Part shown: piece by piece, positions 1 to 64,000 of the stretch
Layout of the letters: every line of letters starts with the position of its first letter
How positions within the stretch are numbered: the first letter of the stretch is position 1
Assembly (NCBI GenBank): GCA_963810095.1
Contig: CAWEMM010000009.1
Coordinates: 224,001-288,000 of the forward strand
Reading direction: 5' to 3'
Source: an uncultured Chloroflexia bacterium
GTDB lineage: Bacteria; Chloroflexota; Anaerolineae; CG2-30-64-16
DNA length: 64,000 nucleotides
Notes under the pieces: model-generated
The model's input: the letters and a program-made list of their open reading frames with translations, nothing else
Database searches by the model: none
Told to the model about the DNA's origin: nothing
Program-made: the position numbers and the translations under genes

Positions 1-485
1 TCCATGTCGTCCGTCACCAGCTCTTTGCGCTCGAGCCAGCGGTCCGCGGTCTTCCGGTGCATCACCTGGACCGGCTGCAGGGTGTAGTCTGGAATCTGGC
101 CGGGCGCGGAGCGGTTGTAGTGGTGCCGGACGTGCGAGTAGGCGGCAACAGCATCGGGGTTCGCCTCCAGCGCGGCGGCGAGCGTCCGCAGGTGCGCAGC
201 ATAGTAGACGTCGTCGGATGGCAGGTAAGCGATTAGCTCCCCCTGCGCCCGGTCCAGCCCCCGATTCAAAGCCGCTCCCAGCCCGATGTTCTCGGGCAAG
301 CGCTCGTAGTGTATTCGGGCATCGGCCAGGAAGGGCTCCACCGCGGCCGCAGTCGCGTCGGGCGAGCCGTCGTCGACAATCAGCAATTCCCAGTCGCTCA
401 GTTCCTGGGCCACCAGGCTTTCGATCGCCCGGGCGATGAACGCTTCCTGCTTGAACGTGGGCATTAGCACCGTGACGAGCGGCAT
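1..485 (-). CDS. Glycosyltransferase family 2 (partial, runs off the left edge)
   Basis: Manual translation of the minus strand from ATG at 485: MPLVTVLMPTFKQEAFIARAIESLVAQELSDWELLIVDDGSPD...NIGLGAALNRGLDRAQGELIAYLPSDD, a classic GT-A N-terminus. RBS AAGGAG upstream. Confidence 0.9.
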   Translation of the reverse strand, partial: MPLVTVLMPTFKQEAFIARAIESLVAQELSDWELLIVDDGSPDATAAAVEPFLADARIHYERLPENIGLGAALNRGLDRAQGELIAYLPSDDVYYAAHLRTLAAALEANPDAVAAYSHVRHHYNRSAPGQIPDYTLQPVQVMHRKTADRWLERKELVTDDM

Positions 486-519
486 ATCGGCTCCTTCATT
501 TGCGGTCAGTCTACGCCAG

Positions 520-552
520 AGACGTCCGAGGTCTCCGAGACCCCGAAGGTCT
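520..552. repeat. Short palindromic doublet (AGACnnCnnnGGTCT x2), REP-like
   Basis: agacgtccgaggtct-ccg-agaccccgaaggtct in the intergenic region. Confidence 0.5.
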
Positions 553-743
553 GCACTACGACCGATTGTACAGTGAGGAACGAGTTGCGACTGTAAGAAA
601 GCACATACAATGAGTATCAAACTTATGTCACACGAGCACACATTTCATTGCGCCTGTCCGCCGAACTGTGGCGGCAATTACCCTCCCGGCAGGCAAAAGG
701 GAGCATAATCGTTGTTGGCGTACTAAACAGCAGGGGAAGCGTG

Positions 744-2093
744 ATGAGTGGAGTTAACGAGTTGAACAATCGTCAAGTAGGCATTGACCAAGTGGAATTT
801 GTGGTCGGCCGCCAGCCGGTCACGATGGAATTTCTTACCGGTTTCGAAAGCACGTTCATGCCCGACCAGGATATGGACGTCCTGGAGACGACCCGGCATT
901 TAGACCACTTCCACCACGATCTCGAACTGGTGGCCGCGGCCGGCATTCACACGCTGCGCTATCCCGTTCCCTGGCACCGCATCGAGCGCGAGGCCGGCAG
1001 CTACGACTGGTCATGGATGGACGCGGTGATGCGGTCGCTGGCAGACTTGGGGCTCGACCCGATCGTCGACCCCATTCACCATACCTCGTTCCCTGCCTGG
1101 CTGGATCAAGGATTCCTGGACGATCGGTTCGTCGAAGCGTACACCGGCTTTGTACAGGCGTTTGCCGATCGCTATCCGTGGGTGCGGCGCTACACGCCCT
1201 TCAACGAGCCTATGCCGACCACGCTTTTTTGCGCGGACCAGGGCATCTGGAAGCCGTATGCACGACACGAGCGCCACTGGCTGCGAATGGCACGCAATGT
1301 CGCGTTTGCCGTCGCGCGTGTCTCTCGGCTTCTTAAGCAGGGGAACCCGAACATCGAGATTGTCCACGTCGACACGTGCGAAGCGCACCATGCCATGGAC
1401 GCGAAATCGGAGCCCTGGGCGCGCTACCTGAACCAGCGCCGCTTCCTCCTGCACGATCTGATCCTCGGCCGCGTAAATCAGGAGCACCCCCTTCACTGGT
1501 TCGTGGAGGAGCACGGGCTGTCCGTCGAGGACGGCATTTCAGAAGCAGACCTGGATTGGTTGGCCGAGAACCCGGCGCGCATCGACGTGCTGGGCCTGGA
1601 CTATTATGCCCACGCCGAGCAGCAGTTTCACGAGAGCGGCTCCAACATCCCCAGCCTCGCGCCGTACGGGTTCGCGGAGGTGGCGCGGCAGTACATCGAG
1701 TACTTCAACCTGCCTATCATGCTGACGGAGACGAATATTCGCGGCTACGTGTCTGACCGGCTGAGCTGGCTGAAGTACATGGTCGAGCAGTCAGAGCTGC
1801 TCGTGGCACAGGGCGCCGATCTGCGCGGCTTCTGCTGGTTTCCGTTCATCGACAGCACCGACTGGGACTCGCTCCTCAGCTGTGCGTGCAATCACCTCGA
1901 TCCGGTTGGCGTCTACTGGCTGGACGAGGACCGCGACAGGCACGCCTCGGAGTTCTCGGACGTGTACGCCGCGCTGGCACGCGGGCAGATCACGTCGCGC
2001 GAGATACCGGCCTACGTGTTCCAGGAACCGGTCAGCACCGAATTGCAGGGGTTCATGCCGCAGATGCAGCACTGGGATTGGCAGCAGCCGTGA
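744..2093 (+). CDS. Glycoside hydrolase family 1-like protein (beta-glycosidase)
   Basis: LRYPVPWHRIE, FNEP acid/base motif, GLDYY, TETN nucleophile motif. Start codon uncertain (741/744/826). Confidence 0.85.
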   Translation: MSGVNELNNRQVGIDQVEFVVGRQPVTMEFLTGFESTFMPDQDMDVLETTRHLDHFHHDLELVAAAGIHTLRYPVPWHRIEREAGSYDWSWMDAVMRSLADLGLDPIVDPIHHTSFPAWLDQGFLDDRFVEAYTGFVQAFADRYPWVRRYTPFNEPMPTTLFCADQGIWKPYARHERHWLRMARNVAFAVARVSRLLKQGNPNIEIVHVDTCEAHHAMDAKSEPWARYLNQRRFLLHDLILGRVNQEHPLHWFVEEHGLSVEDGISEADLDWLAENPARIDVLGLDYYAHAEQQFHESGSNIPSLAPYGFAEVARQYIEYFNLPIMLTETNIRGYVSDRLSWLKYMVEQSELLVAQGADLRGFCWFPFIDSTDWDSLLSCACNHLDPVGVYWLDEDRDRHASEFSDVYAALARGQITSREIPAYVFQEPVSTELQGFMPQMQHWDWQQP

Positions 2094-2968
2094 GCCCCTT
2101 CCATCTCCCACCCGGTGAGGGCCTGTTTAAGGAACTCCCCAACGGCTTTCGAATCCCGACGTACGGCCTGGGCACCTGGGGTGTTGGCGGGCGGCAACGG
2201 GCCGACGCATCGCGGGATCGTGAGGAGATCTCCGTCATCTCCGCAGCCATCGACCTGGGCGTGCGTCATATCGACACGGCCGAGCTCTACGGTGCGGGCC
2301 ACGCCGAGGAACTGGTCGGCGCGGCCATCAAGGGCCACCGGCGCTCGCAGCTCTTCCTCGCATCCAAGGCGCCGGCCCACCGGCTGACGCGCAGGGAAAT
2401 CGTGCTGGCCGCCGAGGAAAGCCTGCGCCGGCTGAACACCGAATACCTCGATCTGTACCTGGTCCATCACCCGAGCGACGAGGTCCCGGTTGGGGAAACG
2501 ATGGCAGGCATGGACGAACTGGTGCGGCGCGGCCTGGTACGCTACGTCGGGGTGAGCAACTTCAGCGCTGGCCGCCTCGCGGCGGCACAGGCCGTGTCGC
2601 CCCAGCCGATCGTGGCGAACCAGGTGCACTACAGCATTCGCGTCCGCCAAGCCGAGCGCAGCGGACTGCTCCGGTACTGCCAGGAGCACGATGTGATGCT
2701 GGTGGCATGGCAGCCCGTCGAGCAGGGGCTGTTCGGCGATTTGCTGCATGTGGTTGCGGCCAGTTACGACGCCACACCGGTCCAGGCCGCACTCAACTGG
2801 CTCATCTCGCAGCCCAACGTGGTCGCGATTGCCCGCACGAGCCGGATCGAGCATCTGCGGGAAAACCTGGCGGCGCTGGGGTGGAGGATGGAACCCCGGG
2901 ACATCGAGTTGCTGCGGGCCGAGTATCACGACCAGGTCGACGCCTCAGAAACCTACGCGCTGCGCTGA
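2090..2968 (+). CDS. Aldo/keto reductase
   Basis: GLGTW, IDTAELYG, LRRLNTEYLDLYLVHHP, GVSNFS, NQVHY. GTG start overlaps the GH1 stop (GTGA). Confidence 0.92.
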   Translation: MSPFHLPPGEGLFKELPNGFRIPTYGLGTWGVGGRQRADASRDREEISVISAAIDLGVRHIDTAELYGAGHAEELVGAAIKGHRRSQLFLASKAPAHRLTRREIVLAAEESLRRLNTEYLDLYLVHHPSDEVPVGETMAGMDELVRRGLVRYVGVSNFSAGRLAAAQAVSPQPIVANQVHYSIRVRQAERSGLLRYCQEHDVMLVAWQPVEQGLFGDLLHVVAASYDATPVQAALNWLISQPNVVAIARTSRIEHLRENLAALGWRMEPRDIELLRAEYHDQVDASETYALR

Positions 2969-2984
2969 CCTGAAGCGCAAAACA

Positions 2985-3017
2985 AAAAGCCAGGCTCCTG
3001 TCGGAAGCCTGGCTTTT
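2985..3017. terminator. Bidirectional intrinsic terminator
   Basis: AAAAGCCAGGCT-loop-AGCCTGGCTTTT between convergent genes. Confidence 0.8.
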
Positions 3018-3057
3018 CGGGGTCCGGTCGCCAATCAGCGCCGTTCGCTGCCTGCTG

Positions 3058-4251
3058 TTACTTGCGACCCTGGACGCGCGGCTCGGGTGCGCGGACAACC
3101 GTGGCCGGAATAGTCGTCAGCAGGGTGGGCGTTGCACCCGCCTGTGCTGCCTCGGTGCGGCTCATGCCCTTCATGCGGGCGTACAGCGTCAGCGCCTGCG
3201 CGGTAACCTGGTCCATGTTGTAATAGCGATACGTGGCCAGCCTGCCGACGAAGTGGACGTTCGGCGTCGAATCCGCCAGTTCCTTGTACTGCTTGTACAG
3301 TTCCTGGTTCTCGGGCCTCGGCACCGGATAATACGGATCGCCCTCGGCGCGGGGGTGTTCGTAGACGATCGACGTCTTGGGATGGACCTGGCCCGTCAGG
3401 TACTTGAACTCGGTGACGCGCGTGTACGAGTGCTCGTTCGGATAGTTCACGACCGGCGCCGTCTGGAACGTTTCGACGTCGTGCGTTTCGTGCTTGAACT
3501 CGAGCGACCGGTATGGCAGCTTGCCATACACGTAATCAAAGAACTCGTCCACCGGCCCCGTGTAGATCATCTCGCGGAACGGGATCAGGCCGAGCACTTC
3601 GCGATAGTCCGTGTTGAGCATGATCTTGATATTGGGATGATCGAGCATGTTCTCGAACATGCGCGTGTACCCGTGGAGTGGCATGGCCTGGTAGGTGTCG
3701 GTGAAGTAGCGGTTGTCGCGGTTCGTCCGGATAGGCACCCGAGCAGTCACCGACGCGTCCAGTTCCGACGGGTCGAGGTCCCACTGCTTGCGGGTGTAGT
3801 TCCGGAAGAACTTCTCGTACAACTCACGGCCCACCTTGCTCACCACCACGTCCTCCGAGGTCCGCACGGGGTCGCGCGGTTCGGCGAGCGAGGCGATGAA
3901 TTCGCCCATCTCCTGCGAGTTCAAGTGCATGTTGTATAGCTGGTTGATGGTGTCAAGGTTGATCGGCATTGGCACCAGTTGGCCGTCGACGCTGGCCTGG
4001 ACGCGGTGTTCGTATGGCCGCCAGAGCGTGAAGCGCGACAGGAAGTCGAACACTTCTTTGCTGTTGGTATGGAAGATGTGCGGGCCATACCGGTGCACCA
4101 GGATGCCGGCCTCGTTATACTGGTCGTACGCGTTCCCCCCGACGTGCGGGCGCCGATCGACGAGCAGGACCCGCATATCCGAGCCTGCTGCCAACCGTTC
4201 TGCCAACACGCTTCCGGCGAACCCGGCGCCGACGATAAGGTAATCAAACAT
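3058..4251 (-). CDS. glf: UDP-galactopyranose mutase
   Basis: IVGAGFAG FAD motif, GGNAYD, HRYGPHIFHT, DPYYPVP, GRLATYRYYNMDQ. Confidence 0.97.
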   Translation of the reverse strand: MFDYLIVGAGFAGSVLAERLAAGSDMRVLLVDRRPHVGGNAYDQYNEAGILVHRYGPHIFHTNSKEVFDFLSRFTLWRPYEHRVQASVDGQLVPMPINLDTINQLYNMHLNSQEMGEFIASLAEPRDPVRTSEDVVVSKVGRELYEKFFRNYTRKQWDLDPSELDASVTARVPIRTNRDNRYFTDTYQAMPLHGYTRMFENMLDHPNIKIMLNTDYREVLGLIPFREMIYTGPVDEFFDYVYGKLPYRSLEFKHETHDVETFQTAPVVNYPNEHSYTRVTEFKYLTGQVHPKTSIVYEHPRAEGDPYYPVPRPENQELYKQYKELADSTPNVHFVGRLATYRYYNMDQVTAQALTLYARMKGMSRTEAAQAGATPTLLTTIPATVVRAPEPRVQGRK

Positions 4252-4302
4252 TTATCTACTCTCCACTCATTGACGCCGGCAAAGCCGGCCTTCTCAATAC
4301 AA

Positions 4303-5574
4303 CTACAGTCGTTCCACATCAACGCCCGCAGCCGCGGGAGACATCGCTGCCATTTCGTCGGCAACTGTCCTTGCGGCGCAGGCTTGAATCAATCCGTCCA
4401 TGTCAGACCAGGTGCGGTCCCATGAATTCTCTTTGAGGAACTCGTCTACCTTGGCCAACCACGCCGCACGTTCGTCTGGCGTGGCTGCAAGCGCGGCTTC
4501 CACGGCCGCCACCGTTTCTTCGGGCGAGTCTGCTATGCGCACGAGCCCGCTTTCCCCGTAGGGCCGGACGACGTCGCGAATGCTGGTCGACACAACCGGG
4601 CGGCCGCCCGCCAGGTACTCCGGCGTCTTGGTGGGCGAAATGAACCGCGTCGAGTCGTTGTGGGCGAATGGCATCAGTGCCACATCCCATCCCGCCAGGT
4701 ACTGGGGCAACACGTCGTACGGTTTCTGGCCGAGGTAATGAATGTTTGGCGCCTGGGGCGCACTCTTCGGATCGATCTTCACGATCGGCCCGATCAGCAC
4801 CAGGTGCCAATCTGGCCGCAAACGGGCGACCTGCTCGACAAGCTGCAGATCCATGCGCTCGTCGATCACGCCGAAAAAGCCGAGCCGCGGGTGGGGGATG
4901 CCGGCCTGGTCGGCGAGCAAAGGGTTCGCCGCCTCGTCTTGGGCCACGCGCGCCTGCCCGAAATGATGTGCGTCGATGCTGCTCGGGAAAAGATGGACGC
5001 GGGGGTGCTGCTTGCGCTTGGCCTCAAATAGGCTCGGCCCACCCGTGAAGACCACGTCGGCCCGATCGAAGAGCTCGAGTTCGAGCTCCCTAAGCTGTGG
5101 ATTGGCGCCCTTGAACATGGACAACTCGTCCATGCAGTCATACACGGTGGCTGCCGGCGCCAACTCACGGGTGAACCGGAGCGCCCACGGGGTGTAGTAC
5201 CAGACGACGTAACGGTCGACCCCTTGCTCGGCCAGGAACTGCCGCACGAGCCCGGCTTTATAGTCCTCGCGCGCCGCGCCGGCCAGTTCTTCCGGCAAAT
5301 AGGGCCGGACAACCCACAGCTGCGGCAGCTTCTGCATGACTTCCAACCGAGGCTCCCCGGGGGTGGGCAGCGCCTCCTCCCAAAAGAAGACACGCCGCGT
5401 GCGCGCCGCTCGGCTCAGCAGGTGCTGCGGTCGTTGGTATACAAAATCCCATCTCAAATGAGAAAGCACCAGTAGATCTGACGTCCCGAGGTCCGTGATT
5501 GTGCTCCCTGCCGCGCGAGTCAGCTGGCCATCTCGCATCATGCCTGTCCACCCTTCTATATCGATTCGCTCCAA
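4303..5574 (-). CDS. Glycosyltransferase (GT-B/GT4-like, glf-associated)
   Basis: SHLRWDFVYQRPQHL, YDCMDELS, GFFGVIDERMD, SPTKTPEYLAGG. Start may be 5541. Confidence 0.9.
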   Translation of the reverse strand: MERIDIEGWTGMMRDGQLTRAAGSTITDLGTSDLLVLSHLRWDFVYQRPQHLLSRAARTRRVFFWEEALPTPGEPRLEVMQKLPQLWVVRPYLPEELAGAAREDYKAGLVRQFLAEQGVDRYVVWYYTPWALRFTRELAPAATVYDCMDELSMFKGANPQLRELELELFDRADVVFTGGPSLFEAKRKQHPRVHLFPSSIDAHHFGQARVAQDEAANPLLADQAGIPHPRLGFFGVIDERMDLQLVEQVARLRPDWHLVLIGPIVKIDPKSAPQAPNIHYLGQKPYDVLPQYLAGWDVALMPFAHNDSTRFISPTKTPEYLAGGRPVVSTSIRDVVRPYGESGLVRIADSPEETVAAVEAALAATPDERAAWLAKVDEFLKENSWDRTWSDMDGLIQACAARTVADEMAAMSPAAAGVDVERL

Positions 5575-5763
5575 CTCAGCTCATGCCCGGTTCACCGGCA
5601 CGCCGCGCGACCGACTGGATCGCGCACGCGCCCATCAGTACAATTTTGTTGCAAAAAGTCACTTAACGGAAGGGCGGATTGCTGTATTTATGGCCGAAAT
5701 CTCGGGGAGCCCGCCCGCCCCGCAACAAGACATGATCCACTTCGGGGCTCGATTCAGCGTTCG

Positions 5764-5772
5764 TGTTATAAT
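5764..5772 (+). promoter_or_regulatory. Extended -10 promoter (TGtTATAAT), probably leaderless
   Basis: TGTTATAAT ends 6 nt before the ATG at 5779, with no Shine-Dalgarno sequence. Confidence 0.65.
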
Positions 5773-5778
5773 CCCTAC

Positions 5779-7018
5779 ATGACGTTCGACCTTTCCCAAC
5801 TGCCTGAGCCCGGCAAGAAACGCCTGGCCGTGCGCCTGACGCCCGCCGCGCAGCGCGCCGTTCACCAGGGCCATCCCTGGGTTTTCGACCACGCGATCCG
5901 GTCGGTCAGCCCGCAAGGCCGGCCGGGCGATCTTGCGGTCATCTTTGACGATTACCGGCGTTTCCTCGCCGTTGGCCTGTACGATCCTGATTCGCCGATT
6001 CGCATTCGGCTGCTGCAGCAGGGAGCACCGGCGACCGTGGACGGCGCCTGGTTCAGCGGCAGGCTCAGGGCCGCGGCCGCGATACGCGAGCCCCTGGCCG
6101 CGACCGGGACTACCGGATACCGGCTCGTGCACGGCGAGAACGACGGATTGCCCGGCCTCGTCATCGACCGTTATGCCGGAACGCTCGTCGTCAAGCTTTA
6201 CACGCTGGCCTGGCTGCCCTGGCTCTCGACCCTGCTCGGGGTCATCGACGATGTCCAGCCGTCCGAAACGATTGTGCTCCGGCTGAGCCGCGACGCCGCA
6301 GCCAATCCGGGCCTCCCGCACGGCGTGCGCGATGGCACCGTGCTGCGCGGGCCCGCGCCCGCCGCGCCCGTCCAGTTCCACGAGAACGGCCTGCTCTTCG
6401 CTGCCGACGTGCTGAACGGTCAAAAGACCGGCTTCTTTCTGGATCAGCGCGACAACCGCGCGCGTTCGCCGGCTGGCCGCCCGCTGTCGCACCCTCAACG
6501 CGTTTGCCTACAGCGGCGGCTTCTCGGTCTACGCTGCCGCGGGGGGCGCGCCGTCGGTTGTCAGCCTCGACCTGAGTGCCGCAGCGCTGAAGGATGCCGA
6601 GCTCAATTTCCGGCTCAACCGGGAGATCCCAGCCGTGGCAGCTTCTCGCCACCAGACGATCGCGGGAGATGCCTTCGAAGAACTGGGCACACTCGCCCGT
6701 GGTGGCGCGAGGTTCGACCTGGTGATCGCAGATCCCCCCGCCTTTGCCAAGCGCGAGAGCGAAGCGGCCCGGGCGCTGCAGTCGTATGCCCGGCTGACGA
6801 AGCTGGTGCTGGGTGTGACCCGGCCCGGGGGGACGGTGGTCCTGGCCTCGTGCTCGAGCCGGGTCAGTGCGGCCGACTTCTTCGGCGCGGTGACCGGCGC
6901 GGCGCTTGAAGCAAAACGGCCGCTCCGCGAGATCGAGCGGACGGGCCACGCACTCGATCATCCGGTCGGCTTTCCCGAGGGCGCGTACTTGAAATGCCTT
7001 TTTGCGGTTGCCCCCTGA
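5779..7018 (+). CDS. rlmI: RlmI-like class I SAM-dependent rRNA m5C methyltransferase (frameshift ~6465)
   Basis: PUA-type N-terminus GHPWVF, YRLVHGENDGLPGL, GQKTGFFLDQRDNR. Continues in another frame with LNAFAYSGGF, DPPAFAK, SCSS, EGAYLK. Confidence 0.85.
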
Positions 7019-7108
7019 GCGCAGGGTGGGCGCGCGGCTGGCTGAGCCGCTCCGCCGACTCTGTTCGGCTGCGGGCGCCCCGCTGAGGAATGTTCCTGGA
7101 AACGATTG

Positions 7109-9121
7109 ATGGCTACCGATACTGATACTTTCTACGACGAACCGGAGCTCGAACAGCTTTCTCCCGAAGAAGAGGCGCTGGCGCAGCCGATTAAGTGTCC
7201 CGACATGGCCCCCCTCTTTGCGGCCGGCGGGCCGGTCCACCAGCTGCTCGGCGAGCGTTACCGCCCCAGGCCGGGGCAGGTTCACATGGCCGAGCAAATT
7301 GCCGGGCTGCTGCGCCAGCCGGGGCATGCGCTGATCGAGGCAGGAACGGGCATCGGCAAGTCCTTTGCTTACCTGATCCCGGCCATCTGGTCGGGCACGC
7401 CCGCGGTGGTCAGCACGTCGAACAAGGCTCTGATGGCCCAGTTGTGGCACAAGGACGTCCCTGCACTGCAGGCGATCGCCCCGCGGCCCATCAAGGCGGT
7501 GCTGCTTAAGGGCCGCTCGAACTACCTCTGCGCTCTGCGCATGCGCGATCTGACACCCCGCCAGCGCAAGCTGTCCGCCTTTGGGGGCGACCTGGAGCGT
7601 GTGCAGGAGGGCCTGGCCCGGGTGCCCACGGGCGACGTGGAGGAGATGGGCCTGCCGCCCGGCATGGCTGCGAACCTCACCGTCGATTTCCGCGGCTGCG
7701 AAGGTTTCAAGTGTCCCGAGTTCCGTTCCTGCTTCTTTGAGCGCGCTCGGGCCGCTGCCCAGCAAGCCGACCTGGTGATTACCAACCACGCGGTGCTCTG
7801 CTTCAACGTGCTGCAGCAGGCCAACTCTGCGCTGCCCGTGCGCCCGCTGCTCATCGTGGACGAGGCGCACGAGCTGCCGGGATATGCGGTCAACGCGCTG
7901 TCCGAATCGCTCGAGTACGAGACGCTGCCGAGCCTGGTGAACCACCCCATCGCAAAAGACGTGGCCGACAACGAGCTGCGGCGCCAGGCGGCCGAGTACA
8001 ACCAGGCCTTCTTTGCCGCGCTGAGCAGCCAGCGTCCCAGTCGTTTCGCCACCCGTTGGGCCCTGCAGGGCGAAATCCAGGAAGGGCTGCGACTGTTCGA
8101 CGTGCTCAGCACCATCGGCAAGAAGCTGAGCGGCTACCAGCCGGATAAGGACGCGGAGGGCCAATTCGAGGCGTTGCAGCGCCAGGCCGCCGAAGCCGTG
8201 TTTACGGTGCGGGCACTGTCGGTGCCTGAGTCCGAGTCCGCCATTCGAATATGTGAGTTGGCCGACGAACGGACCTCGGGCGAGATCGGCGGGCTGAAAA
8301 TCACCTACCGGCCGCTCGAAGTGCAGTCGCGCCTGCAGTCCGACCTCTTCGGGGAGTGGCCCCGGGTGGTCTGCACGAGTGCGACGCTCGCGCTGGGGAG
8401 CGACCTGGGCTGGTTTCAGCGCAGCGTGGGCGCGGTCAGCGAGAAGCGGCCCACCGCGCTGGTGCGCATTCCGAGTCCTTTCGACTTCAAGCGGAACGTC
8501 CTCATCTACACCCCGCCCGGCCTGGTCCCACTCTACGAAGGGGCGGCAGAGGAACGCTACCTGCAGAAGCTGGCCGCGGAGGTGCGGCGGCTGGTTCTCG
8601 CCAGTGGCGGGCGGGCGTTCGTGCTCTGCACGAGCAAGCGCCGGGCCGGACAGCTCTTTGAGATCGTCGCGCCCGGGCTGCCCTTCCTGTGCCTGAGCCA
8701 GGACGGCCGGACGTCGCGCCGCGACCTGCTCGAGCGGTTCCAGGCGGACGGACACGCCGTGCTCTTTGCCACGCGCAGCTTCTGGGAAGGGGTCGACGTC
8801 CCAGGTGAAGCCCTGTCGCTCGTGATCCTCGACAAGATCCCGTTCCTGCCCCAGGATGACCCGGTGTTAAAGCGGCAGGAGAAGCTGATTGCCGACCGGC
8901 AGGGCAACCCGTTCAACGAGCTCCAGCTGAGCCACGCGATCCTCACGCTGCGACAGGGCGCGGGCCGCCTGGTGCGCACGGAGGACGACCGGGGGGTCAT
9001 CGCCCTCCTCGACTCACGCATCCTCGAAAAGTCCTACGGCCAGAAGATTCTGGCCGCGCTGCCCGACGGCCGGCCGACGCGGAAGTTCGAGGATGTGGCG
9101 GCGTTCTTCGAGGCCAAGTGA
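7109..9121 (+). CDS. DinG/YoaA-family ATP-dependent DNA helicase
   Basis: EAGTGIGKS Walker A, Fe-S cysteines (NYLC...CEGFKC...C), DEAH, TSATL, FWEGVDVPG, QGAGRLVR. Confidence 0.95.
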   Translation: MATDTDTFYDEPELEQLSPEEEALAQPIKCPDMAPLFAAGGPVHQLLGERYRPRPGQVHMAEQIAGLLRQPGHALIEAGTGIGKSFAYLIPAIWSGTPAVVSTSNKALMAQLWHKDVPALQAIAPRPIKAVLLKGRSNYLCALRMRDLTPRQRKLSAFGGDLERVQEGLARVPTGDVEEMGLPPGMAANLTVDFRGCEGFKCPEFRSCFFERARAAAQQADLVITNHAVLCFNVLQQANSALPVRPLLIVDEAHELPGYAVNALSESLEYETLPSLVNHPIAKDVADNELRRQAAEYNQAFFAALSSQRPSRFATRWALQGEIQEGLRLFDVLSTIGKKLSGYQPDKDAEGQFEALQRQAAEAVFTVRALSVPESESAIRICELADERTSGEIGGLKITYRPLEVQSRLQSDLFGEWPRVVCTSATLALGSDLGWFQRSVGAVSEKRPTALVRIPSPFDFKRNVLIYTPPGLVPLYEGAAEERYLQKLAAEVRRLVLASGGRAFVLCTSKRRAGQLFEIVAPGLPFLCLSQDGRTSRRDLLERFQADGHAVLFATRSFWEGVDVPGEALSLVILDKIPFLPQDDPVLKRQEKLIADRQGNPFNELQLSHAILTLRQGAGRLVRTEDDRGVIALLDSRILEKSYGQKILAALPDGRPTRKFEDVAAFFEAK

Positions 9122-9231
9122 GGACCGGCGGGCACCGGATCACAATGGTGCCTGGGGGCGTCTTTGTTTCCTGCGCTGGCGGCGACCTGCCTGGACTTGC
9201 TTTGATCGTAAGATCGGTGAAAGGATGACGG

Positions 9232-9729
9232 ATGAAACTGACTCACGTGCGCTTGCTGGTCAACGACTTCGATGCGTGTTTCCGCTTTTACCGCGACATG
9301 ATGGGCTTCCAGGTGCAGTGGGGCGCCGAGGGCTCGGGCTACGCCGACTTCCGCGGCCGCGGCGAGGCGATGGTCGCGCTCTTCAGCAGGCAAGAGATGG
9401 CCGAGACGCTCGGGGAGGCTGTCTTGCCCTCTGAGCTCTCCTGCCAGGACCGCGCCATGCTGATCTTTGAGGCAGCGGATTTGGACTCGACCGTCGAGGC
9501 GCTAAGGGCACGGGGCGTGCAGTTCGTTACCGAGCTCCAGGAGCGCCCGGACTGGGGCATTCGCACCGTCCATCTCCGCGATCCCGACGGCAACTTGATC
9601 GAGATCAACAGCCCGCTGTTGGAATCCCAGTGGTCGGACGAGCTGGCGGACGAAGCAGAGCATTACACGACCACCGGCGGGGCCGCGAATCCGGGCAGCA
9701 CGATCGGCGACACGAGCCTTCAGCAATAG
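9232..9729 (+). CDS. VOC/glyoxalase family protein
   Basis: HVRLLV...FYRD.MGF and WGIRTVHLRDPDGNLIEI. Confidence 0.9.
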   Translation: MKLTHVRLLVNDFDACFRFYRDMMGFQVQWGAEGSGYADFRGRGEAMVALFSRQEMAETLGEAVLPSELSCQDRAMLIFEAADLDSTVEALRARGVQFVTELQERPDWGIRTVHLRDPDGNLIEINSPLLESQWSDELADEAEHYTTTGGAANPGSTIGDTSLQQ

Positions 9730-9801
9730 CCTGGTGGCGGACCGCGCATCATGGGCCGGAAGCGGCTTTGACGCGCTATTGGGATCCGGGGAGGGGATGC
9801 G

Positions 9802-10284
9802 ATGATCACACCGCAACAGCTGGCAGAAGCATTCGGGCGCAACGTCACGATCGCCCAGCTGCAGGCAAAGGGCCTGACGCACGCGGACTCGCTTCTGCAA
9901 CCGCTGTTTCGGGGCAATTGCCTGAACTGGGTGCTGGGGCACATGCTCACCAACCGCGACGCCATACTCGGTTGGCTGGGCGAAGGCTCGGTGGGCGGCG
10001 AACGCGCAGAACGCTACCGTCGCGAGAGCGACCCGGTTACCGGTCCGGCAGACGAGCTGCTCCCGTTGGACGAGCTGCTCACCCTGCTCACGGCGTCTCA
10101 GGAGAAACTGGCAGCCGCCCTCACGGCGCTGAGCGACGAGGATCTCGAGCGCGAGGTTGTGCTGGGCACCCGCGCCTCGCCGCTCCGCAACCGGCTTTTC
10201 TTCCTCTACTTCCACGACACCTATCACGTGGGGCAGACCGAGTTGCTGCGGCAGTTGGCCGGGGTGAACGATCAGGTAATCTAG
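9802..10284 (+). CDS. DinB family protein
   Basis: GNCLNWVLGH and FHDTYHVGQ metal-binding His pattern. Confidence 0.85.
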   Translation: MITPQQLAEAFGRNVTIAQLQAKGLTHADSLLQPLFRGNCLNWVLGHMLTNRDAILGWLGEGSVGGERAERYRRESDPVTGPADELLPLDELLTLLTASQEKLAAALTALSDEDLEREVVLGTRASPLRNRLFFLYFHDTYHVGQTELLRQLAGVNDQVI

Positions 10285-10293
10285 GGGGCAAAC

Positions 10294-10325
10294 AGAAACC
10301 TGGTCTCGGAAGAAACCAGGTTTCT
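10294..10325. repeat. AGAAACCnGGTTTCT-type palindromic doublet (intergenic copy)
   Basis: agaaacctggtctcggaagaaaccaggtttct. Related copies at 25686, 45855, 57737 and 61717. Confidence 0.75.
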
Positions 10326-10344
10326 TGCTGCCTCGCCCCGGCGA

Positions 10345-11304
10345 TCAGATCTCCGTCATGTGTCGGTCCCAGATCGAGCGGGCCAGGGCCGGACCATCCG
10401 CCGGGAGGCCGTATCGGCTGAAGTACTGGCACACTCGGACGACGTCGCGCTCAAACAGCGGAAACGCGGCCGCATGCACCGACGGATCGACCGACTGTGG
10501 AAAGTCGATGATGCGGTAGTCTCCCTGCCAGTAAAGCACGTTGAACGCAGATAGGTCTGCATGCACGCGTCCGTGGCCGAGCATCGTCTCGACGTCGGCC
10601 AACAGCGCATCGAAGAGCTGGCGAGCCTCGGTGCGCTCCAGCGTGACGCCTTGCAGGGTGGATGCCGGGTGCTTGAGATCCCCCACATACTCCATCAGGA
10701 TCGTATTGTTTGCGAAGGCGACCGGTTCCGGAACTCTCACGCCGGCTGCGTGCAGGGCCTGGAGCGAGACGTATTCATGGGCCAGCCACGACACGTGCTC
10801 CATCTCTTTGCCCTTGCGCGTCCCGGCCTTGATCGCCATCAGCGCGCGCCGGTCGCGCACCGCTTGCCCACGCACGCCCAGCACCTCGCGTCCCTGGCGG
10901 TAGAGCGCGTCGTTGCGCAGGTTCCGAAACTGCCGCGGGCGATAGACCTTGGCCGCGATTAGGTCGTGGGAGGCGGCGCTGGCGCCCCGGCAGCAGTAGA
11001 CCGTCGCCTCTTTGCCGCCCTTCACCTTCCGCAGGACATCCGAGATGAGCCGCCGGTCGTAGAACGCGCTGAGATAGTTGCGGATCCAGACGCGCTCGTA
11101 GCGCGCGCCCTGGTAAGTCGGGTTGAAGGCCGTCGCCTGCGCGTCCGGATCGTCCGCGTGCGCCAGGATTTCGTCGATTACGGCCTGGTCGCTATACCGG
11201 TCGGCCCGCTCGCCGCGCAAGCCCTTCGTCTGGGTCGCGCCGCGCTTCAACGCGCGCGGGTCAAATTCCTCATCCAACCATTGATCGGTTCGAAAACGAG
11301 CCAA
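10345..11304 (-). CDS. RIO1-family serine/threonine kinase
   Basis: KGGKEATVYC, AAKVYRP, HADLSAFNVL, IIDFPQSV. TTG start with a GAGG RBS chosen over the longer ORF call. Confidence 0.9.
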   Translation of the reverse strand: MARFRTDQWLDEEFDPRALKRGATQTKGLRGERADRYSDQAVIDEILAHADDPDAQATAFNPTYQGARYERVWIRNYLSAFYDRRLISDVLRKVKGGKEATVYCCRGASAASHDLIAAKVYRPRQFRNLRNDALYRQGREVLGVRGQAVRDRRALMAIKAGTRKGKEMEHVSWLAHEYVSLQALHAAGVRVPEPVAFANNTILMEYVGDLKHPASTLQGVTLERTEARQLFDALLADVETMLGHGRVHADLSAFNVLYWQGDYRIIDFPQSVDPSVHAAAFPLFERDVVRVCQYFSRYGLPADGPALARSIWDRHMTEI

Positions 11305-11323
11305 AGTAGCATCCTCACCAGTT

Positions 11324-11364
11324 AAAAACAAAGCGGCTGCAAGCTCGCATGCGCCTGCAACCGC
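11324..11364 (-). terminator. Intrinsic terminator in the 5' leader of the RIO kinase gene (attenuator candidate)
   Basis: Minus strand GCGGTTGCAGGC-GCATGCGA-GCTTGCAGCCGC-TTTGTTTTT, ending ~20 nt upstream of the start codon. Confidence 0.7.
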
Positions 11365-11398
11365 GCGGTGTACGGCGGCCCGGTCGGGCCAATCCGAT

Positions 11399-11479
11399 CT
11401 ATCCCGCTGTCCTGGAGCGCGCACGTGAGCACGTATTGGACGATGCACCTGCCACTACATAGCCGGGTCTGGTCACCAT
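11399..11479 (-). CDS. Putative 26-aa leader peptide (MVTRPGYVVAGASSNTCSRARSRTAG)
   Basis: Strong SD AGAAAGGAGG 13 nt upstream of the ATG (long spacing). The stop lies ~35 nt before the terminator hairpin. Confidence 0.45.
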   Translation of the reverse strand: MVTRPGYVVAGASSNTCSRARSRTAG

Positions 11480-11573
11480 AGGCCTTCGTGCGCCTCCTTT
11501 CTGGATGAGTCTGTTGTCTACAGTATCACACCGAGTGTGACCTGTCAAAACGCGGCGGAGCGCCGCGACCTGT

Positions 11574-11618
11574 AATGAACGGCCCTCGGGGCGTCAAACA
11601 CCTCGAGGGCCGTTCGTT
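11574..11618. terminator. Stem-loop downstream of the lipoprotein gene
   Basis: AATGAACGGCCCTCGGGG-loop-CCTCGAGGGCCGTTCGTT. Confidence 0.7.
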
Positions 11619-11632
11619 AGCTACATCGCCGG

Positions 11633-12931
11633 TCAGGGCGTGGTTGTGCCCGAACCAGAGCTGCCCGTGCCCGTTCCCGCGCCGGTCGTGCCGGTGCCGG
11701 TCGTGCTGCCCCCAGCCGTCATCTGGCTGAGGAAGTCCTTGACGAATTGCTGCATGGCCTGCTGATCGCAGGTGCCGCTCGTCTGGTAGACGGTCACGAT
11801 CACGTTACCGCCCATGGCCGACGTGGAGCTGCTGGACGAATCCGAGCTGCTAGTGCTGGTCGAACCCGTGCCGAGGTCGAGCAGAGCCGAGGTCACCGGT
11901 GCCGAGGTCGAGCCAGAGCTGCTCGTGCCCGAGGTCGAGCCGCTCATGTCGCTGTTCTGGCCCCAGATGTAGGTGCGCGAGGCGCAGACTGCATCGTACT
12001 GGTTGGTCGTGTCCTTGAAGTTGGAAACCGTTACTGCTTGGAAGCCGCCGACCGTGGCCGTCATCATGTCGCTCGAGCCGACGCCAGTCGTCGAGCCGGT
12101 GGTGCTGCCCGTGCCGGTGCCCGTGGTGTCCGTCATCGTGCCCGTGGCGCCGGTGCTGCTGCCGGTGCTCGAAGTCGAGCCGGAGCCGCTCGTGCCAGAG
12201 TTGGTCATGTCGCTCTGAATCCAGTCCTGGAGCGAGGTCGCCGTCACGTCGGTCGCCCGGCGCAGTTCGACGACATAGGTGTTACCCTGGTACTGGCCCG
12301 TCATGGTGAAGACGTCACCCGAGCTCAGGCTCGAGCCGGCGGCGCCGGTTGAGCCCGTGCCGGTGGTGTCCGTCATCGTGCCGGTGGCGCCGGTGCTGCT
12401 GCCGGTACCGGTGCTGTTCGCCGAGCCAACGCCGGCGGTGAAGCCGGTCGGCATGGCGAAAGTCCAGCCGCCCAGCGCATTCTGCGCGCCTGTCGACGAC
12501 GTGTTGCCCGTACCGGTGCTGCTGCCCGTTCCAGAGCCGGTGCCCGTGGTATCCGTCATCGTGCCCGTGGCGCCGGTGCTGCTGCCCGTGCCGGTACCCG
12601 TAGTGTCCGTCATCGTGCCCGTGGCGCCGGTGCTGCTGCCCGTGCCGGTACCCGTGGTGTCCGTCATCGTGCCCGTGGCGCCGGTGCTGCTGCCCGTGCC
12701 CGAGCCCGTGGTATCCGTCATCGTGCCCGTCGCGCCGGTGCTGCTGCCCGTGCCGGAGCCGGTACCCGTGGTATCCGTCATCGTGCCCGTCGCGCCTGTG
12801 CTGCTGCCCGTGCCCGTGCCGGTGCTGCTGCCGCTACTCGGGTTGCTCGCCTGGCCCTGGCCGGCACAACCTGCCAGGACCATGACGAATATCACCGCCA
12901 TCACCATGGCCATAAACCGGAAATTCTTCAC
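11633..12931 (-). CDS. Ser/Thr/Gly-rich lipoprotein with one interrupted copy of a two-Cys PsbP-like domain
   Basis: Signal peptide with lipobox VLAGC. GTG start follows GGAGG (alternative ATG at 12943). Domain blocks align by eye with the two neighbouring lipoproteins. Confidence 0.8.
12515..12830 (-). repeat. Coding tandem repeat ([16 protein letters not shown]-like) x5, plus 2 dispersed copies (~12130, ~12370)
   Basis: The DNA core (g/a)tccgtcatcgtgcc recurs 7 times, with a unit length of 54-60 nt. Confidence 0.9.
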
Positions 12932-13058
12932 ACTTCCCTCCATGTCTGTACGTCTCTCAAAATGTTTGGCTCTTGCCAATGTCAATCTCAACGAGGATAG
13001 ACTATCCGGTGTTCCAAGTCATCGTCCAAATTGCGTATTTCCGCCCGTCGCCTGCCTC

Positions 13059-14440
13059 TCACTTCGGCTGCGTCATTTTGGCGGCCAGGTCCTCCAGCAC
13101 ACTCGGGTTGCACGTCTGGCCGTTGGCCTGTGCTACCGTGGCCGTATAGCCGCGCTTGCCGCCGCCCGCCGGATTGTCCGCGACGATATACATGCGCACC
13201 GCCGGGCACTGGTACCCCTGCATCTTCACCCCGCTCGCCATCGCGATCTGGGTCGAATTCCCTTGCGAGGTATAGTCGAGGCGGACTCCCTGCATGTCGA
13301 TGCCCAAGTCCGCCAGGTCTGCCCGGGCCCATTCCTCCACGCCCACCTCGGGCGCATCGCGCACCCAGACCATGTCGGCCAGATAGGCGTTGCCCTGGTA
13401 GTCACCTTGCAGGTGAGCCGTATCGCCAAGGCGATCCATCGTCCACCCTTCGGGATACGCGAACGAGAACGCATTGAAGAAGCGCGGTCTGCTGCCAGCC
13501 CGCGCCCGTGGGACTGGGCGTAGCCGTAGGGGCAACCTGGGTTGCTGCCGCGGTCGGGCTTGCCTCGGGACGGACGGGCGTCGCAACGGGCTGCTCCGTC
13601 CCCCCCACTTGGGCCAGGTAGGCGTCGACAAACGCGCTCGAGGGCCTGCGGATCGCACGCTGCCCCTTCCGCCTGCGACACGACCCCCAGCGCCTGCCGC
13701 TGGTTGCGCCCGGCCGGGTTGGCGGTCCAGAGGTACACGTATGCCACCGGACAAGCGTAGTCAGGGTCCTTCACGCCGCCCACCACGGCGATCTGTACGT
13801 TTCCGGCCTGCGCGTAGCGGACGTTCGCGCCGTCGATGCCCATCCGCTGGAGGTCCCCGCTCACCCATTCCTGCAGCGACCCCGCGTGGACCTGCACGCT
13901 CCTGGTCAGCTGGAACACGACATCGCGGTTCTGCCACGATCCGGTCATCAGCAAGGCGTCGCCGCGTTCGCGCACGGTCCAACCGGGCGGGTAGGCGAAT
14001 GGGAAGGCGTCTTTGAAGCGTCCGAGCTGCCAGCCACCTTGCTTGGCTTCCCCTTGGCCGCCAAACAAGCGCGAGCTGAAGCTCTGCCACCAGGTGGCGA
14101 CGTCGGGGCGCCCGTTGCCCTGGGATGCAGGCAGAGTGTCGCCTGCGTTACCCTGGTTTGCCTTGGCCTTGCCTTTGCCGTTGCCGTTGTTGCCCTCGTT
14201 CTTGCCGTTCTTGCCCTTATCCTGGTTACCCTTGCCGTTATTGCCCTTATCGTCTTTTCCGGGGTTCGGCTTGTCGGCCCTCGGTCCGGGTTGGAACGAG
14301 GCTGCGTACGAGCCGGCTTCGGTGCTGCTTCCGGGCAGGCGCGCCGTGTCTTGCGCGGCCATACTTTGTGCAGCGCAGCCCGACAGCGCCATTGCCGCCC
14401 CCATTGTCAAGGCAAAGAAAGTGCCCTTGAAGCCCTTCAT
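13059..14440 (-). CDS. Lipoprotein with two copies of a two-Cys PsbP-like domain (frameshifts ~13630, ~13487)
   Basis: Lipobox ALSGC and a G/K/N low-complexity stretch. Domain 1 is FPFAYPPGWTV...CPVAYVY...CDP, then a PT linker, then domain 2 FSFAYPEGWTM...CPAVRMY...CNP. Confidence 0.75.
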
Positions 14441-14457
14441 TTTCGATCCTCCTGGTA

Positions 14458-15135
14458 TCAACTTCGCACCTCCGCGATCAACGCGTCGGCAAGTCGCTCC
14501 ACGTTGGCCGCGTCGCAGGCCGTCTTATCCGTCTGCGAAACGGTCAGAACCAGGTAGTTCTGCTCGCCGGCGAGTTTGTCGGTGCGGGCATATACCCTCA
14601 CGGCCGGGCACGACCCTTCAGGTTGCCCCGGCAGATGCAGATTCGTCACCTTGAGTGCCGGTAGGGTCTGGATAGTTGCGTCCACCCTGGGTGCACCGCC
14701 CTGACCGATCTGCTCCAGGTCCTGCTTCGCCCATGCCCCTAAGTCCTCCGTCTTGACGCCGGTGGGCCTGACGATTTCAACCTTGTATTCGTGCTCGCCA
14801 TAAGCGCCGGTTAGCACGATCTCGCCGGTTCCGGGCCGGTCGACCGTCCAGCCGTTCGGATACCCGACGTCCCACACGTCGAAGAACCGGTGCCGCTCCC
14901 ACGCCCCGACCTCGCCCGTCTGCGGCGTGCTGCCCAAGATCGACGGCGTCTCGGCCGCAGCTTGGCTTGAGCCGCCCTGTTGAACCGGATCCACCACGTC
15001 TGGTGCAGGTGTATACGATTGTTCGCCCGTCGTGCTGCCGACGCCATCCTGGCCCGCAAATCCGCTTGCGCCGCAGCCCGCTAGCAGTACTGCCAACACG
15101 GCGAGAGCGGCGAAGAGACTCCACAATTTCTTCAT
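14458..15135 (-). CDS. Lipoprotein with one two-Cys PsbP-like domain
   Basis: MKKLW...LLAGC lipobox, WDVGYPNGWTV...CPAVRVY...SQTDKTACD. Confidence 0.8.
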   Translation of the reverse strand: MKKLWSLFAALAVLAVLLAGCGASGFAGQDGVGSTTGEQSYTPAPDVVDPVQQGGSSQAAAETPSILGSTPQTGEVGAWERHRFFDVWDVGYPNGWTVDRPGTGEIVLTGAYGEHEYKVEIVRPTGVKTEDLGAWAKQDLEQIGQGGAPRVDATIQTLPALKVTNLHLPGQPEGSCPAVRVYARTDKLAGEQNYLVLTVSQTDKTACDAANVERLADALIAEVRS

Positions 15136-15185
15136 CAAGCTTACTCCAAACGCATTAAGTGTCATTTTCAACACGATCGTTCAGC

Positions 15186-15227
15186 AAAAAAAGTTCCGCC
15201 ACCACCGCAGCTGCGGTGGTGGCGGAA
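15186..15227 (-). terminator. Intrinsic terminator after the FG-GAP gene
   Basis: Perfect palindrome TTCCGCCACCACCGCAGCTGCGGTGGTGGCGGAA followed by T7 on the minus strand. Confidence 0.85.
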
Positions 15228-15252
15228 TCTGCGCCAGGTCAGTTTGGGACGA

Positions 15253-17493
15253 CTAGTTCGTCATCGTCGCATTGTTCATGATGACCGGCAGGAACATGCG
15301 CGACCCGCGCGTCGGGCTTGCCGTAGGCGTGGCTGTTTCGGTCGCCGTCGCCGTCGGGGTCGCCGTATGGGTCGGGGTGCTGGTCGGCGTATGGGTCGGC
15401 GTCGACGTCTCGGTCGCCGTGGGCGTAGCGGTCGGTGTAGGCGTGTCCTGCGGTTGGAACCGGATCAGCAGCCGCGCCGCCATCGCCGGATTGCTTTCGT
15501 AAGCCGCCCACGTCGCATAGTTTTGGGCGCCGGGAGCCGGGTCGACCAGCAGCGCCAGGTTATTGCCCGACTGCCAGTCCTGCCGGTCCAGAATTTCCTG
15601 CACAACCGACGTGAGGTCGGGAGAGTTCACCCATCCGCCCGCCCGGCTCGTGAGCGTCCAGCTTACCACGGACGAAGTGCGGGGCCGGTTGCTGATCTCG
15701 CGATAGCCGCCATAGAAGTCCTCCGCCTCGCCCCGGTCGTCGCCCGCCAGAACGAGCGGGACGGGCAGCCCACTCTGATACCGGGCATCGAGTTGCAGCG
15801 TGGCGGACATCACCCGGGCGCCGTGCGGGATCTCGATGTTCCGGAAGAGGAAGCCTCCGCTGTAGAGCGCGCCATCGGTGTTGCCGCCCGTCGTCACAGT
15901 GTCGAGCAGCGGGTAGACAACCCCGGTGTCGGTTCGCTCGTGCGCGTCGTCGTAGCAGTTGGCGATCTGCCGCTCGAGCAGCCCGGCCGCAGGTCCCGGC
16001 ACGCTTGACGTCGGATGCGGGGTGGCTGTGCCGAGGCAGGCCGCTCGCGTGGGGCTCGGGGTCGGCGTGACTTCAGGGGCGCCGGCATAGACGAAAACCG
16101 CGCCTGCGTCGATCCGCTCGACGGGATCAAAGCCCGGCGTCCCGATCGCGAGGTCTGCAAAGCCATCGTTGTTGAAGTCGGCCCCGGCGCCACTCTGGCC
16201 GTACAGGTCGCCGGCGGCCATTCCCGCCTGGCTCCATGCCGGCGGCGTAACGAGGCCGGTCGCCGAGCCGTAATAGAGCTCGGCAGCGCCGGCTTCGGAC
16301 CCGGTGGCGGGCGCCCCGATCAGAACGTCGTCGAAGCCGTCGCTGTTCGTGTCGCCTACGACGGCGATCGTCGCGCCGAAACCTGCCAGTGACGCGCCGC
16401 CATCCAGCGGTGTGCCCGTTGCCGGCAGCCCTCCGGATGCGCCCATGAAGTACGTAACCCGGCCCGTCTGACCGGACGGCCCGGTATACTGGGGGGCGCC
16501 GACAAAGACGTCGGCCAGGCCGTCGCCGTTGATGTCGCCTGCTGCGACCGCGGCCCCGCACTGCGCCTGGTCCTGGTCGCACTCGAAGGTCCAACCGGGC
16601 GTCGTCGCAACGCCGCCTGCGCCGCCGGCAAACAGGAATGCCGCGCCCTCGTTCGGCTGGCCGTTCGAGTACATGGGCGCGCCGGCGACCACGTCGGCTG
16701 CGCCGTCACCGTCGGTGTCACCAACTGCCACGCTCTGCCCGAAGCGCGCACCCGCCTGGTTGATCTCCAAGGTCGCCGCGCCGGACGTCGAGGGACCCGT
16801 GCCAGACCCGTAGTACACGAACACCGCGCCCTCGTCGACCTCGCCGTTATCCCAGCCGGGCGCGCCGACAACCAGATCGGAGAAGCCGTCGGCGTTTACG
16901 TCGCCACCTCCCAGGGCCAGGCCGAAGAGGCTGGACGGCTGCCCCGTGACCTCAAATGCAGGTGTCGGACTCAGGCCGGCCGCGGTCCCAAGATACACGT
17001 CAACCCGGCCGGCGTCGATATTGGCGCCGTCATCATAGTAGACGCCCGCGACGGCCACGTCTGCATAGCCGTCGCCGTTCACGTCGCCGATGCCGGCCAC
17101 GCTGAGCCCATACTGCTCGCCGCTCTGGGCGCCCGTGAGGGTCAGGGCGGGCGCGGGGGAGAGGCCCGTGGACGAGCCGTAGTAAATCTGTGCGCTGCCG
17201 GCGTCGGTCAGGGTGGGATCACCGACCAGGTCGGCGAGCGGCGCGCCGGCGATCAGATCGGCATAGCCGTCGCCGTTGATGTCGCCTGCGCTGGCCATGC
17301 TGCGCCCCAGCGCGTCGCCAGCCGAGCCGCCCTCCAGAACAACCGTGGGCGTAGTTACCGGGGCGGAAGGGGCCGCCACCCGTGGGGCCCGTGCCGTGCC
17401 GGCCTGCTGCGCCAGGCTGCTCGATGCCAGGGGCACGAGCAGTGCGAGCAGCAGCAAACCGGTGAAAAGGGGAGAGTACTTCTTCACTGACAT
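15253..17493 (-). CDS. Secreted FG-GAP (integrin-alpha-like beta-propeller) repeat protein with PT linker and C-terminal FLPVI tail
   Basis: Signal peptide, ~7 GDxNGDGxxDxxxGAP repeats, a beta-rich C-terminal domain, TPTPTAT linker, [16 protein letters not shown]. Confidence 0.9.
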
Positions 17494-17708
17494 TGCCTGA
17501 CCTCCTCGAACTCTTCGATACGTCGTACAACGTCCCGCCTGAAGTACGGCATACGCGGCGGACAGTGGGCCGTGTATGCGCGCCATGTTAGCATATGGCA
17601 AGCGTATTTGAGAAAAGCACCGCGACGACGGCGCGCAACCGAATGCACCTGGAAGCGTACTATAGTAAGGAACGTTCAACTATCCCGCAGGTGACACGGA
17701 GGTTTCAC

Positions 17709-18077
17709 ATGAGCGAAAATTCGGCTCCTGATTTCAGGCGACATCGTCATAACGACGCCCCGCCCTGGGTGCTGGGCGGCGTCTTGATCGCAATCGGCGT
17801 CTTTTTGTTGCTCAGCAATGTTACCGGGCGGGGCACGGGCAATTGGTGGGCGCTCTTCATCCTGATCCCGGCCATTGGATCGCTTGCGACGGCTTGGCGA
17901 ATGTATCAGACCTCGGGCCAGATCACCGAGGTCGTTATTGGTCCCCTCGTCGGCGGCGTGATCCTGTTGTTTGTGTTCGCCATGTTGTTTTTCGGTTTCA
18001 ACTGGGGCTTGTTCTGGCCGGTGCTGTTGATCCTGGCGGGCGTCGGCGCGCTGATCGGAGTGTTCGCCCGCCGGTAA
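17709..18077 (+). CDS. Small integral membrane protein (LiaF/LiaI-TM-like)
   Basis: GGVLIAIGVFLLL, WWALFILIP, FWPVLLILAG, four hydrophobic segments. RBS GGAGG. Confidence 0.75.
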   Translation: MSENSAPDFRRHRHNDAPPWVLGGVLIAIGVFLLLSNVTGRGTGNWWALFILIPAIGSLATAWRMYQTSGQITEVVIGPLVGGVILLFVFAMLFFGFNWGLFWPVLLILAGVGALIGVFARR

Positions 18078-18080
18078 GTT

Positions 18081-18188
18081 AAATGGAACGCTGATGACGT
18101 TCGTGCTCAGGATCCTCGCTGGTTTGCCCGGAATGGCTCCATGGCTCAGCGGTGACTATTGAGGGTGGACGTCATCAGCGTTCTGTTT
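18081..18188. repeat. Intergenic element with long terminal inverted repeats (GGAACGCTGAT...ATCAGCGTTC family)
   Basis: ggaacgctgatgacgttc ... ggacgtcatcagcgttct followed by a T-run. May double as a terminator. Confidence 0.65.
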
Positions 18189-18210
18189 TTTTGGCGGCAG
18201 TAGAGTGGTT

Positions 18211-18465
18211 TCAGGCGGCGCGCAACCCGTTGCGCCGCGCCAGCTTTGCAGCGTCCCTGCGGTTAGCCAGTTCCAGCTTCTCAAGAATGTGGAGCACGTG
18301 GTTGCGGACCGCCTGCTCGCTTACGTACAGGCGCTGCGCAATCTCCTCGTTCGACGCATCCACGGAAAGCTGTTGCATCACCTTCAATTCGGTGCGATTG
18401 AGCCGGTCCAATGGGTGCGCGTCCTCAGACAGCACGCGAAATGCGGTCAATCCTGGTGAATCCAT
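18211..18465 (-). CDS. Stand-alone LuxR/NarL-type HTH protein
   Basis: LNRTELKVM...SNEEIAQRLYVSEQAVRNHVLHILEKLELANR. No receiver domain. RBS GGAGG. Confidence 0.85.
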   Translation of the reverse strand: MDSPGLTAFRVLSEDAHPLDRLNRTELKVMQQLSVDASNEEIAQRLYVSEQAVRNHVLHILEKLELANRRDAAKLARRNGLRAA

Positions 18466-18825
18466 AGGTCTATCCTCCAAGGGAAAAGACGCCTTCACAT
18501 CATAAACTGATGGCGTCTCAGCGTCGTGCAGGAAGCGACGCGGCCAATCTACTCTACACCACTTCTAACGCAGCAACATCGGCGGGATTACGGGCAGAGC
18601 CCTACAACTTTTGTCCTATTTTCTCTCGAATTCCTGATCAGATTTCATACAACTTCCCCGCTACGCTGGTGTTAACGCTTCTGGTGCGCGCGACGGGTGC
18701 CGGTCCAAGGGGCGATTTGGCCGCTGACGAGGGCCGGTCTATACTGAAGTGTAGCTTTAGTTACACCTCGCTTCGTGTTCGCGCATTGCCGTTCGCACAA
18801 TTCCAGTCCGGAGGTTCCATCGCCC

Positions 18826-20466
18826 ATGCCTGGCCTCGATTCCGAAACTCTGCAAATGGTGCTGGCCACGCTTCAGAAATACGCCGACAAAAAGCTCCCC
18901 GAAAAGCTCCTGCTTGAACTGGATCACAACGATGAGTTCCCGCGCAAGGTTCTGAAAGAGCTCTATGACCCGCGGCATCTGGGTTTGCACCTGGTCTTCA
19001 TCCCGGAGTCGTTCGGCGGGTTGGGCGGCGGCGCATACGATATATACCGCGTCTCAGAAGTCATGGCGGCCGTCGACCTGGGGATTGCGACAGGCGTGCT
19101 TGCTACATTCCTGGGCAGCGACCCGATCACGGTGGGCGGCACCCCGGAACAGCAGGCCCACTGGATGGGCCGTATCGCGGAAGAGGGCCTGCTCGTCGCC
19201 TACGGCGCCACCGAACCCCAGGCCGGCAGCGACCTAGGGGCGCTGAAAACCCGCGCGGAGCCGGTCGCCGTGGACGGTACGGTGACGGGGTACAAGATCA
19301 CCGGACGCAAACAGTGGATCTCGAACGGCGGGGAAGCGGACGTCTACACCGTGCTCGCACTGGCCCCCGGCGGACCGACCTGGTTTATTCTCGAGCGCGG
19401 CGCAGAGGGGTTCACGCAGGGTAAGCCCGAGGACAAGCACGGCATCCGGGCGAGCAACACGGCGGCCCTCTTCCTCGAGGACGTTTTTGTCCCAATCGAC
19501 CGATTGGTCGGTGGGGTCGAAGGGCAGGGCCTCATCCAGGCGCAGGCGGTGTTCGGCTACACCCGGCTGATGGTGGCCGCGTTCGGCTTGGGTGCGGGCT
19601 GGGCCGCGCTGAAGCGCGCGATCCGCTACTCGCAGCAGCGGATCCAGGCCGGCGCCCCTCTCTCTCAGAAGCAGGGCTACACCCACAAGCTGATCGTCCC
19701 CAACGCGTGCCGGCTTGAAGCGGCCCGCTCGTATATCGAGTGGACCGCCGCCCGGATCGACGACGGCGCCGGCAATCTACAGACGGAGGGGGCGGTCGCC
19801 AAGTACGTTGCGACCGAGGGCGGCAACCGGGCGGCCGAAGACAGCATCCAGGCCATGGGCGGCTACGGCTACGCCAAGGAATACATGGTCGAGAAGATCA
19901 AGCGCGACGTCCGCATCACCACGATCTACGAAGGCACGTCCGAGATCATGGAATGGACCATCGCGCGCGACCGGTGGCAGGAACACCTCAAGACGCGGGG
20001 CGGCTACTATCTCGACTGGGCCACGCGGCTGGAAGCTGCACATGCACAGCACGCCGACACGGGTGCGGGAACCGCGGCCCTTGCCGTGCGAGCACTGGCG
20101 GTCGTGCTGGAACGGTGCCGCACGGAGCGACTGACGCGCAACCAACACGTCCTCTTCCGCCTCGGCGAGCTGATCGCCTGGGCGGAGACGGCTGCGGTGT
20201 TCAGCGAGCGCACGGCCGGGTATCCGACCGCAGCGATCAACCTATCGCCCGAGACCGAAAGGACGATGGCCCGCATCTATGCCCGCGAAGCCGCCTTGAA
20301 AGTCGCAGTCGACGGCCTCCGGATCGTCGCCGGCGCGCTGCCGGCGGCCGCAGCACCGGACCTGGCATCGCAGTTGGGCCTGCCGGCCATTTATGCCGGC
20401 CAGGCCGGCCTGCTCGAAGACATGGACGCGGTCGCGCTCAAGCTGAACGAGGCGTTCCCCGGCTGA
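18826..20466 (+). CDS. Acyl-CoA dehydrogenase family protein with C-terminal extension
   Basis: [45 protein letters not shown]. Confidence 0.93.
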
Positions 20467-20619
20467 GCCGGCGTGGCGCCTGGCGCGCGGTTCGACGATG
20501 AAGCATTTCGGGCACATAGCGTCAAGTGTTGCGTTGCGGCCGCGCCGCGGCCCCGGCGTTCCGACCAACCGGCGCCACAAGTTTTGATTCTACCCCTCTA
20601 TCGCTGGAGGAAAGCAGAC

Positions 20620-23600
20620 ATGGGTGACCCTGCAGAGAGGGCGGTCGCCATCGTCGGCCTCGGCGCGATGATGCCCGACGCCGGCGATGCGCGTGCCTTC
20701 TGGACCAACATCACGCAGAAGCGCTACAGCATCACCGAGGTGCCTCCTGAGCGGTGGCGCGTCTCCGACTATTATGACCCCGACCCCGCAGCGCCGGACA
20801 AGACTTATTCGAAAATCGGGGCATGGGTGCGCGGGTTCGAGTTCGATTGGAAGCAGCACCGGATTCCGCCCAAGGTCGCGGCTGCCATGGACGAGGGTCA
20901 GCAGTGGGCAGTTACCATCGCCGCGCAGGCTCTGACCGACTACGGGTATCCTAATCGCCCGCTGGACACCGACCGCACCGGCGTCATCCTTGGCAATGCG
21001 ATCGGCGGCGAGCAGCACTACATAACGACTCTTCGGGTCATGTCGCCCGAACTCGTGCGCCTGCTCGACGACGTCGAGTCCTTCCGTGCACTTCCGGAAG
21101 CCACTCGCCAACGCGTCCTGTCCGAATGGCGCCGGGCCATCGGGCAGGCATTTCCCGAGATCACCGAAGACACCATGCCGGGCGAGCTGCCCAACATCAT
21201 TGCGGGCCGTGTCGCCAACGTGCTTAACCTCCGCGGCCCCAGCTTCATCGCCGACGCAGCCTGCGCCTCGTCCTTCGCGGCGATCGCCTCCGCGGTCGAG
21301 TTGCTGGCCGAAGGCCGCTGCGATGCGGTGATAGCCGGAGGTGTCGATCGCAACATGGGACCGTCGACCTTCGTCAAGTTCTGCAAGATCGGCGCGCTGA
21401 GTGCGACCGGCACCCGGCCCTTTGGCGACGGCGCAGATGGCTTCGTGATGGGCGAGGGTGCGGGTGCGTTCCTCTTGAAACGGTTGTCCGACGCGGAAGC
21501 GGCCGGCGACACGATCTACGCGGTCATCCGCGGCATCGGCGCGTCCTCGGATGGTAAGGGGAAAGGCATTACCGCGCCCAACCCCGTGGGCCAGATGCTG
21601 GCCGCCCGCCGGGCGTGGGAGAATGCAGGCCTCGACCCCGCCACCGCAACGCTTCTCGAAGCACACGGCACGAGCACGCGCGTCGGCGACGTGACCGAGG
21701 TCGAGAGCCTCAGCCAGGTCTTCGGCCACGCTCCGAAGGGCGCGATCGCGCTCGGCTCGGTCAAGAGCAACATCGGGCATCTGAAGGCCGGCGCGGGCGC
21801 GGCTGGGCTTCTCAAGACCGTCTGGGCGATGCATGAGAAGCTGCTGCCGCCCACGCTCAATGCCCGGCCGTCCAATCCGAAGGTGGACTTCTCGCAGACC
21901 CCGTTCGAGCTCAATCACGAGCTCCGTGAATGGCCCGCCGCTGGCGGCCAAACCCGGCGGGCCGGGGTCAGCGCGTATGGCTTCGGCGGTACGAATTTTC
22001 ACCTGGTGCTTGAAGAGCACGTGCCGGGCATGCTGGCGGGCAATGGGCGAAAGGTGCACGCCGTCGCCGCGCCCGAACAGGTGCCGGCGCCGCGGATGGC
22101 CGCAGCGACTGAGCGGGCGCCGGTGCCAGCCGGTGCGCCTACCGGTTCAGAGCAACCCCTGCCCCGCGCTCCCCTCGCCCGCCCCGCGCCCCTCCAGGGC
22201 ATCCTGGCGCTCTCGGCAGATGATCCTCAGGCGCTCAGCGCGAAGGTGGAAGCGACGCTGGCACGGGTTGCGAACGGCTGGTGCCCGCCGCTCCAACTCC
22301 CCGCGGCGGCCGACGTGGCCGGTGCGGAGCGCCTGGTGATCGATTTTGCCGGCCGCCAGGAGCTCGAAGAGCGGCTCGTGAAGGCGCGGAAGGCCATTTC
22401 CCTCGGCACGCCGGCCGCCTGGAAGCCGCTGGCTTCCCAAGGGGTGTACCGGGGCAGCGGGCCGATGCCCGGCAAGATCGCATTCCTCTTCCCCGGGCAG
22501 GGCAGCCAGACGCTGAACATGGCGCGCAAGATCGCCGGCGTCGCACCCAGCGTGGCCGCGATGTTCTCAGAAGCGGACGGCATCATGCAGCCCATCCTCG
22601 GCCGGCCGCTGAGCAAGTTCGTCTGGGTCGACGCGACCGAGCCGGACGACGTCAAGCGGGCCGAGGACGAGCTTCGCCAAACGGCCATCACCCAGCCCGC
22701 GATGCTGACGGTCGACGCCGCGCTGCAGCGGCTGCTTGCGGATTACGGCTTCCGTCCCGACTACCTCATGGGTCACTCATTGGGCGAATACGCCGCGCTG
22801 GTGGCCTCGGGCGTCATGCCCTTCGCGCACGCACTGGAGGCCACTGCCGCCCGCGGCCAGGAGATGACGCGGGTCAGCGTGAACGATCCGGGTTGGATGG
22901 CCGCCGTCATCGGTCCCTATGAAAAAGTTGCTCAGGTGCTCAAGGAAATCGACGGCTACGTCGTCGCCGCCAACCTCAACAGCCACAACCAGACGGTGAT
23001 TGGCGGAGCAACCGAGGCAGTCAAGAAGGCGATCGAGCGATTCAATAAGTCCGGGCTCAAAGCGATGCGCATCCCGGTCAGCCACGCGTTTCACACGCAG
23101 ATCGTCGCCTCCGCTGCCCGACCGCTGCGCCAGGTGCTCGACCGGCTCAGTTTCAGCTCGCCCCAAATCCCGGTCATTGCCAACGTCACGGGCGAGTTGT
23201 ACCCCTCCGACCCGCAGCACGTCAAGGACTACCTGGAACGCCAGATTGCCTCGCCGGTACAGTGGGCCAAGGGGCTGGAAACGCTTTATGGCTTGGGCGT
23301 GCGCGTCTTCATGGAAGTGGGGCCCAAGAAGGTGCTGAAGGGGTTTGTGGACAACGTGCTGGCGGGCCGTCCCGACCTCGTCTCGCTTTTCACCAATCAC
23401 CCGGACTTCGGCGAGATTGCGATGTTCAACCAGGCGATCTGCGGCCTGTACGCGGCCGGCTATACGCCGTCCGAAGCCCCCGGCGTCGCGGTCCCCGTCG
23501 TCGCCCACGCTCCCGTTCCCGACCCGACGCTCTCGGCCCTCGGGAAAAATCCGGACAACGGTGCGGTGCGCCCGCTGTCCACACCCGTTCATACGGCGAC

Positions 23601-26600
23601 CCCGGCCGTCGCCAATTTCGAGGAATCTATGGCAGCCACCCCATCCTCCGAATCGCTTACCGCGCTCGCCCAGGTCCTGGCCCAGGCACTTCAGTCTGTA
23701 CCGGCCAACGCGCAAGCTGCGCCTCGTACGCCCGACCGTAACGACGTCCCGCTCGGCTCGGTCGTCATTTCCGGCGCCGGCCTCGGTTTGCCGGGCACGC
23801 GGCAAGCGCTTTATGGACCCCGACAATGCGCTGCGTATCCTGCGCGGCGAGCAGTTCATCGAGCTGTTGCCCGAGAGCGCGCGTGAAGCGATGGTGGGCA
23901 AGCGCATTACCCGGCTGGTGAAGGCCGAGGATGGCAGCGGCAGCTTCGAGACGATCGAAAACACGGCCGACGTGATCAAGTTGGCCGGGCAGCCGGGGCA
24001 GTTCGACCTGGCCGAGGAATTCGGCGTCCCAGAAAAGCTGGTCGAGGCACTGGACCTTGCGTCGCAGATCGCCATGGCCGCGGGCCTCGACGCTCTCCGT
24101 GAGTCAGGGATCCCGCTCGTGCAGACCTACAAGAAGACGAGCAAGGGCACCTATCTGCCGGATCGCTTCGTGCTGCCCCAGGCGCTGCGCGACGAGACCG
24201 GCGTGATCTTTGCGAGCGCCTTCCCCGGGCTCGATCGCTTTGCCGAGGAGTTGAAGCGCTATCACCGGTGGGAGGGCAAGGTCCAGCAGTTGGCGGCGCT
24301 GGAGGACTTGCGCGAGTACGCGGCGGCCGACGCCGGCGACGATGCGCTGCTGCGCGAGATCGACCGCCGCATCCATGCGCTGCGGGCCGACATGCAGCGC
24401 GACCCGTATACCTTTGACCGGCGCTTCCTCTTCCGCGTCCTGTCCATGGGACACAGCCAGTTCGCCGAGTTCATCGGCGCACGCGGCCCCAACACCCAGG
24501 TCAACGCCGCGTGCGCAAGCACGGCCCAGGCGGTCGCGTTGGCGGAAGACTGGATCAGGTCGGGTCGCTGCCGCCGCGTCCTCGTCATCGGGGGCGACGC
24601 GACCACCAGCGACAACATGCTCGAGTGGCTCGCGGCGGGCTTCCTGTCGGCGGGCGCGGCCGCGACCGATGACAGGGTGCAGGATGCAGCGCTGCCTTTC
24701 GACCGGCGGCGGCACGGCATGCTGACCGGGATCGGCTCCGTGGCGCTGGTCGTGGAGAGCGAGGACGCGGTGCGCGAGCGTGGGATGCGGGGCATCGCCG
24801 AGGTGCTGGCGACGGAGACGGCCAACAGTGCCTTCCACGGCACCCGCCTCGACGTCGAGCACATCACCCTCGTGATGGAGCGCCTCGTCAGCTCGGCCGA
24901 GCGCCGCTTTGGCATCAATCGCTATGCTGTCGCAGGGCAAACGGTCTTCATGTCGCACGAGACCTTCACGCCGGCCCGGGGCGGCAGCGCGGCCGCGGAG
25001 GTAATGGCCCTACGCAACTGCTTCGGCCCCGCGGCAGATGAGATCGTCGTCGCAAACACCAAGGGTTTCACCGGCCATACAATGGGCGCCGGCGTCGAGG
25101 ATGTGGTGGCGATCAAGGCCCTGGAACACGGCGTAGTGCCGCCTGTCCCCAACTTTAAGGAGCCCGATCCCGAGCTGGGCGCGCTGAACCTGAGCCGAGG
25201 GGGCCGCTATGGCGTCCAGTACGCCCTGCGCCTGGCCGCCGGCTTCGGGTCACAGATCAGCATGACCCTGTGCCGTCGCATTCCCGGCGGCCTTGACCGG
25301 GTCGACAACAAGCCGCGCTACGGGCGCTGGCTGGCCGACGTGAGCGGGTACGACCAGCCCGAACTGGAAGTCGTCCGGCGCACGCTGCGCATCAAGGGCG
25401 AGGGCGCGCCGCAACGCATGCCGGTGGGCAGCGCCTGGCAGTACGGCACCGGTCCAAGCGTGCGTGCGGCGGCCCCCGGCGACACCGGCGGCGCGTTCCG
25501 CCCCATGCCGATGGCGGCCGTAAGGCGAGTCATGGCTGCAGGCCAGGGGGCGCATGCGGTCGAGCTTCCGACAGTCCCGCACCCGGCGCCTGCCCAACCG
25601 GCGGCTCCGCCGAAGCAGGAGGAGCCGGCCCCGGCCGTCGAAGCCGTCCGCGTGGTCGCGCCGGATCTTGGCGCAGAGAACCGGGAGAAACCAGGTCTCT
25701 CCGAGAAACCCGGTTTCGTGCCCGCTGGGGCGGCGCCGGCTGATGCGGTGACGCCGCAGGTGTTGGCGATCGTCGCCGCGAAGACGGGTTACCCGCAGGA
25801 CATGCTCGACCTGGAGCTGGACCTGGAGGCGGACCTGGGCATCGACACGGTGAAGCAGGCGGAGACGCTCGCGGCGATTCGCGAGGCCTTCGGCATCCCG
25901 CTGCAGGAGAACCTGTCGCTGCGCGATTACCCGACGCTGCAAAGCGTGGTGGGGTTCGTCTATAAGTTCCGGCCCGACCTGGCCGCAGGCGAGTTGGAAC
26001 GCGAAGACGCTAAGGCGCCGGCAAGCGGGCGCAGCGAAGACGCGACGCACGAAGGCCGGCCGATAGAGGCGGTTTCGACCCCCGTTGGGCGCTCGGCGCC
26101 CGCTGTGGCAAAGGCGGCTGATGCGGTGACGCCGCAGGTGCTGGCAATCGTGGCCGACAAGACTGGGTATCCGCAGGACATGCTCGACCTGGAGCTGGAC
26201 CTGGAGGCGGACCTGGGCATCGACACGGTGAAGCAGGCGGAGACGCTCGCGGCGATCCGCGAGGCCTTCGGCATCCCGTTGCAGGAGAACCTGTCGCTGC
26301 GCGATTACCCGACGCTGCAGAGCGTGGTCGGCTTCGTGTACAAGTTCCGGCCGGACCTGGCGGCAGGAGAGCTGGAACGCGGAGACGCGAAGGCGCCGGC
26401 AAGCGGGCGCCGCGAAGATGCGAAGCACGAAGGTCGCGAAGGCCGGTCGATGGAAGTAGTCTCGGCCCCCGTTGAGCCCGCTGCGCCCGCTGTGGCAAAG
26501 CCGGCTGATGTGGTGACGCCGCAGGTGCTGGCGATTGTAGCGGACAAGACCGGCTACCCGCAGGACATGCTCGACCTGGAGCTGGACCTCGAGGCGGACC

Positions 26601-29376
26601 TGGGCATCGACACGGTGAAGCAGGCGGAGATGTTCGCGGTCGATTCGCGAGGCCTTTGGCATTCCGCTACAGGAGAACCTGTCGCTGCGCGATTACCCGA
26701 CGCTGCAAAGCGTGGTCGGCTTTGTGTACAAGTTCCGGCCGGACCTTGCTGCAAAAACCGCAGCGGGCGATGGGACCAGAGCTGAGCAGCCCTCGGTACC
26801 TCTCGTCCCCTCAGTCGCCCCTGATTCCTCTGTGGCAGAGACCGCGGGGCGGCGATATTCGATCGAGGACGCAAACCGGATTCCGCGTCGCGTGCCTGTT
26901 GCCAGCCTGCGGCCCGCGCTGAGCCTCTGCAAGCCAACCGGCGTGGAACTCCGCGCAGGTTCGCGGGTGGTCGTAATGGCCGACGAGGGTGGCGTGGGCA
27001 AAGCGCTGGAAGCGCGCTTGCGTAAGCTGGGCGTCACTGTCCTCGGGCTCGAACCCGGCATTCCGACGGCCGATCTCGAAGGCCGGCTCAAGGCGTGGCT
27101 GGCCGAGGGGCCGGTGCAGGGGGTCTACTGGCTGCCCGCACTCGACGTCGAACCTGGCCTCGATAAGCTTGATTTGGCGGGATGGCGGGAGGTGAACCGC
27201 CGCCGCGTGAAGAACCTGTATGCCGCCATGCGAGCGCTGTACGACTCGGTCGCCGGCTCGGGCGCATTCCTGGTCTCAGCGACCCGGCTCGGCGGCCTGC
27301 ACGGCTATGGGCCGGGCGGCGCGAGTGCACCTGCCGGCGGCGGCGTTTCGGGCTTCACGAAAGCCTACGCCATGGAGCAGGGGCTGCGCGAGGGCAAGCG
27401 GCTGACCGTGAAGGTCGTCGACTTCGAGCAGGGCGCCAAGCCCACCGACGCGGCCTCGATGCTGGTCGAAGAGACCTTATACGACCCCGGCGTGATCGAG
27501 GTCGGGCGGCACGGTAGCATGCGCTATTCGGTCACGCTGCAGGAGCGCCCCGCACAACACGGCGGCCCCGGCTTGCAACTGGGACCCGGCACCGTGTTTC
27601 TCGTTACCGGCGCGGCGGGCGGCATCACCAGCGAGATCGTGGCCGACCTCGCGGCTGCCAGCCAGGGCGTCTTCTACCTGCTGGACCTGGCAGCACTGCC
27701 CCCGCGGGACGACGGGCACGTGGCGGCTTTCCGCAAGGGGCGCGATGCGCTGAAGGCGGTGCTGATCGAAGAGGCGCGCAGCCGCAGCAACAAGCCCACC
27801 CCGGCAGCTATCGACAAGCAGATTGCCGCAACCGAGCGGTCCGAGGCGGCGCTGCGCGCAGTGGAAGCGGTCGAAGCGGCAGGCGGCACGGCGCACTATC
27901 ACAGCGTCGACCTTCGGGAGGCCGAGGCGTGTGCGGCCGTCATCTCCGACGTCCGGCAGCGCTACGGCCGGCTCGACGTGTTCGTCCATGCGGCCGGCTT
28001 GCTCGTGGACCGCACGCTGCCCAACAAGGAGCCCGCCCAGTTCGATCTCGTCTTCGATGTCAAGGCGGACGGTTGGTTCAATCTGATGTCGGCTGCCGCC
28101 GATCTGCCCATCTGCGCGGCGGTCGCATTCAGCTCCGTGGCGGGGCGGTTCGGCAACAACGGCCAGACGGACTACTCGGCCGCAAACGATCTCTTGTGCA
28201 AGCTGAGCAGCGGCCTGGCCCGCAGCCGGCCCGGGGCCCGGGGCATCGCCATCGACTGGACCGCGTGGGGTGGAATCGGCATGGCTTCCCGGGGTTCCGT
28301 GCCGCAGATCATGGAGGCGCTCGGCGTCGACATGCTCCCGCCTGAGTGCGGCGTGCCGACCGTGCGTCGGGAGCTGATCAGCGGGAACGCTGCGGGTGAG
28401 GTGGTGGTTGCGGGGCGGTTGGGCGCGTGGCTGGAAGAGCGCGACCCCAGCGGGGGGCTCGACGCCGAAAAGGCGGGCGCGTTCCTGGCAAGCCGCCAAC
28501 CGCGCCTGCCAATGGTGGAAAAGATCGTCGCGTGCAAGCTGTACGGCGGCGTGGAGATCGAGACGACGTTGGACCCGAGGGAGCAGCCCTTCCTTTTCGA
28601 CCATGCGCCCGACCCCGAGACGCCCTGGCTGCCCGGCGTGATGGCGACGGAAGCGTTGGCCGAGGCTGCAGTCGTGCTCGCGCCCGGGTATCACGTGGCC
28701 GCAGTCGAAAACGTGCAGATGCTCGGTGCGTTCAAGTTCTTCCGGATGGAGCCGCGCACGCTGTACCTCAGCGCGGTGGTCACGGCGGGCGGCGGTGGAG
28801 AGCTAGTGGCTCGGGCGACGCTGCGCTCGATCACCCGGCCGGCGAAAGACAACGTGCCGCCGCAGGTCAAGGAGCACTTCGTCGCCGACGTGCGGCTGCA
28901 GCGCAACGCACCCTCGGTCGACAAGGTGACGTTTGAGCCGCCCGCGAAATCCCTGCTCGACACGGGACGAGAGGAAATCTACAAGCTTTTCTTCCACGGC
29001 CCCGCTTACCAGGTGCTGGAATCCGCCGGGGTGCGGAAGGTAGAGGCGGTCGGCGTACTCCCCCGGCAGCTGCCGCCCGATCTCAGTCACAAAGAGCCGA
29101 ACGGCCATGCGATCCTGATGGCGCCCGCGGCTGATCGAGTCCATGTTCCAGGCGGCCGCGTTCTGGAACGTGCGGCAGAAGGGCGCAATGGCCTTCCCGC
29201 TCGGCGTCGGCTCGGTCACGACCTATCGCGACCCCGCCACGGCCAACGGCAAGCGGCTGTATGCCGTCGTAAGCACCTCAGACCAGGGGCAAACCTTCGA
29301 CGGCCGGGTGGTCGACGAAGAAGGCGAGGTGTACGTGGAACTGCGTGGCTACCGGACCGTGGCCCGGCCGGCCTAA
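20620..29376 (+). CDS. Iterative type I PKS/FAS, KS-AT-KS-ACP-ACP-ACP-KR-DH (frameshifts ~23800, 26640, ~29128)
   Basis: KS1: DAACASS/EAHGT/NIGHL. AT: GHSLG/HAFH. KS2: NAACAS/SHET/FTGHT. Three ACPs with [10 protein letters not shown]: [18 protein letters not shown]: [19 protein letters not shown]. Spans four ORFs joined by single-base shifts. Confidence 0.9.
25740..26750 (+). repeat. Three near-identical ~240-bp ACP-coding direct repeats
   Basis: [42 protein letters not shown]...YKFRPDLAA at ~25740, ~26118 and ~26505. Confidence 0.95.
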
Positions 29377-29386
29377 GCAACCAAAC

Positions 29387-29589
29387 TGAAATGGGACACT
29401 GATACAACTGAGTGAACTGATCCACACTGACCTTTTGAACCTGTCGCCAGGCGAAAATGCTCTGGCCGGTCTCCGACCGAGCCAGGGGGCACGGTCAGAG
29501 ACCGGCCCCAGCCAACATTTTCACGCTGCGACTCGTTTGGTAAAGATCGTGATAATCAGTCGAATCCGTCCAATCAGTGTCCCATTTCA
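29387..29589. mobile_element. MITE-like element with perfect 17-bp terminal inverted repeats and a nested REP-like hairpin
   Basis: TGAAATGGGACACTGAT...ATCAGTGTCCCATTTCA. Internal GGCCGGTCTCCGACCGAGCC/GGCACGGTCAGAGACCGGCC at 29464-29507. Extra half-copy at 29630-29664. Confidence 0.65.
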
Positions 29590-29667
29590 CCCCTCGTTGT
29601 CCAGCAGCGCAGGGCGAAGGTCTAAAACCGAAATGGCACGCTGATACAACTGATTGAACCGATCTGC

Positions 29668-29676
29668 TGGTACAAT
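29668..29676 (+). promoter_or_regulatory. Extended -10 promoter (TGgTACAAT), probably leaderless
   Basis: Ends 6 nt before the ATG at 29683, with no SD. Confidence 0.6.
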
Positions 29677-29682
29677 CCTCGT

Positions 29683-30396
29683 ATGTATCCTTCACCCGAC
29701 CCGCGCATCTTCTGCCTGCTCCAGTCCACCTCCGCGCATCCCGGGCTCGCCGCCGCCGAGCCCCCGCCCGGTCTGCTTTCGGCGGCCGAGCAGGCCCGCT
29801 GCGAGAAGTTCGCGGTGCCAAAGCGCCGTCGTGACTGGCTGCTGGGACGCTGGACCGCCAAACACCTCGTCCGGGCATACCTTGCCGAAGCTCGAGATAG
29901 GCTAGTTCCGCTGGACGAGATCGAGGTTCTCGCCGGCGACGACGGCGCGCCCTACGTCCAGGTGGGCGAGCCGCTCCCGCTCAGTCTCTCCATCAGCCAC
30001 AGCGGAGTCGAGAGCTTCTGTGCGGTGTGCCGGGCAAAGGACGGGCACGTTGGTGCGGATATCGAGCAGGTCGAGCCGCGCGAAACCGGCTTGGTGCATA
30101 CCTTCTTCACCCCTGCCGAGATCGCAGTGGTCGACGCGGCCGTGGCCTCCGAGCGCGACGCGTACATTACCGCGATCTGGAGTGCGAAGGAAGCGGTGCT
30201 GAAGACGCTGCGCCTCGGCCTGCGCGCCGACACCCGGCAGGTCGAGGTCGCCATCTCACGGCTCAGCCCAGAGTGGCGTGCATTCTCCGTGGTCGTCGAC
30301 TCAAGGCTCCTTCCCTCGCCCGTGTCGGCTGTCGCCGGCTGGTCTCGCATCGATCCCCGCCGCGTCCTCTCACTCGCCATGCTCGCCCTCGGCTAA
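29683..30396 (+). CDS. Sfp-type 4'-phosphopantetheinyl transferase
   Basis: RRRDWLLGRWTAK, GAP, SISHS, GADIEQVE, WSAKEAVLK. Confidence 0.93.
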   Translation: MYPSPDPRIFCLLQSTSAHPGLAAAEPPPGLLSAAEQARCEKFAVPKRRRDWLLGRWTAKHLVRAYLAEARDRLVPLDEIEVLAGDDGAPYVQVGEPLPLSLSISHSGVESFCAVCRAKDGHVGADIEQVEPRETGLVHTFFTPAEIAVVDAAVASERDAYITAIWSAKEAVLKTLRLGLRADTRQVEVAISRLSPEWRAFSVVVDSRLLPSPVSAVAGWSRIDPRRVLSLAMLALG

Positions 30397-30522
30397 CCCG
30401 GCCCCAATTCGCCCATCGCTCCCCGCCCGTTCCACCGGCCGGCTGCAGCATCATGTGCGTTTCCTCCCTGCCTTCGCGCCGCGGTTCCCCGTTTTGTTCC
30501 GAACGAGTTTTGAAACTCCTTC

Positions 30523-30577
30523 TACAAACCCCTTGACAACATTATACAAACATGATATATATGTCCAAGGTTTGTAT
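30523..30577 (+). promoter_or_regulatory. Sigma70-type promoter with overlapping operator-like repeats
   Basis: TTGACA at 30533, 17-bp spacer, TATATA. TACAAAC occurs twice and inverted GTTTGTA once. Confidence 0.55.
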
Positions 30578-30617
30578 CGACAAGCAATCGTCGCAGCGCA
30601 AGTGGAGGAGCAAAGGC

Positions 30618-31772
30618 ATGGGTTTCTACCTCGCCCTGAAAGAAATCTGGCGCACCCGGGGGCGCTTCATCCTGTTCAGCATGGTCATCGCACTGATCAC
30701 GATGCTGGTTCTGTTCGTCGCCGCCCTCGCCGAGGGCTTGGGCTCGGGCAACCGGGAATACATCCAGAAGCTCAACGCGGACCTGATCGTCTACCAGTCG
30801 AAGACGGACCTGAGCGCCGGTGCAAGCCGGATCGGGACCTCCAAGCTCAACGAGATCCGCCGGGTGGACGGCGTTTCGGCCGTGGGGCCCATTGGCGTCG
30901 CCAGCGTGACCCTGACCCGAAACGGCGAGAAGGTGCTCAATGTGGCGCTGGTCGGCGTCGAGCCTGGCATGCCGGGCGAGCCGCCCGCGCTGCAGGGGCA
31001 GGGCCTGGGCAGCCGCCGGGCGCGTGAGGCGGTTTTGGACCGCAACGTGGCACTGCGGGCCAAGGTCGGCGTGGGCGACGTGATCACGATCAAGTCGATC
31101 CAGGGGACAAACGAGGAATATTACGACCTGAAGGTGGTCGGCATCAGCGACGGCCGCCAGTACAGCCTGCAGCCTTCGGTCATCGTACCCTTCCGCACCT
31201 GGGACGAACTCCGGCCCCAGCCCGCGAAGGGCGGCTCGGGCAACGCCGAACTGGTCGCCAACATCGTTGGCGTGCAGCTGGCGAACCCGCAGGACTGGGA
31301 GGCCATGGCGCAACGCATCCAGAACGAGGTGTCCGACGTGCAGGTGGTCGACCGGGTGACGGCGTACCAGGCGACGCCGGGCTACAGCGCCCAGCAGAGC
31401 ACGCTCGACACGCAGCGCTACTTTGCCCTGTTGATCGGCATCCTGGTCATCGGCGGCTTCTTCCAGATCCTGACGCTGCAGAAGGTAGCGCAGATCGGCA
31501 TGCTGAAGGCCATCGGCGCCTCCAACCGGGTGGTCGGCACTGCGGCGATCATCCAGATCATTGCGGTCACGGTCATGGGTGTGGCCCTGGGCGCGGCCTT
31601 CTCGCTGGCCCTGTCGCTCGGCTTTCCGCCCACTGTGCCGATCATCTTCTCGCCCGCGGCGGTCTCTGCAGCTGTGCTCTCGCTGCTCCTGATCGGCCCC
31701 ATCGGCGGCCTGGTCTCGGTTCGCTACTCGCTGAAGGTCGAGCCGCTCACGGCTCTGGGCCTCGCGCAATGA
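30618..31772 (+). CDS. ABC transporter permease (FtsX/MacB-type)
   Basis: N-terminal TM, large extracytoplasmic domain, QIGMLKAIGAS, three C-terminal TMs. Confidence 0.92.
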   Translation: MGFYLALKEIWRTRGRFILFSMVIALITMLVLFVAALAEGLGSGNREYIQKLNADLIVYQSKTDLSAGASRIGTSKLNEIRRVDGVSAVGPIGVASVTLTRNGEKVLNVALVGVEPGMPGEPPALQGQGLGSRRAREAVLDRNVALRAKVGVGDVITIKSIQGTNEEYYDLKVVGISDGRQYSLQPSVIVPFRTWDELRPQPAKGGSGNAELVANIVGVQLANPQDWEAMAQRIQNEVSDVQVVDRVTAYQATPGYSAQQSTLDTQRYFALLIGILVIGGFFQILTLQKVAQIGMLKAIGASNRVVGTAAIIQIIAVTVMGVALGAAFSLALSLGFPPTVPIIFSPAAVSAAVLSLLLIGPIGGLVSVRYSLKVEPLTALGLAQ

Positions 31773-31778
31773 CATCGG

Positions 31779-31869
31779 AATTGGATGCAGATTGAACGGG
31801 TGGAGCGGATTCCGAAGGTTTATCTGAGACAACTCAACGCCGGTCAATGAGTCCGATCGGCGTCCCAGT
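31779..31869. repeat. Degenerate copy of the GGGACACTGAT inverted-repeat element
   Basis: ttggatgcagattgaacgg...tccgatcggcgtcccag between permease and ATPase genes. Confidence 0.45.
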
Positions 31870-31889
31870 GGGGAATTGTGGAGTAAAGA

Positions 31890-32681
31890 ATGTTTGCACT
31901 CGAGACGCGTGATGTGTTGAAGGCTTATGGGTCTGGGACCTCGGTGACCAGGGCCGTGGACGGAGTGTCGATTGGCGTGCGCAGCGGTGAGTTCGTGGCA
32001 CTCGTCGGGCCCAGCGGTTCGGGGAAGACCACCTTGTTGGCCATGCTCGCCGGCCTGCTGCGCCCCACGAGCGGCGACCTCCTGATCGACGGGAACGAAC
32101 TGGGCCGCATGAAGGACGGGGAGCGCACCGCCTTCCGCCGCCAGCGGATCGGGTTCACGTTCCAGGCTAACAACCTGGTGCCCTTCCTGACGGCGCTGGA
32201 GAATGTCGAGCTGATGCTGCGGCTGAACGGCCGGCTGGACAAGGCGGGCAAGGCGCGGGCCCGCGACCTGCTGGAACGCTTGGGGCTGGGCGACCGCCTG
32301 AACAGCCTCCCCCGGCAGTTGTCCGGCGGACAGCAGCAGCGGGTGGCCATTGCCCGTGCGCTTATCCACGAGCCCGCGGTCGTCCTGGCCGACGAGCCGA
32401 CGGCCAGCCTCGATACGGAGCGCGCGTTCCAGGTCGTCGAGACCTTCGCCACCATGATCCGTGAGCAGAACCGGGCGGGCATCATGGTTACGCACGATCT
32501 GCGCATGATCCAGTACGTGGACCGGGTGCTGCAGATGCGGGATGGCAAGCTGGCTCGGGAGATTACGGATCGCGACGAGATCATGCTGATGGCGGGCACC
32601 GGGCTGCACGACGCACCGGTCGCCGCCAACTGGCCGACGCCCACACCCGTGCTGGCAGTCGAACCCGTGGTCGTGCAGTAA
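31890..32681 (+). CDS. ABC transporter ATP-binding protein (LolD-like)
   Basis: GPSGSGKTT, LSGGQQQRVAIARAL, LADEPT, VTHD. Confidence 0.96.
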   Translation: MFALETRDVLKAYGSGTSVTRAVDGVSIGVRSGEFVALVGPSGSGKTTLLAMLAGLLRPTSGDLLIDGNELGRMKDGERTAFRRQRIGFTFQANNLVPFLTALENVELMLRLNGRLDKAGKARARDLLERLGLGDRLNSLPRQLSGGQQQRVAIARALIHEPAVVLADEPTASLDTERAFQVVETFATMIREQNRAGIMVTHDLRMIQYVDRVLQMRDGKLAREITDRDEIMLMAGTGLHDAPVAANWPTPTPVLAVEPVVVQ

Positions 32682-32753
32682 CCACAGACCACCGAATCGT
32701 TGTTGAGTTTCTCGCGGTCGTTGGCCGCTGCGTTGGAAGAGGGAGATCATCTC

Positions 32754-34052
32754 ATGAAGAAGTTCGTTATTGCGGGGATCGTTGTGCTCGTATTGATGGC
32801 AGGCGGGGTCGCAGCGTTTACGATGCAGCGCACCGCGAGTGCGCAGGCCGAGCAGCCGGCGACGGCTGCTGCGGCAGAGCCGAACCGGGGCGTTGTGGCA
32901 GAAGGCGTTGTCGTGCCGGTCGAATGGGCAGCGGTGAGCAGCCAGGCCGGCGGCCGGGTGGCCGAGGTTCTGGTGCGCGAAGGCGAGCAGGTGACCGCGG
33001 GCCAGGCGATGGTGCGGGTCGAGTCGAGCCGCCAGGCCGCGGCAGTGGCCCAGGCCGCGGCCGGCCTTGCGCGAGCCCAGGCCCGGTTGGCCGAACTGAA
33101 GGCCGGCCCTCGGGCCGAAGAGATCGCGGTGGCCGAGTCGGCCGTGAGTGTCGCACAGGCCCAGTTGGGCCGGGCGCAGCAGGGTGCGAAGGCCGAGGAC
33201 GTGGCCGCGGCGGAAGCGGCTGTCGCCGCAGCGCAGGCCAGCCTGAACAAGGTGCTCGAGGGTGCAGCGCCCGGCGCGCTGATCGCAGCTCGCACCGACC
33301 TGGCCAATGCCAAGGCGGCGCTGGAAGTAGCGCAAGCCGGTTACGACAAGGTCAAGGGCAACCCGGACGTCGCGGCCTCACCCCAGTCGCTCCAGCTCCA
33401 GCAGGCGACGAACGTGTACAACGCGGCGCAGGCCCGTCTCTCTGACCTCGAGCGCGGGGCCAGCAAGGCCGATGTGGATGCGGGCCGCGCCCGTCTTTCG
33501 CAGGCCCAGGCCCAGCTAAGGGCAGTGCAGGCGAGCGTTCGACCGGCAGACGTGGCCGTGGCCGAGGCCCAGGTGCAGGCGGCCCAGGAGCAGCTGAAGC
33601 TGGCGAAGGCGGGCGCACGGCCCGAAACGATCGCAGCAGCCGAGGCGGACGTCGCAGCGGCGCAGGCCGGCCTCGACCAGGCAAAGGCCGGGCTGGCCGA
33701 GACCGAGGTGAAGGCGCCCTTTGCCGGTACCGTGGCCGCCCTCACGGTACGCCTGGGCGAGCAGCTTGCGCCCGCAGCCCCCGTTGCGCAGCTCGCCAAC
33801 CTGAGTGCATGGCAGGTCGAGACCTCCGACCTGACTGAACTGCACATTGCCGGCGTCAAGCCCGGCGATACCGTCGGCCTGACCTTCGACGCCCTGCCGG
33901 GCGTCAGCATGAACGGCACGGTCACGCGGATCAGCGACGTGGGCGTGAGCAACAAGGGCGACATCGCCTACAAAGTCACGGTCCAGCCCGAGCGGACTGA
34001 TCCCGGGCTCAAGTGGAACATGACAGCGGCGGTCACTTTCCCCACCCGCTAA
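32754..34052 (+). CDS. HlyD/efflux membrane-fusion adaptor protein
   Basis: N-terminal anchor, lipoyl-like halves GGRVAEVLVREGEQV and VKAPFAGTV, long Ala-rich coiled coil. Confidence 0.9.
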   Translation: MKKFVIAGIVVLVLMAGGVAAFTMQRTASAQAEQPATAAAAEPNRGVVAEGVVVPVEWAAVSSQAGGRVAEVLVREGEQVTAGQAMVRVESSRQAAAVAQAAAGLARAQARLAELKAGPRAEEIAVAESAVSVAQAQLGRAQQGAKAEDVAAAEAAVAAAQASLNKVLEGAAPGALIAARTDLANAKAALEVAQAGYDKVKGNPDVAASPQSLQLQQATNVYNAAQARLSDLERGASKADVDAGRARLSQAQAQLRAVQASVRPADVAVAEAQVQAAQEQLKLAKAGARPETIAAAEADVAAAQAGLDQAKAGLAETEVKAPFAGTVAALTVRLGEQLAPAAPVAQLANLSAWQVETSDLTELHIAGVKPGDTVGLTFDALPGVSMNGTVTRISDVGVSNKGDIAYKVTVQPERTDPGLKWNMTAAVTFPTR

Positions 34053-34073
34053 CAACGGTTCCACGGGCAACTC

Positions 34074-34107
34074 AGAAGGCGACACCGGTCACTCGGTGTC
34101 GCCTTTT
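34074..34107 (+). terminator. Intrinsic terminator
   Basis: AGAAGGCGACACCG-GTCACT-CGGTGTCGCCTTTT. Confidence 0.85.
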
Positions 34108-34185
34108 ATGTGTTTGTTCCCCCATCTGGTATGATAAGTTTCACAACTCCGGTTGCCGATCCCCCTTCAGAAAGGGCCGCACCCC

Positions 34186-35807
34186 GTGCGCCTCGTCTCT
34201 ATCATCGCATTGCTCGCCTTGACTATCACTGCGCCGGCCGCCGCTTGGGCGCCTGCCGCCTCGGCCCCGGCCACACCGCAGATCGACGGCTTCGGACCCA
34301 TTGGGCCCGCAGCCGGCTGGCTGCTGGCAGAGAACCGGCTGTTCGTCACGCCCGACAAGGGCCAGACCTGGCAGGACGTCACGCCCGCCGGTGACGCCGC
34401 GCGCCTCCTGGCGGCCGACTTTTTCGGCGCCGCGGGTTGGCTGATCACAGGGTCGGCGGCCGCCTCTCCCGACGCTCCGCTCACGCTTGCTCGCACCAGC
34501 GATACCGGCGCGACGTGGCGTTCCGTGCCCTTGGCGCTGCCGCCGCATGAAGATGCCGGTCTGCCCATCGCCGGGGTGCAAATGGACTTTCAGAACCAGC
34601 GTGTAGGACGCCTCCGCCTCATCTATGCCTCGAGCAGCAACTTCGAGCGCTACTCCGATTGGTCGACGGAGGATGGCGGCGAGACGTGGGCGCGCCTGGA
34701 CGGCACAAGCGAAGCCGCCAGCAGCGCGCCTGGTGCGCTGCCCGACGTCGTTTTTCTCCCCGACGGACGAAATGGGTGGCGCTTGCAGCAGGCGGGTGAG
34801 TGCACGGTTAGCGGTTCGACACGGGTGTGCGAGCAACACGTGCGGCTGTCTGTCACGCACGATGGCGGCCAGAGTTGGCGACCAATCGCGCTTCCTGCGG
34901 GTGTCAGCTCATCCGCCCGGAGCACGGTTCCGGACGGCCCTGCCCTCAATGCTGCGACTGCGTCTGCCGGACAGCGCACGATCATCGCCGCGGGCCATGG
35001 CTTCGACAAGTGCGAAGTCCCTACGTTGGATCAACTGCGGGAGTGGCGGCGCACCAGCCCGTACAGCAGCGTGAATCTGTACATCGGCGGCGCGCTGCGC
35101 GCCTGCAGCAACCGCGCGCTCAGTCGCGAGCTACCTGCGCAGCATTTACGACGACGGCTGGACTTTCATCCCCACCTGGGTCGGGCCCCAGGCGCCGTGC
35201 ACGAGTTTTCGCAGTCGCATCAGTTACGACCCGTCGGCCGCGCAGGGGCAGGGCCTGGCCGAAGCCAACGCCGCGGCCGACACACTCGCCGCGCTGGGCC
35301 TGGCCGAGCCTGGAGGCGGGGGCAGCATCGCCTACTACGATATGGAGGCGTACGCTTCAGGCGATAGCGCGTGCAATGCCGCGGTGCAGGCGTTTGTGCT
35401 GGGCTGGAATCAGGGGATGCAGGCCCGCGGGCACCTGGCCGGCGTTTACGGCCTCGGCTGGACGCTCAGCCTGCTCGCGAATCTGTCGCAACCTCCGGAC
35501 GCAGTCTGGCCGGCCCACTGGATACGGACTAGCTACGATTCAGGAGTGACTGTCTGGGACGTTAGGAATCTGGATGACAAGCTGTGGGCGAACCACCAAC
35601 GGCTCCGCCAGTACACGCGGCGGCCATAATGAGACCTGGGGCGGCGTCACGCTCAACATCGACGCAAACGTGCTCGATGGACCAGTCGCGCTCGCCGGCC
35701 CTGGGCCCGACACGCCGACGCCGACTGCGACCGTCACACCGACCCGCACGCCGTTCCCCTTCACACCGCGGGCCTGGTTTTACCTTCCGATGATCACACA
35801 TCCGTAG
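34186..35807 (+). CDS. Secreted protein: BNR/Ycf48-like repeats + DUF1906 (GH25-like) hydrolase domain + PT linker + YLPMI tail (frameshifts ~35130, ~35617)
   Basis: TxDxGxTW repeats. GFDKC, VNLYIGG..RAC, WVGPQAPC, YYDMEAY, WANHQRLRQY.GGHNETWGGVTLNID across three frames. Confidence 0.8.
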
Positions 35808-35873
35808 GGATTGTGGGGCAGGTGGCGGCCTCGGCACGCGGAGCGTGCCGAGGCCGCACCTGCCGCGACCCCC

Positions 35874-36908
35874 TCATGGCAGCGCCACGACCCAGATATT
35901 CCGATCCTTGCTCTCGACATAAACAACGTAACGGCCGTCGGGCGACACCCGCCAGTCGCCGTTGGCGATCTTGAGCGGCGCGTCGCCGGCACGCGTTAAC
36001 TGCGTGAAGGCGAGCGACTCGGGGTCCAACTGCCAGAACTCGTGGTACTGCGCATCGGGCTTGAAGGGTACGACCACTAGCTTGTCGTCACCGTCCACCG
36101 TCCGCCACTGATACGCGCCAAACGTGCCCGGGGGCGCGGCCTTGGGCTTTCCACCGTTCGTGCTCACCAGCCACAGCCCGTTACCGGCCTCGTTGAACGT
36201 GGTGTAATAGGCGATCCAGTCGCCCGACGGCGAGAGGGTAGCGCTCCGCAGGCGCTCTGCCCGCACGATCTCGGTCAGCTTGCCGTCCGGAATCGAAAGC
36301 GAGTACAGGACGCTTTGGCTGCGATCTTTCGGGTCCTGGCCGTTCACCAGGAGCGCCGTATCTGATATCCACCCTCCGACACCGCCCCGGCGCAACGTCG
36401 TGATCCGTTTGGCTCCGCTGCCGTCCACATTTGCCGTCCAGATCGCCGCGACTTGCTGCTCGGGCGGCAGGTCGGGATTGCTGATACTCCAGGCAATCCG
36501 CTTGAAGTCTGGCGAGAACTGTACGCCGCGGCCTTGAGCCGGGACCACGAACTTCTTGCCGTCGCTCAAGCGCACGAGTGTCGTGGTGCTCTTCGTCGTC
36601 TCGATCCGGTAGGGGCCCACGATCCGGCTGTCTTCCACCTTGCCCGAAACGAGCGCCGGCTGCACCTCCGGTCGTTCGGCCGTTACGCCGTAGACGCCGA
36701 GCTTGCCGCCCGCCGGCTTGTCGATGAAGCGCACCTGTTTCCCGTCGGGCGACCAGAACGGCTGGGTGCAGCAGCCCCCGGTCGTTAAGCGCACGGGTTT
36801 CGATTCCTGCAGCTGAGTCGCAGACGCGATGGCGTAAGGATGTCCCAGCTGCCCGACATTCCCCAGTAGCGCCGCGAGCATCACGGCCAGCAGTAAAACG
36901 TGTCTCAT
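35874..36908 (-). CDS. Secreted TolB-like/PD40 beta-propeller protein
   Basis: Signal peptide, WSPDG, FSPDF, LSPSG, VSPDG repeats. Confidence 0.8.
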   Translation of the reverse strand: MRHVLLLAVMLAALLGNVGQLGHPYAIASATQLQESKPVRLTTGGCCTQPFWSPDGKQVRFIDKPAGGKLGVYGVTAERPEVQPALVSGKVEDSRIVGPYRIETTKSTTTLVRLSDGKKFVVPAQGRGVQFSPDFKRIAWSISNPDLPPEQQVAAIWTANVDGSGAKRITTLRRGGVGGWISDTALLVNGQDPKDRSQSVLYSLSIPDGKLTEIVRAERLRSATLSPSGDWIAYYTTFNEAGNGLWLVSTNGGKPKAAPPGTFGAYQWRTVDGDDKLVVVPFKPDAQYHEFWQLDPESLAFTQLTRAGDAPLKIANGDWRVSPDGRYVVYVESKDRNIWVVALP

Positions 36909-37627
36909 CGCGTCCTCGGCCAGGGGTTCTTGAACTCGTTGAGCAGCTTGCCCCCCGTCACCGCCGGCGGCTGGTCGTCAAGCTGCTGCCATTTACGGGG
37001 GTCATCCAGGTCGCGCTCGAAGCCGCGGCCGAAGTTGCCGATCAATGCGAGGTTGTCCCAGTCCGCCTGCATCAGGGGGAGCGGGTTGTATTTCCACGAG
37101 CGTCCGGGATAGTTGCGCACCTCGAGGTGCAGGTGCGGCCGCCCAGTACAGGTCTCGTCAGGGTCGCCGCTGAGCGCGACCACCTCGCCTTGCTTCACCT
37201 TCTGGCCCACCGCCAGTTTGGGCCTTTCGAGCAGGTGCCCGTAGAGCGTCGAGTACTTGAGCTGGGGATGGTCGATGATCAGGTTGTGCGGCGCGGAGCC
37301 GTAGGCTTTTGCATCGACCAGCCCGACCACGCCGTCGGCTACAGCCACGATGGGCGTGCCACACGGGGCCGAAAGGTCGATCCCGAAGTGAATGCCCTGG
37401 CTGTAGCGGTAGGTCGTGCTGCGCTGGAAGTACGCGCCGACCGTGTTGCCGTACGTTTGCCCCAGCAGCCACGTGTCGGGGCCGGGCGGATCACGGAACG
37501 GCAGGATGAACGGCCGCGCTGGCGCCGCAGACTGGGCCTGCGCCGGCACGGCCGGCAGCACCAGCAGCGCGAGCAGCAGCAAGAACTGCCCGGCTCGTCC
37601 GATGGTGAGTCGTGTGTGTTGTTCCAT
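36905..37627 (-). CDS. M23 family metallopeptidase
   Basis: HFGID (HxxxD), YGHL, PHLHLEVR (HxH). Signal peptide. Confidence 0.92.
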   Translation of the reverse strand: MEQHTRLTIGRAGQFLLLLALLVLPAVPAQAQSAAPARPFILPFRDPPGPDTWLLGQTYGNTVGAYFQRSTTYRYSQGIHFGIDLSAPCGTPIVAVADGVVGLVDAKAYGSAPHNLIIDHPQLKYSTLYGHLLERPKLAVGQKVKQGEVVALSGDPDETCTGRPHLHLEVRNYPGRSWKYNPLPLMQADWDNLALIGNFGRGFERDLDDPRKWQQLDDQPPAVTGGKLLNEFKNPWPRTR

Positions 37628-37655
37628 CTTGTGAACCCTTATGCTGTGATGGGAG

Positions 37656-37808
37656 TTGGAAGGGGAAACGCGAAATCTGCGAAACCGGGAAATCACGGAA
37701 CCCGAAAGAACGAGAGTCCCCACACGAAACGCGCCATTTCGGCTGCCCTTTCGTGCTTTTGCGTTTCGCCTTTCGTCCTTTTGGTCGCTTTCGTGTTTCC
37801 CCTTCCAA
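37656..37808. mobile_element. Intergenic element with 20-bp terminal inverted repeats and periodic CGAAA/TTTCG subrepeats
   Basis: TTGGAAGGGGAAACGCGAAA...TTTCGTGTTTCCCCTTCCAA (19/20 match). Confidence 0.65.
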
Positions 37809-37834
37809 AGCTACGCCGGGACTCCGGTCGCCTG

Positions 37835-40631
37835 CTACCGCTGCTTCGCGACCTTCTCCAACCGCTGCAGGCTTTGCGCGAGGTCGATCCCGTCGCCCAG
37901 CACGGGCTTGAACAGGTCGCCGTGCTTGGCCAGCCGGTCGGGCAGCGTGCGGATGTTGAACTGGCCGGGCGTCATGCCAGGGACCACTTCCTCCCACAAG
38001 AGCGGCGTGGCCACGGGTGCGCCGGGGCGCGGCCGCAGGGAGTAGACCGTCGCCATGGTCTGGCCGCGACGGTTCTGCAGAAAGTCGAGATAGATCTTTC
38101 CCTTGCGCTTGTCGGGGCTGCGTTCGACGCTGGTCGTCGCGGGCAGCCGGTCGTTCACCAGGTACGCGACGAGCCGTCCGAATTCGCGCACCTGGTCGTA
38201 GGTATACTTCGCCGCCAACGGAACGTAGATGTGCAGCCCCGTGGCGCCGGATGTCTTGATGTAGTTCGGCATCTCGGCTGCCTCGAAGAGTCTGTGCACC
38301 TCCTGCGCGGCTCGGATCACCTCGCCGAACGCGATGTCCAGCGGATCGAGGTCGATCACCAGGTAGTCGGGATTATCCAGGTTCTGGCGTCGCGAGTTCC
38401 AGGGGTTGACCTCGATGCAGCCCATGTTCGCCATGAGCACCAGCGTCGCCTCGTCCTGGCACAGCAGGTATTCCTCGGGGTCGCCGTCTTTTTCCCCCAG
38501 GACGATGGTCTGCGCCCACTCGGGCACCTGGCCGCCGACGTCCTTCTGGAAGAAGCTCTCGCCGTTAATCCCGTTCGGGAACCGGTGGAGCGACTCGGGG
38601 CGGTCGACCAGGTAGGGCAGGATCAAGGGCGCGATCCCCTGGTAGTAGCTGATCAGGTCGCGCTTGGTTAGCCCCGCGCCCGGGCCCGCGTCGTCGGGCC
38701 AGTACAGCTTGTCAGGGTTGGTGATGGTGAGCGTCCGGCCGTCGACGGTCACCTCTTCCGGCTTCTCTTCCTTGCGCTTGTAGCGCCGTTTCACCGCCTT
38801 GGCAAGGGGCACAGGCAGCTCCCGGCACACGCTCTGCGGCTCGATGTCGTCGCGCAGCCCGATGAAGATCGGCTGGCGCATCATGCCGTCCTTGCTCCAC
38901 TCCGCGAACTTCACGTCGCAGACCAGCTCGGGCCGCGTCCACGTGGGCGGGGCGTTCGTGGGCGGGGCCACCTTGAAGGGCGACCGCTTGACGATGTAAG
39001 GCTCCAGACGTTCCTTCACGTAGGCAAGCTCGGCCTGCGTGAAGCCCCCGCCCGTGTGCCCGATATACACCAGTTGCTTCCCAGCGGAGGCATCCTGAGC
39101 GGAGGCGGCAGAAGCCGCCGGAGTCGAAGGACGGTCCTCGCCCTCGCCATTTTCGTAGACGCCCAGGATCAGCGCGCCCAGGTCTTTGCGGCCCCCGCGC
39201 GGCTCGGTGTATCCGCAGATCACGGCCGACTGCTGCAGGTGGGTCTTGACCTTGAGCCAGTCCTCCGTGCGGTCGCCCGAGCGGTATTGGCTTGCACCGT
39301 CCTTCGCAATGACGCCCTCGAGGTCGTGCTGGCGTGCCGTGTCGTACAGCGCCCGGCCGTGCTGCTCGATATAGTCGCTCCAATGTACGTGGGGCAGCTC
39401 GGGCAGGATCGCTTTGAGGATCGCCTTGCGCCGCAGCAGGGGCAGGTTGCACAGGTCGTGGCCCTGCAGGTAAATGATGTCGAACACGTAGTATGCAAGC
39501 GTGCCCGCCCCGTCTTTGAGCCAGTTCTGCAGCAGCTTGAACTGCGGCCGGCCGGCCTCGTCGAGCACGACCACCTCGCCGTCGATGACGGCATCGAACT
39601 TGAGCGATTGCAGGTCGCGGACGATTGCGCCGTAACGATCGTTGAAGCTCAGCATGTTGCGCGAATAAAGCAGGACGTTGCCGCCGCTGAGTTCCGCGAC
39701 GGCCCGGTAGCCGTCCCACTTGATCTCGAATAGCCAGCCCTCGCGGTCAAACGGCTCGTCTGTCAGCGTGGCGAGCATGGGCTTGACCTCGTGGGGCAGG
39801 GGCGCCGCGACCGCGCCGGTCAGGTCGATGCGCGACAGGTCAAGCTCGCCGGATTGGTTTGCGACGGCTCGTTGGACGTCTCGCGGCGTCGGCCGGCGCG
39901 AACGCGCGGGCATTCGAACCGGGTGCGGTGCGGCCGCCTCCTCCGTTGTCCGCGTCGCGGTCCGAGTGCCACTCCGCGTCCCGCGCGTCCGCGATTTCTT
40001 CCATGTTGCGGGCGGAGATCACCGACCGGTCCCACAACAGCACGTCTTGCGGGGTGGCGAAGTCATCCTGTTTCTTCACCAGCAGCCACGCGTTCTCGTC
40101 CTTCCGGCCGGAAGGGTTCCCGCTGGAAGGGTCCTTCCGGGCGGAAGGGTTGCCGCCGTGCATCTTCGACAGGGCAAACGCGCCCTTGAGCTTCTGACCG
40201 CGCAGGAAGAGCTTCAGGCTGCCCTTGCCGAGCTGCTCGTTCAGCAGCCTCTCGCTCTCCTCGCGGGTGGTCGCACCCAGCGCGGTGTAGGTTCCCTCGT
40301 CCCACACCATCACGGTGCCGGCGCCGTAGTTGCCCTCGGGGATGATGCCCTCAAATGTGCGGTAGTCCATGGGGTGGTCTTCGACCATCATCGCCAGCCG
40401 CTTGTCGGCCGGATTGAGCGAAGGCCCTTTTGGCACGGCCCAGCTCTTCAGCGCGCCGTTGAGCTCCAGGCGGAAGTCGTAGTGGAGGTGCGAGGCCGCG
40501 TGCTTTTGGACGACGAAGCGCAGGGCCGGCCCTTGGTCGGCACGCTCCCCGGGCGAGCTCTCGTTCGCCTCGGGCGGCGGCTCGGGCGTCTTCTTGAAGT
40601 TCCGCTTCTCACGGTAGGTTTCTAGGGTCAT
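37835..40631 (-). CDS. ligD: NHEJ DNA ligase D, phosphoesterase-ligase-polymerase (frameshift ~39905)
   Basis: [64 protein letters not shown]. Confidence 0.93.
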
Positions 40632-40660
40632 CCCTGATCTTGTTGTCGTAATCGAACGAC

Positions 40661-40753
40661 GAATAGAACGCAGATTCACCTGATTGAGCTGATCTACCTG
40701 ACCGGTCGAAGATCATGAAGTTCAGTCAGATCAGTTCGATCTGTGTCCCATTC
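40661..40753. repeat. GGGACACAGAT-family inverted-repeat element between ku and ligD
   Basis: gaatagaacgcagattcacctgattgagctgat...atcagttcgatctgtgtcccattc. Confidence 0.6.
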
Positions 40754-41530
40754 CTACTTCTTGGCTTCGGCCATCTCCAGGCTCTCGCGCAGCTTGGCAA
40801 ACAGGTCGGTCACCTCGGCCGGAATGGCCTCTTCCTCTTCAGGTTCCTTCGCCTTGCCCGCCGCCTTATCCTCGATAAACTGCTTCAGTGCCTCGGTATA
40901 CGTGTCATGGTACTCGTTTGGATCAAAGGTCTCGGTCAGTTGGTCGACCAGCCGGACCGCCATGTCGAGTTCCTTCTTTTGCACCTCGTTCGCCGGCGGC
41001 AGCTCGAGCCCCTCCGGGTTGCGCACTTCGCTGGCCCAGCGCATCTGCAGCAGGACGATCATGTCGCCCTCGGCCCGCAGCAGGCACATACGCTCCCGCG
41101 TTCGCAGGATATACCTGGCGACCGCCACCTTGTCCGTCTTCTTCAGTGCCTCGCGCAGCAGTGCGTACGCCTTCGCCGCGCCCTTCACGGGTTCCAGGAA
41201 GTAGGGCTTTTCCAGCAGCTTCGCGTCGACCTCCGACTCCTTGATGAAGGCCACGATTTCGATGGTCTGCGTCTTCTTCGGCGCGGCCCGCTTGAAGTCT
41301 TCGTCCGTCACCACGACATAGTCGCCCTTGCGGAACTGGTAGCCCTTGACGATGTCCTTGTACTCGACCTCTTCGCCGTCTGCCTGACACACCCGCACGT
41401 AGCGGATCGGGCACAGGTCGCCCTTGCGCAGCATGTCGAAGTCCAGGTCCCGAGCCTCGCTGCCGCTGAAAAGCTTGATGGGGATATAGATCAGGCCGAA
41501 GCTGATTGCTCCACTCCAGATCGATCGCAT
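40754..41530 (-). CDS. ku: NHEJ Ku protein
   Basis: MRSIWSGAISFGLIYIPIKL, IVKGYQ, KPYFLEP, AYALLREAL. Confidence 0.96.
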   Translation of the reverse strand: MRSIWSGAISFGLIYIPIKLFSGSEARDLDFDMLRKGDLCPIRYVRVCQADGEEVEYKDIVKGYQFRKGDYVVVTDEDFKRAAPKKTQTIEIVAFIKESEVDAKLLEKPYFLEPVKGAAKAYALLREALKKTDKVAVARYILRTRERMCLLRAEGDMIVLLQMRWASEVRNPEGLELPPANEVQKKELDMAVRLVDQLTETFDPNEYHDTYTEALKQFIEDKAAGKAKEPEEEEAIPAEVTDLFAKLRESLEMAEAKK

Positions 41531-41739
41531 ACTGCTGCCTCCTACTCATTACACAGCCAATTCAGCTTGAGTATAGGCGAAGCCCCGTGCAAGGACTGTA
41601 ACATGCCGCACGGATAATCGCGGAAGGTCGACAGGATCAAGTCGTAACCCCTCACACCGACAGTTGGCCCCAAAGGGTATAACCTTGACCGGCCGCCCTG
41701 TCCTGCGGGCGGGCCGTAACACGCGGGGAGAGAGAACTC

Positions 41740-42661
41740 ATGACAGAGGTTGGCTGGCCGGCAGGCTACCGGATTCGTCCGCCGCGCCCCGACGAAGCCG
41801 TCAGGGTTGCGGATTTGATTCGGGCATGCGACGTGGCGGACACGGGCGAGCCGGACTGGAATGTGGAGGAAACGCGCGCGGACTGGATTCGACTGGGTTT
41901 TGACCTGGCCCGGGACGCCCGCATTGTCGAAGCGCCTGACGGCCGGCTCGTCGCGTATACCGACGTCTTTGTCCGCCCCAATGCGGTTGAGATCACCGCA
42001 AATACCTGCCTCAATCCGGAGTGCCGCTCGGAGGCGCTCGACGAGGCCCTTATCTCACTGGCCGAGACGTTGGCGGCACAGCACGCTCCGCTGCCCGTGC
42101 GCGCCATGGTGCTCGCGTCTCGTGGCCCCTTATTCGAAGGTCGCGGCTACAAGCCGCAGCGCTGGCTCTGGCGCATGCGCGGCAGACCTGGAAGCGCCCC
42201 CCGAAGCCGCCGAGTGGCCCGAGGGGTTTACCGTCCGGACCATGGAGCCGGCCGACGAGCGCCGGGCATACGAGTTGATCGAAGAAGCCTTCGTGCGCCC
42301 TGGCCGCGCGCCCGTGTCCTACGAGGAATGGCGGCGCTTCGTCGTCGAACGGGGCGATTTCGACCGTTCGCTGGCGTTTCTGGCGGTGCGAGGGCGCGAG
42401 ATAGCGGGGACTGGCATGTGCTTGATGGACCCTGCAGGCGGCGAGGGGTGGGTGCGCCAGTTGGCGGTCGACAGCCGCTACCGGGGGCAGGGCCTGGGCA
42501 AGGCGCTGCTGCTGCACGCATTCGGGGAGTTCTATCGCCGGGGTGCGACGCGGGCCGGCTTGGGCGTCGACGCGAACAACCCGTCGGCGACCAAGCTGTA
42601 TCTTGGGGTGGGGATGCGCGCGCTCCAGGAGTACGTGCAGTACGAGCGTAAACCGGAGTAG
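41740..42661 (+). CDS. Tandem-domain GNAT N-acetyltransferase (frameshift ~42180)
   Basis: C-terminal LAVDSRYRGQGLGKALL and LGVDANNPSATKLY. The N-terminal GNAT-like half is in another frame. Confidence 0.85.
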
Positions 42662-42694
42662 ACACTCACCCCGCACTGCTGGACAACGACGGGC

Positions 42695-42792
42695 GAAATC
42701 GGACACTGATTGGATGAATTCGACTGGTGATGCTGCTCTCTTTCCCGAAGGACAGCGCGGATCAGGTCAATCAGTTGCATCAGCGTCCCATT
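42695..42792. repeat. GGGACACTGAT-family inverted-repeat element
   Basis: gaaatcggacactgattggatgaattcgactg...atcaggtcaatcagttgcatcagcgtcccatt. Confidence 0.65.
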
Positions 42793-42876
42793 ACAGATCC
42801 GAGGACGCGCGGCGGCGCGGCCCTTACGGGCGGCCTGCCCGGTTGAAGGCTCGACTCCGCTGCGCGCACCTCTCTG

Positions 42877-44380
42877 TCACTTGCGATCGTCGAACACGTG
42901 CTCGGCAAGCCTTTCGCCGAGCACGTGCTCGATTTCGGCCGCCACATGCCCGGGCAGCGGGGCCGGCCGGCTGTCCTCCATCCGGGCAACGGTCCGTTCG
43001 CGCAGCCGCACATCCAGTGCCTTGCTTCCCTGTCGCACCCAGTCCGCCATCCGGTAGCGCCGGAACAAGCCCGGCTGCCACATCTCACGGAAGTGCCGCA
43101 GCGTGTGCTCTTCCGCGATGAATGAGCCGCCCGGCCCGACGGCATGAATCACGTCGAGTGCGATTTGCTCCGCATCGAGCGTGATCCCCCGGCCGAACTG
43201 GCGCGCCTGCGAGATCAGCTCGGCACAGAACACGATCATTTCCGGAGAGGTCATCAAGCCGGCTTCGAGGTAGCCGATGTCGTGCGCCAGGTGGGTGCCC
43301 GTCAGCTGTGCGACCAGGATCGAGAGCATCGCGTCGGCCGCGGCTTGCTCATCCAGCGCCAAGCTGTCAGACATCCCCGCGTTGCCCCAGATGGGCAGGC
43401 CGTAGAAACGCGCCATCTCTGCCGACGCCACCCTGGCCAGCTCGTATTCAGGCGAGCCATAGACGCTGATCGTCGATCGCATATCCATATGGTGCGCCTG
43501 GACGCCGTAGATGAACGGCGCGCCCGGCCGCGCAAGCTGCTGGATCACGAGGCTCGAAAGCACCTCCGCGTTGCCCAGCGCCAGGCCGCCGGCCAGCGTC
43601 ACGGGCGCGGTCCCGCCCATCATGGGAGCGGGAGAGTGGATCAGCGGCAGCCCGTGTTCGGCCATGAACAACAGCTTGCCGGTTGCAGTCTCCGAGTGCT
43701 TGAGCGGCGTCGTGGGCTCCGAGTAGAGCGCCAGCGTCGGGTTGAGGCCGAGTTCCGCCATCCCGCCCGCCGCGGCCGCAGCCATCCCTACGATCGCCTC
43801 GCAGTCGGCCACGTCGTCGCACACGAACACCACGGGCTTCTCCGTGTTGGCGAGCATCAGCGCGTACTGCAGCTGATAGGGGCTCGGGGTGTCAGTATCC
43901 GCCGGTATACCCATCGAGTTCAATGGGTATCCCGGCGCATCCGCCGGTATACCCATTGACATGCAGAAGTCGATCTCGGGGAGTGCGTCGACCAGGCGGA
44001 TGCACTCCCTGACGTCGGCCGTGCGGAAGGGACGCCGCGACCCGGTGCGCGGGTCGAGGTAGTTCGGACAGTCGGAACCGGGGCCGTAGTACACATTGTC
44101 GCCGCTGAGGTGCAGCCGGGGCGCGGCGTGAGCCGCGGGCGCACAGCGTTACCTCGGACGGCGCCTGCCCGAGCGCCCAGGCCACGAGTGCCGGGGGAAT
44201 GCGGACGAGGTTTTCGTCGGTCACGAGAGCGTCGCTGCGCCGGAGCAGCTCCAGCGCACCGGGGTGGTAGATCCGGACTCCTGTCCGCCGCAGGATTTCC
44301 AGCGAAGCGTTGTGAAGCGCCTCGCAGTCGCCGTGGCCGAGCATGCGCAGGCGCGGACCGGTAAAGATGGGAGTTGTCAT
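42877..44380 (-). CDS. MttB-superfamily (trimethylamine methyltransferase family) protein, non-pyrrolysine (frameshift ~44130)
   Basis: HNASLEILRRTGV, YGPGSDC, EPTTPL, MMGGTAPVTLAG.L..GNAEVLS, AGMSDS..LDEQA, HDIGYLE. Confidence 0.92.
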
Positions 44381-44384
44381 AAAA

Positions 44385-45822
44385 TCACGCGTTCCATGTG
44401 CGGCGAATGGTCTCGATCTCGTTCAAGGTGGACGCGGGGAGTTCGGGCGAGCGGGACTTGTCGAGCAGCGCGACGGTCTTCTCACGCAGGCGCTGGCCCA
44501 GGTCCTTGCCGCCCTTCCTCAGCCAATCATCCCGGCGGAGGCGGCTGTACAGCGTGGGCTGCCAAAACTCCTTGAAGTGCTGCAGGGTGTGCTCGGTGGC
44601 CAGGTAGGAACCCCCGGGGCCAATCTGGTCGACCAGATCGAGGGCGAACGCTTCCGGGCTCAGGTCCATCCCCGCGGTGAAGTGGCGCAGCCGGCCGATG
44701 ACGTCCGCGGTGAAGACGATCATCTCGGGGGATACCGCGAGCCCGGCCTCGACGTACCCGACGTCATGGACGAGGTGCTGGCCGCTGAGCAGAGCAACCA
44801 TTACGGAGGACGTCGCATCGGACGCGGCCTGCTCGTCCATGACGCAGCTGTCCGTGTAGCCGGCATAGCCGAAGTGGGGCAGGTCATAGTAGCGGGCCAT
44901 CTCGGTCACCGCGGCCCGCGCCAGCTCGAACTCGGGCGCGCCGTACACGGCGATGGTCGTCCGCATGTCCATGTGGTGCAGCCCGCACCCATACACGAAC
45001 GGCGCGCCCCGCCGCACGAGTTGGTGGATGACCAGCCCGGAGAGCAGTTCCGCGTTGCCCAGGGCCAGCGCGGCGGCCAGCGACATGGGCGCCGCGCCGC
45101 CCATCATGGGCGAGGCCTGGTGGACGATGGGCAGCCCGACCTCGGCCATATACATGAGTTTCTCGGTCGAATCCTCGCCGTGCAGCAGGGGCGTGGTGGG
45201 CTGCCCGTAGCCCACCAGGTTCGGGTTCAGGCGCAGCTCGTCCATGCCCCCGGCCGCCGCGGCTGCCATGCCCACGATTGCCTCGCACTCCGCCCGGCTG
45301 CCCAGGGTGAACGCCAGCGGCTTCGTCGTGTTTTCCAGCATGAGCGCAAACTCGTCGCAGTACGGTGCGCGCGGGTTCAGGTCCGAGGGCATCCCCATGG
45401 ACATACAGAAGTCCATTTCGGGCAGCGCGTCCACCAGCCGCACGCACGCAATCACGTCGGCCTCCGTGAATGGCCGGCGCTCGCCGCTCCGTCGGATCCA
45501 GGTAGTTCGGGCACGCCGAACCGGTGCCGAAGCTGACCTCGCGCCCCTCCAGGCGAACTGCAACCTCCGTGCTGCCCCGCTTGCAGAGCGCGATCCGGGA
45601 CGGGGGGCCCGTGAGCGCCCACTCGATCAGCGCAGGGGGGAAGCGCACCAGGCTGCCATCCGTGATGATGGCGCCGGCGTCTTTGAGCAGCCCGAGGGCG
45701 CGCGGGTGGTCGACGCGCACGCCCGTGCGGCGCAGGATCTCGAGGGATGCGTGGTGCACCGCCTCGCACTGGTCCCGTGTGAAGAAGGCGAACTGCGGTG
45801 TGGCGTGGGAACTGTGCGACAT
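44385..45822 (-). CDS. MttB-superfamily methyltransferase, non-pyrrolysine (frameshift ~45495)
   Basis: HHASLEILRRTGV, FGTGSAC, MMGGAAPMSLA, AGYTDS, HDVGYVE. Confidence 0.92.
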
Positions 45823-45899
45823 GCTGGCCTCTTGTGTCTGAATTGGGGACTGGCGACACCGCGGTTCTGTCAGAAACCCGGCGTCTCGATTCTCTTGGG

Positions 45900-47033
45900 T
45901 CAGGAATGATGATAGGCTTCGTCGGTCTCGTAGAGCTCGTGGGCCCGCGCGACGGCATCCCAGTTCAGCTCGAAGCCGAGTCCCGGGCGCAGCGCCGCCG
46001 CGGCTTCGAGCTTCCCCTGGATGGGCGTCAGGTCGGGCGAGGCGAGGATGTCTTCGGCGAGCAGTTGGTGCATGATCTGGTTGCCGTCCGCGAGGTTGGG
46101 CAGGGTCAGCGCAATCTGGTGCTGTGCCAGGTCGGTCATGCCCGTGACGGATTGGCCGTGCAGGCAAATGGCGATGCCGGCCGCTTCTGCGATTGCCGCG
46201 GCCTTCTTGAACGCAAGCAGCCCGCCGGTCTCGTGGAAAGACAGCACGACCAGGTCCGCGGCTTGCTGGCGGCAGACCTCGTAGACATCGTGCAGCGAGT
46301 AGACCGCCTGGTCGGCCGCGATCGGGATTGGCGAAGCATCGTGGACTTGCTTGAGCGCAGCCAGGCTTTGCGCGGGGGTGGGTTGCTCGACAAACTCGGG
46401 CTCGAACTGCGCCAGCCGGCGGATCATGTAGAGCGCAGTTCGCACGTCCCACGCCTCGTTGGCATCCAGCCGCAGCTTCCGGTCCCCGATGGCGCCGCGC
46501 ACCGCCCGCACGTTTGCGAGGTCCTTCTGTTCGCCCCGGCCTACTTTGATGTAGATGACCCCGTAGCCTTCCTCGGCCATGCGGTGCGCGTCCTCGGCCA
46601 GTTCGTCGGACGTGTCGCCCTGCGGAAACCCGAAGTAGTCCACGGCCGCATGGTACGCGCCGCCGAGCAGTTGGTGCAGCGGCGAGCCGGTCGCCTTGCC
46701 GATCACGTCCCACAGCGCCATCTCGACGCCCGCGAGGGTCAAGCCCGCAAAACGCGGGTTATGCGAGAAGCCGCCGAGGAAGCGGGCCTCATGCATCAAC
46801 CGCTCGACGTCGAACGGGCTGCGTCCCTCAAAGAGCGGCGCGACGCCTTGCAGCGCGGCGAGCGCGGTGTCGGCCGGCCGGCCCACGGTCGTCTCGCCGT
46901 ACCCGCTGATGCCCTCGTCCGTCTCCACCTCGATCAGCAGGTTGACCGCCCCCGTGTCCACCCGTCCGGCCCAGTGATACGGCTTCTTGAACCGGAGTGC
47001 CAGCGGTGTCGCGCGCAGCGCAATAATCTTCAT
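45900..47033 (-). CDS. Enolase superfamily (mandelate racemase/muconate lactonizing enzyme family) protein
   Basis: TDEGISGYGE, EMALWD.IGK..G.PL.QLLGG, DAN, EQP, AAD metal ligands, PGLG. Confidence 0.92.
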   Translation of the reverse strand: MKIIALRATPLALRFKKPYHWAGRVDTGAVNLLIEVETDEGISGYGETTVGRPADTALAALQGVAPLFEGRSPFDVERLMHEARFLGGFSHNPRFAGLTLAGVEMALWDVIGKATGSPLHQLLGGAYHAAVDYFGFPQGDTSDELAEDAHRMAEEGYGVIYIKVGRGEQKDLANVRAVRGAIGDRKLRLDANEAWDVRTALYMIRRLAQFEPEFVEQPTPAQSLAALKQVHDASPIPIAADQAVYSLHDVYEVCRQQAADLVVLSFHETGGLLAFKKAAAIAEAAGIAICLHGQSVTGMTDLAQHQIALTLPNLADGNQIMHQLLAEDILASPDLTPIQGKLEAAAALRPGLGFELNWDAVARAHELYETDEAYHHS

Positions 47034-47055
47034 CGCGATGCCTTCCGGGTGTCCG

Positions 47056-48003
47056 CTACTTGTTGACCCGGATTCGGGGATTGAGTACGCCGTAGAGCAG
47101 GTCGGCCGCCAGGTTGGCCACGCAGAAGATGGCGACCACGACCATGCTGCAGGCCTGGATGAGGATCAGGTCGCGGCGTTGGATCGCGTAGACGAGCAGC
47201 CGGCCCAGGCCCGGATAGCCGAAAAGCTGCTCCGTGACGATCAGCCCACCGATCAGGAAGCCGATGCCCATGGCGACGATAGTGACCGTCGGCAAGAGCG
47301 AGTTGCGCAGCACGTGCTTCGTCAGCACCTGGTTCTGGGGCAGGCCCTTCAACTCAGCCGCCCGCACATAGTCCGTCTTCAGCACGTCGATGGTGCTGGC
47401 GCGCGTCATGCGCGACACGTAGCCCAGGCTGGTGAGGCTGACGGCAATCGCCGGCAGGATGAGGTAGGGCAGCGCGTCCTTGAACGAGGTGTCGGGCTGG
47501 ATCGACGAGTTTGCCGGCAGCCACTTCAGCCCGAGCGCGAACACCGCAATCAGGATGAGGCCGGTGACGAACTCGGGCAGCCCGACGAAGGCCATCGTCA
47601 CGGCCGAAATGCCCTGGTCGACGGCCTTCTCGCGTTTCAGCGCGGCGACCACGCCGAGCAGGATGCCAAGCGGGACATAGAACAGCAGGGCCACCGTCGC
47701 GAGCATGGCCGAGTTGCGCAGCCGGCTCATGATCATGGGCATCACCGCCTGCTTGCTCACCATCGACACGCCCCAGTCGCCCCGCACGAAGTGCGTCAGC
47801 CAGTCAAAGTATTGCATGTAGACGGGCCGGTTCAGCCCGAGCTCTTCGCGCAGGTTCGCGACCGCTTCCTTGGTGGCGAACTGGCCGAGCATGACCTGGG
47901 CCACGTCGCCGGGCAATAGCTGCGTCGCGGCGAAGATGACGATCGATGCCAACAGCATGGTGAGGACGATGAAGCTGATGCGCCGCAAAAGATAGGTCGT
48001 CAT
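47056..48003 (-). CDS. Peptide/nickel-type ABC transporter permease (DppB-like)
   Basis: YLLRRI, LPGDVA, DYVRAAELKGL EAA loop, EQLFGYPGLG. Confidence 0.93.
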   Translation of the reverse strand: MTTYLLRRISFIVLTMLLASIVIFAATQLLPGDVAQVMLGQFATKEAVANLREELGLNRPVYMQYFDWLTHFVRGDWGVSMVSKQAVMPMIMSRLRNSAMLATVALLFYVPLGILLGVVAALKREKAVDQGISAVTMAFVGLPEFVTGLILIAVFALGLKWLPANSSIQPDTSFKDALPYLILPAIAVSLTSLGYVSRMTRASTIDVLKTDYVRAAELKGLPQNQVLTKHVLRNSLLPTVTIVAMGIGFLIGGLIVTEQLFGYPGLGRLLVYAIQRRDLILIQACSMVVVAIFCVANLAADLLYGVLNPRIRVNK

Positions 48004-50145
48004 CGGGGCGCCCCTCCTTCGCTGCCTGCCTGCGGCGCCGTTTGCGACGCCGTTTGCAGAGCCGCCAACTGGGCCGCCGGGATGTGGCAGCAGATGTGGT
48101 GGTCGCCGCCCAGGTCCTGCCACGGTGGTTCCTGCGTTTCGCAGATCGCGCCGATCTTGCGCGGGCAACGGGTGTGGAACCGGCAGCCGGTCGGGATGTT
48201 GACCGCGCTGGGCACGGAGCCGTGCAGCCGAATCCGCTCCTGCTGTGCGTCCGGGTCGGGGATGGGGATGGCCGAGAGCAGGGCTTCGGTGTAGGGATGG
48301 AACGGCGGCGAGAACACGGCTTGCGGCGGCCCTGATTCCCACAGCCGCCCCAGATAGACGACGCCGATCCAATCCGAAAGGTGCAGGACGGCCGCCAGGT
48401 CGTGCGAGATGAACAGGTACGAGGTTCGTTGGGTAGCCTGCAACGCCCGCAGCAGGTTCATCAGCGATGCCTGCACCGACACGTCGAGCGAAGAGATCGG
48501 CTCGTCGAGGATCATCAGGCTGGGGTCGGCGGCAAAAGCCCGCGCAATCGCCACCCGCTGCTTTTCGCCGCCGCTCAGCTCGTGCGGCAGCCGGGTAATG
48601 TAGTCCTCCGGCAGGTTGACGGCCGCAAACAACGCCCGCACTCGGGCCGGGATTTCCTGCTTGGGGGTCTTGCCGAGCAGGATCAGGGGCCGGGCCACGC
48701 TGTCGCCGACGGTGTGTTGTGGGTTGAGCGAAGCATCCGGGTTCTGGAAGACCATCTGGAGCTTCTTCAGCTGGCTTGGCGTCCTGCGCCGGACGCTGTA
48801 CGGCACCTTCTCGCCGGCCAGCTCGATCTCCCCGGCGGTGGCTTCTTCGAGCCCTGCGACGCAGCGTGCAAACGTGGTCTTCCCGCAGCCGCTCTCGCCC
48901 ACGATACCGAGGGTGGCGCCGCCGCGCACCCGTAGGCTGATGTCGTCCACGGCCTTGACTGCCTTCCGCCGCCGGCGCAGGATGTCGAGGATGCTTGCGC
49001 CGCTCACCGGGAAGTACTTCTTCAGGTGTCGTGCTTCCAACACGACGGGCCCGGCCGCGCGTTCGGCGGCTTGCAGCGTTGTCGCACGTTCCTCGCGCTC
49101 CGCAGCTCTGGCGTACTGCTCCGGGTGATCGCGAAGCGCCTGCCAGCGGATGCACGCGGTGCGGTGGCCCGGCTCGGCCTCGACAAAGGGCGGCCGCGCC
49201 GCTCGGCATGCGTCCTCGGCCAGCGGGCAGCGCGGCGCAAAGATGCACCCGGGGGGCAGTTGGTCGGGCCGGGGAATGTGGCCCTGGATGGTGTTCAGCA
49301 CGATATCCCGGCCGGTCACGTCGACCCGCGGGACGCAGCCGAGCAGGCCCAGCGTGTACGGGTGGAGCATCTGCTTGAAGACCGGGCGGATGAAGCCCTC
49401 TTCCATCAACTCGCCCGCATACATCACGCCGACCCGGTTGCAGATCCGTGCGACCACACCCAAATTGTGCGTGATGTAGAGGACCGCGGTGTGGTACTCG
49501 GTGAGCAGGTCACGCACCAGGTCGAGGATGACTGCCTCGGTGGTCACGTCGAGCGCGGTGGTTGGCTCGTCCATGATGAGCAGGCGCGGGTTGGTGGTCA
49601 GCGCGATGGCGATGAGCACGCGCTGCAGCATACCGCCCGAAAGCTGGTGCGCGTACCGTCGCGCCACCGCCTCGGGATCGGCCATGCGCACCTTGCCCAG
49701 CATCTCGATCGCCTTGGCCTGCGCGTCCTGCTTCGTCATACCCAGGTGCAGCCGCGCCACCTCCGCGATCTGTTCGCCGATGACGACGGAGGGATTGACC
49801 GCCGTGTTGGGGTCCTGGTGCACCATGGTGATCTTGGCGCCCCACACCTTGCGCAGCTCGGCCCGCGACAGCCCGAGCAAGTTCGGTCCCGTCGAGCGCG
49901 ACGAGGTCGCCCTTGGCGTGCCCGTTCGCCGGCAGGTACTGGACGATGCCGCGGGCCAGCGTCGTCTTGCCCGACCCCGACTCGCCGACCAGCCCGTAGA
50001 TCTCCCCCGCGGCGACCTGCATACTGACGTTCCGGACCGTGTGCAGCGGGCCTTTCTCAGTGTCGTAGGTGATCGTCAGGTTCTGCACGTCGAGCACGGG
50101 CCGGTTTGCAGCACCGATCTGCGTGTGCACTCGTTCACCCTCCAT
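48000..50145 (-). CDS. Fused double-ATPase peptide ABC subunit (DppD/F-like; frameshift ~49882)
   Basis: Two GESGxGKTT Walker A motifs, two LSGG signatures, two HPYT...GC.F..RCP tails. Confidence 0.92.
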
Positions 50146-50154
50146 CCGACCCCC

Positions 50155-51033
50155 TTACCCCGTCACCCCGCCGGGCAGCAGCATGCGCCGCAGCCCGTCG
50201 CTCAGGAACCCGATGCCCACGACGAGCAGTGCGATCGCTGCCGCCGGGAAGAGCAGGACCCATGGCGCCTGGATGAAGTAGTTGCGCGCCTCGCCGACCA
50301 TCAACCCCCAGTCGGGCGAGGGCGGCTGGACGCCCAGGCCCAGGAACCCGAGCGATGCGACCAGGAAGATCGCGTAGGCAAAGCGCATCGAGGCCTCGAC
50401 GGCGAGCGGGGGCATCACGCTGGGCAGCACTTCCTTGAACATGATATAGGCCGACGTTTCGCCCCGCATCTTTGCCGCTTCGACGAACTGCCGTGTCTTC
50501 AGGTCGAGAACCACGCTGCGGACGACGCGGGCGACCATCGGAATGTACAGCACGCCGACCACGATAATGACGTTGACGCGGGAAGGTCCGAGCGTCCCCA
50601 GAATGAGGAGCGCGAGCAGCAGCGGCGGAATTGCCAGCAGCACGTCGACCAGGCGCATGGTGATCTCTTCCAGGAACGAGCCGAAATAGCCCGCAAAGAG
50701 GCCAAGCGTGAGGCCGAGAATGACGGCGATGACGGTTCCTGTGCCGGCAACGACAAAAACGTCCCGGGCGCCGCTCGAGCACGCGGCGAGTAAACATCGC
50801 GGCCGAACTGGTCGGTGCCGAATACGTGCTCGCTGGACGGCGGCTTTAGGCGCTCGGTCAGTTTTTGCTGTGTATAAGGATAGGGCGCGATCGGCGGGGC
50901 CGAACACGGCCAGGAAAAGGAAAAAGCCGACGATCGCGATCCCGATGAGCGTGGCCGGGTAGCGCCGCAGCCGGCGCCAGGTCAGCGCCAGGCGCGACGG
51001 CCGGCGCACGGGTACGTCCAGTTGAGCTTCCAT
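50155..51033 (-). CDS. Peptide ABC permease (DppC-like; local frameshifts ~50790-50895)
   Basis: FVEAAKMRGE, LGFLGLGVQPPSPDWG. The FGTDQFGRDV segment is displaced into another frame. Confidence 0.88.
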   Translation of the reverse strand: MEAQLDVPVRRPSRLALTWRRLRRYPATLIGIAIVGFFLFLAVFGPADRALSLYTAKTDRAPKAAVQRARIRHRPVRPRCLLAACSSGARDVFVVAGTGTVIAVILGLTLGLFAGYFGSFLEEITMRLVDVLLAIPPLLLALLILGTLGPSRVNVIIVVGVLYIPMVARVVRSVVLDLKTRQFVEAAKMRGETSAYIMFKEVLPSVMPPLAVEASMRFAYAIFLVASLGFLGLGVQPPSPDWGLMVGEARNYFIQAPWVLLFPAAAIALLVVGIGFLSDGLRRMLLPGGVTG

Positions 51034-51056
51034 TTGGAGGAGACCTCCGGTTTCTG

Positions 51057-51094
51057 AGAGGGGCAGCCGGGCCATAAGCTCCCGGCCGCCCCTC
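51057..51094. other. Intergenic stem-loop after the substrate-binding protein gene
   Basis: GAGGGGCAGCCGGG-loop-CCCGGCCGCCCCTC. Typical position for differential mRNA stabilisation. Confidence 0.5.
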
Positions 51095-51105
51095 GAACGG
51101 AGAGG

Positions 51106-52810
51106 TTACTTCTCGAAGTACACGGTCCGCAGGTCAAGTGCGGTGCCCAGGTAGCTCGTTGGCTTGAGCCCCTTCAGTTTGACGTTTGCGCCCCACAGGT
51201 TGCTGGCGAAGAACGGGACGATGATCGGGCCGCGGTCGATGAAGATCTGCTGGATCTGCTTGTACAGCTCCGCGCGCTTCGTCCGGTCCAGCTCGCACGG
51301 CGGCCTTGGCCGACAGGTCGTCCAGTTCCTTGTCGCACCAGTGGCTCTCGTTCCACTTGGCGGTGCAGACGTAGGCGAGGTCCAGGTAGGGCTGCGGGTA
51401 GGCGCGCGAGCCCCAGTCGGTGATCGCCAGGTCCGCTTCCAGCCAGAGGTTGTCGGCGCCGTAGTACACGTCGGACGGCACCAACTGGATCTCGGCGTTG
51501 ATGCCCGCCTCGGCCCACTGTTCCTTCAGGATCGTCGCGATGGCCGGGACCGGCGAGATCTGCTGCGCGGTCAGGGTGATCTTCAGCCCGTCACCGTAAC
51601 CGGCTTCGGTCAGCAACTGCTTGGCCTTCGCCACATCGCGGGTCGGGTCTGGGCGCGTCAAGGTAGAAGTCGCCGTAGCCGGGGCCGAACGGCGTGTTGT
51701 GGCCGACGACGCCCAGGCCTTCGAACGCTGCCGCCAGGATGGCTGCGTTGTCCGTTGCGGCCTTGAACGCCTGGCGCACCTTCACGTCGTCGAACGGCTT
51801 CTTGTCGCTGCGCATGCGCAGGACGAAGGCGTGTTGGACGGCTTTTCGAGCACCTGGATGTTCTGGTCCTCCTTAAGCGTCTTCACGAACTCGGTCGGCA
51901 GGTAGAGCAGGTAGTCCACCTGCCCGCCGCGCAGCGCTTCGACCTGGGCCGACGGCTCGGCCATGAAGATGAACTCCATCCCGTCGAGGTAGGGCAGCTG
52001 GTTGCCTTCCGCATCCTTCATCCAGTAGTTCGGGTTCTTCTTGAAGGTCAGCCGGTCTTCGGGCAGGTACTTGTCGATCATGAAGGGCCCCGTGCCGATG
52101 AACTCGGTCTTCGGGTCCTTGATGCCGCTCCAGACGATCAGCGCATGGTAGTCGCCCAGGTCGAGCAGGAAGTCGGGGTTCGTCTTCTTGAGCTTGAACA
52201 CGACCGTGTTGTCGTCGGGCGTGGAGATGTCTGCGATGTTCGAGTACAGGGCCACCGTCGCCGCGCCCACCTTCTCGTCGCGCAGCCGGTCGAACGTGGT
52301 CTTCACGTCCTTTGAAGTGAGCGTCTCCCCGTTGTGGAACTTGACGCCCTGGCGCAGCGTGAAGGTCCAGGTCAGGCCGTCGTCGCTCGTCGTCCACTTT
52401 TCGGCCAGGCTGCGGCTTGCATCCGGCGCGTTCTCCTCGCCCGTGTAGACCAGGAAGTCGCCCCACTGCCGGCCGATTTCGTCGTCTGAAACGGAGCTCA
52501 GGAACGCGGGGTCCAGGTTGGTCGGTGCAAAGTACGCGTGCTTCAGCGTGCCGCCATACTTCCCGCCGGTTGCCGCGGGAGCTGCCGTCGGTTCAGGGGC
52601 CTTGGTCGGTTCGGCGGCCGGTGCGGCTGTCGGCTCGGGCGCTTTAGTCGGCTCCACCGCCGGCGCCTGGGTTGGTTGGGCCGGCGCAGTGGTTGGCTGC
52701 GCAGGGGCTGCCGTCGGCTGGGGCGCAGCCGGCGCGCTGCACGCGGCGAGCAGCACGCTCAGGATGACGATGACGGCAAGCACTATGCCGCCACTCCGTG
52801 ACGCCTTCAT
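51106..52810 (-). CDS. Family 5 ABC substrate-binding lipoprotein (frameshifts ~51835, ~51660, ~51297)
   Basis: Lipobox LLAAC, PT/A linker, LAEKW..S.DGLTWTFTLRQGVKFHNG, GTGPF, PFDDVKVRQA, WNESHW. Confidence 0.9.
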
Positions 52811-52895
52811 GGCCTTCCTCCTGTTTGATGATGCGGGCTAACACATTTCGTAAGGTTAACGGACGGAACAGCGATCAGAACGCACCTCCTTTACC

Positions 52896-54296
52896 TCAGA
52901 CCGGCGGTTTCTGCCTGTGCTCACCATTCGTGAGCAGTTCGATGAGATCCGCTGCGCCGGTCAGTTCGTCAAAGTGCCATACCAGGCCGGACAAAGCATC
53001 GACCCGCGCTTCATCCAGCACAAACTGCGCCATCCAGCGCAGCTTCTCGTCCATCCGGCTCGCGTCCCAGCCGGGTTGAGGGAAACGCAAGCCGCCATCG
53101 ACCAACCCCGACGAATAGCTCCGGCCGTCCTTGAGGGTGATCGTCACGATGCTGGCAAAGCGCCCTTTCGGGTCGCCCCGCGCGTAAAGTTCGGCCAGCC
53201 GCTGCATTTCCGGCGATTCGACAGTGGTGACCTTCGCCGCGACCCGGCGAATGGCCGGGTCGGCCAGCCGCGCTTCCAGGATTTGCGCGGGGCCGATTTC
53301 ACCGTCGACCAGCATCGCGGCCAGCGGCCAGGACTGGCTGAATTGCGCTTCCTCTGTCGTCGACGGCAGCCCCTTGAACAACGCGTCGGCGCCCTGGCAC
53401 CCTTCCACCAGGATGGTCTGGATTTGGTCGAGGTCGATGTGGTTTTCCTCGACCAGTCGCCGCGCGCCCTCCACGCCGGCGTGCGCCCAACCGCAGCACG
53501 CATAGCGCGCCGCCTTCCAGGCCACGCCCTCGAGGATCAGGTAGTCCTGCCCGATGTCGCAGGCCCAGTCCTGGTACTCGGGCAGCGCTAACAGCGTCGG
53601 CACGCCGGTATAGCCGCGGGCCGCGAGCCCCGCCGACATTACCCCGGTCATGGCCGCCCACCCGATGCCATGCTTGACCATGGCTGGCTGCGCCACGTCG
53701 CGCATCATCGGGAGGTTTGGCGCATGGTACTCTGCGATGCCCAGCGCATGGCCAGCCTGTTCGGGCGACAGGCGCAGGAGGTTCGCGGCGACGGCTGCGC
53801 ACGCCACGCTGCCCCACGACCCGCAGGCCTGGTACACCTCCCGGCTCGCGTGCCAGCAGCGGCCGATCCGGTGCGCTACCTCATATCCTACCACGATTGC
53901 GGCCAGAATATCCGCGCCGGTGCGGCCCAATCCTTCGCCCACGGCCAGCGCCGTCGGGAAGATCGACGCGCCCCCATGCCCGTTCGCATAGCGCGTGCTG
54001 TCGTCCAGGTCGAGCGCGTTGCTGGCGTTGCCGTTCGCAAACGCGGCGCCGGCCAGGCTGGCCCGCACCCCGTGGAGCCCGCGCTCGGGGCTGTGGGCCA
54101 GGATCGTGGCCTCGTTCCCCCGCCACGACTCGGCGGCATAGCCTGCCGAAATGCTGCTGATGCGCGTCAGCGTGCCGGAAATGGTCGCTCCCAGCCCGTC
54201 GGCGAAGCACATGCGCGCCTTGGCCTGCACCGGCTGAGGTAGCGCTTCCCAACGGGTCTGGGCGACGAAGCGAGCCGTGAGTTCATGTCCGTTCAT
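52896..54296 (-). CDS. MmgE/PrpD family protein
   Basis: AAFANG..SNALDLDD, GH, AIVVGYEV, YACC.WAH, EEAQFS. Confidence 0.9.
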   Translation of the reverse strand: MNGHELTARFVAQTRWEALPQPVQAKARMCFADGLGATISGTLTRISSISAGYAAESWRGNEATILAHSPERGLHGVRASLAGAAFANGNASNALDLDDSTRYANGHGGASIFPTALAVGEGLGRTGADILAAIVVGYEVAHRIGRCWHASREVYQACGSWGSVACAAVAANLLRLSPEQAGHALGIAEYHAPNLPMMRDVAQPAMVKHGIGWAAMTGVMSAGLAARGYTGVPTLLALPEYQDWACDIGQDYLILEGVAWKAARYACCGWAHAGVEGARRLVEENHIDLDQIQTILVEGCQGADALFKGLPSTTEEAQFSQSWPLAAMLVDGEIGPAQILEARLADPAIRRVAAKVTTVESPEMQRLAELYARGDPKGRFASIVTITLKDGRSYSSGLVDGGLRFPQPGWDASRMDEKLRWMAQFVLDEARVDALSGLVWHFDELTGAADLIELLTNGEHRQKPPV

Positions 54297-54411
54297 GGGC
54301 CTGACGCTTCCTTCTGACACGAGGCCGTACTGTACCATCTTTTCCGGTTTGCGAAAACCCCTGTTGGAAAGCAATTATGCCGGGCGCTGTGCGCTGGCCG
54401 GGCTTTCGAGC

Positions 54412-55866
54412 TCAGCCGCGGGCGCCGGCGACGATCTCGTCCAGCCGCTGCTGAACGTCCGCGGGCAGCGGCTCGGCCGTGTGCGTCGCGAGGATCTTGA
54501 GCGCCTTCTCCTGGGCGCGCTGGCGCAGCGTCTTGCCGCCCGCCCGGCTCCAGTCTTCGTACGGCCGGCGGTCGAAGAGCTTCGGGTACCAGTCCGACTT
54601 GTAGTGCTTCCGGGTGTGGTCCGCGCCCATGAAGTCGCCAAAGGGCCCGATTTCGTCGATGATGTCCAGCCCGAGCGTCTCGTCGTTGATCTCGAGGCCC
54701 TTCATAAACTGTTTCGTGTACCCGATCATCTCGTCGCACATGACAAGCTGCTCGATCGAGTTGCACATCCCGCCTTCGAGGTAACCCACGTCGTGTGCCA
54801 TCTGCGCGCCGGCCAGGGTTTCCAGGATGATGGAGAAAGCCGCCTCGGCCGCGGCCTGTTCGTCCGGGATTTTGGAATCGCTGCACCCGGCAAGCCCGAA
54901 GATGGGCAGCCCGTAGCGATGTGCCAGCTCCACCAGCATCACGCGGTTGTTCGGATCGCTGTACGAATCCACCGTGGTCCGCATGTCGAGCATGTCGTTC
55001 ACGCCGCCGGTCAGGATGATAGGCGTGCCCTCGCGCTTGATCTGCGCGATCACCAGTCCGGCCAGTTCCCCCGCGTTCGCCATCGCAATCGCGCCCGCGG
55101 CCGTCACAGGCCCGCTCACCCCGCGCAAGACGACAGGGGTGTAGGTGGTGGGCAGCCCCTTGCCGGCCATGAAGATGAGCTTCTGCAGCGCCTCCGCGTT
55201 GTGGCGCAGCGCGTGCGTCACGTTGATGTACAGGGCACAGATCGGGTTGCGCCGCAGCGCCTCTTCGCCGCCGGCCACTGCCTCGACCATCCGGATCACG
55301 TCCACGCAGCCGGGAAACTCGGTCGTGACGAACAGGATCGGCTTGGTCGTGTGCGTAAGCATGGCGCGCATCTGGTGCCGGTCCGACACGGCCTGGTCGA
55401 CGTCGGATGCGATGCAGAACGACATAACGAAGTCGATGTTGGGGAGCGCGTCGCAGACCAGCGCAGCTTCCTCGATGTCGCGCAACGTCCCAACTCGCCG
55501 CACACCGTCGCGCACGTCGATCACATTGGGGCAATCGGAGCCCGGCCCGTAGAAGACGTTGTTGCGTTCGAGCGGCATGACGCGGCGGCCGTTGCGGTCG
55601 CAGATGACCGTTCGTTTCGGCGCCGTGTTCAGCGCCCATTCCACCAGCCCCGGCGGGATGCGCACCCGGGCGCCCCGTCCCTCGTCGACCGCCTCGGCCG
55701 TGATGCCCTTGCGCCGCAGAAGTTCCACTGCCTCGGGCTCGTACAGGACGACACCCGTGCGGTCGAGGATCTCCAGGCTCGCGTGGTGTAGGCGCTCGGT
55801 CTGGTCGTCGGAAAGCTTCCGGAAACGCGGCGTGTCGTAGGATGTGTAGTTGCTTTGTAGGGTCAT
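54412..55866 (-). CDS. MttB-superfamily methyltransferase, non-pyrrolysine
   Basis: HHASLEILDRTGV, YGPGSDC, GPVTAAG, AGCSDSKIPDEQA, HDVGYLE. Intact ORF. Confidence 0.93.
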   Translation of the reverse strand: MTLQSNYTSYDTPRFRKLSDDQTERLHHASLEILDRTGVVLYEPEAVELLRRKGITAEAVDEGRGARVRIPPGLVEWALNTAPKRTVICDRNGRRVMPLERNNVFYGPGSDCPNVIDVRDGVRRVGTLRDIEEAALVCDALPNIDFVMSFCIASDVDQAVSDRHQMRAMLTHTTKPILFVTTEFPGCVDVIRMVEAVAGGEEALRRNPICALYINVTHALRHNAEALQKLIFMAGKGLPTTYTPVVLRGVSGPVTAAGAIAMANAGELAGLVIAQIKREGTPIILTGGVNDMLDMRTTVDSYSDPNNRVMLVELAHRYGLPIFGLAGCSDSKIPDEQAAAEAAFSIILETLAGAQMAHDVGYLEGGMCNSIEQLVMCDEMIGYTKQFMKGLEINDETLGLDIIDEIGPFGDFMGADHTRKHYKSDWYPKLFDRRPYEDWSRAGGKTLRQRAQEKALKILATHTAEPLPADVQQRLDEIVAGARG

Positions 55867-55881
55867 TAGAATTGCTCCTGA

Positions 55882-56787
55882 TTAACTCGACGCTGATGAC
55901 GCAAATGCGGCATGATTGCCCGTAGCGTGTTCGGCACGCCGAACGGCAAGCGCCAGCGCTTCCTCGACCAGCACCGGCAGCACCGCGAGCCGGTACTCGC
56001 GGGATGCGCGCAGGACGCTGGAACGCGGGTCGGCATCGCACAGAGCCAGCCGTGCGGCCTCCGCCAACAGCTCAGGCCGCGCTCCGCGGCCGGCCAGGAA
56101 TGCTTCGGCGTCGTGGGCCCGGATGGGGCAAGGACCGACCGGGCCCATCGCGATGGCCGCCGAAACAATCAGGCCGCCGTCCAGCACCACTTTGACCGCG
56201 CAATTCAGGGTCGGCAGCACGAGCGCCGGCCGTCGCCCTGCCCGGCGCCACGCCGTCCCCCACGCGCCCGGGGGGATCGGGAAGCGAATGTGCGTGACGA
56301 TCTCCCGGGTCGAGTCGATGGTCGACCGGCCCGGCCCTGCGTAGAGCTCGGCCACGGGCCGCCAGCGCTCGCGTTTCATATCCAGCACACGCACTTCGGC
56401 ATCCAGGGCGGTGGCAATGATCGCGCCGTCTGCCGCCGGCATGGCTTGCACCAGGTTTCCGACCCAAGTGGCCGACGTCTGGATTGCGAGTGCGCCGACC
56501 GACGCGGCCGCGTCGACGAGTGCATGGAAGTGGGACGCGAGGTACGGGTGCTCGCGCAGCGCGACGAACGGCACGGCCGCGCCAATCGTCGCCCACCCGT
56601 CGCCGACTTCGATCGCGCCGAGTTCGGGGATGCGGGTGATATCCACCAGGCAGGCCGGCGTATGCTTGCCCTGCTCGATGTCGAGCAGGATGTCCGTGCC
56701 CCCCGCGACGATACGGGCATGACCGGCACACGCATGGAGCATTTCCAGGGCCTGCTGCGGCGTGGTGGGGAAGAGATAGTCCGTCAT
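55882..56787 (-). CDS. Xanthine dehydrogenase family FAD-binding subunit
   Basis: VAGGTDI, AASVG...IQTSATWVGNL....PAAD, RASREYR. Confidence 0.92.
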   Translation of the reverse strand: MTDYLFPTTPQQALEMLHACAGHARIVAGGTDILLDIEQGKHTPACLVDITRIPELGAIEVGDGWATIGAAVPFVALREHPYLASHFHALVDAAASVGALAIQTSATWVGNLVQAMPAADGAIIATALDAEVRVLDMKRERWRPVAELYAGPGRSTIDSTREIVTHIRFPIPPGAWGTAWRRAGRRPALVLPTLNCAVKVVLDGGLIVSAAIAMGPVGPCPIRAHDAEAFLAGRGARPELLAEAARLALCDADPRSSVLRASREYRLAVLPVLVEEALALAVRRAEHATGNHAAFASSASS

Positions 56788-59536
56788 CGTTCCTCCCCGC
56801 GAATCGCTGCCAGGATGCGCTCGGGCGTGGCGGGGATCGTGCGCACCCGCTGGCCAATGGCCCGCGAGATCGCATTGACGATCGCGGGCGTGGCGGGCAG
56901 CATGGCCGCCTCCCCCAGCCCCTTCACGCCGAACGGGCCGAAACGGCTGGGCACTTCGACAAGGACGACCTCGATCTCGGGCATCGACTTAACCGTCGGG
57001 AGATAGTAGTCGGCAAACCCGGTGGTATGGCCGGGCAGCACCTCTTCCATCAACGCCGCGCCCAATCCCATCACGACCGCACCCTCGATCTGCCCTTCCG
57101 CGTCCGGCCGGTTGACCGCACGGCCTACGTCGTGCGCGGCGACCATTCTCAGCACTTGGACCTCGCCGGTACGCATGTTTACTTCGACCTCGGCCAGGTG
57201 CGCGCCGGTGACGAAGAGTGGGGCATACTCGGGACTGGCCTCGGGCGGGAAGCGAGGCGATAGGTCGAAGATGCCGAGGGTGCGCCGCGATTTGCCGAGC
57301 CGGTCGAACTCGCGGGCGACCTCTGCCAGCGGCAGGTGCAGCCCGTCGGGTGATACCACGGCCCGCCCCGCCAGCGAGAGCGAGGCGGGCGCCCGGTCGA
57401 GGATCTCGGCTGCGACGCCCAGCACTTCGTCCAGCAGGTTTGCGGCAGCTCGGACCACTGCGCCGCCGACAAAATAGGTCGCGCGCGACGCGCCCTGGAT
57501 GCCGCTGTCGGGGGCCCGTGCCGTGTCCGAGTTGACCAGGATGACTTCATCTCGGCTCACGCCCAGGGCCTCGGCGGCCATTTGCACCATCGTGGTGTTC
57601 GTGCCCTGCCCGTAATCGGCTGCGGTGCAGTAGATGACGAACCGGCCGTCGCTTGCCAGCTCCGCGTGCGCCTCAATCCGCAGCGATCCGGACTTGCCGA
57701 AGCGATACCACATCCCGGCAAGCCCCACGCCGCGGGAGAAGCCCGGTTTGTCTTGGGAAGACCCGGCCCGCACGCCGGCGAGCATCGCCTCGTAATGCGG
57801 CCGGAGCGCCTCCAGCACCTCGCGGAACCCGAGCGACTCTGCCACCGGATAGCCGAGGAACGAGTTTTCGCCGTCATGCAGCCGGTTCTGCAGCCGGAAC
57901 TCGAGCGGGTCCGCCCCAAGCCGCTGGCACAGCTCGTCCAGCGCGCACTCGGTGGCAAAGCACGCCTGCGCGGTCCCGAACCCGCGGTACTGGCCCGCTT
58001 TCGGACCGTTGGTGTAGACGGTCTGCGCCCGGGCGTCGACTGCGGCCCAGCGGTACGGGCCGCCGCTGGCGGTCACGGCATAGTTCGGAATGTATTGCCC
58101 CGAGGCATCATACGCGCCCGTGTTGGCTTCGATTCGTGTCTGGATGCCCGTCAGCCGCCCATCGCGGGTGGCGCCGATGCGATTGCGGACCAGGTAGGGG
58201 TGGCGCTTGGGCGAGGCATGAAATGACTCCTGCCGTGAGTAGACGAGCATCACGGGCCGCTGCGTCGCATAGGTCATCAGCGCGGTCGCGATGAACGGCC
58301 ACGGGTCCTGCTTGCCCCCGAACGACCCACCGGTCGGTGGAATCACGACGCGTACCTGCTCGCGCGGCAGCGCCAGGCTTGCCGAGATGTAGGCTTGCTG
58401 GTAGTACGCCTCGTGCGCGCCGCCGGCCACCGTCAGGCGGCCCTCGTCGTCGTAGTAGCCCAGCAGCGACTCACGTTCCAGCGCGCCGTGCTCGAGAAAC
58501 GCGGTGCGGTACTCGGTCTCGACGACCACGGCGGACCGCTCGAGCGCGGTTTCAAGATCGCCGTGCTTGACCTCATAGGAACTGAGAATGTTCCCGCGGC
58601 CGGCAATATACGGTGCGCCCGAGACCTGCGCGGCTTCGACGTCGAAGGTGTGTGGCAGCATCTGGTAGTCCACCTTGGCGGCCGCCGCGCCTGCCCGCGC
58701 CGAGCCGACGGTTTCGGCCACCACCAGCGCGACCGGCGCACCGATCATTCGGACGGTCGCGCCCAACCGGCGCCAAGCACCGGCTCTTCCTGGCTGTAAT
58801 CCCCCAGGCCGTTTTCGCCGGGAATGTCCGCTGCGGTGAGCACCGCCACGACGCCGGGAACTGCCTGCGCTTCGCTTAGGTCGATCGAGAGTACCCGGGC
58901 GTGGTGGTGGGGCGACCGCACGACCGCGCCGTGCAGCATGCCGTCCATCCGCATGTCCTCGACATAGCGGGTGGCGCCGGTTACCTTGCCCTGAGAGTCC
59001 GTGCGTAGGTTGCTGCCGCCGATCGCACCGGGGGCATTGGGCTTGGGGGCAAGCGTCGGAGCTTCCTGTGATCGCAGCCGCCGCGCCGCAAGTTCGACTG
59101 CCTGCACGATCTTCCGGTAACCGGTACACCGGCACAGGTTGCCTTCGAGCGCGTCGACGATTTCCCCCCGGCTCGGCTCCTGCGTCCGGTCGAGCAGCCC
59201 CTTGGCCGCCATCAACATGCCGGGCGTGCAGAAGCCGCACTGGACCGCGCCGGCCTCGACGAACGCGGTTTGCAGCGGATGCAGGCCGTCCGGACCGGCG
59301 AGCCCTTCCACCGTCTGCACCTGCCGGCCGGCAACCTTGCCGACGGGCGTCAGGCAGGAGCGGACGGGCCGCCCGTCGAGCAGCACCGTGCACGCACCGC
59401 ACTCCCCTTCGTGGTCACACCCTTGCTTCGTTCCGGTCAGGCCCAGGTCCGCCCGGAGCACATCAAGCAGCGGCCGCGCCGGGTCCGTATCGACCGCGAC
59501 GAGGATGCGATTCAAGGAAAACACAATGTGGGACAA
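56784..59536 (-). CDS. Xanthine dehydrogenase family fused 2Fe-2S + molybdopterin-binding subunit (frameshift ~58768)
   Basis: GTKQGCDHEGECGACTV, QCGFCTPG, NLCRCTGY. KVTG...YVED, GGSFGGK, YRGFG, GQG, GQIEG, KGLGE. Confidence 0.92.
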
Positions 59537-59563
59537 ACCTGTGCCTCGGAATCTATCTTCTTA

Positions 59564-59620
59564 TCCGCATTCCCTCGTCCTCGCAGCTATCGAAAAGCTG
59601 CGGCGACGGGGGAATGCGGA
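59564..59620. other. Strong intergenic hairpin (terminator/stabiliser)
   Basis: TCCGCATTCCCTCGTC.TCGCAGCT-loop-AGCTGCGGCGACGGGGGAATGCGGA. Confidence 0.6.
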
Positions 59621-59632
59621 CTTGCGAACACT

Positions 59633-60746
59633 CTATGCCGGAACGGTTCTCAGGTCTGTGAGGACAGTTTCGAGGGTTGAGATGAGCCGGGCGTTCTGGG
59701 TTGCATCTCCGACGGTAATGCGGAGATACTCCGGCAGATCGTAGCCCGTGCAGGGGCGGACGATGACCCCGCGCTTAAGCAGTTCCTCGTACACTCGTTT
59801 CGCCTCCGGACCCAACCGGGCAAGCAGGAAGTTGGTCTGGCTGCGCACGTAGCCGATGCCCAGCCGGTCGAACTCGCGATAGAGGAACTCGCGGCCTGCG
59901 GCGTTCACGCTCACCGTGCGCTTGAGAAATGCGCTGTCCTTCAACGCCGCTTCTCCCGCCACCTGGGCCAGCAGGTTGACCGGGAAGGACTCGGTGCAGG
60001 CGCGCATCGGGGCAAGCAACTCGGCCGAGGCGAGGGCGTAGCCTAAGCGGATGCCCGCGATGCCGTATGCCTTCGAGAACGTGCGGAGGATGCAGACGTT
60101 CTTGCGGCCTTCCAGAACGTACGGCAGCGTGTCGGGGTATTCGGGATCATCTACAAAGTCGTAGTACGCCTCGTCAAAGACCACGATCGCCGTGTCGGGC
60201 ACGCGCGCCATGAAGCGGTCGACCTCGGCCGCGGTCACGATGCTGCTCGTCGGGTTGTTCGGGTTACAGACGAAGATCAGCCGGGTGCGCGGGGTGATCG
60301 CGCCGGCCATCGCACGCAGGTCGAACCGGAGATCGGGTGTGAGCGCGTGTCTTCACCAGCCGGGCGCGCATCACCGCGGCGCTGATGTCGTAAACCGGGA
60401 ACGACGAGCAGCTGGTCAGCACCTCGTCGCCGTCGTTCAGGTAGGACACACACAGCTCGCGGATCACGCCGTCGGCCCCGTTGCCCACCCGGACCATCTC
60501 GGGTTCCACCCCATGATACGCTCCGAGCGCGTGCCGAAGCCGGTACGCCTGTGCGTCCGGGTACATGTTGAGCGAGGGCAGCGCCTCCATCAGCGCCTGC
60601 ACGACGACGGGCGACGCGCCGATAGGGTTCTCGTTTGATGCCAGCTTGATGATATCCGTCAGCCCATACTCCCGCTGCACTTCCTCGATCGGCTTGCCGG
60701 GGACGTAAGGGCGGATCGCACTCAGGCCACGTTGCGGCTTAACCAT
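59633..60746 (-). CDS. hisC: Histidinol-phosphate/aromatic aminotransferase (frameshift ~60345)
   Basis: YVPGKP, KLASNENP, CNPNNPT, DEAY, RTFSKAYGIAGIRLGY, LRITVG. Confidence 0.88.
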
Positions 60747-60750
60747 GGTT

Positions 60751-62892
60751 TCACCTTGCCTCTTGTTGCACGCAGATGATGCGGACGTCGCCGGCCACAG
60801 CGCCGGCGGGAGAAGCAAACACCGGGTTCAGATCGATCTCGGCGAGCTCGGGATAGGCGAAAGGCAGCTCGGACACGCGCACGACCATGTCGGCCAGCGC
60901 GTGCACGTCTACCCCCTGCTGGCCCCGCGCACCCGCCAGGATGCGATACCCGCGTATCGACCGGATCATCGCGTGTGCTTCGGCATGGTTCACCGGCGCG
61001 ACGCGCAGCGCGACGTCTGCAAGCACTTCGGTATAGATGCCGCCCAGGCCGAACGCTACGACCGGCCCAAACTGCCGATCGCGGGACAGGCCGATCAGGA
61101 CCTCGTGGCCCCCGCGGATCAGTGGGTAGACGACGACGCCGGCGAACGACGCGCTTTCTGCCCGACCCCGGATGGTCCTGAACGCCTCGAGTGCCGCGGC
61201 TTCGTCCCGGATGCCCACGATCACGCCCCCTCGCTCCGACTTGTGCAGGATATCGGGCGAAACGACCTTCATCACCGCGGGGAAACCGACGCCGTAACAC
61301 GCGGCCGCGGCTTCTTCTTCATTCTCGGCAAACATGAAGACTGGGGTGGGGATGCCGTTACCGCCCAGCCACATCATCGCGTCCGGTTCGAGGATGGGCT
61401 CCCGCGGCAGCGCGGGGCGCTCCGACACGGCGACCGGCGCATAGGCATCATACGGGTTCGCGTCGGGGCCGCATTTTGGTAGGCGCGCCATATTCGCAAG
61501 CGCCGTCACAGCACGTTCGGGCGTTGGGAAGTTGAGGATGCCGTTCTCGTGCAGGTACGCGACGGCGCCGGCCGTGACGGCCTCGGGGAGGAAACTCGTC
61601 AAGATGGGCTTGCCCGTCGTGCGGGCCGCATCCACGATGCCGCGGGCGATGGACAGCGACTCCAGGTAGGGCGGCGCGATGTTAATCGCCACGGCGGCAT
61701 CGAACAGGGCGCCCTCAGAAACCAGGTTGCTTGAAGAAACCTGGTTTCTCTCGAACAAGGCCGTCAGCGTCTCGCGATACCCCTTTTCCGTCCCTTCCAC
61801 GGTCAGGTCGATCGGGTTCTTGAGCGCGGCGTGGGCGGGCAAGAACGCGGCGAGCTTTGCCTTGACCGCGGTGTCCGGCTCCGCCACGATGAGCCCCACC
61901 GCCTCGGCCTTGTCCGCGGCCAGGATACTTGGCCCGCCCGAGTTCGTCACCACTGCGACGCGGCCTCCCGTCAACGCGGGCAGACCGGTCAGCGCGCGGC
62001 ACAGGTCGAACATCTCCTCGGCTGACGACACCCGCAGCGCTCCGCACTGGCGGAAAGCCGCGTCGTAAACCGCGTCGCTGCCCGCCAGAGAGCCCGTGTG
62101 GGAGAGCGTCGCACGTTGCCCCGACTCCCCGCGGCCCGCCTTGATCACGATGACCGGCTTTTGCGCCCGGCATCGTGCGACCGCGTGCATGAATGCCCGC
62201 CCATCGCTCACGGTCTCGATGTAGACGCACACCACGTGCGTTTCGGGATCGTCCGCCAGGTAGTTCAGCAGGTCGACTTCGTTGACGTCGGCGCGGTTGC
62301 CATAGCTTACGAACTTCGAGATGCCGAGCCCGTCCCGCTTCGCCCATCCGAGCAGCACGCCCGCCAGCGCGCCGCTCTGCGAGATAATCGCGACGTGGCC
62401 GGGCGGGGGCAAGGTCTCCAGCGTGGGGCAGAGGCGGTGCGCGGTGTTGATGATGCCTGCGCAGTTCGGCCCGACTATCCGGAGGCCATTGGCCGCGGCC
62501 ACGGCCTTGATTTCTGCCTCGCCGGCCTGGTTGCCCATCTCCCCGAAACCCGACGAGATGATGACGGCCGCGCTAACCCCTGCCTGCCCGCATTCCTCGA
62601 GAACCGCGGCCACCGTGCCGGCGGGCGAGGCAATCACGGCAAGGTCGACGGGCAATCCGGCGGCTGTGAGCGAAGAGCAGCCCGGAACGCCAAGCGCGCC
62701 CTGGCCCTTCGGGTTGATTGCGACCACGTCGCGATATCCGCCTGCCAGCATCTGCCGCAGCAGCTCGTACCCCAGCTTGCCCTCAGCGACCGAGCCGACC
62801 AGCGCGACCGCCCGCGGGGTGAAGAAGGGTTCGAGACTGGAGACTTCTGGCCTCTCGTCGGGCCCGAAGCGCTGCCCTGGGGACGCGCTCAT
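60751..62892 (-). CDS. ADP-forming acyl-CoA synthetase (acetate--CoA ligase, fused alpha/beta)
   Basis: GPNCAG, SQSGAL, SHTGSLAG phospho-His, NSGG, NPIDL, HKSERGGV, DLNPV. Confidence 0.93.
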   Translation of the reverse strand: MSASPGQRFGPDERPEVSSLEPFFTPRAVALVGSVAEGKLGYELLRQMLAGGYRDVVAINPKGQGALGVPGCSSLTAAGLPVDLAVIASPAGTVAAVLEECGQAGVSAAVIISSGFGEMGNQAGEAEIKAVAAANGLRIVGPNCAGIINTAHRLCPTLETLPPPGHVAIISQSGALAGVLLGWAKRDGLGISKFVSYGNRADVNEVDLLNYLADDPETHVVCVYIETVSDGRAFMHAVARCRAQKPVIVIKAGRGESGQRATLSHTGSLAGSDAVYDAAFRQCGALRVSSAEEMFDLCRALTGLPALTGGRVAVVTNSGGPSILAADKAEAVGLIVAEPDTAVKAKLAAFLPAHAALKNPIDLTVEGTEKGYRETLTALFERNQVSSSNLVSEGALFDAAVAINIAPPYLESLSIARGIVDAARTTGKPILTSFLPEAVTAGAVAYLHENGILNFPTPERAVTALANMARLPKCGPDANPYDAYAPVAVSERPALPREPILEPDAMMWLGGNGIPTPVFMFAENEEEAAAACYGVGFPAVMKVVSPDILHKSERGGVIVGIRDEAAALEAFRTIRGRAESASFAGVVVYPLIRGGHEVLIGLSRDRQFGPVVAFGLGGIYTEVLADVALRVAPVNHAEAHAMIRSIRGYRILAGARGQQGVDVHALADMVVRVSELPFAYPELAEIDLNPVFASPAGAVAGDVRIICVQQEAR

Positions 62893-63485
62893 TGCACTAC
62901 CATGGCCGCGGCTGAGTTGAACGCAAACAGGTTGCGCGCGACGCCCCGCTTCCACCGGCCTCCGATGACTTCCGCCACCGCCGCCGGCGCGATCACCCGA
63001 CCGAGGCCGGTCTGCGCGGCTGCGACGCCCAGCGTGTAGACATTGTCTGGCACGGGCTGGCCCTCGAAAAGCGGCAGCACCTCGGGATCGATCACGACGG
63101 GCCACGCGCCCGCCGCCTCTACCTGCTTCACGACGGCCTCGAGTTCGGGATAGGGCGCCTTGCCCAGCATCACTGCGGTGGGCTGCCACACGGCGGCAAA
63201 CAGGACGAAGTCGCCGCCGGGCTTCACGAAACGAACCGCCTTGAGCGCCTCTGACACCTCGGTCGCCACCACGAGGTCGGCGCCCTGCTCGGGAATCGCC
63301 GGCCCGGGTGTCGCCCGGCCGATCCTCAACTGCGCCTTGACAAATCCGCCGCGCTGCGCCATGCCCTTGGTCGGGTAGAAGTTGACGGGCAGCCCCGCTC
63401 GGAAGGCGGTTTCGGCGATGATCTCGCCGATGGTCAACACACCCTGCCCGCCCACGCCGACCAGGTAGATATCATACGTGTTCAT
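62889..63485 (-). CDS. iorB: Indolepyruvate ferredoxin oxidoreductase beta subunit
   Basis: GVGGQGVL, GMAQRGGFV, EALKAVRFVKPGG, NLFAF. Confidence 0.88.
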   Translation of the reverse strand: MNTYDIYLVGVGGQGVLTIGEIIAETAFRAGLPVNFYPTKGMAQRGGFVKAQLRIGRATPGPAIPEQGADLVVATEVSEALKAVRFVKPGGDFVLFAAVWQPTAVMLGKAPYPELEAVVKQVEAAGAWPVVIDPEVLPLFEGQPVPDNVYTLGVAAAQTGLGRVIAPAAVAEVIGGRWKRGVARNLFAFNSAAAMVVQ

Positions 63486-64000
63486 GCGACTGCCTCCGCG
63501 GGGGCCACGAATTCGATCGCGTCCCGGTTGCACACCGCGCCGCACAGGTTGCAGCCGTAGCACACCTCGGGGTCGATAATCACCGTGCCGTCCCCAAGGC
63601 TGAGCGCAGGACAGCCGGTCTGGATGATGCACAGCTTGCAGGCGTTGCAGTTCTCCGCGATCACCCGGACCTCGCCGGCTCGCTTCCCGCGGCGCATTGC
63701 CGGCATTGCGCACTCCTGCCGGGCTAGCACCACCTTCACGCCGGGTCGTTTGATCGCGTTGAGGATCGCGGCGGTCGTCTGATCCTGGTCGAACGGGTCG
63801 ACCTCGGCGAAGAAGTCGACCCCGATGGCCTCGACGATCTTCGCAATGTCCACCGTCCGCGCCGCTCCCGCCACGCCCGGCTGGCGCGCCGCCTCTGTGC
63901 CCGGATTGGGCTGCATCCCCGTCATGCTCGTCCAGCCGTTGTCGAGGATGATGACAGTGATGGGCGCCTGGTGCTGCACCGCATTCACCAGCCCCGCCAT
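63482..64000 (-). CDS. iorA: Indolepyruvate ferredoxin oxidoreductase alpha subunit (C-terminal part; runs off the right edge)
   Basis: LVNAV, ILDN.WTSMTG.QP.PG TPP-binding region, two ferredoxin motifs CNACKLC...CPA and CYGCNLC...C. Confidence 0.9.
   Translation of the reverse strand: MAGLVNAVQHQAPITVIILDNGWTSMTGMQPNPGTEAARQPGVAGAARTVDIAKIVEAIGVDFFAEVDPFDQDQTTAAILNAIKRPGVKVVLARQECAMPAMRRGKRAGEVRVIAENCNACKLCIIQTGCPALSLGDGTVIIDPEVCYGCNLCGAVCNRDAIEFVAPAEAVA

What the first reader, a model, noticed from the sequence alone, without database searches (positions are those of the whole stretch)
18826..30396. Unusual lipid/polyketide cluster: two catalytically complete KS domains in one module, no ER or TE, with an acyl-CoA dehydrogenase in front
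Seen: the domain order is KS1-AT-KS2-ACPx3-KR-DH. KS1 has C(21262)/H/H. The divergent KS2 also keeps Cys (NAACAS, 24512), His (SHET) and His (TGHT), plus a long helical insertion. The AT carries the malonyl-type HAFH. No enoyl reductase or release domain is present. Established: in PUFA synthases the second KS-like domain (CLF) lacks the catalytic Cys, and PfaA is KS-AT-ACPn-KR-DH. Inference: KS2 could perform a second chemistry such as head-to-head condensation, starter loading or chain release. The co-oriented ACAD could act in trans as desaturase or enoyl reductase, giving a specialised membrane lipid or small polyketide.
Basis: partly seen in the sequence, partly recalled or inferred. Interest (0 to 1): 0.72.

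Follow-up and report, generated by a model that had tools for sequence, protein, structure and literature searches.

The report
Two-ketosynthase "Type R" lipid synthase operon
This is a three-gene operon for a giant fatty-acid-like synthase of a family catalogued in 2011 whose product is still unknown; it carries two working chain-building domains, an unusual carrier-domain residue, and a neighbouring flavoenzyme that probably does the missing reduction step.

Summary
One gene (20620-29376, +) encodes KS1-AT-KS2-ACPx3-KR-DH, with an acyl-CoA dehydrogenase (ACAD, 18826-20466) in front and a PPTase (29683-30396) behind. It reads in four frames. One break (23801) is an extra base that short-read contigs of three runs lack, and rpoB, fabF and fabH are also split, so the breaks are most likely assembly errors.

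It is not a new kind. It is the "Type R secondary lipid synthase" of Shulse & Allen 2011, product unknown, and this scan met it six times before.

What I add:
- KS2 keeps Cys/His/Lys/His in all 81 loci and in 112-113 of 113 full-length relatives, so it is an active FabF-like KS, not a chain-length factor.
- The VLCAD-like ACAD is adjacent in 49 of 57 testable loci and co-occurs in 7 of 7 related genomes. Deeper relatives (Asgard archaea, Desulfobacterota) carry a PfaD/FabK-type enoyl reductase fused in that same N-terminal slot. The ACAD is therefore probably the trans enoyl reductase.
- All carrier domains have Thr where the phosphopantetheine Ser should be. This tracks the presence of KS2 across the family.

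Interest is moderate.

The parts
18826..20466 (+). VLCAD-type acyl-CoA dehydrogenase (546 aa): three ACAD domains plus a conserved ~150-aa C-terminal helical domain. Proposed trans-acting enoyl reductase.
   Evidence: Pfam ACAD N/M/C domains. Best PDB sequence match is MCAD 1udy, E 8.7e-60, with the catalytic Glu motif IYEGT aligned. Model pLDDT 88.6; the best full-length fold matches are 2z1q, human VLCAD 7s7g/3b96 and 3owa. Orthologues at 59-78% identity extend through the C-terminal domain.
20620..29376 (+). Type R secondary-lipid megasynthase gene, about 2917 codons, read in four frames because of three frame breaks.
   Evidence: Colinear tblastn with the intact L008 protein. ATG at 20620 behind GGAGG, stop at 29374-29376.
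20638..22020 (+). KS1, PfaA-like ketosynthase (Cys codon 21262; His at 21658 and 21769 motifs).
   Evidence: Pfam ketoacyl-synt and Ketoacyl-synt_C; TIGR02813 PfaA 624 bits for the KS1-AT piece; motifs.
22483..23341 (+). Acyltransferase domain with GHSLG (22771) and HAFH (23083).
   Evidence: Pfam Acyl_transf_1 residues 671-956; motifs. That HAFH marks malonyl specificity is recalled knowledge.
23801..23801 (+). Frame break 1: one extra base in the window (frame 1 to frame 2), at the N-terminus of KS2.
   Evidence: Contigs of runs X1, X2 and X4 (one contig each, depth 4-6.3, 0-1 other differences) leave out one letter at 23801. The closest relative L001 reads through in frame here.
23752..25300 (+). 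KS2, a diverged FabF-like ketosynthase with a helical-hairpin insertion (Cys codon 24512, SHET 24953, NTKGFTGH ~25055-25078).
   Evidence: Pfam and NCBIfam FabF-type hits only; PDB FabF 1j3n E 1.1e-25; model and Foldseek; residue conservation.
25748..26753 (+). Three tandem ACP domains (starting at 25748, 26126, 26513). Each has GIDTVK, with Thr at the phosphopantetheine-Ser position.
   Evidence: Pfam PP-binding; tandem repeat of period 378, 2.7 copies; Thr aligned to the Ser of PigH, CurA and ACP chains; motif counts.
26635..26649 (+). Frame break 2 (frame 2 to frame 3), inside the third ACP.
   Evidence: tblastn segments end at 26635 and restart at 26649; three-frame translation. Not tested with reads.
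27594..28272 (+). Ketoreductase domain (TGAAGGIT 27606; Ser 28128 motif; Tyr in DYSAAN 28170).
   Evidence: Pfam KR, adh_short; motifs.
28480..29373 (+). PKS-type dehydratase domain (His motif FLFDHAPD at 28590), with its C-terminal part in another frame.
   Evidence: PS-DH/PKS_DH_N in intact relatives at the same position; colinearity; motif.
29125..29126 (+). Frame break 3 (frame 3 to frame 1), in the DH C-terminal part.
   Evidence: tblastn segments 26649-29126 and 29125-29370; three-frame translation. Not tested with reads.
29683..30396 (+). Sfp-type 4'-phosphopantetheinyl transferase (237 aa).
   Evidence: Pfam ACPS and 4PPT_N. Present downstream in 40 of 45 testable loci and fused to the synthase in 78 of 113 full-length relatives.

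Best explanation
The window holds a working operon for a 'Type R' secondary-lipid synthase: a VLCAD-like flavoenzyme, a megasynthase of about 2917 aa, and a PPTase. The operon is broken only on paper, by assembly indels.

The synthase is an iterative, fatty-acid-synthase-like machine. Its steps are as follows.
- The AT loads malonyl units onto three tandem carrier domains.
- Both KS1 (PfaA-like) and KS2 (FabF-like, with a helical hairpin insertion) perform ordinary decarboxylative condensations. They probably act on different chain lengths, as the two KS domains of PUFA synthases do.
- KR and the PKS-type DH take each beta-keto group to a trans-2-enoyl thioester.
- The ACAD encoded just upstream supplies the missing enoyl reduction in trans, presumably with electrons from ETF.

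The product is therefore a saturated or mostly saturated long-chain acyl group for an accessory lipid. How the chain is released is not known.

The carrier domains bear Thr instead of Ser at the prosthetic-group site. I infer that the dedicated PPTase loads this Thr.

What is shown: domain content, catalytic residues, conservation, synteny, co-occurrence, and the identity of frame break 1. What is inferred: the division of labour between the KS domains, the reductive direction and substrate of the ACAD, modification of Thr, and the nature of the product.
For: **One gene, complete domain set.**

**Breaks are artefacts.**
- The extra base at 23801 is absent from contigs of 3 runs.
- rpoB, two fabF copies and fabH are also split across frames.
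- No premature stop lies within the aligned frames, and identity to an intact relative is 61-65% throughout.

**KS2 is active.**
- Cys/His/Lys/His are invariant.
- FabF fold, TM 0.86 on the target.
- Two KS domains used by chain length are established in PUFA synthases (abstract).

**The ACAD belongs to the system.**
- It is adjacent and co-oriented in 49/57 loci.
- An orthologue (at least 61% identity) is present in 7/7 KS2-positive genomes and 1/24 KS2-negative genomes among 31 relatives. The one exception is a fragment at a contig end.
- It is fused to the synthase in one MAG protein, P0056.

**The ACAD sits in the ER slot.**
- 87 of 113 full-length relatives carry an N-terminal NMO (PfaD/FabK-type) domain directly before KS1.
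- L065 lacks the ACAD and has a separate PfaD-like gene beside its PPTase.
- On a KS2 tree the ACAD-linked loci are one side of a branch (SH-aLRT 93). Their sister group contains L065, and deeper branches are NMO-fused.
- No PfaD-like ER was found in the own genome.
- ETF alpha is present twice in the own genome.

**Lipid context and accessory status.**
- ACC subunits lie in 26 of 42 testable loci.
- An intact fabF elsewhere in the genome and patchy distribution (7/31 relatives, 11/301 in the phylum sample) argue for an accessory rather than a primary synthase.
Against: - No experiment exists for any member of the family, so the product is unknown (Shulse & Allen 2011).
- ACADs normally oxidise. 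The reductive direction needs a low-potential donor, and no etf gene lies in the cluster.
- Five archaeal-labelled loci (L068, L069, L072, L076, L077) and L063 have neither an ACAD nor an NMO ER beside the synthase. In four of those genomes the best ACAD is only 35-39% identical and lacks the C-terminal domain, and no PfaD-like gene was found. A dedicated ER partner is therefore not universal.
- The second paralogue in this genome (C7) has no ACAD or PPTase beside it.
- The KS2 tree is a quick search rooted on a very long FabF branch.
- Frame breaks 2 and 3 were not tested with reads.
- The sets of relatives were gathered by similarity to my own queries and are related to each other, so the counts are not independent events.
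Confidence: 0.55

Rival explanations
1. The ACAD is not the enoyl reductase. It acts oxidatively as an acyl-ACP/CoA dehydrogenase (a desaturase or tailoring enzyme, as TcsD does in a PKS pathway). Enoyl reduction is either done by the housekeeping FAS II reductase or not done at all, which would give an unsaturated or polyene chain.
For: - ACADs are normally dehydrogenases. The catalytic Glu motif of the oxidative enzymes is kept.
- An ACAD that forms a double bond in a PKS pathway is in print (TcsD preprint 10.1101/736256, abstract seen in the listing).
- The archaeal-labelled loci manage without any neighbouring ER candidate.
- KS-AT-ACP-KR-DH(-PPTase) without an ER is the layout of polyene-forming enediyne PKSE (recalled).
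Against: - The synthase already has a DH that makes the 2-enoyl bond, so a 2,3-dehydrogenase would be redundant.
- The slot the ACAD occupies is filled by a bona fide ER-type domain in 87 of 113 full-length relatives and by a PfaD-like gene in L065.
- ACC neighbours point to bulk lipid rather than pigment.
Confidence: 0.25
2. KS2 is not an independent elongating KS. It pairs with KS1 as a CLF-like partner within the polypeptide, or it only primes the synthase by decarboxylating malonyl-ACP.
For: - Shulse & Allen labelled the domain CLF.
- PfaC and HglC carry KS-CLF pairs (passages).
- The AT looks malonyl-specific (HAFH), so a decarboxylative primer is needed from somewhere.
Against: - The active-site Cys, which a pure decarboxylase or CLF does not need, is invariant in 81/81 loci and 113/113 proteins, together with Lys and both His.
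- KS2 is separated from KS1 by the whole AT domain.
Confidence: 0.2
3. The gene is a decaying pseudogene: the three frame breaks are real and the cluster makes nothing in this organism.
For: - There are three frame changes in 8.8 kb.
- The C7 paralogue is split into at least six frames.
- The cluster is patchy among close relatives.
Against: - Break 1 is absent from short-read contigs of three runs.
- Essential genes are broken in the same way (rpoB; fabF and fabH).
- An earlier follow-up on this genome also met a one-base insertion judged to be an assembly error.
- All catalytic motifs are intact.
Confidence: 0.07

Closest known systems
Type R secondary lipid synthase gene cluster (Shulse & Allen 2011, PLoS One 6:e20146, PMC3098273; Koribacter, Solibacter, Elusimicrobium, Roseiflexus)
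   Same: A single pfaA homologue with KS-MAT-second KS-like domain-ACP(3-6)-KR, followed by a PPTase gene. An ACC gene is linked in some members. The phyla match (Chloroflexi, Acidobacteria). Roseiflexus-labelled proteins are 70-73% identical in KS2.
   Different: - The paper calls the second domain a CLF, but here it keeps the full catalytic set.
- The text I searched does not contain 'acyl-CoA dehydrogenase' (0 occurrences).
- The C-terminal DH is not in its domain formula.
- The product is unknown there too.
Bacterial PUFA synthase PfaABCD (PfaA = KS-MAT-ACPn-KR(-DH); PfaC = KS-CLF-DH2; PfaD = ER)
   Same: KS1-AT, the tandem ACPs and KR-DH all match the PfaA model TIGR02813 (624, 141 and 150 bits). 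Both are iterative systems with two active KS domains.
   Different: - All scores are below the PfaA cut-off of 1010 bits.
- There are no FabA-type DH/isomerase domains, no PfaB and no PfaD.
- The second KS is in the same polypeptide, behind the AT.
- The carrier domains have Thr, not Ser.
E. coli / P. aeruginosa FabF (KAS II)
   Same: KS2 has the same fold (Foldseek E 3.5e-30, TM 0.86 on 4b7v) and the same Cys-His-Lys-His set.
   Different: Only about 22% identity. KS2 has a ~55-residue helical hairpin and further insertions before the active-site Cys, and it is embedded in a megasynthase.
Very-long-chain acyl-CoA dehydrogenase type ACADs (human VLCAD 3b96/7s7g, Thermus 2z1q, Bacillus 3owa)
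   Same: An ACAD core plus an extra C-terminal helical domain. Full-length structural alignment of 556-595 columns, TM 0.74-0.80.
   Different: Only 23-25% identity. It is encoded as the first gene of a synthase operon, and the proposed direction of catalysis is reductive.
ETF-dependent ACAD-type enoyl-CoA reductases of anaerobes (Bcd-EtfAB 5ol2, CarC 6fah)
   Same: These are ACAD-fold enzymes that work physiologically as enoyl-thioester reductases. Both appear among the sequence matches.
   Different: They are short, tetramer-type ACADs encoded with etfAB. Here no etf gene is adjacent, and ETF genes lie elsewhere in the genome.

Membership tests
Type R secondary lipid synthase (Shulse & Allen 2011) | One pfaA homologue with order KS-MAT-(second KS-like 'CLF')-ACP(3-6)-KR | tested here: met
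   Pfam and motif order KS1-AT-KS2-ACPx3-KR(-DH) within one colinear gene.
Type R secondary lipid synthase (Shulse & Allen 2011) | PPTase gene directly downstream | tested here: met
   29683-30396, Pfam ACPS. Present in 40 of 45 testable related loci.
Type R secondary lipid synthase (Shulse & Allen 2011) | KS sequence groups with the named Type R organisms | tested here: inconclusive
   Proteins labelled Roseiflexus/Roseiflexaceae and Terriglobia are among the close KS2 relatives (63-73% identity). I did not place the five published genomes in a tree.
Canonical PUFA synthase (PfaA, TIGR02813, with PfaB/C/D) | Score over the TIGR02813 cut-off (1010.1 bits) | tested here: not met
   624, 141 and 150 bits for the three pieces. 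The gene was scored in pieces because of the frame breaks.
Canonical PUFA synthase (PfaA, TIGR02813, with PfaB/C/D) | Partner genes: PfaC with FabA-type DH domains and PfaD enoyl reductase | tested here: not met
   None is in the window. A PfaD-like query found nothing in the own genome, and Pfam NMO gave only weak partial hits of at most 32 bits. The genome is 88.5% complete.
   Cys is present in the window (24512) and invariant in 81/81 loci and 113/113 full-length relatives.
Elongating beta-ketoacyl synthase (KAS I/II, Cys-His-His type) | Thiolase fold with Cys, two His and the Lys before the second His | tested here: met
   Alignment to FabF 1j3n, Foldseek, conservation. Activity itself is not testable here.
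VLCAD-type acyl-CoA dehydrogenase | ACAD N, middle and C domains, a catalytic Glu in the YEGT motif, and an additional C-terminal helical domain | tested here: met
   Pfam; alignment to MCAD with IYEGT; full-length fold matches to VLCAD-type chains.
Acyl carrier protein (PF00550) | Ser at the start of helix II as the phosphopantetheine site | tested here: not met
   All three domains have Thr at the aligned position. The fold family matches (PP-binding, 74 bits). Whether the Thr is modified is not testable with these tools.

The most novel reading that the evidence does not exclude
This whole synthase family, the window's gene included, attaches its phosphopantetheine arm to a threonine rather than the otherwise universal serine, using its own dedicated or fused PPTase. 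This change arose together with the second ketosynthase. In the bacterial branch, a VLCAD-like acyl-CoA dehydrogenase has replaced the PfaD-type domain as a new class of trans-acting enoyl reductase for a type I synthase. The same enzyme family, in its all-in-one ER-KS-AT-KS-ACP-KR-DH-PPTase form, would give Asgard archaea a complete route to fatty acyl chains.
Probability: 0.35. Interest if true: 0.8.

Novelty: new member of a known kind. Interest (0 to 1): 0.48.

Why it matters
Type R synthases are among the commonest uncharacterised lipid/polyketide genes in soil and sediment bacteria. The KS2-specific half alone has 801 representatives at 50% identity, and nobody knows what these enzymes make.

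Three points from this work make the problem more tractable.
- **Minimal unit to express.** It is ACAD + synthase + PPTase, not the synthase alone.
- **The carrier domains.** With Thr at the attachment site they may not be activated by standard PPTases such as Sfp or AcpS. That could explain failed heterologous expression, and it can be checked by mass spectrometry.
- **Reach of the family.** Asgard and halophile-labelled archaea carry a complete fatty-acid-type domain set beside acetyl-CoA carboxylase genes. This bears on the archaeal/bacterial lipid divide.

An ACAD acting as the enoyl reductase of a megasynthase would also add a new reductase type.

Tried and rejected
**Primary fatty acid synthase (rejected).** I considered this because of the ACC neighbours in relatives. 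The own genome has an intact fabF over its cut-off plus fabH. The cluster is also patchy: 7/31 relatives and 11/301 genomes of the phylum sample.

**OleA-like head-to-head condensation by KS2 (rejected).** The catalytic set and fold are FabF-type.

**Three separate genes (rejected).** The gene is colinear with single ORFs of 2805-3122 aa in six relatives.

**Other conserved neighbours.** I looked for a thioesterase or acyltransferase. Only ACAD, PPTase, ACC carboxyltransferase, biotin carboxylase and a probable BCCP recur. The MacB/ABC/HlyD genes downstream in the window recur in only 3-5 loci.

**PfaC KS/CLF reference sequences for a tree.** I tried to obtain these from a genome with PfaD-like genes (G005). 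No clear KS-CLF gene was seen in the stretches fetched, so no KS1/KS2/PfaC/CLF phylogeny was made.

**Organisms behind the ER-fused proteins.** The listing of cluster members could not be run, so source names came from the search for homologous proteins instead.

**Literature.**
- Searches for KS-AT-KS / KS-MAT-CLF wording and for Type R with its organisms returned only the 2011 paper.
- Asgard + fatty acid + ketosynthase returned nothing.
- Six phrasings of threonine phosphopantetheinylation returned nothing.
- ACAD + enoyl-ACP reductase wording returned nothing.
- These searches cover the held open-access library only.

**Reads.** No contig-based statement is possible for frame breaks 2 and 3. 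The runs are kept as contigs at low depth and may include the window's own source sample.

**Not used.** Complex prediction, because KS-KS or enzyme-carrier pairs would pass or fail by likeness to solved structures.

Full report
**What is in the sequence**

Between 18.8 and 30.4 kb the + strand carries three co-oriented genes.
- An acyl-CoA dehydrogenase (ACAD): ORF 18775-20466, with the likely start codon at 18826.
- A very large synthase gene.
- A 237-aa Sfp-type PPTase at 29683-30396.

ORF listing splits the synthase into 20473-23886, 23345-26785 and 26712-29402, each in a different frame. Three-frame translation shows that each piece continues in the next frame. A fourth frame carries the last ~80 residues. 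tblastn with an intact 2973-aa relative (locus L008) runs colinearly through 20620-23820, 23804-26635, 26649-29126 and 29125-29370 at 61-65% identity. It is therefore one gene, from the ATG at 20620 (behind GGAGG) to the stop at 29374-29376.

The domain order is KS1-AT-KS2-ACPx3-KR-DH (Pfam; NCBIfam). No ER or thioesterase family is detected in any piece.

**Are the frame breaks real?**

Probably not, for three reasons.
- Contigs of three public runs from one study, each near-identical to the window (0-1 other differences over 200-226 bases), leave out one base at 23801. This is exactly break 1. The closest relative reads through in frame there.
- In the same genome rpoB, two fabF copies and fabH are also split between frames.
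- An earlier follow-up on another window of this genome met a one-base insertion that it judged to be an assembly error.

Breaks 2 (26635-26649, inside the third ACP of a 378-nt tandem array) and 3 (~29125) could not be tested with the contigs available.

**Is it new?**

No. Shulse & Allen 2011 (PMC3098273; passages read) describe a 'Type R' secondary lipid synthase. It is one pfaA homologue with KS-MAT-CLF-ACP(3-6)-KR, followed by a PPTase gene. It occurs in Koribacter, Solibacter, Elusimicrobium and Roseiflexus, sometimes with an ACC gene, and its product is unknown.

- The window's KS2 has 178 confirmed relatives in one-genome-per-species contigs, mostly from Chloroflexota, Acidobacteriota and Myxococcota.
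- Roseiflexus-labelled proteins are 70-73% identical.
- The KS2-specific N-terminal half alone finds 801 cluster representatives at 50% identity (629 at E<=1e-10).
- Public names are all generic.
- Searches of the held library for this architecture or for Type R returned only the 2011 paper.
- This scan reached the same family six times before on other genomes. I had arrived at Type R independently.

**KS2**

- Cys, the first His, the Lys and the second His are invariant in 81/81, 81/81, 81/81 and 80/80 sequences (80 loci plus the window; one is truncated).
- In full-length proteins of at least 2600 aa from the wider family the counts are 113/113, 113/113, 112/113 and 112/113.
- KS2 matches only FabF-type models and structures.
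- A model of the closest intact relative (84% identical to the window's KS2; mean pLDDT 89) superposes on FabF (TM 0.86 on the target). It carries an extra helical hairpin at residues 159-211, before the active-site Cys.

So 'CLF' is a misnomer. The Cys-His-His-Lys set is that of decarboxylating, elongating synthases, which argues against head-to-head or release chemistry. Two active KS domains that share the elongation cycles according to chain length are established for PUFA synthases (abstract of PMC11962503). I take that as the most likely role here (inference).

**The ACAD**

Fold and catalytic motif:
- It has the three ACAD domains.
- The catalytic Glu motif aligns with that of MCAD.
- It has a conserved ~150-residue C-terminal helical domain.
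- Its model (pLDDT 88.6) matches VLCAD-type enzymes over the full length.

Linkage to the synthase:
- It lies directly upstream and co-oriented in 49 of 57 loci with enough upstream DNA. The exceptions are L027 (ACAD 2 kb further away), L063, L065 and five archaeal-labelled loci.
- Among 31 close relatives, KS2 is found in 7. All 7 have the ACAD orthologue (61-89% identity), each about 5 kb upstream of KS2. Of the 24 genomes without KS2, only one fragmentary genome has it, at a contig end.
- One MAG protein has the ACAD fused to KS1-AT-KS2 (P0056).

**Why I read the ACAD as the missing enoyl reductase**

- Deeper members of the same family contain an N-terminal NMO (PfaD/FabK-type ER) domain directly before KS1. 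These members have KS2 with its full catalytic set. The NMO domain is seen in 5 of 13 long proteins scanned with Pfam and in 87 of 113 full-length proteins by phmmer.
- By source names, these proteins come from Asgard archaea (Heimdall-, Loki-/Promethe-, Hodarchaeota) and Desulfobacterota.
- Locus L065 lacks the ACAD. It has a separate 548-aa NMO + FabD-helical (PfaD-like) gene next to its PPTase. None of the other 79 loci nor the own genome has that gene.
- On a KS2 tree (85 rows, quick search, rooted on the genome's FabF) the ACAD-linked loci form one side of a branch (SH-aLRT 93). Their sister group contains L065, and the deeper branches are NMO-fused.

The simplest reading is a single displacement of a PfaD-type ER by an ACAD gene in the same position. 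ETF, the usual redox partner, is encoded elsewhere in the genome.

Points against this reading:
- ACADs usually oxidise.
- No etf gene is in the cluster.
- The archaeal-labelled loci show no ER candidate at all, either nearby or by these queries in their genomes.
- The tree root is on a long branch.

**Carrier domains**

All three ACPs read ...LGIDTVK..., with Thr at the position that aligns with the phosphopantetheine Ser of PigH, CurA and type II ACPs. This is a family trait.
- The 81 sequences give 211 Thr against 2 Ser motifs, and 70 of 72 with any motif are all-Thr.
- 110 of 113 full-length KS2-containing proteins are Thr-only. Two are mixed and one is all-Ser.
- Of 22 related NMO-KS-AT-ACP-KR-DH proteins that lack KS2, 19 have the usual LGIDSIK and none has Thr.

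So Thr carriers and KS2 go together. A PPTase gene is adjacent in 40/45 loci and fused in 78/113 proteins. Ser and Thr also mix within a few proteins. From this I infer that the Thr is modified. Six phrasings of threonine phosphopantetheinylation found no paper in the held library, and earlier notes of this scan do not mention it. I cannot exclude that it is in print elsewhere.

**Context**

- ACC carboxyltransferase and biotin carboxylase genes follow the PPTase in many relatives: 26 of 42 testable loci have one in the locus. They do not in this window, where a MacB/ABC/HlyD exporter follows. That exporter recurs in only 3-5 loci.
- The genome has an intact fabF and a fabH elsewhere. The cluster is patchy within the genus, family and phylum samples. 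It is therefore an accessory lipid system, not the primary FAS.
- A second, more fragmented paralogue lies on contig C7 without its own ACAD or PPTase. Relatives often carry two copies as well.

**Verdict**

The cluster is a further member of a catalogued but uncharacterised family.

The parts worth carrying forward are:
- the ACAD-for-ER displacement;
- the Thr carrier domains that track KS2;
- the complete ER-containing form of the family in Asgard archaea.

All functional statements remain inferences until an intact operon is expressed.

Noticed in passing
window 25748-26753 (three ACP domains); also 70 of 72 related sequences with a recognisable motif: Thr replaces the phosphopantetheine-site Ser in every carrier domain (GIDTVK). 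Across the family this co-varies with the presence of KS2: 110/113 KS2 proteins are Thr-only, while 19/22 KS2-less relatives have Ser and none has Thr.
   Followed up: yes
own genome contig C7:176043-184486 (locus L117:8043-16486): A second paralogue of the same KS-AT-KS2-ACP-KR-DH synthase (59-75% identical), split into at least six frames. It has no ACAD or PPTase beside it: a NUDIX gene lies upstream and a GAF histidine kinase downstream on the other strand.
   Followed up: partly
proteins P0224, P0247, P0199, P0266, P0223 and 82 more: All-in-one ER(NMO)-KS-AT-KS2-ACP-KR-DH-PPTase proteins of 3300-3800 aa. Their source names are Heimdall-, Loki-/Promethe- and Hodarchaeota (Asgard archaea), and also Desulfomonile, Desulfospira and other Desulfobacterota. 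This is a complete fatty-acid-type domain set in archaea.
   Followed up: partly
loci L068, L069, L072, L076, L077: In MAGs labelled Thermoplasmatota or Halobacteriales the synthase (with fused PPTase) is flanked by ACC carboxyltransferase upstream and by BioY, biotin carboxylase, BCCP and an enoyl-CoA hydratase downstream. No ACAD orthologue or PfaD-like ER was found in four of these genomes with my queries.
   Followed up: partly
L065:15977-17620 (-): A separate PfaD-like enoyl reductase gene (NMO + FabD helical insert) lies next to the PPTase in the one Anaerolineae-type locus that lacks the ACAD.
   Followed up: yes
own genome: C14:146935-150808 (rpoB), C6:1667134-1669399 (fabH, fabF), C7:295229-296445 (fabF): Housekeeping genes are split between reading frames, which indicates frequent single-base indel errors in this assembly. 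Any apparent pseudogene in this genome should be checked against reads.
   Followed up: partly
window 30552-34052 (+): A MacB-type permease, an ABC ATPase and a HlyD-type membrane-fusion protein lie directly behind the PPTase on the same strand. They recur in only 3-5 of 80 related loci, so they are probably not part of the system.
   Followed up: partly
window 20551, 24345 and 29484: Single contigs of the laid runs differ from the window by small indels outside the three frame breaks: one base left out at 20551, two left out at 24345 in one low-depth contig while two other runs agree with the window, and a G put in behind 29484. These may be strain variants or further assembly errors.
   Followed up: no
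window 37835-39913 (-) and 15253-17679 (-): A LigD-type ATP-dependent DNA ligase with a primase-polymerase domain, and an 808-aa FG-GAP repeat protein. Both are ordinary neighbours unrelated to the cluster.
   Followed up: no
protein P0056 (2185 aa, one Anaerolineales MAG contig): The ACAD is fused in frame to KS1-AT-KS2, in the same N-terminal position that the NMO ER domain occupies in other members. This is a single record, so a lost stop codon or a sequencing error cannot be excluded.
   Followed up: partly

Follow-up and report, generated by a model that had tools for sequence, protein, structure and literature searches.

Secondary lipid synthases of Type R, as described by Shulse & Allen (2011, PLoS One, PMC3098273), are encoded by a cluster with one pfaA homologue of the order KS-MAT-'CLF'-ACP(3-6)-KR, followed by a gene for a phosphopantetheinyl transferase (PPTase), and their hosts there are Roseiflexus, Koribacter, Solibacter and Elusimicrobium; the word threonine does not occur in that paper. 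Here we analyze a window of 64,000 nt from an uncultured Chloroflexia bacterium, this being the whole stretch of DNA considered, which encodes one iterative type I synthase of KS-AT-KS-ACP(3)-KR-DH order (20620-29376, + strand, with a TAA stop codon at 29374-29376). The genes and domains are as follows.

18775..20466, + strand: acyl-CoA dehydrogenase-family gene, 563 aa, directly 5' of the synthase (Pfam Acyl-CoA_dh_N, _M, _1)
20620..23805, + strand: synthase segment 1, with KS1 at about 20638-21864 and AT at about 22483-23340 (Pfam ketoacyl-synt, Acyl_transf_1); its 3' end is frame break 1
23804..25600, + strand: KS2, a second ketosynthase-like domain (Pfam and NCBIfam KS matches), with NAACAST, SHETF and GFTGH
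25742..25987, + strand: ACP1, Thr codon ACG at 25847-25849
26120..26365, + strand: ACP2, Thr codon ACG at 26225-26227
26507..26752, + strand: ACP3, Thr codon ACG at 26612-26614, interrupted by frame break 2
26649..29126, + strand: synthase segment 3, with a linker, KR at about 27594-28271 (Pfam KR) and the N-terminal part of the PS-DH dehydratase (tblastn); its 3' end is frame break 3
29125..29376, + strand: synthase segment 4, which completes the DH region at its C-terminus (matched in tblastn by residues 3206-3287 of the L029 synthase)
29683..30396, + strand: Sfp-type 4'-phosphopantetheinyl transferase, 237 aa (Pfam ACPS, 4PPT_N)
30552..34052, + strand: MacB-like permease, ABC ATPase and HlyD-family adaptor (Pfam)

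A preliminary description of this DNA had called the KS, AT, KR and DH active sites intact, and the motifs of every domain were found: DAACASS, EAHGT and NIGH in KS1, GHSLGE and AFH in AT, TGAAGGI and YSAAN in KR, and FDHAPD in DH; in KS2 the Cys and both His are kept. The synthase is collinear with an intact homologue of 3292 aa over residues 46-3287 (tblastn). With a single pfaA homologue in which KS, MAT, second KS/CLF, tandem ACPs and KR follow one another (Pfam domains and motifs), and with a PPTase gene directly 3' of it, the synthase fits the description of the Type R secondary lipid synthase in PMC3098273, and the cluster type is one already known from there. The top matches come from Roseiflexus sp., Candidatus Koribacter and Elusimicrobium posterum, which were compared with the Type R hosts by name alone. 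The best NCBIfam model for the synthase is PfaA (TIGR02813), but the pieces in the window score 623, 146.4 and 150.1 bits and the intact homologue P0056 scores 967.3, all below the cut-off of 1010.1. Type R synthases are common in Chloroflexota and Acidobacteriota of soil, sediment and wastewater.

In textbooks, the Ser that accepts the cofactor in carrier proteins is presented as invariant. In the window, Thr stands in its place in all three carrier domains, as had been claimed, with ACG codons at 25847, 26225 and 26612 and an attachment-site motif that reads DLGIDTVKQ. The array is a 378-nt tandem repeat of 2.7 copies with 89% matches, and the domains are otherwise readily recognized: the ACP region scores 75.4 bits with Pfam PP-binding (PF00550, cut-off 20.8), and single domains score 36.9 and 38.7 bits in a genome-wide search, although the attachment Ser of PF00550, in the D-S with which helix II begins, is Thr in 3/3 copies. 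In phmmer alignments to PDB chains, this Thr falls on the Ser of PigH (DLGVDSIALAE), of CurA (DLGLDSIVGVE) and of the acyl carrier protein chain 2fq0 (DLGADSLDLVE). The statement that the cluster has no further carrier protein agrees with the Pfam search, there being no other PP-binding match in the window's part of contig C9.

The preliminary description does not mention that the synthase occupies four reading-frame segments in this assembly, the frame changing near 23801-23805, 26640 and 29125. The break near 26640 is one extra T inside ACP3, which reads gcggTcgattcgc as compared with gcggcgattcgc in copies 1 and 2. Three frame breaks, together with repeats that are 89% alike, could be taken to mean that the Thr is a sequencing artefact, or else a recent inactivation in a decaying gene, copied from repeat to repeat by homogenisation. 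However, rpoB, rpoC, dnaE and acpS of the same genome are frame-broken too, and the extra base at 23801 is missing in the contigs of runs X1, X2 and X5 (independent contigs from two studies). Because the housekeeping genes are also broken and these contigs lack the extra base, the three breaks match assembly indel errors, those near 26640 and 29125, which lie outside the stretches bridged by the contigs, being so called by analogy; on the same grounds we dropped a pseudogene as the leading reading. A frame change at 28550, seen with homologue P0056, was dismissed as a peculiarity of P0056, since it is absent with the intact homologue of 3292 aa, by which the third break falls near 29125. As for the Thr codons themselves, a contig of run X5, from another study, is identical over 25843-25950, which covers the Thr codon of ACP1.

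The family at large bears on the same point. The survey was seeded with the KS2 stretch rather than the ACPs, to avoid ACP bias, and 129 of the 150 best KS2 relatives had ACPs; their 367 ACP domains carry Thr in 345 cases and Ser in 13, the opposite of the predominance of Ser that would have spoken against the preliminary description. Thr is likewise found in 592/592 ACP motifs of the 120 top ACP-seeded matches, at 178/178 readable sites in 182 ACPs upstream of related PPTases, and throughout the intact orthologues of 2878-3292 aa, and the Thr carriers are spread over several phyla. All four Thr codons are in use among 208 ACPs of 64 loci (ACG 119, ACC 59, ACT 17, ACA 13), with more than one of them among the ACP copies in 23 of the 64 loci, and a Ser codon occurs in 0/208, though one base change suffices. 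Because the synonymous codons vary and the Ser codon is absent despite its one-base distance, selection is indicated, and across the entire family Thr is the prevailing state at this site and the one that selection maintains. Given the family-wide Thr, including that of the intact orthologues, and the independent match over ACP1, the artefact or decay reading is refuted, and the earlier opinions that a sequencing error is unlikely and that the Thr is no recent inactivating change are both upheld.

Ser is the sole recurring alternative at the attachment position, as expected if the hydroxyl matters, and it appears in scattered tips, some of them within Thr clades, for which the KS2 tree requires at least 5 changes; one family protein mixes both residues (S-T-S). 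A Ser-type sister clade (ELG[VI]DS[VI]KQAE) with the same operon was found in metagenomes by a DNA pattern that covered ELG...DS forms only and is thus no census of Ser forms; its placement relative to the Thr forms has low tree supports, 28 and 54. The all-Ser protein P0171 had no relative among the metagenome contigs searched.

It might still be argued that the Thr domains are never modified and act as structural or scaffolding pseudo-carriers, the synthase using a free ACP or CoA-bound substrates. A housekeeping AcpP is indeed present elsewhere in the genome (C11:319777), and the S-to-T exchange kills E. coli ACP: the S36T variant, a dead control in PMC3340395, is described there as one that 'cannot be post-translationally modified', and therefore a canonical PPTase rejects Thr. 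However, the whole attachment motif is strongly constrained, the top residue of E.ADLGID.VKQAE reaching 95-100% per column apart from A (80%) and I (87%), and the only recurring replacement at the acceptor position is the residue that canonical carriers use; in every other ACP column, Ser stays at or below 28%. The ACP copy number per family synthase ranges from 1 to 8, in which the family resembles the working tandem ACPs of PUFA synthases. Since the operon also retains its PPTase gene in most lineages, we regard carriers that are never modified as improbable.

The PPTase, which had been reported as Sfp-type and directly downstream, was located at 29683-30396 by Pfam, 306 nt beyond the synthase stop. 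Its ACPS domain (PF01648) scores 70.6 bits (1.4e-19) and its N-terminal lobe (PF17837, 4PPT_N) 22.4 bits, under the cut-off of 27; an ACPS-superfamily domain with an N-terminal lobe in a protein of about 230 aa (here 237) is the make-up of the Sfp-type, or group II, enzymes. It aligns to Sfp residues 84-163 (19.8 bits), where its ISHSG, GADIE and WSAKEAVLK face ISHSG, GIDIE and WSMKESFIK of Sfp, the metal-binding and catalytic motifs, which contain D107, E109, E151 and K155 (Sfp numbering). These catalytic motifs are invariant within the PPTase clade, as are the clade-specific motifs DWLLGRWTAK and GLxVDTR. That the Thr bears some other group, e.g. phosphate or another CoA-derived prosthetic group, is very improbable in view of a co-inherited ACPS-superfamily PPTase with intact Sfp-like catalytic motifs.

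Many ordinary PKS clusters also encode their own PPTase. The co-occurrence of Thr with this PPTase clade, which had been left to a database check, is borne out in 10/10 synthase-bearing genomes: the synthase is present in 10 of 301 genomes, and the same 10 hold the best PPTase matches (E 1.7e-41 to 3.0e-25; next 7e-13), and none of the other 290 genomes has a PPTase match that comes near these in strength. In 5/5 contiguous genomes the ORFs of PPTase and synthase are immediate neighbours, and in 69/74 informative loci the PPTase lies directly 3' of the synthase. The PPTase forms a clade of its own that travels with the Thr-ACP synthases. Five clade PPTases lie apart from any synthase, in housekeeping surroundings, and 4 of the genomes concerned, MAGs of unstated completeness, yielded no synthase to the KS2 query; Ser carriers may therefore be among the substrates of the enzyme.

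The strongest form of the proposal, advanced in the preliminary description as a co-evolved, orthogonal ACP/PPTase pair, would be that O-(4'-phosphopantetheinyl)-threonine is natural and widespread, and that the PPTase clade co-evolved for Thr carriers that housekeeping and other Sfp-type PPTases are unable to prime, so that Type R synthases are insulated; we hold this to be possible but doubtful. The distinct PPTase clade that co-occurs with Thr speaks for it, and the canonical catalytic core, the Ser members of the family, the S-T-S protein and the 4 genomes that yielded no synthase to the KS2 query count against strict orthogonality. A different reading, rather unlikely in our estimation, would have the Thr phosphopantetheinylated by an ordinary pathway PPTase that takes either Ser or Thr, with other Sfp-type PPTases also acting on it and Thr being nearly neutral or mildly beneficial, e.g. 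through an elimination-resistant linkage; general chemistry invites the speculation that Thr phosphodiesters withstand beta-elimination better than Ser ones. Canonical catalytic motifs, Ser tips inside Thr clades, the mixed protein and clade PPTases with no synthase nearby would all fit such an enzyme, but ~95% Thr and 0/208 Ser codons need selection against Ser rather than neutrality, and S36T is rejected in E. coli (PMC3340395, in the part available). Moreover, the PPTases of the Ser-type clade are much more distant (22-30% identity) and depart from residues that do not vary within the Thr clade, among them R133, T163, D183, T184 and R185, which lie within the modelled ACP interface. Such clade-specific positions may be plain phylogenetic signal, and the comparison of PPTase sequences turned up no pocket change admitting the extra methyl and no determinant of Ser-versus-Thr specificity.

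The predicted complex of PPTase, ACP, CoA and Mg scored 0.68, the best of 3 controls scoring 0.01; the mark for this score is reached by 116/157 solved complexes and 2/215 mismatched pairs. At least 93% of the contacts are common to the model runs, partner pLDDT is 84 or higher, and ACP Thr36 contacts PPTase Glu170, which is aligned with the catalytic Glu of Sfp. Like complexes have been solved (Sfp-PCP), and the model shows a likeness of docking rather than proof; the score may reflect memory of solved PPTase-carrier complexes.

The dehydrogenase-like gene was found by tblastn, at 57-78% identity, upstream of the synthase in 4/5 complete loci and in 31/80 PPTase loci. It is the third gene conserved in the operon, and its product may act in trans as an enoyl reductase or as a desaturase. 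The exporter genes downstream occur in 2/57 related loci having at least 4 kb downstream and were thus ruled out as a component of the system. Membership in the HglE/DevBCA system was ruled out by scores under the cut-offs for HetI (41.5 vs 370), DevA (219.7 vs 295.8) and DevB (62.6 vs 129); the PPTase also falls below the AcpT equivalog (41.4 vs 174), and the permease has no NCBIfam match at 1e-10.

Taken jointly, an intact Type R synthase, Thr carriers under selection and a downstream PPTase that phosphopantetheinylates the Thr make up the account that we consider fairly probable. The conservation of Thr and the adjacent PPTase point to a universal protein modification in a threonine-linked version that has not been described, in which we infer the Thr to be the modified residue and the downstream PPTase the modifying enzyme. 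The Thr at the N-terminus of ACP helix II would be an old trait maintained by selection, and the PPTase would transfer 4'-phosphopantetheine from CoA to its hydroxyl, giving O-phosphopantetheinyl-threonine carriers. These would shuttle malonyl and growing acyl chains among KS, AT, KR and DH, and would probably also serve the conserved upstream acyl-CoA-dehydrogenase-like enzyme. A literature search found no published report of Thr-linked phosphopantetheine, and neither PMC12391972 nor PMC13291983 mentions Thr as an acceptor.

If the Thr is modified, it would be a new acceptor residue for one of the most universal post-translational modifications, and would offer a tangible way into what Type R synthases make and what they do for the cell. 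The family would then also provide a natural candidate for labelling proteins orthogonally and for the insulation of engineered synthases. The PROSITE carrier pattern demands Ser, and motif annotation of this kind would then miscall such domains. An orthogonal pair, if real, would be ready-made in Chloroflexota, Acidobacteriota, Elusimicrobiota, Bacteroidota and Myxococcota.

Among known systems, Type R, as far as the available sections of its description go, has the same domain order and downstream PPTase as the synthase in the window, and Roseiflexus, Koribacter and Elusimicrobium recur among the source names of our matches. However, the second KS, called 'CLF' there, retains its Cys and both His in the window, a DH follows the KR, and there is a conserved upstream acyl-CoA-dehydrogenase-like partner. 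PfaA and PfaE of the bacterial PUFA synthases share the tandem ACPs, the KS-AT...KR-DH order and a dedicated Sfp-type PPTase, but the synthase described here has an additional KS between AT and the ACPs, and its DLGIDTVKQ contrasts with the (D/E)LGIDSIKR, with Ser, of PfaA-like ACPs, found in 70/80 metagenome loci without KS2. The heterocyst glycolipid system (HglE, HetI, DevBCA) resembles the window in having a PfaA-like synthase, an Sfp-type PPTase and an adjoining MacB/HlyD-type exporter. With Sfp and its peptidyl carrier protein (PDB 4mrt, 1qr0) the likeness lies in a two-lobed enzyme of ~230 aa, in ISHSG, G-x-D-x-E and W-S-x-K-E-x-x-x-K, and in a modelled docking in which the catalytic Glu meets the acceptor residue, whereas the predicted acceptor here is Thr and that of Sfp is Ser. 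Finally, E. coli ACP S36T (PMC3340395) is the identical exchange at the identical position, with loss of both modification and function; in the present family, the same residue is the conserved natural state.

Threonine had been placed by the preliminary description at the phosphopantetheine site of all three ACP domains of the synthase, and ACG codons were indeed found at 25847, 26225 and 26612, each within a 15-residue motif and held in a 378-nt tandem repeat (2.7 copies, 89% matches). Pfam assigned the region as PP-binding (75.4 bits), and in a phmmer search of solved structures the Thr aligned with the phosphopantetheine Ser of PigH, CurA and the acyl carrier protein chain 2fq0. The remainder of that description also held within the window: there was no further PP-binding match, the active-site motifs of KS, AT, KS2, KR and DH were all found, and an Sfp-type PPTase of 237 aa (29683-30396) lay downstream of the synthase.

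The preliminary description had overlooked that the synthase is broken in frame in this assembly (6.13 Mb, 16 contigs, completeness 88.5%). It lies in four segments collinear with an intact 3292-aa homologue (20608-23805, 23804-26638, 26649-29126 and 29125-29370, stop codon 29374-29376), and within ACP3 the break consists of a single surplus T. Contig C7 of the same genome holds a paralogue of the synthase that is likewise frame-split, as are the following genes:

C14:146935-155374, rpoB and rpoC, split over frames
C2:152126-155272, dnaE, one of two copies, split over frames
C6:1013104-1016189, dnaE, the other copy, split over frames
C7:16331-16652, acpS, split over frames

Since these include essential genes, indel errors run throughout the assembly, and pseudogene calls in it require independent reads. 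At the first break of the synthase, one base at 23801 is missing from near-identical contigs of three public runs from two studies; the other two breaks (near 26640 and 29125) were bridged by no contig among the public-run contigs matching the window. Because essential genes are split as well and the base at 23801 is missing elsewhere, we read the synthase gene as intact and its breaks as indel errors. The spacer between synthase and PPTase (29377-29682) varies among the public runs, with contigs that skip 61-121 nt or differ at 29421-29573 and small indels at 29484-29623, which suggests strain variation.

A search seeded with the ACPs gave 6593 matches among 8000 candidates. In the best 120 of these (1844-3270 aa, mostly ~3000 aa), whose source names include Caldilineaceae, Roseiflexus, Kouleothrix, Oscillochloris, Acidobacteria, Koribacter, Elusimicrobium and Saprospiraceae, Thr occupied 592 of 592 LG[VI]DTVKQA[ED]-type motifs, and 15 further strings matching a loose ACP pattern were unrelated. 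As such a search leans on shared words, the survey was redone on 1.84 billion representatives with KS2 as the only query domain, and the best 150 relatives were kept. ACP domains were present in 129 of them and absent from 21, many of these fragments. The proposed database check for conserved Thr in GIDTVKQ-type ACPs thus came out in its favor with an ACP-independent query: the 367 domains carried Thr in 345 cases, Ser in 13, a gap in four and other letters in five. No alternative attachment Ser was seen, every other ACP column being at most 28% Ser. At 208 sites in 64 loci the codons were ACG (119), ACC (59), ACT (17) and ACA (13), never a Ser codon, and ACP copies within 23 of the 64 loci used more than one Thr codon. 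Judged from sequence, this pattern of residue and codon is what long-standing purifying selection for Thr leaves behind.

Serine appeared in two forms. The first comprises isolated tips (proteins P0171, P0164, P0240, P0232 and P0264) nested in Thr clades of the KS2 tree (FastTree, 91 rows, local supports only), where the Ser tips need five changes; one of these proteins has the order S-T-S. The second is a coherent clade with the ACP motif ELG[VI]DS[VI]KQAE and a KS2 43.5-50.5% identical to that of the window; its own support is 100, while its placement relative to the Thr forms is weakly supported. It accounts for 10 of 80 metagenome loci matched by the Ser pattern, the other 70 being PfaA-like and without KS2. 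The operon is shared as well: in 7/7 of the clade's loci with downstream sequence, the synthase is followed by a PPTase ORF. That Ser is the sole recurring substitute at precisely this position would be expected if function resides in the side-chain hydroxyl. The Thr-type ACPs of P0244 and P0266 begin with ELG, not DLG, in an 11-residue motif; this start resembles the Ser-type clade, beside which both fall with weak support.

Among 301 genomes sampled from the phylum, 11 including that of the window carry the synthase (E below 1e-200); six weaker matches (about 1e-31 to 1e-37) represent generic KS, and the unpublished genome G173 is counted among the 290 non-carriers. The proposed co-occurrence of Thr-ACPs with this PPTase clade was borne out from both sides. 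The 10 best matches to the window PPTase came from exactly the 10 other synthase genomes (E 1.7e-41 to 3.0e-25, 38-45% identity), with the next-best genome at 7e-13; these genomes are kin, not 10 independent events (seven in family f19, two in f56, one in f4). Five genomes have both genes on one contig, with an intact synthase of 2878-3292 aa, 3-6 Thr-ACPs and the PPTase ORF directly after. Conversely, a PPTase-side scan with one genome per species yielded 556 relatives, and in 69 of the best 80 loci a same-strand synthase KR-DH region lay upstream, six having too short an upstream sequence to judge and five lying in housekeeping surroundings. These five lone PPTases are scattered within the clade; a synthase is present elsewhere in one of their genomes, and the KS2 query detected none in the other four.

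The genome of the window also has AcpS and an NRPS-linked Sfp-type PPTase (C11:143456-143977), the latter belonging to a large NRPS cluster (C11:78000-144000) whose PP-binding domains number at least 17, three of them cut by frame changes. The second Thr-ACP synthase, a Type R paralogue (C7:176043-183954, equal to 8043-15954 of locus L027), has two ACPs with Thr in an 11-residue motif, many frame breaks and a NUDIX-domain ORF upstream; neither a PPTase nor a dehydrogenase-like gene adjoins it.

Upstream of the window synthase, the acyl-CoA-dehydrogenase-like gene (18775-20466) is more conserved across loci than the PPTase (57-78% against 37-53% identity) and occurs in 4/5 complete loci and 31 of the best 80 PPTase loci. 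Its product has ~160 extra C-terminal residues, and may act on carrier-bound acyl chains. In L185, the one Ser-type locus scanned, an SDR (Pfam adh_short_C2, enoyl-ACP-reductase family) stands in its place, and also upstream lie a TatD-like gene and one whose TBP-domain match is weak. The Ser-type loci are L129, L143, L166, L169, L173, L185 and L196 (metagenome contigs, 33-49% GC); the upstream ORFs of L129 equal those of L185 in size, and the remaining loci have similar ORF sizes. The MacB/ABC/HlyD genes are not conserved with the synthase (2/57 loci), and a protein of 808 aa bearing six FG-GAP repeats is encoded upstream of the cluster on the opposite strand (15253-17679, minus strand).

Aligned to Sfp, the window PPTase conserves ISHSG, GADIE and WSAKEAVLK, so phosphopantetheinyl transfer chemistry is to be expected of it. 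Compared with seven Ser-clade PPTases, the Thr-clade invariants are DWLLGRWTAK, R133, T163, S167, GLxVDTR and a C-terminal WW. Modelled as a complex with ACP, CoA and Mg, the PPTase scored 0.68 (best control 0.01); among solved complexes 116 of 157 attained the mark, against 2 of 215 mismatched pairs. Runs shared at least 93% of contacts, with partner pLDDT of at least 84. In the model, Thr36 of the ACP lies against Glu170 of the PPTase and the following Val contacts W166, E128 and T163; the contact pairs listed include R133 and T184, and the interface takes in residues 179-185. Since solved PPTase-carrier complexes exist, the predicted docking is canonical by likeness and is no proof that Thr is modified.

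The Thr observation is confirmed, and it holds beyond this gene across an entire, widespread family. The best explanation is a putative Thr-linked carrier with a co-inherited PPTase, a reading that is readily testable; strict orthogonality, as had been suggested, is less likely than simple acceptance of Thr. The S36T version of E. coli ACP is described as not modifiable (PMC3340395). Full-text literature outside subscription journals held nothing relevant on Thr-linked phosphopantetheine, Thr in place of Ser or the motif DTVKQ, and no NCBIfam model reached its cut-off. The word threonine is absent from Shulse & Allen 2011 (PMC3098273). That paper describes the Type R secondary lipid synthase as KS-MAT-CLF-ACP(3-6)-KR with a downstream PPTase and a product unknown, in the hosts Koribacter, Solibacter, Elusimicrobium and Roseiflexus, and the window synthase is of this already defined kind.

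Follow-up and report, generated by a model that had tools for sequence, protein, structure and literature searches.

Described systems built on non-pyrrolysine (non-Pyl) MttB proteins comprise MtgB for glycine betaine, MtpB for proline betaine, MtcB for carnitine, MtyB for γ-butyrobetaine and MthB for phosphocholine. Ergothioneine utilisation, in which a lyase releases trimethylamine and no MttB is known to take part, leads from a urocanate-type intermediate to a hydantoin and, through a cyclic amidohydrolase, to an N-carbamoyl amino acid. The fermentation of aromatic amino acids in Thermococcales runs from an aminotransferase via indolepyruvate:ferredoxin oxidoreductase (IOR) to an ADP-forming acyl-CoA synthetase (ACS), and enzymes of the xanthine dehydrogenase (XDH) family hydroxylate N-heteroaromatic rings beside the nitrogen. 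Each characterised MttB member named in the available parts of PMC12155760 and PMC13080624 takes one methyl group off a quaternary amine, and the latter defines four glycine-betaine-binding residues in MtgB. According to the accessible part of PMC12478193, the aerobic marine bacterium Ruegeria pomeroyi uses MtgBCD on glycine betaine, with a shared cobalamin-binding protein and a bidirectional methyltransferase tied to methionine synthesis.

The 64,000-nucleotide stretch analysed here (the window) belongs to the metagenome-assembled genome of an uncultured sediment bacterium of the Anaerolineales (Chloroflexota), and our comparison confirms that its right-hand part is a piece of a real, conserved gene set. 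The gene families named in an initial annotation were all recovered by Pfam and NCBIfam searches, in the sequence given there when read from right to left; every cluster gene in the window is on the minus strand, and the gene coordinates put neighbours at most about 100 nt apart, unless they overlap by 4 nt. The annotation missed both borders: on the left the cluster ends at 42877, where Ku and LigD come next, and on the right it extends 12.7 kb past the window. Altogether it comprises 23 co-oriented genes (about 33.8 kb) headed by a single IclR gene, the window holding the 3′ (downstream) two-thirds; beyond the edge lie a hydantoinase-like amidohydrolase, two more XDH-type molybdenum enzymes, an aspartate carbamoyltransferase (ATCase), the IclR gene and, additional to the 23, a divergent fourth MttB (MttB4). 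We tentatively propose, with somewhat less than even confidence, that this may be one catabolic cluster for importing and degrading a hercynine (histidine betaine)-type quaternary amine in an oxygen-respiring host, its frameshifts being artefactual.

The anchor of the conserved neighbourhood is MttB1 (54412-55866), an intact gene encoding 484 aa (PF06253, 327.9 bits), accompanied by MttB2 (44385-45831), an MttB-family gene split over two frames, and MttB3 (42877-44380), whose C-terminal part matches PF06253 with 219.6 bits. That these proteins are of the non-Pyl type, as first claimed, is upheld by open frames lacking any in-frame stop and by TIGR02369 scores of 197-375, below the cut-off of 525. 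The cluster shares with the described non-Pyl systems a full-length PF06253 domain and the absence of a pyrrolysine codon, and the host genome likewise has genes for a corrinoid protein, a RamA-type activase and a pterin methyltransferase. Unlike in those systems, the partner genes lie outside the cluster, which is instead linked to XDH-type molybdenum enzymes and histidine catabolic genes; no mention of such a link was found in the available parts of PMC12155760 and PMC13080624 or among the literature matches listed. Three of the four glycine-betaine-binding residues, as defined in the accessible part of PMC13080624, are also replaced: MttB1 carries S110, F323, H358 and G366 at these positions, only the His being retained, and MttB2 and MttB3 show the same S / F-or-W / H / G pattern. 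The exchange of the carboxylate-binding Arg for Phe or Trp, and of the MtgB aromatic cage for small residues, suggests a roomier pocket in a protein whose similarity to every solved MttB member reaches an E-value of only 1e-45 to 1e-56.

The earlier idea of three MttB paralogues for three methyl groups is weaker than it was made to appear: three genes are indeed present, but the MttB2/MttB3 pair reflects a tandem duplication (58% identity), and a single gene takes its place at two related loci (L059 and L037). Complete demethylation to histidine would moreover require chemistry beyond that of the characterised members, as the available parts of those papers describe them.

The pathway was originally labelled anaerobic, a label left unsupported by the three haem-copper oxidase genes (three full COX1) in the host genome; the ability to respire oxygen is part of our best explanation. 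Nor did the prediction of corrinoid, MtgA or RamA genes past the right edge hold up. Neither the window nor the 20 kb to its right contains a corrinoid protein, RamA or methyl-THF transferase gene, and of the 22 B12-binding and four pterin-binding matches none falls within C9:224001-308000; all are found either on different contigs or at a distance of over 100 kb. Elsewhere, the genome encodes a RACo/RamA activase, four small corrinoid proteins and one methyltransferase each of the pterin and the homocysteine type, and a region at C6:56-72 kb groups a homocysteine and a pterin methyltransferase with an activase and a corrinoid protein. With this candidate module, the host resembles R. pomeroyi, as far as the accessible part of PMC12478193 describes it, in pairing an MttB-type enzyme with oxygen respiration; the substrate there is glycine betaine, unlike the histidine betaine suggested here.

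Conservation was followed at 60 loci carrying an MttB1 orthologue (at least 59% identity, ranging to 89%) in a collection with one genome per species; being drawn from related genomes, these loci are not independent of one another. The cluster is kept across genera: it is present as a whole in G001, its order from IclR to MttB1 is complete in G021, which belongs to a different genus, and in G012 XDH_a/b, MttB1, the enolase-type gene, two MttB genes, XDH_c, iorAB and ACS are rearranged yet clustered. The most constant partner of MttB1 is the molybdenum enzyme XDH_c (40 of 60 loci; any XDH module, 46), which stands immediately upstream on the same strand in 33; the ABC importer follows with 14 loci, PrpD with 10, XDH_a/b with seven and a corrinoid-protein gene, adjoining MttB1, with three (L058, L059 and L065). 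The association of MttB with ior, acd and hisC that had been put forward does exist, but it is narrower than implied, each of ior, ACS and hisC occurring at 6/60 loci.

Histidine betaine, one of the substrates originally suggested, gains from this comparison. Genes of the hutU and/or hutH type (HAL family) directly flank MttB1 at nine of the 60 loci, where at least three architectures can be told apart (hutC-like/HAL-like/hutU/MttB1; hutU/MttB1/hutH; MttB1/corrinoid protein/MttB/hutH), as against none of 18 loci with distant MttBs, and it is because of these direct neighbours that we favour a hercynine-type substrate. The flanking genes score above their curated cut-offs (hutU 917 bits versus 375; hutH 699 versus 524), and the urocanases are HutU rather than thiourocanate hydratase, for which they reach 637 against 930. 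That the aminotransferase of the cluster is an additional HisC-type copy also speaks for a histidine link, whereas the hut genes of the host itself are outside the cluster.

At the right end of the window, the 3′ part of an iorA-like gene (63482-64000; TPP_enzyme_C and Fer4 match) runs on as far as L001:1433 and changes frame at window-equivalent ~64852. It is followed by an iorB-like subunit (62889 to about 63470; POR domain; TIGR03334, 118.9 versus a cut-off of 205.8), an ADP-forming ACS with fused alpha and beta parts (60751 to about 62870; CoA_binding_2, Succ_CoA_lig, Ligase_CoA_2 and ATP-grasp_5; TIGR02717, 422.7 versus 567) and a HisC-like class-II aminotransferase (59633-60818; two frames scoring 212 and 100 bits with TIGR01141). 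These are the three enzyme families of the Thermococcales route, adjacent and co-oriented; in contrast to that route, all three fall below the curated equivalog cut-offs, are second genomic copies (a housekeeping hisC is at C12:627444 and another iorA at C6:1059334) and sit amid molybdenum hydroxylases and MttB genes in a host with oxidases.

XDH_c consists of a fused subunit with two [2Fe-2S] domains and a molybdopterin part (56784-59536; Fer2, Fer2_2, Ald_Xan_dh_C, MoCoBD_1 and MoCoBD_2) and a FAD-binding subunit (55882-56787; FAD_binding_5 and CO_deh_flav_C). Its FeS-Mo fusion, its domain order (Fer2, Fer2_2, hammerhead, MoCoBD_1, MoCoBD_2) and its separate FAD_binding_5 subunit recall E. 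coli XdhD/YgfM (TIGR03311) and Desulfovibrio aldehyde oxidoreductase, the latter being the nearest solved structure (1DGJ, E 9e-70), whereas against TIGR03311 its two pieces score 264 and 351 bits where 830 is the cut-off. The amidohydrolase remains under every curated cut-off (dihydropyrimidinase, 360 versus 393; the hydantoin-5-propionate amidohydrolase ErtD, 207 versus 600), the latter score setting the cluster apart from ergothioneine utilisation. In G012 the hydantoinase-like and ATCase genes stay neighbours even away from the XDH genes. The carbamoyltransferase may be the housekeeping pyrB, since it exceeds the ATCase cut-off (366 versus 237 bits), as no other gene of the host does, and the single ATCase of G024 adjoins dihydroorotase and PyrD.

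Between MttB1 and MttB2 are genes for an MmgE/PrpD-family protein (52896-54374; MmgE_PrpD_N and MmgE_PrpD_C), a family-5 (peptide/opine/nickel type) solute-binding protein (51134-52810; SBP_bac_5 in two ORFs), an OppC/DppC-like permease (50155-51075; BPD_transp_1 and OppC_N), a fused double OppD/F-like ATPase (48000 to about 50100; two ABC_tran and two oligo_HPY), an OppB/DppB-like permease (47056-48003; BPD_transp_1 and BPD_transp_1_N, in the C-terminal part of ORF 47056-49248) and an enolase-superfamily (MR/MLE) enzyme (45900-47033; MR_MLE_C and MR_MLE_N). The OppB-like permease is 75-89% identical to the proteins of relatives, and the nearest solved counterparts of the binding protein are generic dipeptide or opine binders. 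The PrpD-family protein has iminodisuccinate epimerase as its best solved relative (E 6e-22) and an equivalog score of 32.7 against a cut-off of 950. The enolase-type enzyme is closest to 2PGW of Sinorhizobium meliloti pSymA (E 5e-106, about 49% identity), the title of which assigns no function and the gene of which likewise belongs to a co-oriented group that includes a betaine-type ABC system and an MttB-family gene, albeit in a different phylum and without XDH, ior or hisC. An epimerisation step had been suggested for this enzyme; the metal ligands and the β2 Lys are retained, but the β6 Lys, the second catalytic Lys of the aligned epimerase, is missing, which weakens the suggestion. Our best explanation leaves PrpD, the enolase-type enzyme and MttB4 unexplained.

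The strongest competitor, though unlikely, is that the region is a catabolic island whose modules serve different substrates, so that neighbours share no single pathway: MttB, ABC, enolase and PrpD genes would handle assorted betaines, hisC, ior and ACS ordinary aromatic amino acids, and XDH, hydantoinase and ATCase the turnover of purines, pyrimidines or other N-heterocycles together with pyrimidine synthesis. The combinations and orders of modules around MttB1 do vary widely, most modules occur at a minority of the 60 loci, and the ATCase looks housekeeping; MttB genes are strongly expanded in this family, where single genomes show as many as 39 matches and single contigs a large number, and further MttB loci of the host have ABC systems and PLP enzymes of their own. 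Against this, the modules re-associate after rearrangement in G012, L035, L056, L066, L067 and L077, which would be unexpected were their functions unrelated, and the 23 tightly spaced genes behind one IclR, like the position of XDH_c directly upstream of MttB1, also argue for a common purpose.

Considerably less probable is a substrate such as an N-methylated heteroaromatic carboxylate (trigonelline, i.e. N-methylnicotinate) or a methylated purine or pyrimidine, from which MttB1 would take the ring N-methyl group before molybdenum enzymes hydroxylated the carbon beside the nitrogen and the amidohydrolase opened the ring. The pairing of XDH_c with MttB1 is the tightest that is conserved, and three complete XDH-type enzymes (XDH_a, XDH_b and XDH_c) plus a cyclic amidohydrolase would suit N-heterocycle degradation; however, this would not account for the aminotransferase, IorAB and ACS or for hutU and hutH beside MttB1 orthologues, and no XDH subunit of the cluster reaches the curated NCBIfam cut-offs for xanthine dehydrogenase or aldehyde oxidoreductase. 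Among the literature matches listed, none combines MttB with trigonelline, homarine, stachydrine, hypaphorine or ergothioneine. We consider another aromatic amino-acid betaine, e.g. tryptophan betaine (hypaphorine), an alternative offered at the outset, more doubtful still. Demethylation, transamination and the action of IOR and ACS would here yield an arylacetate for ring hydroxylation by the molybdenum enzymes, in keeping with the trio of transaminase, IOR and ADP-forming ACS and with pocket residues that may leave more room than those of MtgB as partially described; yet the orthologues are flanked by hut rather than tryptophan genes, and the ATCase and hydantoinase-type genes would point to an N-C-N ring.

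The initial annotation overlooked that the coding sequences of at least seven genes (iorA, hisC, MttB2, MttB3 and those for the Mo subunit, binding protein and ATPase) are divided between two frames. Short-read contigs from four runs on related populations have one base missing or added at six of seven predicted sites, the evidence consisting of single contigs of depth 2-4 that are 90-100% alike, with site 51266-51297 outside coverage. They are one base shorter at 44125 in MttB3, the N-terminal part of which (44123-44380) is in another frame, at 45492 in MttB2, at 49882 in the ATPase (N-terminal ~75 aa in the other frame; frame change at 49879-49889), at 58764 in the Mo subunit and at 60346/60348 in hisC; the binding protein has several indels, seen in the contigs at 51650/51654 and 51829. 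In G014 and G021 the orthologues of split genes are each encoded by one uninterrupted frame (in G014, 479 aa for MttB2 and 552 aa for the binding protein; for the Mo subunit, 1010 and 1062 aa in G014 and G021, respectively). Because the contigs of related populations differ by one base at these sites, the frameshifts are in all probability assembly errors and the genes intact in nature. That the cluster is instead decaying into pseudogenes is very improbable: the splits themselves, and split matches in G001 and G002 of the same genus, would fit, but besides the single-base differences splits also affect a pterin methyltransferase (C12), a B12-binding protein (C16), a carbamoyltransferase (C8) and iorA (C6), the GC3 of the fragments is still gene-like (0.80-0.88), and it is the assemblies G000, G001 and G002 that consist of few, long contigs.

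For the hercynine-type reading that we prefer, we envisage that, after uptake by the Opp/Dpp-type ABC system, MttB1 and the MttB2/3 pair would carry out an N-demethylation that depends on corrinoid, from which the methyl group would pass via a corrinoid protein, a RamA-type activase and pterin or homocysteine methyltransferases to tetrahydrofolate or homocysteine. In the host, the HisC paralogue would transaminate the resulting histidine-type amino acid, the IorAB paralogue would bring about the oxidative decarboxylation, and the ACS would cleave the CoA ester with a gain of ATP; XDH-type enzymes could then hydroxylate the imidazole-acetate-type product to a hydantoin without oxygenases, families of which are absent from the Pfam and NCBIfam matches of the cluster. 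The amidohydrolase would open the hydantoin to an N-carbamoyl amino acid, to be handled by the ATCase, and in some relatives MttB1 may instead feed the classical HutH/HutU route. Such a course of a histidine betaine derivative through urocanate-type intermediate, hydantoin and N-carbamoyl amino acid would parallel ergothioneine utilisation. It should be noted that the substrate is deduced from gene neighbours, with the hut flank at just nine of 60 loci, and that XDH_c, for all its constancy, has no obvious role in histidine-betaine breakdown. B12-type demethylases and molybdenum enzymes acting together on a methylated histidine-like compound would most likely, to go by the available parts of the MttB papers, constitute a combination not described before.

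Every gene of the cluster lies on the minus strand (ORF calling guided by GC3, families assigned with Pfam and NCBIfam), and each of the gene families named in the initial annotation was recovered by profile matches in the same order. In the direction of transcription, the window contains iorA, iorB, an ADP-forming acyl-CoA synthetase (ACS), a HisC-like aminotransferase, a xanthine dehydrogenase (XDH)-type enzyme composed of a fused 2Fe-2S/Mo subunit and a FAD subunit (XDH_c, with FAD_c), MttB1 (54412..55866), an MmgE/PrpD protein, a family-5 binding protein, two permeases, a double ATPase, an enolase-superfamily protein, MttB2 (44385..45831) and MttB3 (42877..44380). On the same strand, the adjoining 20 kb beyond the right edge (L001) hold the remainder of iorA, a hydantoinase/dihydropyrimidinase-like amidohydrolase, a second XDH-type enzyme (XDH_b: Mo_b, FeS_b and FAD_b), a third (XDH_a: Mo_a and a FAD–FeS fusion), an aspartate carbamoyltransferase (ATCase) and an IclR regulator, after which a further paralogue, MttB4, is transcribed divergently. 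The cluster thus comprises 23 co-oriented genes across ~33.8 kb, with gaps of at most ~100 nt in the window and ~140 nt beyond its right edge, and the Ku and LigD genes to the left place its end at 42877. A promoter and terminator scan returned fewer sites than shuffled sequences and was uninformative on operon structure, and no RNA family reached the Rfam gathering threshold in the window or in L001.

Seven genes, namely hisC, XDH_c, the binding protein, the ATPase, MttB2, MttB3 and iorA, are split over two frames. Orthologues in two relatives, G014 and G021, occupy one open frame each (XDH_c, 1010 and 1062 AA; hisC, 377 and 416 AA), and single-frame orthologues were also found for the binding protein (552 AA) and MttB2 (479 AA). 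Comparison of window positions 44001–64000 with short-read Logan contigs from four runs (likeness at least 90%) revealed at least 12 single-base indels, among them those at 44125, 45492, 49882, 51650/51654, 51829, 58764 and 60346/60348, and their positions match six of the seven frameshift sites predicted beforehand in this interval; the seventh, 51266–51297, has almost no contig cover. Support for any one indel comes from a single contig at a depth of 2–4 and would be weak on its own; the weight lies in the coinciding positions. Homopolymer context did not explain the sites, and genes are split on other contigs of the source assembly as well. The single-frame orthologues, the coinciding positions and the splits elsewhere together identify the frameshifts as artefacts, and we conclude that the genes are intact in nature. 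LigD, next to Ku on the minus strand (37835–41530), likewise appears divided into a phosphoesterase ORF (39840–40679) and a ligase/primase-polymerase ORF (37835–39913) that overlap by 74 nt, probably through another assembly indel. Further to the left, on the plus strand (18775–30396), is a polyketide or PUFA-synthase-like set of an acyl-CoA dehydrogenase, KS-AT (1137 AA), KS-like/ACP (1146 AA), KR (896 AA) and a 4'-phosphopantetheinyl transferase, followed by MacB/FtsX, ABC ATPase and HlyD-type export genes (30537–34052); overlaps of hundreds of bases between its large ORFs may reflect further assembly indels.

The methyltransferases match the MttB superfamily (PF06253) with 327.9 bits for MttB1 (positions 26–493 of 500), 216 and 219.6 bits for the C-terminal parts of MttB2 and MttB3, whose N-terminal parts lie in another frame, and 197.1 bits for MttB4, consistent with full-length membership. 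Their assignment to the non-pyrrolysine type holds, as the matches contain no stops and hence no in-frame TAG (Pyl), and the scores against the Pyl-type trimethylamine methyltransferase model TIGR02369 (375.2, 285.5, 269.7 and 197.3) all fall below the equivalog cut-off of 525. According to the accessible part of PMC13080624, MtgB of D. hafniense binds glycine betaine through Y97, R312, H348 and F356; alignment to 9YCE and 2QNE, with a chain-to-paper offset of 2 deduced from residue identities, places S110, F323, H358 and G366 of MttB1 at these positions. Only the histidine is retained, so that with three of four binding residues replaced MttB1 does not show the residue signature of a glycine betaine methyltransferase of the MtgB type. 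The pattern S, F or W, H, G is common to MttB1, MttB2 and MttB3 and absent from MttB4, for which the set compared contains no close relative; the shared pattern fits substrates that would be related to one another and bulkier.

MttB1 forms one orthogroup, while MttB2 and MttB3 form a tandem-duplicate pair (58% identity) represented by a single gene in the relative loci L059 and L037. This arrangement lends no support to the proposal that each paralogue removes one methyl group, nor does the statement, in the accessible part of PMC12155760, that characterized members of the family act on acidic quaternary amines and remove one methyl group. Paralogues achieving complete demethylation would be new for the family. 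The same source counts 42 MttB paralogues in Eubacterium limosum; MttB matches in this bacterial family number up to 39 per genome.

The entire cluster is kept in the same-genus genome G001, and the order from IclR to MttB1 is kept in another genus (G021). In G014, the block from the amidohydrolase to MttB1 is separated from a PrpD–ABC–MttB2 block by 9 kb of other genes, and in G012 the set is rearranged and still clustered. A search for related loci, with one genome per species, gave 78 loci, 60 of which carry an MttB1 orthologue of at least 59% identity. Within flanks of up to 10 kb per side, many on shorter contigs, XDH_c was found in 40 of these 60 loci, any XDH module in 46, and XDH_c or its FAD subunit directly upstream on the same strand in 33, FAD_c being counted in 23. 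The ABC importer (14/60), PrpD (10/60), XDH_a/b (7/60), ior, ACS and hisC (6/60 each), ATCase and IclR (4/60 each), the enolase-type gene and MttB2/3 (3/60 each) and the amidohydrolase (1/60) follow, and eight loci have no other cluster gene. The constant partner of MttB1 is the molybdenum enzyme. The expected conservation of MttB with ior, acd and hisC does recur in several architectures, but extends to only a tenth of the loci. The ~9 kb between MttB1 and PrpD on contig C21 of G014 (L012, 9140–18067) encode two octopine/nopaline-dehydrogenase-like proteins, a cupin-HTH regulator, another MttB, an ornithine cyclodeaminase/mu-crystallin, a 4Fe-4S protein and a serine-dehydratase-alpha-like protein; cyclodeaminase and dehydratase-like genes reappear near MttB1 in L032, L040, L043 and L068.

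In relatives in which MttB1 lacks its usual neighbors, profile annotation identified hut genes beside it. MttB1 follows a hutC-like regulator, a HAL-like lyase and hutU in L039, L042 and L047, whereas the hutU match is absent in L043 and L078, which have the regulator and lyase; L063 and L064 read hutU, MttB1, hutH, and L081 reads hutU, MttB1. In L059 the order is ABC, PrpD, enolase-type, MttB, MttB, MttB1, corrinoid protein, MttB and hutH. The hutU match scored 917 bits (cut-off 375), compared with 637 for the thiourocanate-hydratase model (cut-off 930), and hutH of L059 scored 699 (cut-off 524); the HAL-like protein of L042 reached 527 (cut-off 524) but only 499 with the hutH equivalog model (cut-off 539). 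In these hut-flanked loci MttB1 is 76–79% identical to that of the window (59% in L081). In total, hut genes accompany MttB1 in 9 of the 60 loci with an orthologue, as against 0 of 18 loci whose MttBs are distant, which lends independent genomic support to the suggested substrate class, a histidine betaine; in the source genome, both hut gene sets are on contig C6. The cluster hisC, a single gene broken over two frames, gave 213.9 and 98.4 bits against TIGR01141 (cut-off 276.55), and a separate hisC (311.8 bits) lies at C12:627444. Judging from the hut neighborhoods and this HisC-type paralogue, a histidine-derived methylated compound appears to be the best candidate substrate. The solved relatives of the binding protein bind dipeptides, opines, haem or nickel in a generic way and give no pointer to its ligand. 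In a literature search, conducted largely without subscription journals, no paper connected hercynine with MttB or with methyl transfer by corrinoids, and among the papers listed none combined corrinoid or MtgB with hercynine, histidine betaine or trimethylhistidine.

The iorA gene, split over two frames, scores 330.6 and 195.1 bits (TIGR03336; cut-off 650.9) and iorB scores 118.9 (TIGR03334; cut-off 205.8); both fall below their equivalogs, with a domain content consistent with the family. The ACS unites CoA-binding, succinyl-CoA-ligase-like and ATP-grasp_5 domains in one protein and belongs to the family, although it stays below the substrate-specific equivalogs (447 versus 1200 and 435 versus 1300). 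An archaeal ACS may act on imidazole-acetyl-CoA, a point given no weight here; our search did not find imidazole-4-acetate together with acyl-CoA synthetase and Pyrococcus furiosus.

The PrpD protein matches only family-level MmgE/PrpD domains (2-methylcitrate dehydratase equivalog, 32.7 versus 950) and is nearest to iminodisuccinate epimerase. Two-lysine racemases and epimerases of the enolase superfamily have three metal ligands, a lysine ending strand 2 and another ending strand 6. Aligned to the L-Ala-D/L-Glu epimerase 1JPM, the enolase-type protein keeps the D/E/D ligands and the second lysine of KxK, but has S and E at the strand-6 lysine positions, so that the epimerization step assumed in the initial annotation is unsupported by this residue test. 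Its nearest relative, 2PGW of S. meliloti pSymA, likewise lacks the strand-6 lysine, and a literature search found nothing on its function. The 2PGW gene also lies near an MttB-family gene, in a co-oriented group (L126, 2541–13122) of LysR, MttB-family, GlxA regulator, aminopeptidase-P-family and isochorismatase-family genes, a betaine-type ABC system and the 2PGW gene, making S. meliloti a cultivable model for the MttB/enolase-type pairing.

Corrinoid genes had been suggested to lie just beyond the right edge, yet C9:224001–308000, of which the window takes up 224001–288000, contains none of the genome's 22 B12-binding and 4 pterin-binding matches. Elsewhere in the genome are four small corrinoid proteins, one RACo/RamA and two pterin methyltransferases. 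A homocysteine methyltransferase, a corrinoid protein, the RACo/RamA-type activase and a pterin methyltransferase lie together at C6:56–72 kb, outside of which the other three corrinoid proteins are found; this group is reminiscent of the way in which aerobic marine bacteria share MtgC and MtgD, as described in the accessible part of PMC12478193. The second pterin methyltransferase adjoins another MttB on C12, and a corrinoid-protein gene adjoins the MttB1 orthologue in 3 of the 60 loci (L058, L059 and L065). In the source genome, the corrinoid protein that most resembles those orthologue neighbors is encoded at C9:~106.9 kb. A second MttB locus with a similar design logic and its own methyl-THF transferase is present at C12:492000–512000 (L113), encoding a family-5 binding protein, MttB, a permease, a double ATPase, a Cys/Met PLP enzyme, an Asp/Glu-type racemase, an aminotransferase, MttB and a split pterin methyltransferase.

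The three XDH-type enzymes have complete Mo-binding, 2x[2Fe-2S] and FAD modules, and none reaches an equivalog cut-off, the best being pucD for Mo_b (534 versus 784); the nearest solved relative of XDH_c is an aldehyde oxidoreductase. XDH_a, XDH_b, the amidohydrolase and ATCase form one block behind IclR in the source genome, G014, G021, L056 and others. Two hydroxylations by XDH_a and XDH_b could convert an imidazole-acetate-type product into 5-carboxymethylhydantoin, which the hydantoinase-type amidohydrolase may open to N-carbamoyl-aspartate, the ATCase substrate. The amidohydrolase scores 360.2 bits against the dihydropyrimidinase/D-hydantoinase model TIGR02033 (cut-off 393.25), 206.9 against ErtD (600) and 201 against dihydroorotase (452), and its best solved match is D-hydantoinase 1NFG (E 1e-78). 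It is unlikely to be a plain PyrC, being closer to hydantoinases than to dihydroorotases, and a separate dihydroorotase-like gene at C12:639989 is similar to one adjoining pyrB in G024. The ATCase itself (TIGR00670, 366.5 bits; cut-off 236.95) may be merely the housekeeping pyrB, since it is the only high-scoring gene above the cut-off in the source genome, as are its counterparts in G014 and G021, and since the single ATCase of G024 is grouped with dihydroorotase and PyrD. In G012, a hydantoinase-like gene adjoins ATCase apart from the XDH genes, and a dihydroorotase-like gene is elsewhere. A carbamate kinase is encoded at C6:1272980 beside other carbamoyltransferases; in this region (L108, C6:1266000–1278000), a YgeY-like hydrolase shares a frame with an ATCase-like protein whose 234.6 bits narrowly miss the cut-off, and a YgeW/OTC-like carbamoyltransferase and the carbamate kinase come next. 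The region looks like a carbamoyl-phosphate-yielding catabolic set, which might accept the cluster's carbamoyl product as well.

Carried to its full extent, hercynine degradation would be an oxygenase-free pathway in uncultured Anaerolineales: several MttB paralogues would strip all N-methyls, Mo hydroxylases would destroy the imidazole via 5-carboxymethylhydantoin and N-carbamoyl-aspartate, ATCase would run in reverse, and ATP would come from acyl-CoA and carbamoyl phosphate. We consider this complete scheme improbable. Under it, these would be the first MttB-superfamily members acting on histidine betaine, perhaps also on the tertiary and secondary amines formed from it. The cluster's profile matches include no oxygenase families, and the encoded chemistry is merely oxygen-independent; the genome (6.13 Mb, 16 contigs, 65% G+C, an estimated 88.5% complete) carries three full-length COX1 genes, so that the anaerobic setting first envisaged is unsupported. 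Loci with MttB1 orthologues of 60–89% identity belong to MAGs of Anaerolineales, Anaerolineae or Chloroflexota. Overall, the observation of the initial annotation is borne out and extended, and its interpretation is partly supported.

Among histidine betaines, hercynine and ergothioneine are widespread in microbes and fungi, and their known breakdown releases trimethylamine. If the proposed route is true, corrinoid-dependent demethylation would constitute a trimethylamine-free sink and a new substrate class for the MttB superfamily, in which the substrates of most of the very many paralogues are not known. With 40 of 60 species-level loci combining the two, the tight association of MttB and an XDH-type molybdenum enzyme provides a concrete, testable lead for both enzyme families and for how the abundant, uncultured Chloroflexota of sediments metabolize carbon and nitrogen.
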